54,783 bases of DNA, taken from NCBI GenBank assembly GCA_002315255.1, contig DCGM01000106.1, positions 9,064 through 63,846 of the forward strand, written 5' to 3'. Every line of letters starts with the position of its first letter. The first letter of the stretch is position 1. The position numbers were made by a program, and so were the translations under genes. The DNA comes from Lachnospiraceae bacterium UBA1778 (GTDB lineage: Bacteria > Bacillota > Clostridia > Lachnospirales > Lachnospiraceae). Under the pieces are notes generated by a model. It ran no database searches and was not told the DNA's origin. It worked only from the letters and a program-made list of their open reading frames with translations. Of this stretch, positions 1-54,783 are shown piece after piece.

Positions 1-884
1 GCGCTGACATTGCCTGAAAGGATATCGCCCGCGGAGATTTCTTCCATCTCGCCGGCGCTTAAGCTGTAACGGATAAATGTAAAGCCGTCATCGCGTCTTA
101 CAAGATCGCTTCCGCTCTCCGCTTCCTGATTCCGGACCGAGTTTTCCGGGGATACAAGCGCTCCTGAGGTAGGCGGCGTGTACGGATCGGAAATCCCCTT
201 CTTCTCGCAGTAGATCTGATAACAGGCCTCTGCGAACGACGGAACCCGTGTTCCGTCTTCCAGCTCCATATCCCAGTAATAATGGCGGATATAGCCGTCT
301 GAGTCGGGAATCACATTGATATGGCCGACCGGGGCGAGTCCGGAGATCCGGCTGTCCGGGGTCAACAGCTTCGTCGCAAAGCGGTCGTTCTCATCGGAAG
401 CGAGGCCGTTGTCAGCGACATAAAGTTCGCCGGAAAGAAGGCCTTTTGACGAGAGAACGACGTTATCGGAGGCCGAAAGCGCTTTAATCAGCTGATTGTA
501 GTCGTCTCCGCTTTCGGAAAGCGTCATGCATAAGCCGATGACGGCCGGTGCTTTTTCCGGGTCCGCATTGAGGGCTTCTACCAGCTTCGCGAGAAAGTTT
601 TCATTTGAGCCGTACTCCTTGATGAGCGCCGAATCGCTTTCGCGGATGCCGATGATGATTACTTCGCCCTCATCCTTAGACGCATGCTGAAAAAGCCCGT
701 CTTCGAGGCTGTAGTCGACGAGACGTAATGCGCCGCTTCGCGCGAGAAGCACGCTTGGGAATGCGAGAAGCGCTGCCAGGGCCACGGTCAGAAGGAACGT
801 GATCACCGGCAGTTTTTTCCGCATGTTCCGGTATAGGGTTCTGATCTTCAGAAGCAGTGATCCGCTTCCTTTTCCTTTCTTCAT
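1..884 (-). CDS. CHASE2-like membrane sensor protein, N-terminal part only (gene continues beyond the left window edge)
   Basis: The frame is open from the ATG at 884-882 (AAGAGGT about 10 nt upstream) to base 1, so it is absent from the ORF track. The translation starts MKKGKGSGSLLLKIRTLYRNMRKKLPVITFLLTVALAALLAFPSVLLARSG (basic region plus one TM). It continues with an extracytoplasmic domain containing EVIIIGIRESD, APAVIGLCMTLSE and GHINVIPDSDGYIRHYYW. I associate this pattern with CHASE2 sensor domains (G..N...D.DG.(I/V)R hallmark). The output domain is outside the window. Confidence 0.5.
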   Translation of the reverse strand, partial: MKKGKGSGSLLLKIRTLYRNMRKKLPVITFLLTVALAALLAFPSVLLARSGALRLVDYSLEDGLFQHASKDEGEVIIIGIRESDSALIKEYGSNENFLAKLVEALNADPEKAPAVIGLCMTLSESGDDYNQLIKALSASDNVVLSSKGLLSGELYVADNGLASDENDRFATKLLTPDSRISGLAPVGHINVIPDSDGYIRHYYWDMELEDGTRVPSFAEACYQIYCEKKGISDPYTPPTSGALVSPENSVRNQEAESGSDLVRRDDGFTFIRYSLSAGEMEEISAGDILSGNVS

Positions 885-903
885 ATAAACTCTTACCTCT
901 TAG

Positions 904-941
904 AAAAAGTTCCGCAAGCGGGGGCCGGTCTCCCGGCCTCC
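904..941 (-). terminator. Weak candidate stem-loop/terminator after the giant gene
   Basis: On the minus strand, GGCCGG-GAGA-CCGGCC (938..923) is extendable by two GC pairs across one mismatch. A UUUUU run (908..904) follows 11 nt later. The U-tract is detached from the stem, so read-through into the CHASE2-like gene is plausible. Confidence 0.25.
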
Positions 942-944
942 CGT

Positions 945-3900
945 TTATTCCGCCTCCGTGCGGTTCGGATAGTTATTGCTGTCCTGAACCGGCTCGTAGT
1001 AGGTGCTGCGGTTTAAGTTAAAGATATAGCTGTCCTGAGCGACGTTGACGTTGTTAACGACAATGCAGCCCTCCAGACGGTAGTTTCCTGCCGGAAGCTC
1101 ATCTGACTTCACAGCAAGCGTCACATGGTTCTGGCCGTCGCCAGAGGACGTGACTGAGGAACGGTGTGCGTCGAGAATCTCGCTGACTGCCTTTAAGACG
1201 ATCGTCTGGTTCGTGTTCGTCCGCATGCTGACAGTCGACGTGGAGTTCGCCGCCATGATCGCATTGAGAAGCATCGCGCACTCTGCGCGCCAAGCATACT
1301 CGGCTTCTTCATCCGGCATGTTGATGTCAATCGCCGTGATCACATTGTCCTTAATGGAGACTGCGACTTCACCGACGCGCTGCTCATCCTTATAGAGCCA
1401 AGCGGTGAACGGCTGGTTCTCCGGACTGTTGTCATAGACCCACATCTTAAAGGACGCAAGGCCGTCTGACAGGTCGTCTTCGAAGTCGATTCCGTTCGGA
1501 TAAGACATCGTGACGCTGGCCATGCCGTTTGCCGACGGGGTGTACAGTTCGTACTGGCCGGTAGTCGTATTCTTCCGGTACAGACGGTACTGGACGGTCG
1601 TCGAGCTGTTGCCTTCGTTGATGTTACTGTAGCTGGCGTTCGAGGAGATCGTAAGCTTGTCCGTCTTCTTTAAGTCTTCCAGGTTCTTCGAAAGCTGGGT
1701 TTCCTCTGCCGTTAAGCGATAGCCGTAAATCGTTTCAGATTCCAATGAAATCGGAATCGTAAGGCTGGCTACCGGCGAGTTCGCGATATCGAGTCCGTCG
1801 AGCGAACGATAGACGTCGACATGCAGGAAGTAGGTTTCCGTCTCTTCGAAGCTGAAGTCGATCGCATTCGCGAAGTCAAACTTGATGTTGACGTTCGTCA
1901 GACTGGACTGTCCCTCCGGCACGTAGTTGTACATGAACTCATTGTTTGAATCATAGTACGGTACTTCGTATTCGGAGAAGATCGTGCCCATATGATATGA
2001 GCTTCCCTGGTTCTTAAAGAACGGGATACGGTCGAGCGTTTCCGTAGCAATCGGATACGTCAGATTTCCGTAATAGATGTCGGTACCGGTCGGGATATCG
2101 ACGGTATGGACGCCGCTTCTGTCGGTGGAGATACTGTAGACCACTTCCAGATACGGATAGGTGTTATTCATGACGTCGGTCCGGTAGACGTATTCAGACG
2201 GGATCTGGTCGATCAGGCTGACATTTACGATTAACGGCAATGTCTGCGAGAAGGAGTCGACCTTCGCATTCTGCTGAAGACTTAAGACACGGCGCTGTTT
2301 GATTTCGATCCACGGCTGCTTATCGGTAGAAGCCTTATGATCGAGGTAGTAGCTGTCGAAGCGGAACGTCGTTTCGCCGTCCGTATCCGGCATTACCTGC
2401 TCTCTCGGGTCCACGCCTGCGCAGACCTTGATATCCATCGCGCTTCCGAAATCGCCGGACTTCGTATGCGAATAGTTTACAACGAAGAGATACGACTGGA
2501 GGCCTGCGCGGTCATCCGTGACCGTCGTGTCGCCTTTACGGAATGCGTATGTCGTCTCACGGAGAGCGGAGGTTCCGTAATCGTCTACTCCGTCATGAAG
2601 CTGCAGGTTCGGCAGCTGATAGTTGACGGACGGGTCGGAAGCCAAGACGAAATCGCGGAGCGAAATCTTCGTCTGGATATTGCCCTCCCGTGCCGTATAC
2701 GTATAGGTTAAGCCGGTGCTGAGGTCAAGCATCATGATGACGGTTCCTTCCGGAATAGTGCTTAAGAAGCCCGGTCCGTACAGTTCGAAGTAGGTTTCGA
2801 CCTGAAGCGGAAGCGTCTTATAAACCGGATAAGCGTCAATGATGTTTTCGAGCGTTACGCCGCTTGCATTGACATAGGTCGCAACGCCGTCCGTTTCGGA
2901 GAGAAGGTATCCTGTCTCCCTCGTTCCGTCCATATGCTCAACCGTATAGATTTCAAGCTCGCGCCAGTTCTTACCGATCTTTATTCTTTCCGTCTTAATG
3001 ATCGGCTGTCCATCATTGTCATACGCGATACGGTCGATCGCATAGCGGTCGCACGAATAAGCCATTTCGACATATGCGGTGAAGGATGCGTCATCATTTA
3101 ACGGCAGACGGTCTGCATAAGAATAATAGCGGTATCCAAGTCCAGCGAGGAATAACGGCTGATCCGTATCGCCACCGGACGAATAGGTTGCAAGCGTGCT
3201 CTGGTCATAGAGGTGGTCGCCTTCGGTGATCCAGGTGCGCGAGGTGACATTGATCGTCAGGTCGACCTGTACCGGGACGGTAGTCGTCGTCGATAACGGC
3301 CAGTAATGGTCTTTGTCGTGACGTCTGTCGGAAAGGAGATACGTGATTTCAATCATGCTCCACGTATTGTTATCATCCGACTTCGCCATCGTGAAACCGG
3401 TCTGCTCACGCCAGGTCAGGTTGCCGGCGTACTTCGTCTGAATGCCGTCCTCCACGAGATACGACTTGTAAGAGATCTTACGGACATTCTGAAGTGTCGT
3501 ATCCGAGATCGAGGTCTCGTTCTCTTCCGCGTCGGTCTCCACCGTGAAGTGGCCGTTTCCGGTAATCGCTTCGTTCAATGCGGTGAAGTACTCTTCCAGG
3601 TTGAGGAGTCGCGTCTGCGCACTGTCATAGCGGAAGTAACGGAGCTTTCCTTCTTCCGTTTCCATGATGTGGCCGATTTCTTCCAGGCCTAAAACAGTAT
3701 CGGTCAGGATATCACGCGCTTCGAGCGTCTTATCAATGCCGACGCTCTCATAGATGCCGCCATCGGTCGGACGTGTCGTGACGCCCGGATCGAGGACGTT
3801 CCGGATATCCGTCACGCGGATAAAGCGGAAATCTGCGAGGCAGGTTCCTGCCATCACCTGATCGTCGAGACGAATCTCATCATCCCCCCAGAAGTACGCA

Positions 3901-6900
3901 GGGTCGAAGAGATCGCTTCTGTCGTCATAAACATTAATGCCGTAGAAGCCGCCGACTACATTCTCGCCAGGAGTTGCGTCTGTATAACCTAATACCGTTC
4001 CGGCATGTCCGGATTCTGCGCAGATCCGGTTGTCAGTTGCGATGATCTCCGTAAAGTTCAGCTGCATGATTTCCGGAATGCAGAGTGCTTCGGCGCTTCC
4101 GATCAATCCGCCTGCCTTATCTGCAATAATCTCGTTACCGGTGAATTCAGAATCGTCGAGCTGCCATAAATCATCCTGAACGTCGGAAGGATCCGTACCG
4201 TAGCCTGGATTCAGATAAACATATCCGATAAATCCGCCTGCGCTGTCGGTGTTACGATCGTAGGCTATAAAACCGATCTGGGATTCGATCAAAGCAATCT
4301 GATTTCCATAGAAGCCCGATGCATTGAACATACCGATGATGCCGCCGGTATAGTACGCGGTGATATCGGCATTCAGCACTAAAATGTCCGAAAGGACCGG
4401 GACCGGTTTCGCATCTTCTTCCGCATCGTCCGGATATTCGAGCGAGCCGCCCTGCGTCATGATGCCGATAAGACCGCCGGCGTATTCGGCAGCGATTCCG
4501 TGATCGCCATCGGAAGAAATCGCCGGGACATTTACCTGAACATTTGAGATATGCGTCATATTACCGTTCATCACGCCGATGAGGCCGCCGGCGATATCAT
4601 TGCAGATGATGGTCGGATAGACGCTCAGGTTCGAAATCGTATTATAGTCGGTTCCGTCCCAGGAAACAGATCCGAAGAGACCGTTTGCACGATAGTAAAA
4701 ATACGAATCTAACGGTTTCATGGAATAGGTGACAACGGCATTCTGACCGTCGAAGGAAGCTGTAAACTGGCGTCCGTTCGTCCGATACTCGTACGAGCTG
4801 CCGACAGACGTGCTGTCCGTGTCATATGCGCAGTATGCGCCGATTCCTTCGAATACATTCTTATAGCTGACCGTCAGGAACCGGTTCGTCGCGCTGTCGC
4901 GGACAGCTGCGTTCACAGTTCCGGTCAGATTATAGATTCCATTCTCCACAAGCTGATAGACCGTCTTCGAGGTCATCATCTTCGCGATCATCTCGCTGTT
5001 CACGTCTTCATCGGTTCCGATAAAGAACTGAAGCATAAACGGTACGCGGCCGACGGAGTAATCGTACGGGATGACAGCGCCTGCCGTAAGATTATCGCCG
5101 TGTCCTGTAGAACGGCCGAGGCCGTAGGACAGCGTTCCGTTATTGACTGCCAATGCGAGCAGCAGAAGTTCTTTGTTGTTATCAATGGTAAAGATGAAGT
5201 TTCCGTCATCGTCAGTCGTCGAATCGATATGCATTCCGAGGAGATCTGCCGCATAGAGGATATCCGTTCCGCAAACGAGCGGAAGCCGGCTGTTCGCAGT
5301 GCTGTACTCCATGGACGCCGCCGTATCGGTCGTCGTCGGACGGTTATTCATCATTTCATAAGCGCTCTCCGGCTCATCTTCAGGCTCATCTTCAGGCTCA
5401 TCGACAGTCACATCGGCACCAGGCTCCCTTGCATTCAGCACCATCTGATACTGCTCAAAGAGTTCACGGTTACGCTGTAACGTATCTTCAGAACCGTTCG
5501 AAAGGACCGGTTCTTCCGTCGGGGTTTCATCCGTCTCTTCGCTCGATGCTTCCGGTTCGGTTTCAGCTTCCGTAGCGTCTTCGGTTCCGTCTTCGGTTTC
5601 GTCCTCAGTTACGTCTTCGGTTTCGTCTTCGGTTCCGTCTTCCGTTCCGTCTTCGGTTTCGTCTTCCGTCGGCGTTTCAGCTTCCGGTTCGGTCTCCGGC
5701 TCGGTTTCCGGTTCCGGTTCCACGATGACTACATAATAGATTCCGCTGACCTTCTCACGGCTGACGCCGTCATCCGGTGCAACTGAAAGTGCCTTAAAGA
5801 GGATTGCATAAACACCTGCATCTTCAAAGACGACAGTGCCTGCGTTCGTGCCCATCGCGCAGTCCGTAAACTCAGAGAAGTCGCCGCCGTTTACCGCATA
5901 CGCATACTGGTACTTTTCAATGCCGGTCGCTGCTGAGAGTCCGCTGACGGTCAATGTGACCGGATCAAGCGTCTCCGCTGCGGAGCTTTCGGAAAGCGCC
6001 GGCGTATAGCCGTGGCCGTCCACATTAAAGTTTCCGGTGATGTAAGCTTCATCCGCCTGCATCAGGATTGCGCCGTTATAGACGACCGTCTTATAACGAA
6101 GCTCCTGCGCTTCATTTCCGAGCTGGTCAAGCGCGCTGATTTCGACTGTGCAAGCGCCGACGCTCTGCTTTAACGTGAAGCGTGCTGTTCCTGTGGTGGA
6201 AGTCACTTCAGGCGTTCCATTAATGGAAATGACTACACTTGCGACGCCCGCGCCGTCTTCCAGGCCGTTCGCGTCTTTCTTATCCGTCGAGGTGACTTCG
6301 AGAACGGTTGCCTTTTCGAAGAAGAGGCCGCCGGTCAGGATGTTCAAAAGATCCGCGATCGGTTCATCATTGACATCGTAGGTCTCCATCGTAAGGATCG
6401 GGCCTGCATTGTCTTTCTTAAAGGTGAATTCGACATAGGAGGAGCTGTAAACCTGCGCGCCGGTCTTCGCGTAGACGCGGTAGGTTCCCTCTTCCGTAAG
6501 GGTCGCGCTCGTCATGAAGTCATGAAGCGTGCCCTCCGCTCCTAAGCGGTATGCATATCCAATGATACCAGATAACGGTGTCGAATCTGTGTAAGAAGCA
6601 TAAATATCAAGCGAACTTCCGTCCGTCCAGTACGTGCCTTCCGATGCATAGCCGGCGTCGGAAAGGTCCAGCGTCGGAGCGCCCGGAACCGTATGGTCGA
6701 TCGTACCGATTTCTGCGATCGCATACGAATGGTTTCCGGCTTCATCCGTCACATTGAGACGGTAGCTTCCGTTTTCGTAAACGATGAAACTGAAGCTGTC
6801 ATCGCCGATCGTGACGGTCGCGTCAGAGAGCGTCCACGCTTCGTCTTCCAGCGTCTCAACGACTGCAGAAACGAGTTCTGCGCCGCTGATTCCATACGGA

Positions 6901-9900
6901 ATGCTGACCGTAAGGCTGTCAGAAACCCAGCCCGCGCGGCTCAGCGAGTGCGACTGTAAAACAGCGCCCTGCTTATCGATATTCGTGATAGAAAGTGTCT
7001 CGGAATATGTAGTGACGTTTCCGGCTTCATCCATCACCTTCACGACAATGTTCTGCGTATTCGCCGAGTACATCTCCGTATTCGCGGTCTTCCAGGTCGC
7101 GCCGCCGTCGAAGGAATATCCGGTGATCGGAGCGCCTTCGTAGGTTGCGTTAATGGTCAGGACGGCGTTCTGGTTCGTCCATTCGAGGGAAGCGGTAGAA
7201 TTGTCCACGCTGCCGATTGTCGGGCCGTCGCCGTCAATATTCGAGATCGTGACAGTCGTCGTAGCATCCGTAAGGTTCGCTTCGTCATGCGCCTTCAGCG
7301 TGATGACGTCGTTAGCGGAAACCGTAAAGGTATAGCGATATGTATCGGTCGTGCCGCTGACAAGCGTCGGATCCGAAAGCGTATACGCGCTGTCATCTGC
7401 GCCGATTGCCTGAACCGTGCGTGCAGCGACACCGCTGTCCTTCACGAAGAAGGTGACCGTGACGGTCTCGTTCGTCCAGTCAGTCGTCGACTTCGTAATC
7501 GCATAAGCGCCGGTCGTCAGGATCTGCGGTGCGACGAGGTCGATATTCCGGACATTAATCGGGTTCTGGGTGTATGCCGAAACATTGCCGGCATTATCCT
7601 TAACATAGACATAGATGCCGTCGCGGTTCGCCGAAACGGTCAATGTGTTTCCGGTGCCCCACTCGCTGTCGAGGATTCCATCCTCCGTCGAGGAGTTCGA
7701 GAACGCATACTGAGAAACGCCGGAAAGAGCGTCAGCCGCGCGGATCGTCAGGGTGACAGCCGATGCGGTGACATTTTCCTCGCTCCAGTCGATGCCGGTG
7801 ACTGCCGGATCGGTCTTATCGACATAAATCGACAGGATATCCGAAAGTACCGCATACTGAACAGTAAGCGGAGTCCCGTCATAGGAAGCGACAGAAGCCG
7901 CACGGAACTTATACTTACGGTTTCCGTCCGTCGTGATCATAAGCGAGCCGTTCGAGCCGGTTCCTGTGCAGGAAGCCCAGGTCGACCAGGTCGTCCCGTT
8001 ATCCGTCGAGTACGAATACTCATAATGATCGATTCCTGCGAAGGAAGAAGCGCCGGAGAGATAAACGATAACGTCCGTATTCGTCGGAGTGCCGAGCGTA
8101 TAAGCGGACTCGCTGTTATCGTCATTCTTCTTATAAGCGACTGCTTCTGCATTCGTAAGATCGATTTCTGCGATATTGCTGCTGATTCCGGAGTAAGCAT
8201 CACCGAAGCTGTTACCGACATTATCGATAGAGCTTACACGGATTTCCGCAGTGCCCGTCAATGCGAGCTGATACGGGATCACAAGCACGATGGAGGTCGT
8301 ACCGGTCGCTTCCGCAACCTTCGTGCCGTTGTCATAGACTTCGACCTTCGACTGCGTGATACCGGAGCCGTTATCGCCATCGTTTAAGGAGACCGTGAGG
8401 ACCGCCTTCCGGTTAAAGAAGAGGCCGCCGGTCAATGCGGACAGGAACGCAGACGTTCCGTCCGTGTTATAAATGTTGATTTCGGTCGTGTAGGACGGTT
8501 CTTCGGTATCGACATACGCTTTCGCGGTTTCGGTTCCGGAGGTGAGCCCTGCGCCGGTCTTAATGTAATAGTTCGGTGTAACTGTACCCGTTCCTGCATT
8601 TGCGGCAAGGGTTACGGTATCGCGATAAACGTTTCCCGTCTTCGTCGCCGGGATATCATTGATACCGTCGACAAACCGGTAAACGGTATAGCCTGAGCTC
8701 GATTCCGTATCAGTCAATGCGATTTCAAACGTCACCTGAGTGCCGTCATACCACGGGAATCCGTCGCCGTCCGTATAGACTGCATTGATTGCAGAAACAG
8801 ACGGATCAGAAGGCGTATGCGGGTCGACATTCGCCAGAATGCAAACCATCTGGGACGGCACTTCCGCGCCGGTCACGGCGATAAAGCAAAGGGTGCCGGA
8901 GAAGTTCTCGTCAAAGCCCGTCGCTGTGCCAAGCTCGCTCCAGGTGCTTCTGTCAAACGCCGGGACAGACTGTCCTGCCGGGACTGCCTTATAGTAGTAG
9001 CTGATGCCGCTGATCGGAGTCACACCCGGGACATAGCCAAAGGTTAATTCAGACGTCCAGGTGCCCGGTACATACAGATTTCCGTCCGCATCGAACACAT
9101 TCACATCAATCGTCGGGGTCGTCTTATCGATGTTCCGGATGAAAAGGGTCGCCGGATATGTCGTGATATTACCGGCCACATCTTTCACCGCAATAATGAT
9201 GTTTTCCGTATTCACGGTATAGCGCTTGCTCGGGCTGCTCTGCCAGCTCGCGCCGCCGTTAAAGGAGTACTCTTTAATCTGTGAAGCATCGTCTTCCGCA
9301 TCGACTGTGATGATCACGTCATCGCTCGTCCAGTCATCGCTCGAAGGCGTCCGGGAGATCTCGTTAATCGTCGGATCGACCTTATCGATGCTCATGACTG
9401 CACAAACGTTGTTATAGTATGTAACATTTCCTGCAGCATCCCTTACAGCAATATACAGAAGGGTGTTATTTTCCACCAGGAAACTGTTCCCACTCTGCCA
9501 GGTCGCACCGCCATCGAATGAGTATGCCTCCGATGCGAGTCCGACCTGATAGACGGTTCCGTCAGGCATCTCAGTGCCTTCATCATGCGCATCGACAGAA
9601 ACGATTACGGACTGGTTCGTCCAAGATTCATTATCATAATCATTTCCGTCAGCCGTCTTAAAGGAAATACCACCGATAACCGGATCGGTAAAGTCTAAGT
9701 TCGTGACCTCGAATGAAGTCGTTCCATGATTTCCTGCGAGATCCGTGACATCGACCGTGTAAACGCCGTTATATTCCACAAAGAGATCAATGATCCAGAT
9801 CTTATTATCACCGGTCAGCTGGGTAACATAATAGTCGGATATCTCCGTTTCTCCACAGATAATGTCAATATCACAGAGTTCTGATGTCGGTTCCTCTACT

Positions 9901-12900
9901 ATCAGACAGACATAATAGCCCGATTCCATCGGGACCATCATAGGAGTCGGTAGAGTCGTATAGTACGGGTCATCACGGTCGATGCAGATCGTGAAATCAA
10001 ACATCTCACCGAGATGATCTGCATGATCAAACGGACGGAAACGGATGTGCCTCTCGCCAGCCAACCAGAACGAATACTCATCGCCATTGAATCCTTCTGC
10101 ACATGACGAGAAATCAAAGTCGTCAGAATTGTAGGAAATGATTAATCCGCACCATCCGGATGCAAAGCCGAGATCATCGTTATCCCCTCCGTAGAAGATA
10201 AAGTTGATCCGATCCGCATTGACCCATGTGCCTTCCGCATAATCAGCTTCCACGCCGTCTTTTTTATATCTGACAGTAGCGATATCAGCATACGGTTCTT
10301 CGATATCAACACGAACATCCGTAACCGGATAATCGGCAAAATCATCTCGCGCGTTATCGCGGTAGCTGAGCGTGATGACACCGCCGACCTTATCATCTAT
10401 CGGAACGATGAAGGTCAGGTTCTCACCGTCGTCGCTGCTTAAGTAATCTTCAATCGACTCTGAAACGCTTCCGCCGGTTAAGAGCGGGTAAGAAATCGTG
10501 CTGTTTTCAAAATCGAATCCGCTTCCGCCGATCTCATTGATGGTAAATACCAGCGAGACCGATTCGCCAAAGAGGGTGATCTGATCCTCTGAATAAAAAC
10601 TATAATCAGCGCGTAATCCGTAATCCTTACTGATAAAGTCCCAATTGGTTACGTCCGGCGCATAAGCATCGTAGCAGATTTCATAAGAAATTGAACTCCC
10701 ATTTTCGCACTTTGAAAACGCAATGAAGGAATACTCTCCGCTTTCCGTAATCGTGATGGAAACCACACCGTTTTCGGCAGATACCGTTTCGTTAACTGTA
10801 CCATCAGAAGCCCAGTACATAACCCGGTCTAAGCTGCTTCGCGTATCATCGAACTGGAATGTCGCGACGATCGGGTTCGGAACCCAAACGCCCTCGTCAT
10901 AATGTTCACCATCAGAAGTGAAGGAATAGATCAGGTTGCCGGAATGAAGCTCGACTGTGAGATCCAGATAGGAGACCGGGCTCATAACGACTCCGCCGAA
11001 GGCTACCGCACGCGCATAGTAACGGTTCGTACCATCGAGGGGCGTTATTCCGCAATCCGGATCATACTCTTCCCACGTGATGTTATCGTAGGAATACTGA
11101 AGCGTCGTGATTTCTGCGCCTAACGTCTGCGTTTTGGCGAGTCTGATAATCGTAGCATTCTCATACCAGCCGTCGTACTCGTGGCCGTTAACAGTGATTT
11201 GCGGCGCGGTAATGCTCTTTAAGATATTGACATGCTTCGTCGTCGAAGCACCAGCGAGGTCCGAATTCGAAACTGCGCGGAACTCATAAACATACTGTCC
11301 CTGCGCCGTCACCGTGACGCCGTTCGCGCTCTCTTCATAATCTGTGAACTCATCCGAGCCTTTACGGTACTGGTATTTCTTAATGCCGGATAAGGAGAGA
11401 CCGCCGGAGGTCTTCATAAAGACATCCTGATAGGTCCATTCATCATCTGAATACTCCGTGCCTGCGGCAAAGCTGCTGCCGGTTCTCATGTCGACATCCG
11501 GAGATGACGGTGCCTTCGAGTCGAGGACGATATAACGGGTTTCTGAAACCCTATTAGCGACCATATCAGTTGCCATGAAGAGGATTTCTCCGTCAAACTG
11601 CGGATCAAGGCGGACTGCCGAAACCGCGCGGCCGTCCGTTGCATTTACCGTGCCGAAATGTACCTGTCCGTCAATACCCACATATTCCCAATACAGATAA
11701 TTCAGGTTCGGGTCCGTCGCGGTTTCATGGACTAAGATCGAACGGTTAAAGAACATTCCGCCTGTCAGGAATGCTAAAACGCCTGATAAAACATCATCAT
11801 TGATGAGTTCATACTGGACGCCCTCGAATACAGGTGCAGAATAGTCGACTTCAAAACCGGTCGAGGCCGAAACCTCGTTTCCGGACATATCGATCGCGTA
11901 GGCAGTGAATTCATAAACACCGTCTTCTGAACTTACGCCATCAAAGTCATGCGAATAAATGTAACGCTGCTCAGTGCTGTCAAAGACCACATCGAAGAAT
12001 TCATCTGGATCAAGCGTCACGGTCTCTTCTACGATTCCGTTCTCGCCGACCGTCTTCTTTACAACCGACGCAGTGATCGTCGGTTCTTCCGCAAAGTTCG
12101 CTTCTTCGACATAGATATAGAAGCGGTCCATATCGTTAGACAGCGCCTCTAACAGTTCCCTACTGTACGGCGTCGCTTCGAACGTGATATCCGGATACTT
12201 CGTATCGAGATAGAAGGAAAGCTCTTCGTTTGCGAAAATCAGCGGGAGCCCGTCCTCGTCGTCGAATGCGGAATAATACTCAATCGTATGATGTCCGTCC
12301 TCGAACTCATCGAAGACATACTCATAGACCTCTTCCTCGTTACTGAGGATATGGTCGACACCGTCAATGATAAAGTGGACATAGGTTACCGGGTCCTCGA
12401 GCGTCGCAATACGCTCCGGAAGCGTAACGGTGAAGGACGGAACTTCGCTAAACCAGTTTTCGTCCCACTCATCAACCACCTGATTGTTAACCGTGACCGT
12501 GACATCCGGAAGGGCTGGAGCGCTTTGCCAGACACACGCATGGATCGAGGTAATTAGCGTACGTCCGGAGACAGAATAATAGGTAACCGCATAAAAATTG
12601 TTCTTATCCCCACTCAGCTCCAAACCGACGGAAAGCGGCGGGTCAAACGTCTGGGTATAGGTTTTGTCGGTCAGCAGGTCATAGGTTTCGACCGTATAAT
12701 GATCGATTCCGGAGAACGCGGTCGCTTCCGGGAAGTTTATTAAAAGGGTCTCACACGTGTATGTGCCTTCCGTATACGTGCCGCCGCCGATAATAGGAGT
12801 AGCCGTCGGTGCATCAGCTGACGGGTCTAGCGCGTCGACTTTGACATGGATATAGGACAGCGGGCTCGTATGATGCTCATCCGAACCTAAGTAGAAATAT

Positions 12901-15900
12901 TCAGACTGGACGCCTGCGCCGGATTCCGCGTAGAAGTAGACGTCATCATCCAGCGTATATCCATCCGCCGGAAGGAGGACGCCGTCCGAGAACGACTGTG
13001 CAGACTGTCCGTAGACATAGTAGTAGTAAGTAACGCCGGAAGCGTTCGTGTTCAGCGCTTCTTCGGTATAGGTGACGCGCTCATTGTACCAGCCGGAATC
13101 CTCAAACGTATCGAGGTCCGGAGTTACCGTAAACTGCGGGATGCGCGTATCAATGTTAATGTCAAATTCATCGGTTTCCGCACCTGCGAGGTACGAGGTT
13201 ACCGCGCCGCTCGCATTGAATGCGATAGCTGCGTTCGTGACCGCACGGAACTTAACGGTCGTGGTAAGGTCTGCTTCTCTGGGAGCCGTAACCGTGAGCT
13301 TCGCGCCTGTAACATTGGTGACCGGTGCGCCGTAGCCTGTGATCGTGGTCTGGCTCGTCGTCGTCAGATTGAAGTAGAAGCCGTTCACGGTTGCGCTCGT
13401 GACCCACTCGCTGCTTCCGTCGAGCTGGAACTCATAATGATGGATTCCGCTCATGCTTTCGCTTCCGGAAAGCGCATAGACCAGGTTATACGAGGTCCAG
13501 CTGCCGTCATAGCTTCCGACGATGGTGCTGCCGAGAATCTTATCTGAGCTGACTTCCGGTGCAGACGGGACTACAGTATCGACGAGGAACATGTCTTCTT
13601 TATCGCCGATTCGCTCATAGGCATCATTTCCCGCATAATCAAGCAGCTTAATCTCCATAAACGCCGCGAGCTGAATATCCGTGCTGTCCGTGAAATCAGA
13701 CATCATGAAGGAATCCGACTGCGACATATTACGCCGTGACGCGAACGCATGATCCAGATGATAATCCGACTGATCAATCCAAAGTACCGCCTCTGCATCC
13801 TTCAGGCCAGCGATGCCTTCGTCGTGATAGGTATAGGTCACTTTAATGTCACGGCCGAACAGAAGTCCGCCCGTAAGTGCGTTTAAGATGCCGGAAACAA
13901 CGCCGTCATTCACGATTTCGAACTTGACGCTGTCAATGACCGGTGCCATCTTATCGATGAGCACGTGCCAGGTATTCGAAATCTCGGAGACAACGCCGGA
14001 ATTCGAGACGGATGCAAACCGATAGTAGGTTTCATTGTAATAGTCAGCGGTCTGTTCAATGACGAATCCTGTCATATCTCCGATAATGCCGGTATAAGAA
14101 TACGGAGAAGACCAATTGCTCCAGTTCGTTCCATCCGAAGAGGTCGAGTAGAGCAACGAACGTGCGCCGCCAAACGGGCGGTTTCCGTCAGTATCGCTGA
14201 CGCTGACATAGAAGCGGACGTCTTCATTGATGAAGGTATCGGTGATATAATCGCCAGTTTCGGTCTCTTTGCTAAACTTCTTAACGACAAGCGTCGGAGC
14301 TGCTGCTACGCTGTTCGACAGTTTGATCGTCTGCTGATAGTAGAGTTTTTCCGTCGGGAGATACCCACGCGCGCCCGTATTCGTGTCGAGGCCGGCGTCA
14401 GAGGTCGCCTTAAAGGAATAGACGAGATCGGTATCGCTCGTAAAGTTAATATAGACATTACCATCGGCTTCCGGCGCAAGCTCCGTCCAGGTGACAGACG
14501 CGCTCGTCGGGTCACCCGTCGTATAGAAGTAATGGTTCGTCGAAACAGAGTCCGCCAGCGATAAGGTGATGCGGATATCCTGATCGGTCCAATCGCCAAA
14601 GTAGTCTTCAGTATCCTCTCCGAGCGTCTCTGCGGTAACCGTCAGATCCGGCTCCGAAAGGTCGATCTTCACCGTATGGGTTTCCGTCGTCGTATTATTC
14701 GCGCGGTCAGTTACAGTAAAGCTGATCTCATAGATGCCGCTTTCATAGAAATAGATGTTCTCTTCTGTTTCGCCTTTTCCGCTGCCGGTATTCGAATATT
14801 CGCCAAAATCATATACTCCTTGACCAGCTTGAGTAACCGAATAGGACCAGTTGTCAATGCCGGCATTCTCTTCGGTAATCGAAACATGGACGCACAGCCG
14901 GTTGTTTAAGTACTCGTAATCCGGCATGCGCATTCCGTTATCAAATATATTATTCCATCCTAACGAGTTCGGCTGGTTGTTGCTGTCCCGCGAGAACGTG
15001 ATGACCGGAGCAACATCATCGACGTGGAAATCCGCCAGTGACATAATGGCCTCGTTTCGGGTTCCCATAGCGGCATCTGATCCGTTAATCTGGAAATGAC
15101 CGGCATTATCGTAAGCAAAGAGATGGATCGATCCTTCAAAATTCGGGTCGATCTGGAATTTAGCGACATATGCCGTAGTGCTTCCGGAAACCGGAGTCAC
15201 GGTGATGTCTGCCGGATCTAAGAACTTCGGTGCGCCGTCCTTTTCGAGCAGCGCTACGCTGAAGTCATAGAAAGCTGCGCCGATATGGCCGATAGACTCT
15301 AGCTCCATACTAAACGGGACGCTGACCACAACAGCATCATTAAAGAAGAGGCCGAATGAAATCGAGTTTAAGAACCGGTCAAACTCGGACCGGTTGACAT
15401 GCTCATACGTGATGATGCCAAAGGCCGGAGCAGTCTCATCATAACGGAACATCACATTCTGCTCCGTCGGGTTGAAGGAATCGCCGAAGTCATCCGCCAA
15501 TGCGTCCGAAGAAGATGTGACCGACTTTACGGTATATTCTGCGCCGTCCGTATTTCCGCCCGGAACCGCGTAATCGAAGGTAGCATGATAGACGCCGCCG
15601 ACGGTAGCCGGAGCGACCACATTACATACGGAAGCAATAAAGGTACTCTCCAGCACACCGTCACGATAGATCTCGAAACGGTTGAACGGAGCGATAGAAT
15701 AAGAGTCGAGCTTCAGGATGACACGGTTATAGTCATCGTAGTTCACATAGTTGTCCGACTGATTCGGATATGGCTTCCAGGAAGATTCCTGCCCTGAGTT
15801 TCCGAAGTAAGCAGCTACGGAAGTTGTCGGAACGCCGGAGTCCTGCATGACGACGAGGGAATCCGTGATCACATTGCCGGCCGCATCTTCTGCCCGGAAC

Positions 15901-18900
15901 ATATATGTATGGACGCCTGCTGAAAGCGGAATTTCCGCGGAGCGGGTCGTGCCGTCAGAGGTCAATGTAAGCGGGCTGTAGGTCTGGTTTACGGCGTTTT
16001 CGTCGACCATGTACCAGCCTAAGGAAACAGGCGCAAAATTGTCCTGCGTAAACTTAACCGTCATACGGTCTTCCGTATACCAGCGGTCTTCATGCGGCTC
16101 GCCTGAGATCTCATAAGAGAGCGCGGTCGGGTCCTTCCTGTCGATGTGGATATGGTATGCGGAGGAAGCGGTTCCGGTCATTCCCGAATAAGAAACCGCA
16201 CGGAAAATAATATCTTCTACGAGGTTCGAGCCGGAGACACAGCTTGTCGAGAAGAGCACATATGTCTCTTCCTCATCCGCCCACTCGAGATCATTCCAAC
16301 GCGCGCCGCTGTCGGTGCTGTACTGGAACATCTTTACGCCGGAAAGGACTTCGCTTCCGGAAATCTTAAAGGTGACATTCCACTTCACCCAGTTCGAGGT
16401 CGTATTCGGATAAGCCACGACAGAATCAGCCGTCTGATCATAATACGTCACTTCGAGCGTCGGAGCCGCCGGCGGCACGTTATCGACCGTGAAGTCGACT
16501 AAGGTTACGACCGCACTCCGGTTATAGCGACCGTAATTTCCGCTCGCCACATCCGTATTTAAGGAGCTGTCCTCGGCGTACATGGAAACGTCGCCGCGGA
16601 AGTAATAATAGTCATTTCCGTTGATTCGACGGGTTGTCGCCGGAACCATGAAGCTTGCATAGTAGAGGCCGGTCGTCGCATCCTTCGTGATTGCTGCCGA
16701 ACGGTAAACGTTATCTGCGAGACCACGCTTATAATAGAGCGTCGTCAGCGGAGATGCTGCGATGATATTTTCATCGCCGTCTTCCGTCGTACGGGTGGAC
16801 GGGTCATTGATTTCCACAGTAACCTCGACCTGGTCATTAAAGAACAGGCCGCCGGTAAGCGTGTTCAGAAGTCGGGAAATCGAGTCATTATTTACGCGCT
16901 GATACGAGATCGTATCGGTCGTGAAGGCCGGAGCCGTCGTATCGAAGTTGACGATCGCCGGCGTCGGAATGACATAGGTACGGTCTAAAAGATCGCGGAC
17001 GCGGAAGTAAACCTTCACCTGCGTATCCGGATAATCTTCTGCCCGAAGCACGATGCTGTGCTCGGTCAATGCATCCGCCGAGAACTGATCGGAGAAGCTG
17101 ATCCAGCCTCCTTCCGAAAGCGTCTCGTCCCATGTCAGAATCTGGTACTCGAGCCATTCCGGCGTACCTAAAGAGCCGACCCCGTTCAGAATCGTACCGT
17201 AGGTCTTCACAAAGTCTGCGGTGATCGTCTGATCCGTGCTGTAGTAGTGGTCAGCGGTATAGTTTGAAATATTATGAATCTTCAGTTTCGAATCGGTCGC
17301 GTTCGGCGCGATCTTATCGATATACTTGATTTCAACGTTCGGTGACTGGTCGTCATGGCCGTTCGACATGTCGCCGATATTGCCGGCGTAGTCGCGGAGA
17401 CGGAACTGGAGGATCCGGTTCGCATTGAAGGTCAGCGTGAGGCCGTTTTCGTCCATATCGTAGGTCCACTCCGTCCAGGTGGTGCCGCCGTCTAACGAGT
17501 ACGCTTCGATGCCGGAGTTCTTACCCGAGAAATCATTTTCTATTTCTATGAAGTCATATGCATACCAGGTTAAAGTCACATCCGAAGAGTTCCATTCACT
17601 GTCCCAGTATTCTGGAATACCGGTAACCGCGATAACAGTCGGTGCGACGTTATCGAGGAAAATCGTACGGGAGTAGGTGCTTCCAATGTCAGGGTCAAGC
17701 ACATTTCCTGCTTGATCGATCACGCGATAGAAGATGGTAAATATGCTATTCTGGCAATTCGTCTGAATATCGTCGAGGAGCCCCGCTGCCGAATAGACTA
17801 CCCAAGCATCATCGGATACACCAGTGCCGTTATAAAACTGGTATTCAATCCGATCCAGTCCTGAAATACCCGCATCCGTCGAGATCGATGCGCTCTCGAT
17901 GCTCTGAAGACAGATACTGCCAGTATCGTAGCGATCCGTGACATCTGTACCGTTAATATAGATCAGCGACTCATCAAGAGACGGAACCGACATATCGACG
18001 CGGAACGTCACATACGCATCGGTCTCATTGCCGCTACGGTCAGTAGCGACGAGGTGGAGGACATAGAGGCCATCAGCCGAAACGGTCATCGTATACTCTT
18101 CCATCGGATCCGGTCCAAGGTCCTGGAGCTCCGTATACGCTTCTGTCGAGTAGATCGTTCCCGTCGTTTCAACCTTGTTAGTATTCGCGACTCCGTCCGG
18201 ATAACGCGTCAGTGTATAGGTAAGGGAAAGCAGCGTATTCAGATCGCCTTCATAATCGCGGGATTGCATAACAATTTCAGCAGGCCTGTTAAACCAGAGG
18301 CCGTCGCCGGATTCCAGGCTCAGCGGCTCGAGTTCGCCATAGCTGTTATTTTCATCGATAATCAGATCCCAGCCGCCGTCGATGTTATAGGTTGCCCCCG
18401 GTGCTGAAAGGACCAGACTGAGGTCCGGTGCGGAATTATCGGTAACGAGACCGACTGTCGTCCAGTAAGAATACGTATTATCGGCGATATCCGTCGCCTT
18501 CACATAGATGACGCCGCGGAAATCGTCTTCCAGCGTATAGGTAGTCTCTGTGCCGACTAAGGAGTACCAGGTATAATCGCCGGTCGCTTCATTGACCGTC
18601 GAAGAAGTATCCGGGAAGGCGGTCCCAGAATACTGTCTCGCTAAATAGATTTCCAGGCTCTTACGGCCGGAAATATCGAAGTCCACATCAAACGTGAAGG
18701 TCTGATGGTTATAGAAAAGACCGAAGGTCAGCGCTTCCATCAGGTTGCCGATGATGCTCTGGCTCTCGTCTCTGATATCGACGAGTTCCGGATCTGTCGC
18801 GTCAACCTTATAGGTATACGTTTTCTTCGTGTTATGGTTTCCGTTCGTGCGGCCGTCATAGAGATAGGTCGCGTCGAACGTCTGGAGTTCGATCGTATAA

Positions 18901-21900
18901 TAGCCGTCATCCAGCATCTCGAAAAAGACGCGTTCCTGGGTCGAACTGAAGTCAAACTCTGCGTTCCAGGTGCCTTCGCCGGTCGTTTCTTCGGTTTCAT
19001 AATACGCTTGACCATCAGCATCCCACTTCTTAAGGTAGACCGTTGTCGGATAAAGCACGCCGTCTTTATAGATCTTATATTCGGTGACGCGCGGAGCTTC
19101 CAATGCAGTCGCTTCTGCCGGGAAGTATGCGTTAAAAGCCAGCTGCGTGTTATACCAGCCCGCCGTATTCGGGAATGTCTCAGGAATGTAATCATTGGAT
19201 TCTTTAAACATGAGGAATTCCGAATATTCAGCAACGCTGTGGTGCCAGTCTAAAAACTCTCCCGGTGCCGTCTTCTGGATCAGAACCTCATAAGAGGTCG
19301 GGCCGTAATCCGGTTCTTCGACATAGATACCCTCGTAAACGACATAGGTTGCCAGCGTGTCATACGGATCCGTGACCGTCTCGACATCCTCTACGAGCGA
19401 GGTGTCGCCGATCAATGCCATGAAGCTGTAGTTCGCGTGCGTATTCTGGTCGAGCGTGAGCGTGAACCGTCCGCGTTCGTCCGCATGGATTAAGTGCCAA
19501 TCGCCGCCGTTTACATTGTAATAGAACTTCGCGCCGATATTCGCGTTCTGCGTACGGACGGTCTGTCCGTTCGGGTTGAAGATCAGGCCGTAGTAGTTCG
19601 CGGTGAAGGTAAGCGTCTTATTCGTCCATTTTCCGGTAAGTGCACCGTCATCATTTGTGATCTCTTCGTCCCAGATATCGTCGACGTTCTTCGTGATGAC
19701 GAGCTCCGGAGTCGTGTTATCGATCTGGATGAGCTGGGAGGTCATGTCATTGTAGACGTTTCCTGCCGTATCCGTGACGACGATCTTTACATAGTAACGG
19801 CCGTTGACACGCGTCGGATAGGAACCGTAGAACGGCTCGTTATAGAGCGAGAGGCTGTTCATCGCCGCCTGAAGCTCGCCGCTGTCCTGCGTCCAGGTTT
19901 CAATGAGTTCTTCCTCGCCGGTCTCGTAGTCGATATTGTAGAACTTGATATTATCGATACCGGAGGGGTTCGCATAGGTATAGAACTGAACGACTGCGCT
20001 TCTGTACCACTGGTCAGAGCTCAGCGTCCGATAGTTCGCATCTTCCGTATAATCCGGATCATTGTAGGTATGGTTACGGTCCGGTTCGTAAGCGGTCGTA
20101 CGCTTCGAGCCGATCACATGGTCGATACGGGAGTCGAGCAATGCGTCGTAAATATCGACGATAAAGCCGTTCGACGAAATGATCAGCGAGTTGTCCGCGT
20201 TATCCGTAAGACGCGCGAAATAGACACCGATGAAGTCTTTATCTTCATAAAGCTCACCCGTGCTCTCGTTATCCGGAGTCACCCAGCTGATCTGGTCGCT
20301 GACGATAGCTGCCCACTGCTGCGACGTCATCGCATTGATCTGAGCCGCGGTCATCGCTTCGATTGCAGCCTTTGCTTCTGCCGTCCGCACCGGAACGCGC
20401 AGGTATTCCAGCTTCTTGTAACCGGAAATGTCATAATTGCCGGTGACACGGAGCGTCTTTGTATTATTAAAGAGAAGGCCGAACGTGATCGTGTTCAGGA
20501 GCGCACGGAGCTGGTTCTCTTCTTCGATATAGAAGACCGGATCCGTCGGAGCCGTCGTATCCAGCTTGATCGTCGTCGAAGCCGTTACAGAACGTGAGAA
20601 GGTCTCATCCTGGACTGTGATCTCGAGCGTATAGATTCCGTCTTCGGTAAGATGGAATACCGTCGGTGACGGCACGTTCGCCGGATCGCTGATGACGATG
20701 GTGCCGGACTGGCCCGAAACAGCCACGCCATCCTTATAAAGCTGATAGTCCGTATAAACAGGCGCCTGAAGACGGCCGCTTCTAAGGATATGATACGGCG
20801 CGTAAAGGCTGACGTTCACCGGATCATTGAACCAGCCGGCGCTGTTCTTCTGCTGGTCATACGTGATCTTATAGGTCGAGTTTCCGCTGGCGTTCGTGAA
20901 GCCGTAAGCAGAGCTCGGGAAAGATTTCTGAATCTTAATCGTGTACGCGTCCGAGATCTGGTAGACACCGGAGGTAGTCGTGACGCGGAACTTGACATTT
21001 TCGTTAAAGTCTTCCGAGCAGGTGATCGAATTCACCGCCGTGCCGCTGGCATTGCGGATATCGGTCCAGGTATTTCCGTCATCGATCGAGTACGCATAAA
21101 CGAGCGGTGAAACCTGGTTCGGCGTGCTGAAGGAAGCCGTAACGTCCTTCTCCGTCCAGTAAGTCGTATCCGAGCTCGGATAAGCGCCATCAGAGGTCGT
21201 GATGTCGATCAGAAGGTCCGGGGTATGCGAGTCTACCTGCAGATGGCGGGACGCAGTCGTTACATTGCCGGCGCGGTCCGTAACGGTAACTTCGACATCG
21301 AAGATACCCTGCGTTTCCGTATTGATACCGTACTGCCAGAGGTAATAGCCGACGCCGTCGCTGTTCTGGAACGTGTCGTCAATGAGCTCGAGCTCACGGA
21401 GCGTCGTCTGCGTGCTGCGGCCGTAGTCACGGATTTCGCGGTAGATAACCGAGACAACGCCGGAATCCGGGATGTCATCCGTCGTATCTTCGCCTGCAAT
21501 GATCGTGATCAGCGGGTCAACATAGTACCAGTTGTTTAACATTCCGCCGCTGGCTGCCAGAGGCTGAAGCGTCGGGTCTTCATTTTCGAAAATCGTACCG
21601 TCGGTCTGGGTGACCGTGACATTGCCCGCATTATCGCGGACGCGGATGAACACGATACCGCCGAAATTGACCGGAATCTGGAACGTGCCGTCGGTAACCG
21701 TCGTCCAGATGCTGTTATTGAAGCCGTCGGGCTTTTCGAGGTTCGCCGGAATCTGGCCGTCCGAGATATTGTAAAGATAATAAGAGAAGCTTTCAAATCC
21801 GGAGAGCGAGCAGTCTGCGGTCAGATGGACCGTGCGATACCGCTCTTCATTCTGATAGAACCACTTGAATACGAGTGCGGACATGATCCGGTCAATGAGA

Positions 21901-24900
21901 CTGGATTCATTGTTCTCAATCGTGACAAACGCTTCATCCGGGTTCGTGAAATCCGAATGCGCCGTAAAGGTGACAGAATCCTTCTTGTTTCCGGCTTCAT
22001 CTTCGAGCCATACCGTCAGCGTGACGATATCGTCCACGAGAAGCTCGTAAAGGTCCGCAATGTTTCCGGCCGTCAGAGGGACAGAACCCGTCGTCGAATC
22101 ATCGTCTGCAGCTACGGTTCCGGTCGTCAGATTCTCATAGCGGTACCAGACAGAGATCGGAGCGGTTTCCGCATGATAGAACGGGTTGCCGATCTGATCT
22201 GCAACCTTTAAGCTGAATGTCGGATAATCGTCGACATAGCGGTACCACTGCTGATAAAAGCCGCCCACGCCGTCAATGATCGTACCGGTCGGGTTCACGC
22301 TCGCGACGATATCCGCAATCGTAAGGTCACGAAGGTGATCTGTCGTCTGCTGCATGGAAAGAAGGTACGTGTCGCTGTCGGAATAGAGGCCTGCATCCGA
22401 CATTAACGTGAAGTATACCGGCGTATTATGCGCCGTATCGCCTGTCAGCGTGAGGGTGTTCGTCGTGTCGTCCCAGCTCGGATAAAGGAGACCGTTTCCG
22501 GTGCTGATTTCGGACGGAAGGGTGAACTGAGTGCCCTTCAGCGTATAACGGACGCCGTTAATCGTGACAAACCAGGTGACCGGCGATTTATTCGTCGTCA
22601 GTTCTTCTACGACGAAGGAAGCGCTCTCGGTCGTCCAGGTGCCGTCTAACACGCCCGTGGTGCCGGTGGTACGGATCTGCGGAGTCTTTGAGTCTTTTAA
22701 AGCGAGCGAGTTCACGATATGAACGGCGCTCATGTTGCCCGTATTTGAAACGGCGCGGAAGTAGAACTGATAGATGCCGTCCAGCTCATACGGGAGATTT
22801 CCGTCGAGATTTAAGATGTTCCAGACGAGATTATTGTCGGAATCATAGGTCATCGGAAGCCAAGCCCAGTTCATTCCCTCTTCGTCCAGGGTGAAAAGGC
22901 CTTCCTCGTACGGAAGAACATTGCCGTCCGCATCGAGTTCCTGCCATGCGAACTCGAAATGGTCGAGCAGCATGCCAGGCGTCGTGCCGCCGGTCAATGT
23001 AAAGATGATATCGCTGCTGCCCCACTCGGAAATCCGGCGGGAATCATTATCACGTGCGTAGGAAACTACGACATCGCCCGGCGTCTTATTGTTCGTGACG
23101 AAGGATGCGAAGCGCGTGCTCACGTGGCCGAGATAGTCGGTCGAGCGGAAGTAGAGCGCATTGTTCTCGTTCGAGAAGGAGAATGCGGTGTAGTTATATT
23201 CCTGCCAGGTGATTCCGTCATACGAGTACTCAGTCGTAAACGGATGGTAGAAATCTAAATAGTTCGGATTGTTCGTCACTTCCCATGCCTGGAGATCTGC
23301 ATAGACGTCCTCGCTGAAATGGTAGGTGCGGCCGTCACGCTGGATGACAGGATCATAGCTTTCCGGGAAATCCGTGCCATATGGCGTGGTTGCGAAATTA
23401 ATTTCCGTAAGCGTCGGGGCCTCGCGGTCGATTGCGAGGTAGATCATCGAATAATGCTGGCTGTAGTTGTCATTATCATCGCAGACACGGAATGCGACTG
23501 CATAGAGGCCGTCATTCGGGAAGAGCGTCTCAAGCTCGGATACCGTGAGGGTATGGGTGTTCGTCGCATAATTTCCGGCCCAGGTGTTCGCATTGGTAAG
23601 GTCCGTAAAGTTCGTGAACCGGTTCTTGTTTTCCGGCGTCTTCACGAGCATCTGGCCGTTCTCAACCGTATAAATATCTAAGGTTTCGAGAGCGCCGTCC
23701 GCCAGATTGATGATCGAATACTGAAGTCTTTCCGGTGCTCCCGGCATTTCGGTGTAGGAAAGAACGATCTGCTGGATCACGTCGGTCCAGTCGGTATAAT
23801 GCGTATGCGCATCCGCATCGATCACCGGAACCGAGGTCGGGAACTGCGCCATACGGCCCTCGGTATCGAAGGTCAGCGTGTTTGAATAGTTCTGTCCGTT
23901 ATCTTCAGGACCGCAGTTGCCGGCATAAACGGTGAACGAATAGACGCCGTTTAAGTTAGCGTTGTTCGCTTTCAGGTCATCCGGAAGATGATATTTAAAG
24001 ATAATATGGCCGTTTTCGTCAAGATACCCCGGCTCGTCCGTACCATTGTCGATCGGGAGCAGATCGAAATCCTGATAAACGGTAGACGGGTCGCCATCAC
24101 GGACGAGACGCACGTTCAGGATTAACGGAGACTGCGGGAAATCCGCCTTCGACACATCGACATAGATAATATCGTCTGCCTGCGCATAGGTATTATCCTT
24201 TAAGCTGTAGTGGCCGTTTCCGTCATATTCCATACGGTCGACGCCGGAAAGAACGAGCGAAATCGAATTTAAGGTCGGGCGCTCGTCATCCTTTAAGATG
24301 TGCTTCGTGTGGAGCGTTCTCCGTCCCATGAAGTCTTCAATGACACAGGCGACATAGTAGTTGCCGTTCGGCGTTTCCGTCAGATTATCGCCTTCTGTGA
24401 CCAGGAAGCTGTAGCTGTAAACAAAATCATCATCCATCGTCTCACGGAGCGTGATGCGGTGGAGCTCGCCGGCATACGTGTCGACTACGTCCGGATCCGT
24501 CACGTCATCCGAAGAGAGGAACCAGTAGAGATAACGGACGCCGGAAGCGACTTCTTCAGGGCCGTCATCATGGATGTTCGTAAGCTCTACATAAACATCC
24601 TCGACCGTCCAGAAATCATTGTCATTCCAATCCTGCTCCGTCGTATCCATATCGAAGAGCGGGTCTAAATTATCGATCGTCACGCGGCGGTTCACCTGAT
24701 ACGGGAAGGATTCATTTAAGACATTATCCGTCGCAATGATCTCCGGCATACCCTGATATTCATAGCGGCGTTCCATATCGGTGCGGTTCACGTAGAACGC
24801 GACATGGTAGGTGCCGTTTCCGTTATTTGTGACACTCGTCAGATTCTTCGTGTTCTCTTCCGTCGAAAGGATGATTTCTGCAGCTTCGCCGTCGTCATCC

Positions 24901-27900
24901 GTCGCGTACGTTAAGTTCAGACTAACGTCTTTCAGACCGGAATTCTTTTCCGTAACATCCATCTCAATCGTCAGGGTGTTAAAGAAGAGACCGCCGGTCA
25001 ATGCATTTAATAAATCCGTGATAAAGCTGTTGTTAAATTTCACGTTCGAGATGACCGGCTTGATCTGGTCAACACGAACCGTATAGTATACCAGGCTGCT
25101 TGACAGGCCTGCGTCTGAAACGAGCCACAGGCAGTAGGTATCTTCAAAGAAGGACGGCTGAGACGGGGTGGACGGAGAAACCGTGACGTCAAGCGTCCAG
25201 GTGCCGTCTGCCATCTCGAACTGGCCTTCGTCATTCGTTGCGCCAAAGAACTGCGGCGTTCTCGTCGGATCGCTCAGTTTGTAACCGTAGAGACGCGTAA
25301 CGCCGAGGTTTTCCACCGTATCGGTGTAGGTGACGCGGATATCGTCTGCGGACCACGGAGCGTTCTCCGTGACTTTACCGCGCGAATACGTCGTGCTGCC
25401 GTCATAAACCGAATTATCGACCGTATGATGCGCTTCAATCGAGAGCGACGGCGTACGGTTATCAACCTTCGGCACGTCAATCGTGGTATCGATGGCGCGC
25501 AGATAATCGCCGCTGTCTACATTGCTGTCATGGACCGAAACCGACCATGCTTTCACGGTATGAATCAGCGACCGCGCGCAGTAATTGTCGCGATACGTAT
25601 AGACATAGCAATGGTTCGTTTCGTCATATCTGCCGTTTAAGTTAACGGTCGTGACCTTCTCATCCGTGCCTTCCATATGGCTGATGGTGAGGCCGAGGAG
25701 CGGAGCAGTCGTATCATAAACAGAAACCTTGAATTCCTTATAAGTCGTGTAAATCGTATTGACATCATCATATAACGGTTCGATGACAATGCGCGGCGCA
25801 GTCGCGTCACGGCGGATCGTGATCGTCGTGTCGGTCACGCGGTCTGCCCAGTCGCGGACAGCGATATAGACCGTATGGACGCCGTTTCCGAGATGGTTGA
25901 CCGGGATCGCATAGTTGCCGTTTCCGTGAAGCGTCATCGAAACATTGTCGAGAACGTTATCACTGTCGATACGGTAAATGATCGATTTGATGCCGGCGCA
26001 GGTATCTGCCGCATAGAAGCTGATATCCGGAATGCCTGCATCGTAAACGCGCCATTCGCCGTATTCACTGGAATTCTTCAGCGTAAGCGTCGGGTCGGTC
26101 ACATCGAGGACATACCATGCGGACGTGACGGTGTCCGCCGTAATCGTCGGGTACTCATAGTAGCTTAAGAGCGACCAGTTGCCGGCCTTATCGAGTGCGC
26201 GTACGAAATAAGCGCCCTTATCGTCCCGGTTCGGACGCGTAAAGACGGTATCATTATAAATCTGCGTCCAGGACGCCTGACCGCGTGAAACGAGGTCCGC
26301 GATCTTCGCTTCCCACTCGGCGCGGGTCGCATACATTACATTCTCTTTAATGTATATATATTCGAGACGTTCAATGCCGGAGCTGACGCTGTTCGAAACG
26401 ACGTCCTGGCCGTGCATGGTGATGGTGAACGGGTTCTTATAGACCGCTTCGCCTTCAATCTTATCGCCGTACGGCTCAGCAGAGTAAGCGTTCGCATACG
26501 TGACGGTCGCGAGCGGCGCCGTCTTATCGATGTTCAGGTTCATTACCCAGGCTTCATTTCCGCCGATCGTCGTAAGGCCGGTCGAAGATTCCTTCAGGCG
26601 GATCTTAATGCTCTGCTTCCGCTCGCCGGTAATCACGAGAGACGACTGCCAGCCGGAGCCTCCGGTGATATCCTCGATCTCATCGTATCCGTTCGTCGGA
26701 ACGATTTCGATGTCGGAATTGAACCACATGTTCGTGCTGACGACATCATAAGTGCCGATGCGGTTTCCGTCGTCATCCAGACGATAGATGATGTAATCAT
26801 TGACAGTTACACGCTTCTTAATGACGTTAACGGTCGCCGGATAAATCCGGATATTATAGTGCGCGAGCGTCTCTTCGTAGCGGTGATCCGTCGGGTCGGA
26901 CGCATAAGCGTTCGTCAGCTCACCGACTGAAATCGTATAGCTGCCGGCCGGAACAGAGCCCGCCGGATAAGTGCCTTCCTGGAGTTCATACGGAAGGACA
27001 ACCGTCGGAGCGCTCAGGCCAAGTGAAGCCCATGCAAGCGTAATATCGTTCCAGATTGTCGCCTCTGCATTGCCGCTCGGCGCGTAAACCGTGCTGTTCG
27101 CGAAGCCGCGGAGACCGGAAATATAGACATTTGAAAGGTCTTCCGGAAGTGACGTGAAGCCGTACCACAGCTCCTGATCCTTCAGATAAATGGTGAGGTT
27201 CGCCTTTGAAACGGTGACCGGAATCACGACTGAGGTCGCAAAATAAGCGCGGTCCTCCGGCTTCGTGATGATAAGGTTCGCCGTACCGATACCGTTAATC
27301 TTAATGTAAAGTTCATTGTCCTTATCATAAGCCAGTTCGATAACATCCGTGCTGTTTCCTTCGATCTCGAGAATCAGCTTCGTGTTCGACCATGCAACCT
27401 CCGAATCGGCAATGCCGACCGCGGAAGCGAGTCTCTTACGCTTCGTCGCATTGTACGAAGAATAGAAGCTTGCTGAGGTGTCTGCGTTGACGAAGTTCCG
27501 GATATTGATCGTGGTGGACATCATCGAATACGTCAGGTTCGACGGAATCGTAACATTTAAGTCCGGATATTCCGCCTTCTCAATCGTAATCGTGCAGGTC
27601 TTATAATCGGTCTTTACCACCGTCTGCGAGACGGATTCGACTGCCTGGACACGGACCGTAAACTCGAAGGTTCCGCTATACTTCGGATAACCTGCGAGGA
27701 CGCCGTTTTCAGTGATCGTAAGGCCGAGATCGCTCGGAAGATATGCATATTTTCCGGCATCATTTTTCGTAACTAACGAATATTTATACGTATTTCCAGC
27801 GCCCCAGGCCGGTCCGATCTGGCGCGTGAAGTAGGTGTTGACGGTTCCGGTAAACTGCGTCTCTTCGCTTCCCCAGATTAAGGAGCTGGAAGCGTCCGTA

Positions 27901-30900
27901 CCCATGTAGAAGATATTTCCGTCGAGGACGGACGGGCAGATGGCCGCGCAATGATCCTGCTCATATTCTGATCCGACAATGTAGAAATTCTTTACATAGT
28001 CTTCCGGAAGGTTTAAAAGCTGAAGAGTTCCCGCTTCGACGATACCGACATAGCCGCCGATAAAGAGAATCCCGCCGTCAGAGAAGTCCGGCGTAAAGAA
28101 GCCGCTGATGCGGACATTGTCAATGACGCTGTCGCCGCCGATCGACATCGATGCGACGAGCGCGGAGTATTCGCGATCCTCACCGGTAGAAACGACATCA
28201 ATACCGTCTGCTTCCGTACGGATGATCATATTCTGCGCGGTAGCGCCCTTAATGACGCCTAAAAGGCTGAAGTTCGAGACGGTGCCGCTCGTTCCGTTCG
28301 TCTTATCGGAAAGCGTAATCGTATGGCCACGGCCGTCAAACGTGCCGCGGAACGGATACGAAACAGAACCCAGACCTAAATAAGCGTCCAGCGTTCCGGC
28401 CGCTTCGCTCTGCGCTGATGCGAGGTTATCGATATAATAGCTTTCAAAATCAAGGTCGGTGATGACGCGGTAGTATGCGTTCATCAGGTATTCGGTAAGC
28501 GCCGAAAGCGCGTTCTGATACTCTTTCTCGTGGCCTTCTACGAGCGTCGGAATCGTCTGCCCGTTGACATAAAGGAGGACCTTTCCGAGCGTCTGGCCGC
28601 CCGTGTGGCTCGCGCTCGCAATCGCGAAAAGCTGCGACGGGGAGTCAATGATGAACGGAGACGCCATCGTGCCGAGGCCGCGGTCTAAAACGTTCGTTGC
28701 CGGGTTTACATGAACGGTTTCATGGCTCATCGTGCCGGCAGTCGTGCCATGCGCTTCCGTTCCCATCACAGCGTCATCGATCTGATAACCGTAGCTGGAG
28801 CCGTCAGCTGCATCATAATAATAGTAAACATTGCCGCTAAGGAGCTGATAGACGAACGATGCGTAATAGTCAGGATCGTTCTCAGAGCCTGTGATTTTGC
28901 GGCCGAGATAAGCATTCGCGCTTCCTGCACTTCCTGCATCCGGGAATGCGACTTTTTCCATTTCAACTAACGTATTCTGTCCGCTGACGCGGCCGATCAA
29001 TGCGTCCGCGATCTGGACGTTTCCGTTGATTGCATTGGCAGGAAGGCTGATATGGATATTTTCCACAGAAAGAGAGCCTTCAGAAATCGAGCCGATGAGA
29101 AGGCCGTTTCCGCGTGCGTCCGAAGTCGTAAAAGCGGAAGTAAGCTCCGCGGTCTTTACGGTTACACCGTTTAATGTGATGTCGGAAACGATCACATTTC
29201 CGCGTTCGACAGCGTCGAGGCCGATATTTCCGGTTCCTTTTCCAATGAGTGCGCCGGAAATCAGTGCGCCAGCATAATAGGAGCCGGCTACTTTTCCTTC
29301 AATCGAGAAGTTCCGGATGGTGACCGTGTCAAAGATCGTCTTTGCTGCGATCGGTCCGAAAAGACCGGAATGATTGTCGCGCTTCTCATAAGCGCTTCCA
29401 AAGTTTGCTTCAGTTCCGTTAAAATAGATATTCGCTGCAGAACCGTCAGGCTTTTCGCCATAGTACGTTCCGCCGATTAACGGCATCGGGTAATAATTCA
29501 TGCCGACCAGCGAGATATCGTTCGCCACCTTGAAGACGGCCGTCTTGATATAATAGATCTTATCGATATCGGTTGCCGTGCTTCCGAGGAAGGACGTGTT
29601 AAAGCATGAAAGAAGATAACGCGCGACAGACGGCATCGCCGCATTAAATGCGGACAGCAGCTGAAGCTGATAAGCATTTGTGATAAGATACGGATTCGCT
29701 TCTGTTCCCTGTCCGCTGATGAACATCGGGCTGAAGGAGGAATAAATCCGCTCTGCTGTGCTGCCGAAGCTGTTCGACAGGAGCGAACCTGACAGGACCA
29801 GGATACCGCCTGCAGGGATTTCGGTGCCGGTATAGTCCCAGGTCGATTTCATTACCTGGCCCGCGATCGTTCCGTAACGGCCTTCGACCGCATCAATGCT
29901 CATGCTTCCGGAAAGCGTCGGCGCGACAGCGGTGATATAAGCTTCCGATGCGTCACCGAAAAGCGTTCCGCTGAAGTCATCCTGATCGGTGCAGGTGATC
30001 GAAGTCCGTGAAAGCGTAATGCCGCTGATGTCGAACCGGCCGCTGGCCTTTCCGGCGATCAGACCGAAGCCGCCTTCTGAAGAGAAGGCGCCGTTAAACT
30101 GGACCGAATCAAAGTCTGCTTCGACGCCGAGGATTTCGCCTGCAAAGCCGCCGGAGATACCGGTCTTCCGTCCGCCGCCTGAAACAGCACAGTTCGAAAC
30201 GTTCATTCTGACCGGGTTATAGGTAAGCGAGACGTTCGAGTTTGCGCGTAAGCCGGTGAAGGTGGAGTTCTTGTAAACACTGTTTGCGTCGTAATGGATG
30301 CTGCCGATCGCGCCGCCGATTCCGAAGGCATTATCATGAGTCGAGCTGACATATCCGGAAATGGTACAGTAGCTGACTGTAAGATCGAGACCAAAGGTAT
30401 CGCCGTAAACGCGGTTCTGCGCCGGAGTGATGATCTGGCCGATCAGACCGCCCGCATAAGAGCCAGAGGACGAAACGGAACGCGAGACTGTGACATTATC
30501 GAAGATAAGAGCGCTCTTCGCCGTCGTGGACGAATAGTCTGCAGAACCGACTAAACCGCCGACGTAAGCCTGGCCGGTAGCGGTGCTCGTGATAGCGACT
30601 GCGCTCGTAATATAAGCGAAAGTGATCGAGGTCGCGACTTCGCCGTCCGTCGGGATTCCGATAGAACCGGCAATACCGCCGGCATATCTGCCCGCGGTGA
30701 CGACCGTTCCCTGTAAGGTGAGATTTGCGAACCATGCATCTCCTGTGATTACGGAGAAAAGACCTACATTGTCCTTTCCGGTCCGCGTGCTCAGTGTGAT
30801 GCTATGCCCTTCCCCGTTAAACGTTCCGGAGAACGGCATATAATAATTGACGCTGTTAAACCAGCCGATCCGCGTAAAGCCGCAGTTCTGAAGGTCAATA

Positions 30901-32231
30901 TTACTGACCAGGCGGAAATCCGATTCCATCAGCTCATTCTGCGTGATTCCCGGGATGAAGCGGTCTAAAAGATCGCGTCTTCCGGAGTTCACAGCTGCTG
31001 CGAAAAGCAGGAAATCCGAGGTTCCGGTCAGGATGAACGGATCAGCTTCCGTGCCGGATCCGGTGATCTGCGTAGGAATCGTGAAATTCCCGAAAAGTTC
31101 GGAATTCTGGACGATATCAATATTCAGTTTACTGTTGTAGAGGTCTTCGAGAAGGACCGTCTGATGATTGACTGAGAAGGTGCAGCTTTCAGCATAGAGA
31201 AGCGCATGGTTCGCATTCGCGCAGACCATGAAGCGCTTGGAAGAATCGGCTGCCGTAAGGAGTCCGCCCTCCGGGAGACGGTTGTTTCCGGAGAACTTGA
31301 TATTGTTTAAGACTGCGGTGCGGCCGATGTAACCGCCGAGGCTGCCGTAGGTACGGGTGTTATTCACCGCGGTATCGACAAACACGCCGGAGAGCTCCAG
31401 GTTAATCGCGCCGCCTGCTTTTCCGTTTACGGTGACTTCGTAGGAACGGAGGTCACCGACGAGGCCGCCCATATAGGTTGCGGCCATTTCCATCTGGAAG
31501 CCTTCTGTCTGCTCGAGACCGGAGTTCCGGATGACCATCGTAAAATCATTCTTTTCGTTATTGATGACTGCGCCGACGAGGCCGCCGACCGCATCCATCG
31601 GCTGGGTTCCGCTGGCCGTAATCGAAACGCTGATTCCGTCGATCACTACCTGCGCGTCCTTCGCGTCGCTTGCAATGACCTGACGCGCGACAGCGCCCCA
31701 ATCGCCATTGAACTGGGTGCCTTTACCGGCTGCCTGTGATTTTTTGTCGTTTGTATTGGAGAAGACGATCTCGCCGTTTTTAATGACTGCGCCTTCGCCT
31801 AAGGTTCCAAAGAGCGGTGCATTGAGGTAAAGCGTGTTTCCGTCTAAATCGAGCTGTCCGTAGAAGCGTCTCTTCGCGTCCGCACCGGAAGCATTCAGCA
31901 TGTCATTGGCGGCAAAAGCGATATAGGTCGCGTTCGTACCGGACGGATCTACCTTAAAGTATTTTCCGACCGTATAGTTATCGATATTCGCCATGTTCCG
32001 ACGAAGCCCAATGAAATCCTCTTCCGATTTCAGAAGATATGCCGTCGCGGCGCTCAGTCCGTCTCCGGATTCAAAGATATACTCGGAGAAGATCTCCGTA
32101 TCCTGAATCTCAGGCGAACTTGCCTCTACATGCATATCGGGAACTGCCGCAAACAGCAGTAAAACAGCCAGCGAAAAACTGACTGCTTTTTTAAGGAATG
32201 ATTGTGCTTTTTGGACTCTGCTTCTACTCAC
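945..32231 (-). CDS. Giant secreted surface protein/adhesin, 10,428 aa (signal peptide; GLUG-motif modules; long Ig-like module array; acidic linker; second GLUG-type module plus unknown C-terminal domain)
   Basis: A single ORF runs 31,287 nt without a stop. It has a GTG start at 32231 with GAAGG 6 nt upstream.
- N-terminus MSRSRVQKAQSFLKKAVSFSLAVLLLFAAVPDMHVEA/SS looks like a Sec/SPase I signal.
- aa ~40-1500: repeated G.GT...P(F/Y).I ... F.G.F(D/N)G.GH.I.L ... GLFG ... (Y/V)(A/G)GG(L/I)(V/I/A)G, the pattern of GLUG-motif adhesin/IgA-protease-like heads.
- aa ~1500-1900: MBG-like segments.
- aa ~1900-8837: modules beginning D.(T/A).P and ending D.AGN (Ig/HYR-like beta-sandwiches), several with Asp-box-like S.D.G.TW.
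- aa 8838-8908: acidic linker.
- aa 8909-10428: another GLUG-type module (IAGGLIGVM, YAGGLIGIM, YTGGIIGMF, SAGGFIGYV, KAGGLIGSA), then ~1000 aa without motifs I recognise.
- The protein ends ...NRTEAE* with no LPXTG, TM, SLH or dockerin pattern. Confidence 0.93.
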   Translation of the reverse strand: MSRSRVQKAQSFLKKAVSFSLAVLLLFAAVPDMHVEASSPEIQDTEIFSEYIFESGDGLSAATAYLLKSEEDFIGLRRNMANIDNYTVGKYFKVDPSGTNATYIAFAANDMLNASGADAKRRFYGQLDLDGNTLYLNAPLFGTLGEGAVIKNGEIVFSNTNDKKSQAAGKGTQFNGDWGAVARQVIASDAKDAQVVIDGISVSITASGTQPMDAVGGLVGAVINNEKNDFTMVIRNSGLEQTEGFQMEMAATYMGGLVGDLRSYEVTVNGKAGGAINLELSGVFVDTAVNNTRTYGSLGGYIGRTAVLNNIKFSGNNRLPEGGLLTAADSSKRFMVCANANHALLYAESCTFSVNHQTVLLEDLYNSKLNIDIVQNSELFGNFTIPTQITGSGTEADPFILTGTSDFLLFAAAVNSGRRDLLDRFIPGITQNELMESDFRLVSNIDLQNCGFTRIGWFNSVNYYMPFSGTFNGEGHSITLSTRTGKDNVGLFSVITGDAWFANLTLQGTVVTAGRYAGGIAGSIGIPTDGEVATSITFAYITSAVAITSTATGQAYVGGLVGSADYSSTTAKSALIFDNVTVSRSVSSSGSYAGGLIGQIITPAQNRVYGDTFGLDLTVSYCTISGYVSSTHDNAFGIGGAIGSIHYDANSVYKNSTFTGLRANSNVSLTYNPVRMNVSNCAVSGGGRKTGISGGFAGEILGVEADFDSVQFNGAFSSEGGFGLIAGKASGRFDISGITLSRTSITCTDQDDFSGTLFGDASEAYITAVAPTLSGSMSIDAVEGRYGTIAGQVMKSTWDYTGTEIPAGGILVLSGSLLSNSFGSTAERIYSSFSPMFISGQGTEANPYLITNAYQLQLLSAFNAAMPSVARYLLSCFNTSFLGSTATDIDKIYYIKTAVFKVANDISLVGMNYYPMPLIGGTYYGEKPDGSAANIYFNGTEANFGSAYEKRDNHSGLFGPIAAKTIFDTVTIRNFSIEGKVAGSYYAGALISGALIGKGTGNIGLDAVERGNVIVSDITLNGVTVKTAELTSAFTTSDARGNGLLIGSISEGSLSVENIHISLPANAINGNVQIADALIGRVSGQNTLVEMEKVAFPDAGSAGSANAYLGRKITGSENDPDYYASFVYQLLSGNVYYYYDAADGSSYGYQIDDAVMGTEAHGTTAGTMSHETVHVNPATNVLDRGLGTMASPFIIDSPSQLFAIASASHTGGQTLGKVLLYVNGQTIPTLVEGHEKEYQNALSALTEYLMNAYYRVITDLDFESYYIDNLASAQSEAAGTLDAYLGLGSVSYPFRGTFDGRGHTITLSDKTNGTSGTVSNFSLLGVIKGATAQNMIIRTEADGIDVVSTGEDREYSALVASMSIGGDSVIDNVRISGFFTPDFSDGGILFIGGYVGIVEAGTLQLLNLPEDYVKNFYIVGSEYEQDHCAAICPSVLDGNIFYMGTDASSSLIWGSEETQFTGTVNTYFTRQIGPAWGAGNTYKYSLVTKNDAGKYAYLPSDLGLTITENGVLAGYPKYSGTFEFTVRVQAVESVSQTVVKTDYKTCTITIEKAEYPDLNVTIPSNLTYSMMSTTINIRNFVNADTSASFYSSYNATKRKRLASAVGIADSEVAWSNTKLILEIEGNSTDVIELAYDKDNELYIKINGIGTANLIITKPEDRAYFATSVVIPVTVSKANLTIYLKDQELWYGFTSLPEDLSNVYISGLRGFANSTVYAPSGNAEATIWNDITLAWASLGLSAPTVVLPYELQEGTYPAGSVPAGSYTISVGELTNAYASDPTDHRYEETLAHYNIRIYPATVNVIKKRVTVNDYIIYRLDDDGNRIGTYDVVSTNMWFNSDIEIVPTNGYDEIEDITGGSGWQSSLVITGERKQSIKIRLKESSTGLTTIGGNEAWVMNLNIDKTAPLATVTYANAYSAEPYGDKIEGEAVYKNPFTITMHGQDVVSNSVSSGIERLEYIYIKENVMYATRAEWEAKIADLVSRGQASWTQIYNDTVFTRPNRDDKGAYFVRALDKAGNWSLLSYYEYPTITADTVTSAWYVLDVTDPTLTLKNSSEYGEWRVYDAGIPDISFYAADTCAGIKSIIYRIDSDNVLDNVSMTLHGNGNYAIPVNHLGNGVHTVYIAVRDWADRVTDTTITIRRDATAPRIVIEPLYDDVNTIYTTYKEFKVSVYDTTAPLLGLTISHMEGTDEKVTTVNLNGRYDETNHCYVYTYRDNYCARSLIHTVKAWSVSVHDSNVDSGDYLRAIDTTIDVPKVDNRTPSLSIEAHHTVDNSVYDGSTTYSRGKVTENAPWSADDIRVTYTDTVENLGVTRLYGYKLSDPTRTPQFFGATNDEGQFEMADGTWTLDVTVSPSTPSQPSFFEDTYCLWLVSDAGLSSSLVYYTVRVDQIKPVISNVKFNNSFITDLLNALTGGLFFNTLTIEMDVTEKNSGLKDVSLNLTYATDDDGEAAEIILSTEENTKNLTSVTNNGNGTYHVAFYVNRTDMERRYEYQGMPEIIATDNVLNESFPYQVNRRVTIDNLDPLFDMDTTEQDWNDNDFWTVEDVYVELTNIHDDGPEEVASGVRYLYWFLSSDDVTDPDVVDTYAGELHRITLRETMDDDFVYSYSFLVTEGDNLTETPNGNYYVACVIEDFMGRRTLHTKHILKDDERPTLNSISLVLSGVDRMEYDGNGHYSLKDNTYAQADDIIYVDVSKADFPQSPLILNVRLVRDGDPSTVYQDFDLLPIDNGTDEPGYLDENGHIIFKYHLPDDLKANNANLNGVYSFTVYAGNCGPEDNGQNYSNTLTFDTEGRMAQFPTSVPVIDADAHTHYTDWTDVIQQIVLSYTEMPGAPERLQYSIINLADGALETLDIYTVENGQMLVKTPENKNRFTNFTDLTNANTWAGNYATNTHTLTVSELETLFPNDGLYAVAFRVCDDNDNYSQHYSMIYLAIDREAPTLTEINFATTPYGTDFPESYDPVIQRDGRTYHFSEDVYADLQAWEVTNNPNYLDFYHPFTTEYSYDGITWQEYNYTAFSFSNENNALYFRSTDYLGHVSTRFASFVTNNKTPGDVVVSYARDNDSRRISEWGSSDIIFTLTGGTTPGMLLDHFEFAWQELDADGNVLPYEEGLFTLDEEGMNWAWLPMTYDSDNNLVWNILNLDGNLPYELDGIYQFYFRAVSNTGNMSAVHIVNSLALKDSKTPQIRTTGTTGVLDGTWTTESASFVVEELTTNKSPVTWFVTINGVRYTLKGTQFTLPSEISTGNGLLYPSWDDTTNTLTLTGDTAHNTPVYFTLMSDAGLYSDSDTYLLSMQQTTDHLRDLTIADIVASVNPTGTIIDGVGGFYQQWYRYVDDYPTFSLKVADQIGNPFYHAETAPISVWYRYENLTTGTVAADDDSTTGSVPLTAGNIADLYELLVDDIVTLTVWLEDEAGNKKDSVTFTAHSDFTNPDEAFVTIENNESSLIDRIMSALVFKWFYQNEERYRTVHLTADCSLSGFESFSYYLYNISDGQIPANLEKPDGFNNSIWTTVTDGTFQIPVNFGGIVFIRVRDNAGNVTVTQTDGTIFENEDPTLQPLAASGGMLNNWYYVDPLITIIAGEDTTDDIPDSGVVSVIYREIRDYGRSTQTTLRELELIDDTFQNSDGVGYYLWQYGINTETQGIFDVEVTVTDRAGNVTTASRHLQVDSHTPDLLIDITTSDGAYPSSDTTYWTEKDVTASFSTPNQVSPLVYAYSIDDGNTWTDIRNASGTAVNSITCSEDFNENVKFRVTTTSGVYQISDAYTIKIQKSFPSSAYGFTNASGNSTYKITYDQQKNSAGWFNDPVNVSLYAPYHILRSGRLQAPVYTDYQLYKDGVAVSGQSGTIVISDPANVPSPTVFHLTEDGIYTLEITVQDETFSRSVTASTTIKLDTTAPTDPVFYIEEENQLRALLNTITFGLLFNNTKTLRVTGNYDISGYKKLEYLRVPVRTAEAKAAIEAMTAAQINAMTSQQWAAIVSDQISWVTPDNESTGELYEDKDFIGVYFARLTDNADNSLIISSNGFIVDIYDALLDSRIDHVIGSKRTTAYEPDRNHTYNDPDYTEDANYRTLSSDQWYRSAVVQFYTYANPSGIDNIKFYNIDYETGEEELIETWTQDSGELQAAMNSLSLYNEPFYGSYPTRVNGRYYVKIVVTDTAGNVYNDMTSQLIQIDNTTPELVITKNVDDIWDEEITNDDGALTGKWTNKTLTFTANYYGLIFNPNGQTVRTQNANIGAKFYYNVNGGDWHLIHADERGRFTLTLDQNTHANYSFMALIGDTSLVEDVETVTDPYDTLATYVVYEGIYVEEPDYGPTSYEVLIQKTAPGEFLDWHHSVAEYSEFLMFKESNDYIPETFPNTAGWYNTQLAFNAYFPAEATALEAPRVTEYKIYKDGVLYPTTVYLKKWDADGQAYYETEETTGEGTWNAEFDFSSTQERVFFEMLDDGYYTIELQTFDATYLYDGRTNGNHNTKKTYTYKVDATDPELVDIRDESQSIIGNLMEALTFGLFYNHQTFTFDVDFDISGRKSLEIYLARQYSGTAFPDTSSTVNEATGDYTWYSLVGTETTYTLEDDFRGVIYVKATDIADNTYSYWTTVGLVTDNSAPDLSLVLSAPGATYNIDGGWDLIIDENNSYGELEPLSLESGDGLWFNRPAEIVMQSRDYEGDLNTLLSLTYTLTRYPDGVANTNKVETTGTIYSTEAYTELQDLGPDPMEEYTMTVSADGLYVLHLVATDRSGNETDAYVTFRVDMSVPSLDESLIYINGTDVTDRYDTGSICLQSIESASISTDAGISGLDRIEYQFYNGTGVSDDAWVVYSAAGLLDDIQTNCQNSIFTIFYRVIDQAGNVLDPDIGSTYSRTIFLDNVAPTVIAVTGIPEYWDSEWNSSDVTLTWYAYDFIEIENDFSGKNSGIEAYSLDGGTTWTEWTYDMDENGLTLTFNANRILQFRLRDYAGNIGDMSNGHDDQSPNVEIKYIDKIAPNATDSKLKIHNISNYTADHYYSTDQTITADFVKTYGTILNGVGSLGTPEWLEYQILTWDETLSEGGWISFSDQFSADALTEHSIVLRAEDYPDTQVKVYFRVRDLLDRTYVIPTPAIVNFDTTAPAFTTDTISYQRVNNDSISRLLNTLTGGLFFNDQVEVTVEINDPSTRTTEDGDENIIAASPLTTLYYKRGLADNVYRSAAITKDATTGLYYASFMVPATTRRINGNDYYYFRGDVSMYAEDSSLNTDVASGNYGRYNRSAVVTLVDFTVDNVPPAAPTLEVTYYDQTADSVVAYPNTTSNWVKWNVTFKISGSEVLSGVKMFQYSTDSGARWNDLEWADEEETYVLFSTSCVSGSNLVEDIIFRAVSYSGMTGTASSAYHIHIDRKDPTALSYEISGEPHEDRWYTEDRMTVKFTQDNFAPVSLGWYMVDENAVNQTYSPLTLTSDGTTRSAEIPLSAGVHTYMFRAEDAAGNVITDSLVVMQDSGVPTTSVAAYFGNSGQESSWKPYPNQSDNYVNYDDYNRVILKLDSYSIAPFNRFEIYRDGVLESTFIASVCNVVAPATVGGVYHATFDYAVPGGNTDGAEYTVKSVTSSSDALADDFGDSFNPTEQNVMFRYDETAPAFGIITYEHVNRSEFDRFLNSISFGLFFNDAVVVSVPFSMELESIGHIGAAFYDFSVALLEKDGAPKFLDPADITVTPVSGSTTAYVAKFQIDPNFEGSIHLFAYDNAGHFQINGSDAAMGTRNEAIMSLADFHVDDVAPVITFSRDSNNQPNSLGWNNIFDNGMRMPDYEYLNNRLCVHVSITEENAGIDNWSYSVTQAGQGVYDFGEYSNTGSGKGETEENIYFYESGIYEISFTVTDRANNTTTETHTVKIDLSEPDLTVTAETLGEDTEDYFGDWTDQDIRITLSLADSVSTNHYFYTTGDPTSASVTWTELAPEADGNVYINFTSDTDLVYSFKATSDAGLDTNTGARGYLPTEKLYYQQTIKLSNSVAAAPTLVVKKFSKETETGDYITDTFINEDVRFYVSVSDTDGNRPFGGARSLLYSTSSDGTNWSNWSSPYSYTGIIGDMTGFVIEQTADYYNETYYRFASVSNSGVVSEISNTWHVLIDKMAPVIDSVKFEIVNDGVVSGILNALTGGLLFGRDIKVTYTYHDEGIAGLKDAEAVLWIDQSDYHLDHAFASRRNMSQSDSFMMSDFTDSTDIQLAAFMEIKLLDYAGNDAYERIGDKEDMFLVDTVVPSAPEVSSDKILGSTIVGSYDGSWTSYNLVYALSGSESMSGIHHYEFQLDGSSEWVTSATVNGFYFNLTTTSQTTITGYGAPVTNVTGAKLTVTAPREADLTTTVKFRAVTNAAIAFNASGAVTSYLAGAETDEFDINIDTRIPQFTVTPDLDTFEDSGWYNERVTYTEEALNTNASGVTYYYYVYGQSAQSFSDGVLLPADGYTLDDDVYFYAESGAGVQSEYFYLGSDEHHTSPLSYIHVKVDALDPSADAPTATPIIGGGTYTEGTYTCETLLINFPEATAFSGIDHYTVETYDLLTDKTYTQTFDPPLSVGLELSGDKNNFYAVTYYSVSGRTLITSIHACVWQSAPALPDVTVTVNNQVVDEWDENWFSEVPSFTVTLPERIATLEDPVTYVHFIIDGVDHILSNEEEVYEYVFDEFEDGHHTIEYYSAFDDEDGLPLIFANEELSFYLDTKYPDITFEATPYSRELLEALSNDMDRFYIYVEEANFAEEPTITASVVKKTVGENGIVEETVTLDPDEFFDVVFDSTEQRYIYSHDFDGVSSEDGVYEFTAYAIDMSGNEVSASTGFEVDYSAPVFEGVQYELINDDVLSGVLAFLTGGMFFNRSILVHETATDPNLNYLYWEYVGIDGQVHFGTVNATDGRAVSAVRLDPQFDGEILFMATDMVANRVSETRYIVLDSKAPSSPDVDMRTGSSFAAGTEYSDDEWTYQDVFMKTSGGLSLSGIKKYQYRKGSDEFTDYEESANGVTVTAQGQYVYEFRAVSNSDLAGASTTKHVNILKSITAPQITVNGHEYDGWYENATIIRLAKTQTLGAEITTLQYSYDNITWEEYDPDCGITPLDGTNRYYARAVAFGGVVMSPVSYLDLTVELHSGNLIYSFTSDGEHYDEGVWVPNPIVATFQFDDTRSSLDRVMYWASDGTVNETVSAENGVVSITITESGEYSFIAFSKCENGSSISYEICYDAYAPDVTNWDFISKDYGLRADYSFYSEDQITLFGESVSLVFTINEIGGSGFDFENSTISYPLLTGGSVSESIEDYLSSDDGENLTFIVPIDDKVGGVITLSYRDNARDDFADYPVTDVRVDIEEPYADIATVRYKKDGVEADYAEGTWVNADRINFIFYGGDNDDLGFASGWCGLIISYNSDDFDFSSCAEGFNGDEYSFWLAGERHIRFRPFDHADHLGEMFDFTICIDRDDPYYTTLPTPMMVPMESGYYVCLIVEEPTSELCDIDIICGETEISDYYVTQLTGDNKIWIIDLFVEYNGVYTVDVTDLAGNHGTTSFEVTNLDFTDPVIGGISFKTADGNDYDNESWTNQSVIVSVDAHDEGTEMPDGTVYQVGLASEAYSFDGGATWQSGNSFLVENNTLLYIAVRDAAGNVTYYNNVCAVMSIDKVDPTINEISRTPSSDDWTSDDVIITVDAEDDASQIKEYSFNGGASWQSSPSKRYTVNTENIIIAVKDVAGNITTYPATLFIRNIDKTTPTIDVNVFDADGNLYVPGTWTSELTFGYVPGVTPISGISYYYKAVPAGQSVPAFDRSTWSELGTATGFDENFSGTLCFIAVTGAEVPSQMVCILANVDPHTPSDPSVSAINAVYTDGDGFPWYDGTQVTFEIALTDTESSSGYTVYRFVDGINDIPATKTGNVYRDTVTLAANAGTGTVTPNYYIKTGAGLTSGTETAKAYVDTEEPSYTTEINIYNTDGTSAFLSALTGGLFFNRKAVLTVSLNDGDNGSGITQSKVEVYDNGTKVAEATGTTSIVLVIPYQLALTGTAEIRVSSIDNVGNSFGDAYSGISSNIAEIDLTNAEAVAYKKNDDNSESAYTLGTPTNTDVIVYLSGASSFAGIDHYEYSYSTDNGTTWSTWASCTGTGSNGSLMITTDGNRKYKFRAASVASYDGTPLTVQYAVLSDILSIYVDKTDPAVTGIDWSEENVTASAVTLTIRAADALSGVSQYAFSNSSTEDGILDSEWGTGNTLTVSANRDGIYVYVKDNAGNVSAYTQNPINVRNIDLVAPQILTTGAYAITKSTTDWTNETVTVTFFVKDSGVAARTVQAIGADDSAYTLSDPTLVSGTTDTYRYTFTVSANDVITLKAHDEANLTDATTTVTISNIDGDGPTIGSVDNSTASLEWTNQNAVLTINATYEGAPITGYSFDGGATWKTANTEMYSANTQNIVVKVMDEAGNVTTYSETLSITNIDKQGAVLQSHSLSRAGWVSDSLTVSIPYGISGAELVSAVVETLEDEAWTLSDATVTIGDDSFSFIVYENGSYRLNVTDEAGNHSYAIAEIGTIDHTVPGAPTLDLSDAGYASEGTYWTDGSSLDIYASYTDSTPLSGIIGYAYRLGAEGTLHDFMTSATLTEEGTYRVYAKTGAQVYSSSYVEFTFKKDNAGPILTMETYDVNDEPIADLLNILTGGLFFEKATVLEVTSTDKKDANGLEDGAGVASVVISINGTPEVTSTTGTARFTLKQSVGACTVEISALDQLGNEAQELRYKTVVYNGAILMQADEAYITGNFNVDGHGYTPALSESSAAETLDPVTLTVSGLSAATGIEKYQYAYAVNGGDFSEFTDCAMGTNAGTVVFEDAGVYAILFKALSVAPDDGVSREKVSGIYYVVIVEPEPETEPETEPEAETPTEDETEDGTEDGTEDETEDVTEDETEDGTEDATEAETEPEASSEETDETPTEEPVLSNGSEDTLQRNRELFEQYQMVLNAREPGADVTVDEPEDEPEDEPESAYEMMNNRPTTTDTAASMEYSTANSRLPLVCGTDILYAADLLGMHIDSTTDDDGNFIFTIDNNKELLLLALAVNNGTLSYGLGRSTGHGDNLTAGAVIPYDYSVGRVPFMLQFFIGTDEDVNSEMIAKMMTSKTVYQLVENGIYNLTGTVNAAVRDSATNRFLTVSYKNVFEGIGAYCAYDTDSTSVGSSYEYRTNGRQFTASFDGQNAVVTYSMKPLDSYFYYRANGLFGSVSWDGTDYNTISNLSVYPTIICNDIAGGLIGVMNGNMTHISNVQVNVPAISSDGDHGIAAEYAGGLIGIMTQGGSLEYPDDAEEDAKPVPVLSDILVLNADITAYYTGGIIGMFNASGFYGNQIALIESQIGFIAYDRNTDSAGGFIGYVYLNPGYGTDPSDVQDDLWQLDDSEFTGNEIIADKAGGLIGSAEALCIPEIMQLNFTEIIATDNRICAESGHAGTVLGYTDATPGENVVGGFYGINVYDDRSDLFDPAYFWGDDEIRLDDQVMAGTCLADFRFIRVTDIRNVLDPGVTTRPTDGGIYESVGIDKTLEARDILTDTVLGLEEIGHIMETEEGKLRYFRYDSAQTRLLNLEEYFTALNEAITGNGHFTVETDAEENETSISDTTLQNVRKISYKSYLVEDGIQTKYAGNLTWREQTGFTMAKSDDNNTWSMIEITYLLSDRRHDKDHYWPLSTTTTVPVQVDLTINVTSRTWITEGDHLYDQSTLATYSSGGDTDQPLFLAGLGYRYYSYADRLPLNDDASFTAYVEMAYSCDRYAIDRIAYDNDGQPIIKTERIKIGKNWRELEIYTVEHMDGTRETGYLLSETDGVATYVNASGVTLENIIDAYPVYKTLPLQVETYFELYGPGFLSTIPEGTVIMMLDLSTGLTYTYTAREGNIQTKISLRDFVLASDPSVNYQLPNLQLHDGVDDYGTSALRETTYAFRKGDTTVTDDRAGLQSYLFVVNYSHTKSGDFGSAMDIKVCAGVDPREQVMPDTDGETTFRFDSYYLDHKASTDKQPWIEIKQRRVLSLQQNAKVDSFSQTLPLIVNVSLIDQIPSEYVYRTDVMNNTYPYLEVVYSISTDRSGVHTVDIPTGTDIYYGNLTYPIATETLDRIPFFKNQGSSYHMGTIFSEYEVPYYDSNNEFMYNYVPEGQSSLTNVNIKFDFANAIDFSFEETETYFLHVDVYRSLDGLDIANSPVASLTIPISLESETIYGYRLTAEETQLSKNLEDLKKTDKLTISSNASYSNINEGNSSTTVQYRLYRKNTTTGQYELYTPSANGMASVTMSYPNGIDFEDDLSDGLASFKMWVYDNSPENQPFTAWLYKDEQRVGEVAVSIKDNVITAIDINMPDEEAEYAWRAECAMLLNAIMAANSTSTVSMRTNTNQTIVLKAVSEILDAHRSSVTSSGDGQNHVTLAVKSDELPAGNYRLEGCIVVNNVNVAQDSYIFNLNRSTYYEPVQDSNNYPNRTEAE
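5508..5720 (-). repeat. Degenerate tandem repeats inside the giant CDS encoding an acidic T/E/D/P/G linker (aa 8838-8908)
   Basis: The translation is EPEPETEPETEPEAETPTEDETEDGTEDGTEDETEDVTEDETEDGTEDATEAETEPEASSEETDETPTEEP. The + strand shows reiterated gtcttcggtttcgtc / gttccgtcttc units. Confidence 0.85.
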
Positions 32232-32248
32232 GTTGTACCTTCTTATCT

Positions 32249-32276
32249 TCTGCCTATCCCGGGCCTTTCCTTACGA
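32249..32276 (-). promoter_or_regulatory. GC-rich stem-loop in the 83-nt spacer between the peptidase-fusion gene and the giant gene
   Basis: Minus-strand RNA CCGGGUCUUU-ucguaagg-AAAGGCCCGG forms a 10-bp stem including one G-U pair. No U-tract follows. It could be a partial terminator, a processing site or a stabiliser that sets the ratio of the upstream operon to the giant transcript. Confidence 0.35.
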
Positions 32277-32314
32277 AAAGACCCGGAATTTCACACAGGC
32301 ATTACTTTATTTTT

Positions 32315-39795: not shown

Positions 39796-41487
39796 TTAAG
39801 ACATCTTCTGCATACGCTCCAGGTATTCCTTACAGATCTGGAAGTTCTGCTTACCGAATGCCTTATCGAGATAAAGCACGAACTTATGGAGTTCGTCCTT
39901 GATGAAGCCCATGTTCAGGGATTCAAACTTACGAAGGATCTTCTTCGCAATGATGAAGTCGAGACCATCCAGCTCTGTACCGCCGCAGGCGATAAAGCAC
40001 GGGACGAATTCACGTAACTGCTTCATAATACGGTTACCGAACGCGAGACGGAAGTGCTTGATGACGTATGCGTCCATTTCATCCAGCTTCTTCATATTCT
40101 CGGCCGATACCGGGTATTTCTTCTTCGCTTCCGCGAACATCTCGGAAAGATGCTTTGCGGTTACATAGACCGGGTCTGCGTCTTCGCAGGTAAACGACTG
40201 CGCCTTCGAATCCAAGTCGATCGGGATAGCACGGTCGTAGACCTTATCTGCAACTGCGAATGTGGAGTCATCGTTGTTGATGGTTCCGACGAACCAGGTG
40301 TTGTCGTTTACATGGACCTTACCGCCGTTGATCAAGCACGGGTCATTGTCCCAGGTGGTCGTGACGATATCGACGAGCCACTCCTCCGGTCGCGGCATTT
40401 CGAGGACGGAAAGCATTTCTGCGAAGTAGTACTCGACACGCGCGATGTTCATTTCATCGAGGATGATGATATGCGGATCTTTATAGTAGTTCGCCTCGTA
40501 GATAGCGCGGAGGAAGTCCGTTTCATTGAACATACGGGTGAATTCGTTAAAGTATCCGAAAAGCTCGGTACGTTCACGCCATGCCGGCTGAACGGCTGCA
40601 ACCGTCGTATCTAACTGCACATATTTACCGAATGAATACGGAAGGGAGGTTTTACCTGTACCGGAAATACCCTGTAAGATGATCATTCGGGAAGCGCCCA
40701 TGGACGCTACGAAGAAGCGCATGATGCTGATATCATAGAAGAGACGTAAGCGGGACGCTGCAAAGAGACGCCAGCGGTTACAGAACTCTTCCAATGTGAT
40801 CTCGTTATCGTAGACAGGCTCCTGATACTCGGTCTTATAGTAGTTATCAACCGTAGTAAGACGGAAGAAACGGCTCGTTTCAGGCGCAATCGGCGGTGAA
40901 TCCGGCGTATTCCGCTTGCCGTCGGCCGTATGGCCCTCGTCTCCGTGCGCTTCGCTGCTTCCGCCTGCTCCGCCACCGCCGGAGCCGCCGGCTCCGCCGA
41001 TACCTCCGAGTCCTGCGACGCCTTCGGTCACGTCTGCGCCGTTTCCGGAAAGCTCTGCCGCAATCTTCGACTGGCCCTCGAGATCCAGAATGTCGGTTCT
41101 CGCCTCCATGCCCATCTCAGCCACCTTCATAGCGAGAATCTTATCCTTCTCGTAATTCAGACGGAAGACTTCACGGTTCAGCTTCGCGACTTCTTCCTTC
41201 ATCCGCTCATACTCTTTTACCGGGACCTTGAAGGTCAGCATCTTTTTAATGAGCTTGATTAAGAAGAAAACGCCGACAGCAATGATGGCGATGAGAAGAA
41301 GGTTTTCTAAACCTACGAGAATCCAGCCCGGAACATCAAAATCCGGGGCATAGCTCTCGATGATCTTCATTCGCATCGGGAAGTTTAAAAGTGTATTCAG
41401 GAAATTAAAGATATCGATAAATATCTGGACAAAAGCTTCCCAGATCAATCCTAAATCCTGATAACAGTATTTCAGAAACGCATCCAT
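39796..41487 (-). CDS. Membrane-anchored McrB-family (COG1401/AAA_5-type) AAA+ NTPase (563 aa from the preferred start)
   Basis: The preferred ATG is at 41487 (GGAG plus 5 nt); the ORF-track start is at 41538.
- N-terminus has two hydrophobic segments (LGLIWEAFVQIFIDIFNFLNTLLNF; WILVGLENLLLIAIIAVGVFFLIKLI followed by KKMLTFK).
- Then a coiled-coil (EYERMKEEVAKLNREVFRLNYEKDKILAMK).
- Then a Gly-rich linker GLGGIGGAGGSGGGGAGGSS.
- Then the AAA+ core: Walker A GISGTGKTS and Walker B HIIILDEMN.
- The McrB-family signatures are LDEMNIARVEYYFAEMLSVLE and FVGTINNDDSTFAVADKVYDRAIPIDL. Confidence 0.8.
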   Translation of the reverse strand: MDAFLKYCYQDLGLIWEAFVQIFIDIFNFLNTLLNFPMRMKIIESYAPDFDVPGWILVGLENLLLIAIIAVGVFFLIKLIKKMLTFKVPVKEYERMKEEVAKLNREVFRLNYEKDKILAMKVAEMGMEARTDILDLEGQSKIAAELSGNGADVTEGVAGLGGIGGAGGSGGGGAGGSSEAHGDEGHTADGKRNTPDSPPIAPETSRFFRLTTVDNYYKTEYQEPVYDNEITLEEFCNRWRLFAASRLRLFYDISIMRFFVASMGASRMIILQGISGTGKTSLPYSFGKYVQLDTTVAAVQPAWRERTELFGYFNEFTRMFNETDFLRAIYEANYYKDPHIIILDEMNIARVEYYFAEMLSVLEMPRPEEWLVDIVTTTWDNDPCLINGGKVHVNDNTWFVGTINNDDSTFAVADKVYDRAIPIDLDSKAQSFTCEDADPVYVTAKHLSEMFAEAKKKYPVSAENMKKLDEMDAYVIKHFRLAFGNRIMKQLREFVPCFIACGGTELDGLDFIIAKKILRKFESLNMGFIKDELHKFVLYLDKAFGKQNFQICKEYLERMQKMS

Positions 41488-41572
41488 GTCTACTCCAAAA
41501 AAAGGTTTGTCCGTGTTCAATGGCGGTGCGCGTGACACGTGCTGTCCGCTGAACCCCGAATAAGTGCAGTTA

Positions 41573-41655
41573 TTTCACGGAAGGAAGACTCCCGTGAAAC
41601 AGCTGGTCTCTATGTGCGGCCGGTCAGGCCGCGGAAACGGCTGAAACCGCCGTTT
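41573..41655 (-). promoter_or_regulatory. Three consecutive stem-loops in the 190-nt spacer upstream of the AAA+ gene
   Basis: On the minus strand:
- AACGGC-gguuuca-GCCGUU (41654..41636);
- GCGGCC-ugacc-GGCCGC (41632..41616);
- UUUCACGGGA-gucuucc-UUCCGUGAAA (41599..41573; 10 bp with one G-U pair).
None has a clean U-tract. This could be a structured leader, a weak terminator or a processing region. Confidence 0.3.
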
Positions 41656-41678
41656 TTACGCATGTTTCGCTTCCGGCT

Positions 41679-42467
41679 TTACTGGTCTCCTGCCGATGGT
41701 GATGCTGCTGCAGGAGCGACTGCAGGTGCTGCAGCTGCCGCTGCTTCCTCTGCTTTCTTTGCTGCGTTTGCGGCCTGCATTGCCTGAATCTGAGCGATCT
41801 GCTCCGGAGAGAGGCCCATAGCAGCCATCTTCGCATCAACCTCTGCCTGATAATCGAGACGGGTCTTCTCTGCCTTGTATGCGAACAGGGACTTGAAGAA
41901 GTTCACGATTTCGACGATGAAGAGGATCGCGCACGGAAGAACGATGCAGACTAAGAAGCCAATGCTCGTCTCCGCGAAGCTGATAACATAGCCGATTCCC
42001 GGAATATGGAAAGCGTACTTGCCGACGACGGAGGACTGATGAACTGTCAGACCGTCTTCGATGGTGTTGTTATCACCCTTCGTGACGAAGGAATAGTAGT
42101 TGCCGTAATCTTCGACCTGGATGATTCTATGGGAGTTTAATGCACGCTCGCCGTTGATTACCGTCCAGAAGGTGATGACGTCGTTTACCTTTAAGGTAGA
42201 GGGGTCGGTAACCTTCGTGTCGACGATTACATCGCCCTTCGAGAAGGTCGGCTTCATAGAATCAGACTCGATCGCAAACCAGCTGACACCGAATACGTTC
42301 GGCACGCCGTCGCCATTCTTTGAAATAAATGCAGAGAAGCTGACAAACAATGCAAACACGATGACGAGAACGACTACGATGTTTACAATGGTATTTAACG
42401 CCTTTTTCGGCTTCTTCTCCTGCTGGCCTTCTGTCGTCACAGAAACATTTTTAGCGGTTTTACTCAT
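41679..42467 (-). CDS. sipW: SipW/Sec11-type (S26B) signal peptidase I with an Ala/Gln-rich C-terminal tail (262 aa)
   Basis: The ATG at 42467 follows GAGG plus an A8 spacer.
- N-terminal TM IVNIVVVLVIVFALFVSFSAFI.
- Ser box FAIESDSMKPT.
- His box NSHRIIQ.
- VTKGDNNTIEDG.
- Second TM IGFLVCIVLPCAILFIVEIV.
- Tail ...GLSPEQIAQIQAMQAANAAKKAEEAAAAAAPAVAPAAASPSAGDQ. Confidence 0.85.
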   Translation of the reverse strand: MSKTAKNVSVTTEGQQEKKPKKALNTIVNIVVVLVIVFALFVSFSAFISKNGDGVPNVFGVSWFAIESDSMKPTFSKGDVIVDTKVTDPSTLKVNDVITFWTVINGERALNSHRIIQVEDYGNYYSFVTKGDNNTIEDGLTVHQSSVVGKYAFHIPGIGYVISFAETSIGFLVCIVLPCAILFIVEIVNFFKSLFAYKAEKTRLDYQAEVDAKMAAMGLSPEQIAQIQAMQAANAAKKAEEAAAAAAPAVAPAAASPSAGDQ

Positions 42468-42543
42468 TTTTTTTACCTCACTCTCTCAATACTTGAGAAA
42501 AAATTATTTAAGCTTGTAAAGTAAGCTCAGACTAAAGGGGGTT

Positions 42544-43800
42544 CTATTCGCGGCCGGTGAGTTCCAGATTCATCCGGAACGCGCTGCCCGCTATGTCATT
42601 CCAGCAATCAGGGTCTTGCCCTTCCAGCCAGATGAACATACGTACTTTAACCGGTTCATCCTTGATCAGGTGTATGATCGATACGTCTGAACCGTTTTGG
42701 CCGGCTTCACCGAGGATGCTCACATAGCGCGATGCCGTTCCTGACGTCTGCAGGCGGTCGGTCACATACTGTGAAGAGATGAAGTAGCCGTAATTTAAGA
42801 TTTCTGCGGATGTAACCTTTTGGCGGTTCCGGAGCTTTTCGAGGACGTCCTCCTCGTCCCAGCTGCTGCTCTTCTGAATGATGAGCTTCGCCGGATCGAT
42901 CGTTACCGGTTCGATCACCGTCTTTCCGTTACTGTCAAGGGTAAATCCGAGCGGCTTTGTTTCGAGATAATTGCCGTTCTGGAATACCTCCGCAGAGAAG
43001 TCATTGCCTAACACATACCGGCCGGCCTGGTCCTGTTCGCCGGAGCCCGGCTTTCCGGTGCTTGTACGGATATCGGAATTCGGTTCGTAGATGACAAAAC
43101 CGTTTTTCGGATAGATGTCCGAATATCCGGTATTGTCCAGCCCTGACGCTTCGCTGTAAGCAGGGTTCGTCAGGAAACCGATCCGGATGCAGTTTTCGCC
43201 GCCGTAGGAGAGCTTTAAGGTTTCTTCGCCGTCCTTCACTTTCAGTATGGGCTGACCGAGAATGTAAGTTCCCTGAATGCCCTCATCGGTCAGGAGATCG
43301 TCGAAGGAGTCGGCCTCCGGGAAGGAAAGGTGAACCGTACATCCGTCTTCCACTTGTGTCATCAGATAAAAATCTACGTAGTAGTAATAGCCTTCTTTAT
43401 CGCGCTCGTTCAGTTCATCGCCTTCTAAAGGATTTCCTTCATCGTCCAGCGCTGAGATATTCGCATGCTCGAGCCGGTCATCTAAGATGAATTCCTTCGC
43501 TTCCATCAGCATACCTTCTACCTGATAGGCAGGCAGGAACCAGTTCAGACCGTCCACCGTCGATACGGGGTGAAGGCCGATCAGATTCTGAAAGGCATCG
43601 GAAAGGTTTACATACTGTCCGAAATTCTCTCCGTCAGAAGAGATTAAGATCGTCCGGTCGGCATAGATTCCGACTTTGACGGCGGAAGCCTCCGGCGTCG
43701 TCGAAATCGTGTACCAGGCAAAGGATACGCCTCCCAGAACTACAACTGACAGGAGAAGTGCGATTCCTGTTATGAGCAGTTTCTTCGGGAGTTTTCTCAT
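42544..43800 (-). CDS. Exported protein, family 1 (SFAW signal motif; C-terminal IWLEGQDPDC box), 418 aa
   Basis: The gene has an ATGA overlap with the upstream paralogue.
- N-terminus: MRKLPKKLLITGIALLLSVVVLGGVSFAWYTISTTPEASAVKVGIYA.
- C-terminus: VKVRMFIWLEGQDPDCWNDIAGSAFRMNLELTGRE.
This is a paralogue of the 342-, 329- and 400-aa proteins. Confidence 0.75.
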   Translation of the reverse strand: MRKLPKKLLITGIALLLSVVVLGGVSFAWYTISTTPEASAVKVGIYADRTILISSDGENFGQYVNLSDAFQNLIGLHPVSTVDGLNWFLPAYQVEGMLMEAKEFILDDRLEHANISALDDEGNPLEGDELNERDKEGYYYYVDFYLMTQVEDGCTVHLSFPEADSFDDLLTDEGIQGTYILGQPILKVKDGEETLKLSYGGENCIRIGFLTNPAYSEASGLDNTGYSDIYPKNGFVIYEPNSDIRTSTGKPGSGEQDQAGRYVLGNDFSAEVFQNGNYLETKPLGFTLDSNGKTVIEPVTIDPAKLIIQKSSSWDEEDVLEKLRNRQKVTSAEILNYGYFISSQYVTDRLQTSGTASRYVSILGEAGQNGSDVSIIHLIKDEPVKVRMFIWLEGQDPDCWNDIAGSAFRMNLELTGRE

Positions 43801-44825
43801 TCATTGCCCTCCTTCTTTTTATACTCGGAGTAAGGGACAACCTCGGATTCCCGATCTTTTGTATAGGCCTTAAACTGGATGTTTGCGAAAAGCTCGCCGC
43901 CCGCGGTCATGTTCGTGCAGTCCGCATCCTGGCCTTCCAGCCAGATATACAGGCGGACATGGCGCTCTTCGCCATCTTTAAGGTCAAACAGGATATTTCG
44001 ATCCATGTTTTCGTTTTCAATGAACTCGCCCGGCGTATAGATGACCTCGTCCTTCAGCACCGGATATTTGTCTTCCCATGTGGAGCAATACTGCTGGAGA
44101 AGGAGTCCGTTTGAGCCCTGAAGCACATCGCCTTTATAGCTGTAGGTAGTCTTTAAGCCCGTTCCGCCGTCCGCGTTCGGTTCGTAAATAATGAACGTCG
44201 CGGGTTCGATCTCTTTCCCGCTTTCGTCCTTCCGGCCTTCAATGAGGAATGCCATACGCATCGCATACTGGGCGCCGCCGCCCTGGTCTTCATGGACAAA
44301 GGTGGTGGTATTCCATTCCGGCTCTCCGATTAAGAAGGTGCCGGCGCCGAGCGTTCCGTCCTCGCGCTGCACTGCATCTGAAAAGGCTACATTGCAGGCA
44401 GAGCCGCAGGTGACGAAGAAATCGGTATAGAAGATGTAGCAGCCGCTGCTCGTCTGGTTTTCAGGTAAAATATCGCCTGTCTCCGGATCGGTCAGTTTAA
44501 ACGCTTTCGCCATATTCGTCCGCCCGTCAATGCCATAGTAGGGGGCGTAGAATGCGCCGTCCTCGGGGACGTAGGTGGCGGGATGAAGGACTCCCGTGTT
44601 CTTCGATACCGTTTCGAGATCGAGGATCGTGCTGTAGACTCCTGCGGTGCCCTCCGGCGTCGACTTCGCGACGGAGAGCGCATTGTCGGTCGTAACGGTG
44701 ATCGTAATGTCTGAAACAAGCGGTGTGGAGGAAATCGAGAGCCACGCGAAGGAGACCGATGTAAACAGGATGACCGCGACCGCCATGATCCAGAATGCTA
44801 TAATCATTTTTTTACGGTTGGTCAT
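43797..44825 (-). CDS. Exported protein, family 1 (SFAW signal motif; IWLEGQDADC box), 342 aa from the preferred start
   Basis: The preferred ATG is at 44825, preceded by AAAGGAGAG plus 4 nt. The ORF track adds 14 codons.
- N-terminus: MTNRKKMIIAFWIMAVAVILFTSVSFAWLSISSTPLVSDITITV.
- C-terminus: HVRLYIWLEGQDADCTNMTAGGELFANIQFKAYT. Confidence 0.75.
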   Translation of the reverse strand: MTNRKKMIIAFWIMAVAVILFTSVSFAWLSISSTPLVSDITITVTTDNALSVAKSTPEGTAGVYSTILDLETVSKNTGVLHPATYVPEDGAFYAPYYGIDGRTNMAKAFKLTDPETGDILPENQTSSGCYIFYTDFFVTCGSACNVAFSDAVQREDGTLGAGTFLIGEPEWNTTTFVHEDQGGGAQYAMRMAFLIEGRKDESGKEIEPATFIIYEPNADGGTGLKTTYSYKGDVLQGSNGLLLQQYCSTWEDKYPVLKDEVIYTPGEFIENENMDRNILFDLKDGEERHVRLYIWLEGQDADCTNMTAGGELFANIQFKAYTKDRESEVVPYSEYKKKEGNE

Positions 44826-45084
44826 GTTTCTCTCCTTTTCGCGGACAGTAGTCCCCCTGCCCTTCATACAAACAGATTGTATGCTAAAATTGTTTCCAAT
44901 ATATGTTTAACTTTTGTAGATTCTGTATTCAAACCGTCATAATCACTGGTTTTTCCGGCTTTTTCGCATCGAAACAAAATGTTTCGTAAAATGTTCACAA
45001 TTCAGATGTGGCTGGCACGAGAATCGCGGCGGATCTCCCAGTCTGTCAAATAACTCGCGCAGACCGAGAAGTGCGCTTCCAGAC

Positions 45085-45120
45085 ATAAAAAATTCCCGGG
45101 GACTTTTATGGTCCCCGGGA
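45085..45120 (-). terminator. Rho-independent terminator downstream of the 329-aa family-1 gene
   Basis: Minus-strand RNA is UCCCGGGGA-ccauaaaag-UCCCCGGGA (perfect 9-bp GC-rich stem, 45120..45094) followed by AAUUUUUUAU (45093..45084). This is the only canonical intrinsic terminator I found in the window. Confidence 0.75.
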
Positions 45121-45247
45121 AGATGTTTATTCAGGCTATAAGCCATCTTTCAATTTTTCATCGGTTCCTGGTGTTCGCCTGTACCCAGGGCCGCGCCGGA
45201 TCTCTCCGGTAATCCGCTAATAAGCGGGAATGATTCATCAGAATCGA

Positions 45248-46237
45248 TTATTCAGCTGCTGACGGATCAACATAGTCGATGCCAAGGTCAAGAAGGTGAG
45301 CAGAATGCTGGAACTGAATGTTGATAGCAGCGCTCTTTTCGTCGTTCGCAAAGTCAGCGTTCGTGACATCATTACCTTTGACGAAGATGTACATCGAAAC
45401 TTTAACAGCGGTGTTAAGGTTGTTCTCGTCTACATCAGTGGTCGCAGTATCATCTGCAGTGAAGGTGTAGATCGTGGTAGAAGAAAGCGGGAACTTACCG
45501 GTGCCAACGCCCTCTTCATCTTCAATCTCTGCGCCTCTGGTAGCATATACCATCGCTGCGTCGCCAACCTTGAAGCCGATCGTGATGAGTTCTGCTGCTT
45601 CACCAGAGATGTAGCTGCCTTCGCCATCGACACCGTTTCCACGGTCATAGTCCTGATCTTTAATGTCGCTTGCCAGGATTGAAAGGTTTCCTGCAACGTT
45701 GGTACGGACGAAATAGTCGATACGATATGCCCAGACATTGCCGGAAGCATCGATCAGTTCGAAAAGACCGCCATCGGTGTAAGCTGCAGATGCTGCAGTT
45801 TCATCGATCAGTTCTTCAAACGTCGGGGTCAGAGAACTGACTTCTTTGATTCTGCCGTCTTCGCCGAAGTTCGGAGCCTTCGCGTCAAAAGAGAAGAAAG
45901 ATTCGCCATCAGCATCCGTGCTGCAGGTCTCTTCGATAGCGATCGGCTTTAAGGAATCAGTGGTATGAGCCGTGAAGTAAGCGGTAACATCAACGAGGTT
46001 TCCCCAAGCGGTATTCTTACCGGTATCAGCGGTTCCGGAAGCAGACGGAGCAGTGCCGGAGCCGTCGCTTGCAAGAGCGATTTCCAAGTTGCCGTTCGCT
46101 GCGACACGGGTGGAAATTCCCTTGATTTCCGGTGCCGTAGAAATCGTGAACCATGCGAATGATGAGCTGGTCATTAAGACCGTAGCGATCGCGAGAGACG
46201 CGATAGACGCCATTAACTTTGTTTTCAAATTCTTCAT
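45248..46237 (-). CDS. Exported protein, family 1; candidate major subunit (329 aa)
   Basis: This gene has the best RBS in the cluster (GGAGGATTCAA-ATG), its own upstream AT-rich region and its own terminator.
- N-terminus: MKNLKTKLMASIASLAIATVLMTSSSFAWFTISTAPEIKGISTRVAANGNLEIA.
- C-terminus: VKVSMYIFVKGNDVTNADFANDEKSAAINIQFQHS (a relaxed version of the IWLEG.D.DC box with no Cys). Confidence 0.75.
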   Translation of the reverse strand: MKNLKTKLMASIASLAIATVLMTSSSFAWFTISTAPEIKGISTRVAANGNLEIALASDGSGTAPSASGTADTGKNTAWGNLVDVTAYFTAHTTDSLKPIAIEETCSTDADGESFFSFDAKAPNFGEDGRIKEVSSLTPTFEELIDETAASAAYTDGGLFELIDASGNVWAYRIDYFVRTNVAGNLSILASDIKDQDYDRGNGVDGEGSYISGEAAELITIGFKVGDAAMVYATRGAEIEDEEGVGTGKFPLSSTTIYTFTADDTATTDVDENNLNTAVKVSMYIFVKGNDVTNADFANDEKSAAINIQFQHSAHLLDLGIDYVDPSAAE

Positions 46238-46268
46238 TTGAATCCTCCAAATTTTTAATGTTTTTTTA

Positions 46269-46276
46269 TTTATACA
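46269..46276 (-). promoter_or_regulatory. Possible extended -10 element (TGTATAAA) for the 329-aa gene
   Basis: The minus strand reads ...GAGTTGTATAAATAAAAAAACATTAAAAATTTGGAGGATTCAAATG. TG plus TATAAA lies ~32 nt upstream of the start codon. I found no good -35. Confidence 0.25.
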
Positions 46277-46353
46277 ACTCTCAATGGATAGGCGGATCCG
46301 TTGAAAGGATGTACCAATATCAGAGGCGGCTTTTTAGGGCGCGCCTTCGGACG

Positions 46354-47547
46354 CTATTTCGCGTCCTTATCACCGACTTCCTGATTGCCGCCGGCGACAT
46401 CCTGGCTTTCCTCTTCTTTCGTTTCTTCTGCTGCCTGCTGTTCCTTCTGATAGCGGCCCATCATGTAGTCGCTATATTCGGTACGCCAGACACCGGAGAA
46501 GAGGTTTCGTTCTTCATCGTCAATGACGTTGAAGTCCATCGTGTATTTCGCAAATCCTCCGAAGATGTCGTTCTTGCAGTCCGGGTCATTGCCCTCGAGC
46601 CAGATGACGATCGTGTATTTGTGAATTCCGCCCGCCGGAACGTTATTGACGAGGCCCTGTACGACGAGGTTATCGTCGACATAGGAGGTCGTCACGACTG
46701 CCCACCGGCCATCTTCTTTCTTGTACTGGTCTTCGGTGTAAGCCTGATCGTAGAACGGCGGAGTATAATATCCGTAAAGGCCTTCGGCATCTCCGGCGAC
46801 ATCCGGCGCAGCGTAAATGATCTGACGCCCGTCTTCGTAGAGCATGACCCAAACGGCTTTATCCACATTCAATGTACTGTCGGTCAGCTTCAGCTGGTAC
46901 TGATAGCTTCCCGGTTTCTCGCCCTCGTTCCGGATATAGAACGTATAAGCGAAATGGTGTCTTCCGTTATGTGAGCCGTCGATCTCGTCGACATTGCTTG
47001 GAAGATCCTCTAAGGTGATATTCGTGATTTCTTCGCATTTCTCACAGAAAAGACGGGAAGCTGTCCGCTCGAAATTCGAGGTTTCGGAAAGCACGAAGCC
47101 GCTTCGCATCATTTCTGTCGTCAGGTTGACGGTGAAGGCGCCGGCCTGGTCCGTAACATAGGACCAGAGGAATAAGGCAAGCGTGAGAAGCGCTGCTAAG
47201 AGGAGGATCGCCTTCAGACCGAAATGGGTTTTAAACCAATCAATCAGCCGTCTCCACCAGAGGAAGTATTTCCGCTTCTTATCGTCATAGTAGAGACCCA
47301 TCTCGTAAGCGATCTGTTCGAAATCTTCTCGCTTCGTGATGCCACGGTCTTTTAAGTCGGTCCGCAGGATTCGGCGTGCTTTCTTAACACGTTTGACCCA
47401 TTCTTTATATTCCGGGTCCGATTCCCTCGGTCTCGTTCCGACGTCGTATGGCGACCGGTACTCTTCCGCTTTCTTCGCGAATTCTTCGGATTCAGTTGTC
47501 TTTACTTCCGGATTCTCCGGAATGCTTTCGTTCAGCTGCTCCGCCAA
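46354..47547 (-). CDS. Membrane-anchored family-1 paralogue with a ~110-aa cytoplasmic N-terminal extension (about 397-400 aa)
   Basis: The start is uncertain. The GTG at 47556 (ORF track) has no spacer to its RBS. The TTG at 47547 has GAGGTG plus 6 nt.
- Charged N-terminal region: ...EEYRSPYDVGTRPRESDPEYKEWVKRVKKARRILRTDLKDRG....
- TM: LKAILLLAALLTLALFLWSYV.
- Then TDQAGAFTVNLT (compare SFAWYTIS....AVKVGI) and the family-1 C-terminal box HKYTIVIWLEGNDPDCKNDIFGGFAKYTMDFNVI.
- Acidic tail. Confidence 0.75.
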   Translation of the reverse strand: MAEQLNESIPENPEVKTTESEEFAKKAEEYRSPYDVGTRPRESDPEYKEWVKRVKKARRILRTDLKDRGITKREDFEQIAYEMGLYYDDKKRKYFLWWRRLIDWFKTHFGLKAILLLAALLTLALFLWSYVTDQAGAFTVNLTTEMMRSGFVLSETSNFERTASRLFCEKCEEITNITLEDLPSNVDEIDGSHNGRHHFAYTFYIRNEGEKPGSYQYQLKLTDSTLNVDKAVWVMLYEDGRQIIYAAPDVAGDAEGLYGYYTPPFYDQAYTEDQYKKEDGRWAVVTTSYVDDNLVVQGLVNNVPAGGIHKYTIVIWLEGNDPDCKNDIFGGFAKYTMDFNVIDDEERNLFSGVWRTEYSDYMMGRYQKEQQAAEETKEEESQDVAGGNQEVGDKDAK

Positions 47548-47569
47548 AGTTCTCACCTCATATGGTCAA

Positions 47570-48988
47570 TTACGCTCCCACCTGAAGTTTCAGTTCCCGG
47601 TCGACTAAAATGTCTTCGCCTTCATAATCACCGGAAACCGGTCCCATCTGAAGGGTTACACCGAGTTTGGAAAGAGCTGCGCGGTCTTTCTTACGGTCCA
47701 GGTTATTGGAGAGAAGCACCGCGCCGGCTTTTGCGAGTGATGCGTAGATTCGTTCGGTTCTCGGGTCTTCCAGAAGCTCCTGGGAGTTCTGTCCGATCGA
47801 AATGTACGTTCCGTCGAAATCTTTCGCATCCATCACGGTAAGCTCTGTGGGAAGCATGTCTTTAAAGAGGATCCGGACGCCCAAGCTCTGAAGGTCTGCG
47901 ATATTTTCGAGAAGGCCTTTCGTCTGCTTTAAGAAGTCCTCCTGCGGAACTTCGAGGCAGAGCTGCTTCGGTTCTACGCCGGTATCCTTTAAAATCCCTT
48001 CGATCTCCTTTTCGGACGCCTTACGGCTCATATATCCGCCGGGGATCTCAACTGCGACATAATCGCACGGGATGCTGCAGGCATTGAAACGGTTAATCGC
48101 GTCACAGGCTTCTAAGATAAAATAGCTTCCGAGGTCGTTCTGAAGTTTTTCTCTTTTAATAAGGGGTGCGACCTCTTCGTAGGTTTTCCAGTCCTCACGG
48201 ACTCTGAAACGCATAGAAGCTTCAAATCCTGAACGGTTGCCGTTCTTTCTTTCAAGGATCGGACGATAGACCAGCGAAAACGGTCTGCTCACGGTCCGAC
48301 GGATGAAAGTATCTGTAGTCGGCACGACACGGCTTTTTTCAATGTGTGCCGAAAAGATCTTTCTCAGTCTCGGCCGGGCGGTCTTAAAGACCTCCACGAT
48401 TTCCGGATCGAAGTTCGTTCCGGCTTCTGCCTGAATCCGTTCCATCGCATCGTCAAACGGTGTTTCGGAGCGGCGCTCCATCACGTAGTGATCAAAGCAG
48501 TCGCAGATGGCGCACATGCGGCCGAGGATCGGAATGTTCGTTCCTTTCAGGTGTCCCGGAAATCCGGTGCCGTCCCAGCGTTCGTGATGGGATTCGCAAA
48601 CCTCCCGGAAGAAATTCAATTCCACGTTCTTATAAGTTTTGTTCGCTCCGAAGAGCGTATCAATCAGTCTGACGGAGTCCTGCGTATGTCTTCTGAATAA
48701 CGCGGTCTCCTCCGGAGAGAAATCTTCGCGCCAGGTCTGGTACGGTTCCGGCACCAATGCTTTTCCGAGATCGTGATACTGTCCGGAGAGGGAGATCACA
48801 TTGCGGTGGTCTTCTCTTAAACGGACACGCGCTTTCGCGTCGTCTAAGTAGATATCGGTCATGCAGCACTGGATGAATAAAACGTCGAGATACTCGCCTA
48901 CCCGTTTGCTGTGGGCCTGGACGTCATCCGCCAGAGATTTCACGGTATCATCAATACTGTTAAATGTTCTTCTTAATGTATCATCCAA
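47570..48988 (-). CDS. HD-GYP domain protein fused to a degenerate EAL-like domain (472 aa); putative c-di-GMP phosphodiesterase/sensor
   Basis: The TTG start at 48988 has AAAGGAAG 7 nt upstream.
- HD-GYP signatures: GQYHDLGKALVP and SHHERWDGTGFPGHLKGTNIPILGRMCAICDCFD.
- The C-terminal half begins FSLVYRPILERKNGNRSGFEASMRF (EAL box reads EAS).
- It lacks the usual N, E.tE, DDFG and K.D residues (YVAVEIPGG, LCLEVPQ, ILFKDML). Confidence 0.8.
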   Translation of the reverse strand: MDDTLRRTFNSIDDTVKSLADDVQAHSKRVGEYLDVLFIQCCMTDIYLDDAKARVRLREDHRNVISLSGQYHDLGKALVPEPYQTWREDFSPEETALFRRHTQDSVRLIDTLFGANKTYKNVELNFFREVCESHHERWDGTGFPGHLKGTNIPILGRMCAICDCFDHYVMERRSETPFDDAMERIQAEAGTNFDPEIVEVFKTARPRLRKIFSAHIEKSRVVPTTDTFIRRTVSRPFSLVYRPILERKNGNRSGFEASMRFRVREDWKTYEEVAPLIKREKLQNDLGSYFILEACDAINRFNACSIPCDYVAVEIPGGYMSRKASEKEIEGILKDTGVEPKQLCLEVPQEDFLKQTKGLLENIADLQSLGVRILFKDMLPTELTVMDAKDFDGTYISIGQNSQELLEDPRTERIYASLAKAGAVLLSNNLDRKKDRAALSKLGVTLQMGPVSGDYEGEDILVDRELKLQVGA

Positions 48989-49036
48989 GGCGGTTCTTCC
49001 TTTTCTTTCCGATCGTGGCTTCCTTTTGGAAACCGG

Positions 49037-49750
49037 TTATTTGATTCGCTTGTGCCGGATCACTGCCAGGACAATCAGGAACAGATTGAAGAGGAGGAGT
49101 GAAACGACTGCGATGAAAATAGCTAAGTTTGCTTTGTAGAACTGGAGAACAACTTCGAATAAGAAGCCCAGTCCTAAAAGAAGGAGGTACGGGATCGCGA
49201 GAAGCAGTAAGATCTTTAAGATCAATGCGATCACGGATTTCGAATTTGCGAAGAAGCGGATGACCGGGACATTGGAGAACCCGTCTAAGAATCCGACTTT
49301 AATCTTCTTCTCTTCGGCCGCTTTCTTTTTCGCGAGCTGCACTTCTCTTCGTTTCGCCGCTTTCTCTTCTTTAATCTTTTCGGCATTCTCTTCGCGTTCG
49401 AGAAGTTCTTTCGCTTTTTCCGCTTTCTTTGCAGCTTTCTCATTGATGGAGCCGGTCGCCGCTTTCATAATCATCTCAGCGGTTTCTTCGTCGATCTCTG
49501 AAGGAGCGCTTGCAGCTTTCTTCGGTTTCGGCTGCGGCGCTTCCGCCTCGGCCTTCCCCTGCGCCTGACGCGCTTTCGCTTTTGCGATGCGGTCCTGGAT
49601 ATTGGAAGCTGCCGGTGTGGGCTCTTCGCTCTTTTCAGAAACTTTCTTTTCGGAAGCTTTCTTGTCTGAAGCAACCATCTGCTCAGCCAGCTTTAAAAGC
49701 TCCTGTGCTTCCTCTTCGGTCATTCCACGATTTACATTTTCATTGTTCAT
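49037..49750 (-). CDS. K/E/A-rich protein with a C-terminal double-TM anchor, unknown function (237 aa)
   Basis: The ATG at 49750 has AAAGGAG 11 nt upstream. A ~165-aa low-complexity charged region (MTEEEAQELLKLAEQM..., KAKARQAQGKAEAEAPQPKPKK, EKAKELLEREENAEKIKEEKAAKRREVQLAKKKAAEEKK) is followed by VIALILKILLLLAIPYLLLLGLGFLF and LAIFIAVVSLLLFNLFLIVLAVI, ending RHKRIK. Confidence 0.7.
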   Translation of the reverse strand: MNNENVNRGMTEEEAQELLKLAEQMVASDKKASEKKVSEKSEEPTPAASNIQDRIAKAKARQAQGKAEAEAPQPKPKKAASAPSEIDEETAEMIMKAATGSINEKAAKKAEKAKELLEREENAEKIKEEKAAKRREVQLAKKKAAEEKKIKVGFLDGFSNVPVIRFFANSKSVIALILKILLLLAIPYLLLLGLGFLFEVVLQFYKANLAIFIAVVSLLLFNLFLIVLAVIRHKRIK

Positions 49751-49943
49751 ACTCTTATTAACTCCTTTTCATCTTTAAAGACCGTTTCTCAATTCGTTGT
49801 CGGGAGGCTTCACACTTTCCTTTCCGACCGGAGGAAAAGCTTTCACTCCGAGAGGGTTTTTGATGATGACAAGCGTATCCTAACAACAGTTTGTGACAGA
49901 AATGTGTACTGTTTTGCAAAAAACTGTGACACTGAACAGAGTG

Positions 49944-50070
49944 TTCGGGACTTCACAGATTCTTCATTTTGTCGGGACATTTCCTTCATTCTCTCAGGAC
50001 AATTCCTGCATTTTTCCGGAACATTCCCGGCTTTTTACTGGGACATATCGACGATTTCCGGGACGGAAAC
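49944..50070. repeat. Phased array of about six degenerate ~22-bp direct repeats with core GGACATTTCC (GGA-N4-TCC)
   Basis: + strand cores:
- cgGGACttcac at 49946;
- cgGGACATTTCC at 49973;
- caGGACAATTCC at 49995;
- ccGGAACATTCC at 50016;
- ctGGGACATATCG at 50038;
- ccGGGACGGAAAC at 50058.
Spacing is 27, 22, 21, 22 and 20 bp. Copies 1-4 lie in the spacer upstream of the 237-aa gene, and copies 5-6 lie in the last 12 codons of the 150-aa gene. Confidence 0.6.
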
Positions 50071-50487
50071 CAGATCTCCGAACAGGTTATGGTTCAGGAT
50101 GGTGAAATCGGACAGAAGCTTTAAATGCTTTCCGTCAAACTGAATGGTGACGCGGATGTCTTTATAAGTGCAGGAATAGATGTTCACACTCCCCTCTTCA
50201 TCCTCTGACACGGATCTCTCAACTTTCTTTAAGGTAAAGAATTTATACATGGCGCGTTCCTTCGCGACCAACGTGACCGGAGCATCGAAACTCTTCATCC
50301 GGTTCTTGATTTCCATATACTGTTTGGCAAAATGCGGAACGATCAGTATCCGCTGATAGCCGGGTTTGTTATAGCTGTAGATTAGCTGCTCGCCGACGCG
50401 GATTACTTTCTCTAACGGATATCGCGAGCCGCGCCAATTGATATAACCGTCTTCCGGTTTTACGAGAACATTATAAACTTCTTCCAT
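50035..50487 (-). CDS. Hypothetical cytoplasmic protein (150 aa)
   Basis: A strong RBS (AAAGGAGGAAGGGATC-ATG) is present. There is no signal peptide or TM, and I recognise no motifs (MEEVYNVLVKPEDGYINWRGSRYPLEKVIRVGEQLIYSYNKPGYQRILIVPHF...). Confidence 0.6.
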   Translation of the reverse strand: MEEVYNVLVKPEDGYINWRGSRYPLEKVIRVGEQLIYSYNKPGYQRILIVPHFAKQYMEIKNRMKSFDAPVTLVAKERAMYKFFTLKKVERSVSEDEEGSVNIYSCTYKDIRVTIQFDGKHLKLLSDFTILNHNLFGDLVSVPEIVDMSQ

Positions 50488-50503
50488 GATCCCTTCCTCC
50501 TTT

Positions 50504-50582
50504 ACGGTTTTCTGCTCCGGGAGGGCTTCAATCCTTCCCGAAACGGTTTTCTGCTCCGGGAGGGCCTGAAGCCCTCCCGGAA
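50504..50582 (-). repeat. Duplicated 23-nt element (acggttttctgctccgggagggc, 50504-50526 and 50543-50565), each copy forming a GC-rich hairpin
   Basis: The 23-mer is repeated exactly, 39 nt apart. The distal copy forms an 11-bp stem tCCGGGAGGGC-ctgaa-GCCCTCCCGGa (50555-50581). The proximal copy forms a weaker GGGAGGG/CCTTCCC stem. The elements lie between the MBG-repeat gene stop (50638) and the RBS of the 150-aa gene. No U-tract follows on the minus strand. Confidence 0.6.
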
Positions 50583-50637
50583 GCTTAAATCTGCCGGTTT
50601 TCGCCGGGTTAATGCTTTTTTAGGAATCAACGGCTGT

Positions 50638-53600
50638 TTATTTCGTTTCAGCCGCTAATGCCGCTTTTTTCTCCTCTTCCGCTTTCTTTTCCTTATCCTT
50701 CTTCTTTTTTACGATGATAAGGATCACGGTGAGGAGGATGATGACTGCGAGCACAATGAGGATCCACCACGGGAACGTGACGCCTAAGAGGACGAAGTTC
50801 GAGAAGTGGTCGGTCTTAAAGACGACATAGTTGCCTTCTCTCGTCGTGTCGAAGAACTCAATCCGGTTGTCCTTGTCGATGTAGACCATCTGAAGGTTCG
50901 TCGCGAAGCGGAGGTTCTCCGGAAGGAGGATCTTCACCGTATAGACGCCGTTAAACTCGGTGATCCAGACATTGTCGACTAAGAAGCCGATATCGTAGGT
51001 TTCCATGATCGAGCGCCAGGTTAAGAGCGGCTTCAGCTCGTCTCCGTACTTGCCCTTTAAGGAGGAGACGGAAGAACCGTAGTAACGATAGCCGTCGCCC
51101 GTATCGCGGATGTCACGGTAAATCGCGAAGCAGCCGAAGAAGTCCGGATCGGCCGGGTCAATGATCAGCTTTCCGCCGTACGGGAGGCCGAGTTCATTGT
51201 AAACATCGCCCCAGTAGCCGTCTGAACCTTCCGCATACTCTTCTGCATCCTTTTCGCCGCGCCACAGCTCGACCGGGCGGATGACGAAAATGCATTCTGC
51301 ATAGAACTCGGAATAGTCGTTCGTTGCAGGAACGGTCGCGCGGACCTTATAGACGCCGGGCTCGGTCGGGAGTTCCGCACTCAGTTCGTCGGAGCCGGAG
51401 AGTCCGTAGGTGAAGACCGGTGTGCCGTAAATCGCGGTAGCGTGCGGCGCATTGATCGTTTCATCGTAGCGGCCGGTCGTCCAGCCTTCGATCGTCACAG
51501 AGAAGATCTCGTTCTTCGCAATGCCGATCTTCCAGGAGACGGTCTTCGTGCCGGTGTAATTGCCGGTGCCGGTAAGCGTCATCTGATAGGTGTCTGCGGA
51601 GGTGCCTTTGTTTCCGGTGACGGTGTAATCGGTGCCGCCCTGTAAGAGAAGTTCGTTTCCGTTCTCTTTCGCCTTTACGGAAAGGATGCCTTCGGTCTGC
51701 TCCTCACCGTTATAGGTTAACGTATCCTTTAAGATGACTTCGACGTCTTTGAGGTCCTTCGGAAGGACGGTCAGCGTGCCGAAAGCGGTCGTAACGGTGT
51801 AATCGGAAGCGAGCGCATGGTCAAAGACTAAGCGGCCGCTGTTCTTCGATTCGCCGGCATCCGTCTGCGTTCCGGTGATCTCGAGGTGCGCCTTTTCGCC
51901 TGACAAAAGACCAATGATCTTTCCGCCTGCCGTAAGTGCAGTGCCGTCATAGACGCGGGTTGCGCTTTCAGTCGAAACCTGAAGCGGAATCGGGCGGATG
52001 ACGAAATCCAGTGAAACGGTCTCGTCTTCCGGAAGCGCGTAGTTGCTGTTCTCAACCGCGGTAAGCGCTGCGGTATAGCTTCCTGCGTGGATTCCTTCAC
52101 CGGTCAATGTATAAGCGCATTCATCGGTTCCGCAGAGGTTCGTAAACTCGAACGTCGGGATCTGAGCTTTTCCGTTATAGCTGAATTCAGCTGCGCCCCA
52201 AGCGATTTCGAGGACCTTCGGAGAAATCGTCCAGTTCTTAACGACGGTTCCTGAGAAGTTTCCGATACCGTTAATCGTAAGCGTGTACGTGCCGGCATCC
52301 GTCTCTTCCGAAATCACAAGTTCATAATCGGTGCCTTCGACGAGCGTGAGCGTCTTCCCGTTCGAAACGACGGTAACGCTGTCAATCGTCTGCTTGTGCG
52401 GCGCGCCGTCATAGATGATGTCGCCGCTAAAGTTTACGGTAATGTCGTCAACGCTCTTCTTCTTAATAGACAGCGTGCCGACGGTAACGGTGCCGATCGT
52501 GTAATTGCTGCTCTTCGCGGTCTTATCAAACGCGAGCGTATACGTATTTTCCGCCGTGCCGAACGCAGTAATCGTTCCGGTCGTTTCGAAGGAAACGGTT
52601 TCGCCGTTCTGGAGGCCGTTGATCTTACCTTCCTTCGTAAGCGGCGTGCCGTCGTAGGTCTTCTCGTCATCCGGGGTCACGATCGTGATCGTCGCCGGTT
52701 TGATGGTGAACGGAGTGGTTCCTGCAGTCGCTTCAAAGACATAGTCGGTTGTGACGACGCCGTCACGCTTGACTTCCGCCGCTGCGGTCGCCGTGTAATT
52801 TTCGCCGGTCGCATTGGCATCGGTCTTTTCGCCGGAAACCGTTAAGGAGAGGTTCTCGCCGGTGACTGCGTTTCCGATCTCTGCGGTCGGGAGCTGCGGC
52901 TTTCCGTTGTAGGTAAGCTCGAGGTTCTTCCAGTTGACCGTAATCGTCCGCGGGGCAATCTTTATGGTGCTGTCGTTAAACTTCAGGTTGAGGTTATCGG
53001 TAACATCAATGCCCTGCTTGTTCCGGATGATGAGCGTGTCGCACTTCGCGGTCTTCGTGCCGTCTGAGACATGAGTGACCGTCGCGCTTGCGGTCGCCTT
53101 AATCAAGGTGTATCCGGTCGGAAGCGTAGAGACGTCTACTGTAGCGCCGTGCGCTTGGCCGTCATAGGTGTACGTGCCGCCGTTTACAGTGATCGTGATT
53201 TCGGACGTGTTCTCCGATACGGAGAGCGTTCCGACCGTTTCATTGATCGTGTAATCGGTCGAAGCAGCCGTCTTATCCCAGGTGATCGAGTACGTGTTCT
53301 TCGAAGAACCGGTAGCGGTCTGCGAGCCGGTCGTCTTAAATGTCGCGGTCTCGCCGTTCACAAATCCGCTGATCGAGCCTTCAGATGTGAGCGGGTCGCC
53401 GTCGTAGGTCTTACTGCTGCTCGGCATATTGACCGTCAGCGTAGCCTTCGTCACGGAGATCGATGCGCTGCCCTTCGTAATGTTGAGTTTATCCGTAACA
53501 TCGATTCCCTGCTTATTCTTAATGACGAGCGTGTCAACCTTCGCGGTCTTCGTGCCGTCTGCCACATGGGTGACGCTGGTATTGCTCTCCATCGTGATGA

Positions 53601-54783
53601 GCGTATAGCCTGCCGGCAATGCGCTGATCTGGAGGTCGGCCTTATGCGCCTTTCCGTCATACGTGAACGAACCGCCCGTCACAGTGACGGTGATTTCGCC
53701 CGCGTATTCGTTGACGGTCAGTTTTCCGACTGTGACATCCGATTCGATATCATAGTTCGAAGCCTTCGCCGTCTGATCGAACGTAACGGTGTATGTGTTG
53801 TCCGAATTTCCGACAGCCGTCTGAGAGCCGGTAACTGTGAAGGTCAGCTTTTCATTGTTCTGAAGTCCGGTGATACGGCCGTCCGCGGTGAGCGGATCGC
53901 CGTCATAGGTCTTCGTCGAAGCATCCGTGACAATCGTGAGAACCTTCTTCGCAACGGTGAATTCGACAGATGCGGTGCCGGTGTAGTTGCCGGTGCCTTC
54001 AATCGTCAGCGTGTACTTGCCTGCGTCTAAACCGAGGTCGGAGCTCTTCTCTTCTGCTCCGGTGCCGACAGTCTTCACGGTATAATCCGTGCCTTCCTCA
54101 AGCTTCACCGGAACTCCGGCTTTCTCGAAGAGTGCAAGTTCAATCGTCTGCTTCTGAGAAAGACCGGTATAGGTTAAGGATTTTGTGAGCGTGAGCGTCT
54201 GTCCGTCAATCGAAGCCGGCTTGATCTTCCAGTTGAGTTCGGTGTTCGTCGGAAGCTTGTAGTTCGCTTTCTTTTCGCCGTTCAATCCGGTTACAGTCGC
54301 TTTGTAGGTGCCTGCCGCGGTCTGCTTGTCGCCGGTCACGACCAATGTGATCGTGTCGCCGTCGCAGATGCCGGTAAGCGTCGGAGTGACGTTCAGCTCT
54401 TTCGTGTTATAGGTCGGTTCCGTCGCGGTCGGCCAGGTGACCGTTACGGTCTTCTGTTCGATCGTGTAATCGACGGTCCTTGATTCTTTGTAGTTTCCGA
54501 TACCGTAAATCGTAATCGTCTTCGTGCCGGCTGTCGTGCAGTCGGTCGGATACGTCACCGTATAATCGGTATCAAGTTTCAGGACGGTATCGCCATCCTT
54601 CACCGTAAGAACCGGCTTATAGGCCGTATTCGAATAGGTGACCGGGGTGATCGCTTCGACCGTAACGGTCGAGTCGCTGATCGCCTTTTCGCCGATCGTC
54701 CAATCCTGCGAGAGGCCGGTGGACGGAAGGACATAGTTCTTAATGGAGGTACCGGTGATGCCGGTGACTTGTGCGGTGTAAGA
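50638..54783 (-). CDS. MBG/YDG-type repeat surface protein with a C-terminal TM anchor; 5' end beyond the right window edge (more than 1,381 aa)
   Basis: The ORF-track 'start' at 54603 is an internal GTG. The frame stays open for the 60 codons up to base 54783 (SYTAQVTGITGTSIKNYVLPSTGLSQDWTIGEKAISDSTVTVEAITPVTYSNTAYKPVLT), and these continue the repeat pattern.
- Reiterated ~80-90-aa units: ...K(T/V)YDG.PLT..G.I.GL.NGE...F..TGSQT..G...N.Y...
- Also ...L.YNGK.Q.PT........G.YTA...
- C-terminus FPWWILIVLAVIILLTVILIIV + KKKKDKEKKAEEEKK (TM plus basic tail, no LPXTG). Confidence 0.85.
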   Translation of the reverse strand, partial: SYTAQVTGITGTSIKNYVLPSTGLSQDWTIGEKAISDSTVTVEAITPVTYSNTAYKPVLTVKDGDTVLKLDTDYTVTYPTDCTTAGTKTITIYGIGNYKESRTVDYTIEQKTVTVTWPTATEPTYNTKELNVTPTLTGICDGDTITLVVTGDKQTAAGTYKATVTGLNGEKKANYKLPTNTELNWKIKPASIDGQTLTLTKSLTYTGLSQKQTIELALFEKAGVPVKLEEGTDYTVKTVGTGAEEKSSDLGLDAGKYTLTIEGTGNYTGTASVEFTVAKKVLTIVTDASTKTYDGDPLTADGRITGLQNNEKLTFTVTGSQTAVGNSDNTYTVTFDQTAKASNYDIESDVTVGKLTVNEYAGEITVTVTGGSFTYDGKAHKADLQISALPAGYTLITMESNTSVTHVADGTKTAKVDTLVIKNKQGIDVTDKLNITKGSASISVTKATLTVNMPSSSKTYDGDPLTSEGSISGFVNGETATFKTTGSQTATGSSKNTYSITWDKTAASTDYTINETVGTLSVSENTSEITITVNGGTYTYDGQAHGATVDVSTLPTGYTLIKATASATVTHVSDGTKTAKCDTLIIRNKQGIDVTDNLNLKFNDSTIKIAPRTITVNWKNLELTYNGKPQLPTAEIGNAVTGENLSLTVSGEKTDANATGENYTATAAAEVKRDGVVTTDYVFEATAGTTPFTIKPATITIVTPDDEKTYDGTPLTKEGKINGLQNGETVSFETTGTITAFGTAENTYTLAFDKTAKSSNYTIGTVTVGTLSIKKKSVDDITVNFSGDIIYDGAPHKQTIDSVTVVSNGKTLTLVEGTDYELVISEETDAGTYTLTINGIGNFSGTVVKNWTISPKVLEIAWGAAEFSYNGKAQIPTFEFTNLCGTDECAYTLTGEGIHAGSYTAALTAVENSNYALPEDETVSLDFVIRPIPLQVSTESATRVYDGTALTAGGKIIGLLSGEKAHLEITGTQTDAGESKNSGRLVFDHALASDYTVTTAFGTLTVLPKDLKDVEVILKDTLTYNGEEQTEGILSVKAKENGNELLLQGGTDYTVTGNKGTSADTYQMTLTGTGNYTGTKTVSWKIGIAKNEIFSVTIEGWTTGRYDETINAPHATAIYGTPVFTYGLSGSDELSAELPTEPGVYKVRATVPATNDYSEFYAECIFVIRPVELWRGEKDAEEYAEGSDGYWGDVYNELGLPYGGKLIIDPADPDFFGCFAIYRDIRDTGDGYRYYGSSVSSLKGKYGDELKPLLTWRSIMETYDIGFLVDNVWITEFNGVYTVKILLPENLRFATNLQMVYIDKDNRIEFFDTTREGNYVVFKTDHFSNFVLLGVTFPWWILIVLAVIILLTVILIIVKKKKDKEKKAEEEKKAALAAETK

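Follow-up and report, generated by a model that had tools for sequence, protein, structure and literature searches.

The window analysed here, a stretch of 54,783 nucleotides from Lachnospiraceae bacterium UBA1778, contains a gene for a real, secreted-looking, strongly acidic and Ig-domain-rich giant protein, which lacks every anchoring signal that domain libraries can recognise and is a member of a protein family that is very rare. The gene closes a conserved block encoding SipW-type signal peptidases and secreted proteins, and the reading that we favour, at a probability of about 45%, is that the giant is a Sec-exported extracellular fibril, a long-reach adhesin or matrix component, that would be held non-covalently by partners encoded in this block.

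The giant gene and the domain layout of its product

Coordinates are window positions and the gene lies on the minus strand:

945..32231, minus strand: giant gene, 10,428 codons; product of 10,428 aa, pI 4.18
32121..32231, minus strand: Sec-type signal peptide, aa 1-37, read by eye, with predicted cleavage VEA/SS (a slash marks a cleavage site here and below)
27822..32120, minus strand: N-terminal head module, aa 38-1470 (~1,430 aa), in which GGL[VI]G (GLUG-like) motifs recur
5721..27821, minus strand: stalk (aa 1471-8837) built of diverged beta-sandwich domains of Ig-like type, roughly 60 in number, joined by [IV]D-x-T-x-P linkers
5508..5720, minus strand: flexible acidic linker of low complexity (T/E/D/P), aa 8838-8908, the sole DNA-level tandem repeat of the gene
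948..5507, minus strand: conserved C-terminal module, aa 8909-10428 (~1,520 aa), matching P0001 with E=1.3e-93
984..1028, minus strand: family-wide terminal motif YIFNLNRSTYYEPVQ, consensus [YF]FIFN[VL]N[KR]xxx[YF][DE]P[IV]Q

A preliminary description of this DNA had estimated the 10,428-aa product at ~1.1 MDa (~110 Da per residue), which agrees with the mass of 1,146,526 Da (1.147 MDa) computed from the intact ORF 945..32231. Translation would start at a GTG codon with a GAAGG Shine-Dalgarno sequence 7 nt 5' of it, and the start context GTG-AGT-AGA is also seen in the homologue on L004, one of two independent metagenome contigs (L004 and L005) that carry relatives. Inspected by eye, the N-terminus, MSRSRVQKAQSFLKKAVSFSLAVLLLFAAVPDMHVEA/SS, combines a basic n-region with an h-region of 16 residues, a helix-breaking Pro and, at -3/-1, V-x-A. 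This cleavable-looking sequence, earlier called a normal Sec signal peptide, is conserved in the homologues, the sites reading VEA/S, VEA/S and AYA/S.

The DNA comes from an assembly of metagenome type and integrity was judged from the assembled sequence; an artefact or chimeric join could have made the ORF spuriously long. Such an origin is nonetheless extremely unlikely: the frame stays open over 31.3 kb without any stop codon, a length that chance cannot yield, long DNA repeats able to mis-join are absent, GC and GC3 are uniform along the gene, independent homologues align collinearly with the two ends, and the order of Ig array, acidic linker and C-terminal module recurs in other members of the family. 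The only repeat at the DNA level is a 12-nt period within the acidic linker, while the internal repeats of the protein share 22-38% identity, which bears out the earlier statement that the modules are strongly diverged at the nucleotide level, a divergence then taken to argue against an assembly artefact and against recent repeat expansion.

The head module contains three starts of the form 'G-x-G-T-x-x-x-P-[FY]-I-[IL]', and aa 427-643 align with the GLUG repeats of P0006 (31% identity, E=3e-8). P0006 itself scores 129.7 bits on the Pfam GLUG model (PF07581), which has no match on the giant; the GLUG-like head is probably beta-helical. A single HExxH at aa 1170 was considered as a catalytic motif and rejected, as it is not conserved in L004, and no Ca-binding DxDxDG motif was found in the giant. 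Library matches are confined to weak Ig-like ones (Big_3_2, Big_13, OmpL47-type), with NF047446 (47.3 bits vs 40) and Big_3_2 (24.5 vs 23.3) passing their curated cut-offs in the stalk and Big_13 remaining under its own. In-house iterative HMMs detected 10 plus about 30 related Ig-like domains. Ten stalk domains are of a family-specific type with LLNxLTGGLFFN, their first residues being 2387, 3426, 3890, 4476, 5096, 5597, 6092, 6795, 7907 and 8606.

The C-terminal module, in which no Pfam family was matched, comprises five GLUG-like motifs (aa 9215-9374) and, after them, ~1,050 aa without a recognisable domain. Within the family, conservation is highest in the FIFNVN...PIQ motif near the end of the module; the motif looks like the final beta-strand of a domain, and a short variable tail separates it from the stop codon. 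An AF2 model of the last 389 aa, built on a 2-sequence alignment, was unusable (mean pLDDT 36.0).

A very rare family

Only 19 relatives of the C-terminal module were found among 1.84 billion (1.84e9) cluster representatives, and the module sits at the C-terminus of these proteins wherever its placement can be judged. A word-index search returned a single homologue for the C-terminal module and nothing beyond GLUG-level matches for the N-terminal one. A profile scan of metagenomes added one C-terminal family member (L010) where an earlier scan had given nothing, and profile searches of genome contigs with alignments of the giant N-terminus and of the fusion ectodomain described below yielded no relatives. 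Just one further long member of the family is known, L003 (GCA_002314565.1), whose ORF runs off the retrieved DNA on the upstream side. The giant head shares 55% identity over 1,455 aa with the L004 ORF and 29% over about 950 aa with that of L005, both of which end at a contig edge and are thus partial in length. The giant resembles neither any protein of its cluster nor the MBG protein, and a 1,055-aa GLUG protein from a distant cluster (L006) is not detectably a miniature version of it.

Search for anchoring signals

No LPXTG-like motif (LPxTG, NPxTG, LAxTG and similar, searched by regular expression) occurs anywhere in the giant. Its C-terminus reads ...NRSTYYEPVQDSNNYPNRTEAE and has neither a hydrophobic segment nor a charged tail, in contrast to all sorting signals known to us from protein C-termini (LPXTG, PEP-CTERM, PGF-CTERM etc.). 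The sole 19-mer above 1.7 on the Kyte-Doolittle scale is the signal peptide, i.e., there is no second TM segment. Neither Pfam (E<=0.01 for the whole giant, E<=1 for aa 1-1500 and 5929-7428) nor NCBIfam (E<=0.05 over aa 1-10,000) returned SLH, CW_binding/choline-binding, dockerin, LysM, SH3/SH3b, GW, CWB2 or WxL domains, and the uniformly acidic protein has no basic patch of the wall-binding kind. No sortase domain was detected among the ORFs of the window. The preliminary description had reported a lack of LPXTG and TM anchors, of SLH, choline-binding or dockerin-like repeats and of a sortase gene in the window; these observations all stand, and the HMM search it had proposed for the last ~1,500 aa gave no wall-binding domain with Pfam.

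The upstream block and its linkage to the giant gene

Immediately upstream of the giant gene, on the same strand, lie the following features:

32251..32301, minus strand: stem-loop within the spacer of 83 nt (-29 kcal/mol, z = -5.4), lacking a U-tract
32315..34039, minus strand: SipW3 fusion, 574 aa, TIGR02228 83.9 bits
34036..35754, minus strand: protein E, 572 aa, secreted, N-terminal motif 'SYA/KF'
35911..36570, minus strand: protein D, 219 aa, secreted, motif 'TYG/WY'
36567..37496, minus strand: SipW2, archaeal/ER-type signal peptidase I, TIGR02228 74.9 bits

The real start of SipW2 is probably an internal ATG at 37361, giving 264 aa, and its L005 homologue has 240 aa. Together with SipW1 further upstream, three peptidases exceed the curated TIGR02228 cut-off of 51.85 bits (SipW1 92.9, SipW2 74.9, SipW3 fusion 83.9) and pass as archaeal/ER-type signal peptidases I, a type also defined by a conserved catalytic Ser (SGSMEP) and His. 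On NF046067, the equivalog model of Bacillus SipW for which at least 190 bits are needed, they reach only 62-110, and by these sequence models they are of the same enzyme type as Bacillus SipW, not its orthologues. In the SipW3 fusion an archaeal/ER-type signal peptidase I is followed by TM2, a signal-peptide-like TM3 with an invariant AP-x-x-TE-[AG]-KY, an ectodomain and an acidic PT/E tail. The ectodomain of about 330 aa appears beta-rich in a low-confidence model (AF2 on a 3-sequence alignment, mean pLDDT 42.8, too low for fold comparison), and S58, H96 and D117 (Ser/His/Asp) are invariant in the fusion alignment.

The spacing of 83 nt between the fusion and the giant gene, as reported earlier, was confirmed. 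The spacer holds no terminator-like site, only the stem-loop, which recurs at the same place in L004 with different stem bases and has a similar counterpart in L005. Within the block, E and the SipW3 fusion as well as SipW2 and D overlap by 4 nt.

Homologues of the fusion gene are present in L004 (64% identity) and L005 (32%), and in all three copies found (window, L004, L005) a homologue of the giant N-terminus follows after ~100 nt. The preliminary description had made its proposal depend on whether homologous giant genes are linked to SipW-type genes elsewhere; the outcome is in its favour, with a homologue of the giant N-terminus beside 3/3 known copies of the fusion. L005 retains the whole order sipW2-D-E-sipW3fusion-giant at about 30% identity, the genes in the positions of D and E encoding proteins with 41% (E=2e-40) and 27% (E=1e-33) identity, respectively. 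The preserved neighbours suggest, but do not prove, that the giant is processed or held independently of sortase, and the upstream cluster may, as first proposed, be a display, anchoring or assembly apparatus for it.

The wider cluster

The block is part of a larger cluster in which SipW-type peptidases are accompanied by small secreted proteins rich in beta structure. Beyond the block, and on the other side of the giant gene, the window contains:

3..884, minus strand: gene downstream of the giant, cut by the window edge, TM and CHASE2 sensor domain
37342..39786, minus strand: protein of 814 aa whose first 300 aa are related to a DUF2357-bearing protein (L007)
39796..41538, minus strand: membrane-anchored McrB-like AAA_5 protein, 580 aa, 42% identity to its L007 counterpart
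41679..42467, minus strand: SipW1, archaeal/ER-type signal peptidase I, 262 aa, TIGR02228 92.9 bits
42544..47556, minus strand: genes for four secreted paralogues, C (42544-43800), B (43797-44867), A (45248-46237) and F (46354-47556)
47570..48988, minus strand: HD-GYP (HD_5) and EAL protein, putative c-di-GMP phosphodiesterase

The L007 relative of the 814-aa protein matches PF09823 (DUF2357) in Pfam; after its first 300 aa, the 814-aa protein continues as a long K/E-rich coiled-coil-like tail. PADLOC matches the McrB-like protein only to a candidate system, PDC-M26A, and over the ATPase core, which we do not read as a sign of a defence role. Proteins A, B, C and F have in common an N-terminal 'SFA/W[FY]T' and a C-terminal 'IWLEGQDxDC' motif, and downstream of gene A lies a strong hairpin resembling a terminator (45093-45121). 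Signalling genes of the c-di-GMP and CHASE2 types border the locus on its two sides; Rfam matched no family in the whole window, c-di-GMP riboswitches included.

The earlier label of these secreted proteins as fibre or TasA-like found no support in the models: only the signal-peptide motif resembles TasA and all model matches fail. The putative substrates have a small-x-small site followed by an aromatic residue, reminiscent of 'TWA/AF' in TasA, while Peptidase_M73 (PF12389), TIGR04088-type and other Pfam/NCBIfam models find no match in cluster proteins A-F. Comparison by hhalign of a 7-sequence profile with TasA aligned the signal peptide only, at a probability of 2%. Searching PDB sequences with cluster-protein profiles (hmmsearch) gave nothing significant; two archaeal pilin chains (E=2.9 and 5.3) were dismissed as chance matches of hydrophobic N-termini. 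Clusters with relatives of these peptidases contain proteins with weak Peptidase_M73 matches or with SpaA_2/SdrD_B matches. The wider cluster type also exists without any giant, which makes the giant an addition within a single sub-lineage and not the reason for the cluster.

Comparison with known systems

Surface retention without sortase is known from the tapA-sipW-tasA operon of B. subtilis and the sipW-bsaA cluster of Clostridium perfringens (PMC7395162), in which a dedicated archaeal/ER-type signal peptidase I is encoded beside the secreted matrix or fibre proteins that it processes, an arrangement like the one seen here. The present cluster differs in having three peptidases, one of them fused to an extracytoplasmic domain, in secreted proteins that fail the TasA/camelysin HMMs, in its membrane McrB-like AAA and DUF2357-related proteins, and in the 1.15 MDa protein closing the block, which has no counterpart in those operons.

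The giant proteins Giant1-5 of Apilactobacillus kunkeei resemble the present one in their Sec signal peptide, conserved C-terminal segment and very long array of highly imperfect repeats, and neither LPXTG or sortase nor a SipW linkage is mentioned for them (PMC12863079). However, their C-terminal domains are DUF5776, which has no match on the present giant, and their repeats are of 62 aa, as opposed to GLUG-like modules at both ends and Ig-like repeats. GLUG surface proteins (PF07581; P0008 with GLUG and SLH, P0006 with GLUG and fn3) share GGL[VI]G after 'GxGTxxxPYxI' starts, but such relatives bear known anchors such as SLH, which the giant lacks, PF07581 itself giving it no score. With the sortase-anchored Ebh, SasG/Aap, Bap-type proteins and SRRPs it has in common a signal peptide, a long beta-sandwich stalk and a presumed role in adhesion or biofilm; it differs from them by the lack of LPXTG, hydrophobic segment and charged tail and by far more diverged repeats. 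Giant genes for proteins >10,000 aa, mainly metagenomic and often fragmented in assemblies, have been described in Omnitrophota and other uncultured bacteria (bioRxiv 10.1101/2023.11.21.568195). These giants are unrelated in sequence, have a proposed role in predation and cell-wall degradation and lack a SipW context.

Proposed mechanism and alternatives

In the favoured scheme, the giant would leave the cell via Sec and lose its signal peptide, possibly to the dedicated SipW-type peptidase encoded just upstream. It would then serve as a long-reach adhesin or matrix component of a SipW-dependent extracellular system, held non-covalently by the ectodomain of the membrane-tethered SipW3 fusion and/or by proteins D and E, with neither sortase nor wall-binding repeats taking part. 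Cleavage by SipW, the interaction with partners, the adhesin or matrix role and the end that points outward are the parts that we infer. The remaining putative substrates of SipW have in common aromatic +1/+2 residues (W[FY], K[YF]), which are absent from the mature N-terminus of the giant (SSPEIQ...), so that a housekeeping signal peptidase may process it instead. A more far-reaching version, unlikely in our estimate, would make the block an undescribed sortase-independent display pathway, in which the fused SipW-type peptidase both processes and tethers the fibril and the AAA/DUF2357-related pair might exert control. The tether would attach the fibril either to a TasA-like fibre or to the membrane, e.g., by strand complementation between the extracytoplasmic beta-domain of the fusion and the conserved N-terminal 'F-x-EY-x-F' segment or the C-terminal FIFNVN strand of the giant.

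The giant might instead be a matrix or scaffold protein that is released, merely co-regulated with its neighbours and served by no dedicated anchoring. The missing anchors and wall-binding-like basic regions fit this reading, as do the nearby c-di-GMP-type genes, which would suit matrix regulation, and the comparable A. kunkeei giants, which occur free in culture supernatant (PMC12863079). We nevertheless consider it somewhat improbable, as conservation of the exact sipW2-D-E-fusion-giant block down to ~30% identity suggests more than co-regulation and as the fusion ectodomain type is found only beside giant homologues.

If linkage reflected processing only, anchoring or recognition of FIFNVN...PIQ could fall to an unlinked system, sortase-like or another C-terminal enzyme. 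A window of only 55 kb of the genome and the high conservation of a motif at the extreme C-terminus would agree with this, but the motif, unlike known C-terminal sorting signals, precedes neither a hydrophobic segment nor a charged tail and resembles a last beta-strand, which makes such a system quite unlikely. Retention by an uncleaved signal peptide acting as a membrane signal-anchor is very unlikely: it is the only hydrophobic segment of the giant, yet its h-region measures merely ~16 residues, the Pro and canonical small-x-small site that follow are conserved in homologues, and a membrane tether would need to traverse the wall.

In sum, a C-terminal module of 1,500 aa that is so far uncharacterised marks out a very rare family of proteins, and current domain libraries recognise almost nothing of this 1.15 MDa protein. 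The analysis also describes a wider, unannotated type of SipW cluster from gut and rumen metagenomes. To our knowledge, the retention of very large adhesins in Gram-positive-type bacteria without sortase, SLH or choline-binding domains is poorly understood, and the giant, genetically coupled at ~30% identity to a peptidase-ectodomain fusion and to proteins D and E, offers a concrete candidate mechanism that lends itself to testing.

Integrity of the giant reading frame

The locus and its flanking genes, all on the minus strand (window coordinates), comprise:

47570-48988 (-), HD-GYP+EAL gene, upstream flank
42544-47556 (-), secreted paralogues A (45248-46237), B, C and F
41679-42467 (-), SipW1 peptidase
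39796-41538 (-), membrane-anchored McrB-like AAA_5 protein
37342-39786 (-), 814-aa protein whose N-terminus resembles a protein bearing a DUF2357 match
36567-37496 (-), SipW2 peptidase, as listed
35911-36570 (-), secreted protein D
34036-35754 (-), secreted protein E
32315-34039 (-), SipW fusion (SipW3)
945-32231 (-), the giant
3-884 (-), CHASE2 sensor gene, downstream flank, cut by the window edge

Every gene between 47556 and 945 shares this strand. The single frame claimed for the giant in the preliminary description holds: its 10,428 codons are uninterrupted, it opens with GTG 7 nt 3' of a GAAGG ribosome-binding site, and its GTG-AGT-AGA opening recurs in the closest homologue, on the relative's contig L004. 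The product has a mass of 1,146,526 Da and a pI of 4.18. GC and GC3 are uniform across the gene, the sole DNA-level repeat is a 12-nt period in the acidic linker, and identity among the internal protein repeats is just 22-38%, in keeping with the strong divergence of modules described earlier; together these features exclude a chance frame or a repeat-driven misassembly for practical purposes.

Domain architecture

Along the protein (residue numbers), the following regions are distinguished:

1-37, signal peptide, read by eye
38-1470, head with repeated GGL[VI]G motifs and 'GxGTxxxP[FY]I' module starts
1471-8837, stalk of Ig-like domains
2387, 3426, 3890, 4476, 5096, 5597, 6092, 6795, 7907 and 8606 (window about 6400-25070), LLNxLTGGLFFN domains
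8838-8908 (window 5508-5720 (-)), linker, a 71-residue T/E/D/P stretch
8909-10428, C-terminal module with five further GLUG-like motifs, then about 1,050 residues without recognisable domain

The Pfam GLUG model gives no score on the head, which is called GLUG-like from the alignment of residues 427-643 to the GLUG repeats of the relative protein P0006 (31% identity, E=3e-8), itself scoring 129.7 bits on PF07581. In the stalk, about 50 [IV]D-x-T-x-P linkers, one every 90-140 aa, mark off the Ig-like domains. Database models score low here (Big_3_2, 24.5 bits against a cut-off of 23.3; an OmpL47-type domain, 47.3 against 40; Big_13, under its cut-off), and iterative in-house HMMs recovered about 30 mutually related domains. 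The same approach delineated ten copies, recurring every 450-1,100 aa, of a distinctive Ig-like domain that opens with the conserved hydrophobic LLNxLTGGLFFN segment and is also present in the relatives P0053, P0045 and L003. The C-terminal module closes with YIFNLNRSTYYEPVQ and a short tail.

Export signal and anchoring

The N-terminus, MSRSRVQKAQSFLKKAVSFSLAVLLLFAAVPDMHVEA/SS (slashes mark cleavage sites), reads by eye as the Sec signal that had been proposed, with n-, h- and c-regions and a cleavable layout. Homologues conserve it, and it is the sole hydrophobic segment of the protein. The proposed lack of a recognisable anchor was likewise borne out. There is no LPXTG-like motif in the whole giant, and no match to SLH, choline-binding, dockerin, LysM, SH3, GW or CWB2 domains with Pfam over the whole giant, including its last 1,500 aa, or with NCBIfam over residues 1-10,000. 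Wall-binding modules are typically basic; since no 100-residue window exceeds a net charge of +4, the giant is devoid of this character. No sortase domain was found within the window, as initially stated.

The upstream SipW cluster

The three cluster peptidases pass TIGR02228 (archaeal/ER-type signal peptidase I) with 92.9, 74.9 and 83.9 bits (cut-off 51.85), and all three fall short of the cut-off for the Bacillus SipW equivalog. In the SipW fusion, the peptidase continues into TM2, a short basic loop and a signal-peptide-like TM3, in which AP-x-x-TE-[AG]-KY is invariant; beyond it lie an ectodomain of some 330 aa, predicted to be rich in beta-strands, and an acidic tail. This S/T/E/D/P tail (32315-32480 (-); STEDSTEDSTEDPTDEETEEPT...) is similar in character to the linker of the giant and is missing from the L004 and L005 homologues. 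As listed, the SipW2 frame shares 155 nt with the preceding gene and has an extremely basic opening (RRKWKSRTKRRKRKRRRRG); judged by the 240-aa homologue at the relative's locus L005, translation probably begins at the internal ATG at 37361 (MNCSKSKKEKK...).

Paralogues A, B, C and F share an N-terminal 'SFA/W[FY]T' and a C-terminal 'IWLEGQDxDC' motif; D carries 'TYG/WY' and E 'SYA/KF'. All six putative cleavage sites fit the -3/-1 rule, and the next two residues are an aromatic or Lys-aromatic pair, which resembles the TasA site, TWA/AF. This resemblance is the part of the earlier fibre-gene description that stands. Membership does not: A-F match neither Peptidase_M73, any NCBIfam model nor PDB sequences, and hhalign against TasA gives a probability of 2% with only the signal peptide aligned, so 'TasA-like' is an analogy. 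Immediately 3' of gene A there is a strong terminator-like hairpin (45093-45121 (-); 11-12 bp, 8 GC pairs, then TTTTTT), as would be expected if A were a major subunit expressed at a high level, with read-through to the remaining cluster. The flanking HD-GYP+EAL and CHASE2 genes suggest second-messenger control of the cluster. Further upstream, an MBG-repeat surface protein (50638-54783 (-)) ends in a TM helix and KKKK tail, not LPXTG; its frame is still open where the window ends, and its full length therefore exceeds the 1,321 aa listed.

Relatives and conserved gene order

The family of the giant is very rare. In a word-indexed search of 5.8 billion proteins, the C-terminal module had one homologue, P0001 (E=1.3e-93), and the N-terminal 1,500 aa gave GLUG-level matches only. 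As called, P0001 (1,974 aa) is truncated: it is just the tail of a frame on DCGL01000116.1 (L003 1-15925) that stays open for >5,300 aa, spans an N-gap and leaves the retrieved DNA, so this MAG (GCA_002314565.1) likewise encodes a giant, split by annotation. LLNxLTFGWFFN Ig domains are followed there by MBG-like repeats, which in the window occupy a separate gene, and the C-terminal module. When 1.84 billion cluster representatives were scanned exhaustively by HMMER with the giant's final 1,200 aa, no more than 19 proteins matched, 17 of them at E<=1e-10. Where their length allows a judgement, the matching region reaches the C-terminus, and these proteins have [YF]FIFN[VL]N[KR]xxx[YF][DE]P[IV]Q in common at their ends. 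P0053 repeats the order Ig array, acidic linker, C-terminal module, and a metagenome scan added L010. No relatives were found in 185,579 species-representative genomes scanned with the giant's N-terminus and the fusion ectodomain.

Homologues of the SipW fusion are few, and two share its ectodomain, P0016 (64% identity, L004) and P0017 (32%, L005). The giant starts 83 nt after the fusion, as first reported, and about 100 nt after each homologue comes a long frame that runs off the contig end. Both frames are related to the N-terminal part of the giant, from the signal peptide onwards, with 55% identity across 1,455 aa in L004 and 29% across about 950 aa in L005; a link between homologues of the giant's N-terminus and SipW-type genes is thus found elsewhere. 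L005 also retains, in order, homologues of SipW2, D (41%, E=2e-40) and E (27%, E=1e-33). That the gene order survives where the proteins are only about 30% identical speaks for a functional link. The fusion-giant spacer contains no terminator-like site. It does contain a stem-loop without U-tract (32251-32301 (-), z=-5.4; no Rfam match), whose position is the same in L004 (about 1705-1760; stem bases differ, flanks conserved); L005 has a similar structure (about 5920-5965). The element may serve to process or stabilise the mRNA, or may act as a leaky attenuator.

Distant extended SipW proteins lie in rumen and other metagenome clusters. Some encode the same AWF...WIEGQD proteins, the AAA/DUF2357 pair (42% and 25% identity; L007 4463-7131) and a 1,055-aa GLUG/Ig protein, others Peptidase_M73 (weak), SpaA_2 or SdrD_B proteins. 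The giant is absent from all of them and is thus something that one sub-lineage has added to a wider type of SipW-dependent cluster for secreted proteins. A McrBC-like pair inside a surface-protein cluster is unexpected; PADLOC recognises only the ATPase core of the AAA protein (candidate system PDC-M26A).

Proposed role of the giant

Our preferred reading, a tentative one at a probability of roughly 0.45, is that the giant would be exported via Sec, lose its signal peptide and act as an acidic fibril of long reach, built of the GLUG-like head, Ig stalk, linker and conserved C-terminal module. It would work together with the SipW-dependent extracellular system and be retained non-covalently by the membrane-tethered fusion ectodomain, D and/or E. 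It is a well-founded hypothesis rather than a finding, since the AF2 models are of low confidence (pLDDT 42.8 for the fusion, 36.0 for the giant's last 389 aa) and the organism is uncultured. The frame and its architecture, the missing anchors of known type, the rarity of the family, the kept gene order and the type of the peptidases are shown directly; the cleaving peptidase, physical contact, orientation and adhesin or matrix role we infer.

The strongest rival, somewhat less likely than our reading, is a matrix or scaffold protein that is exported and released. A system encoded elsewhere in the genome might instead recognise the conserved C-terminal motif, which is unlikely because neither a hydrophobic segment nor a charged tail comes after it. 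An uncleaved signal peptide serving as signal-anchor would make use of the only hydrophobic segment, and is still less probable given its cleavable layout. That the sheer frame length reflects an assembly artefact is hardly credible in view of the even composition and diverged repeats.

In its proposed mode of action the giant is comparable to other very large surface proteins of the beta-sandwich kind, and its gene neighbourhood recalls tapA-sipW-tasA or sipW-bsaA (PMC7395162). By the features tested, however, it is neither an LPXTG protein nor a member of the wall-binding families or the DUF5776 giants, and the secreted cluster proteins fall outside TasA/camelysin. New are the C-terminal module together with its family, the "helix-bearing" type of Ig domain (LLNxLTGGLFFN type), the peptidase-ectodomain fusion, and their conserved coupling.
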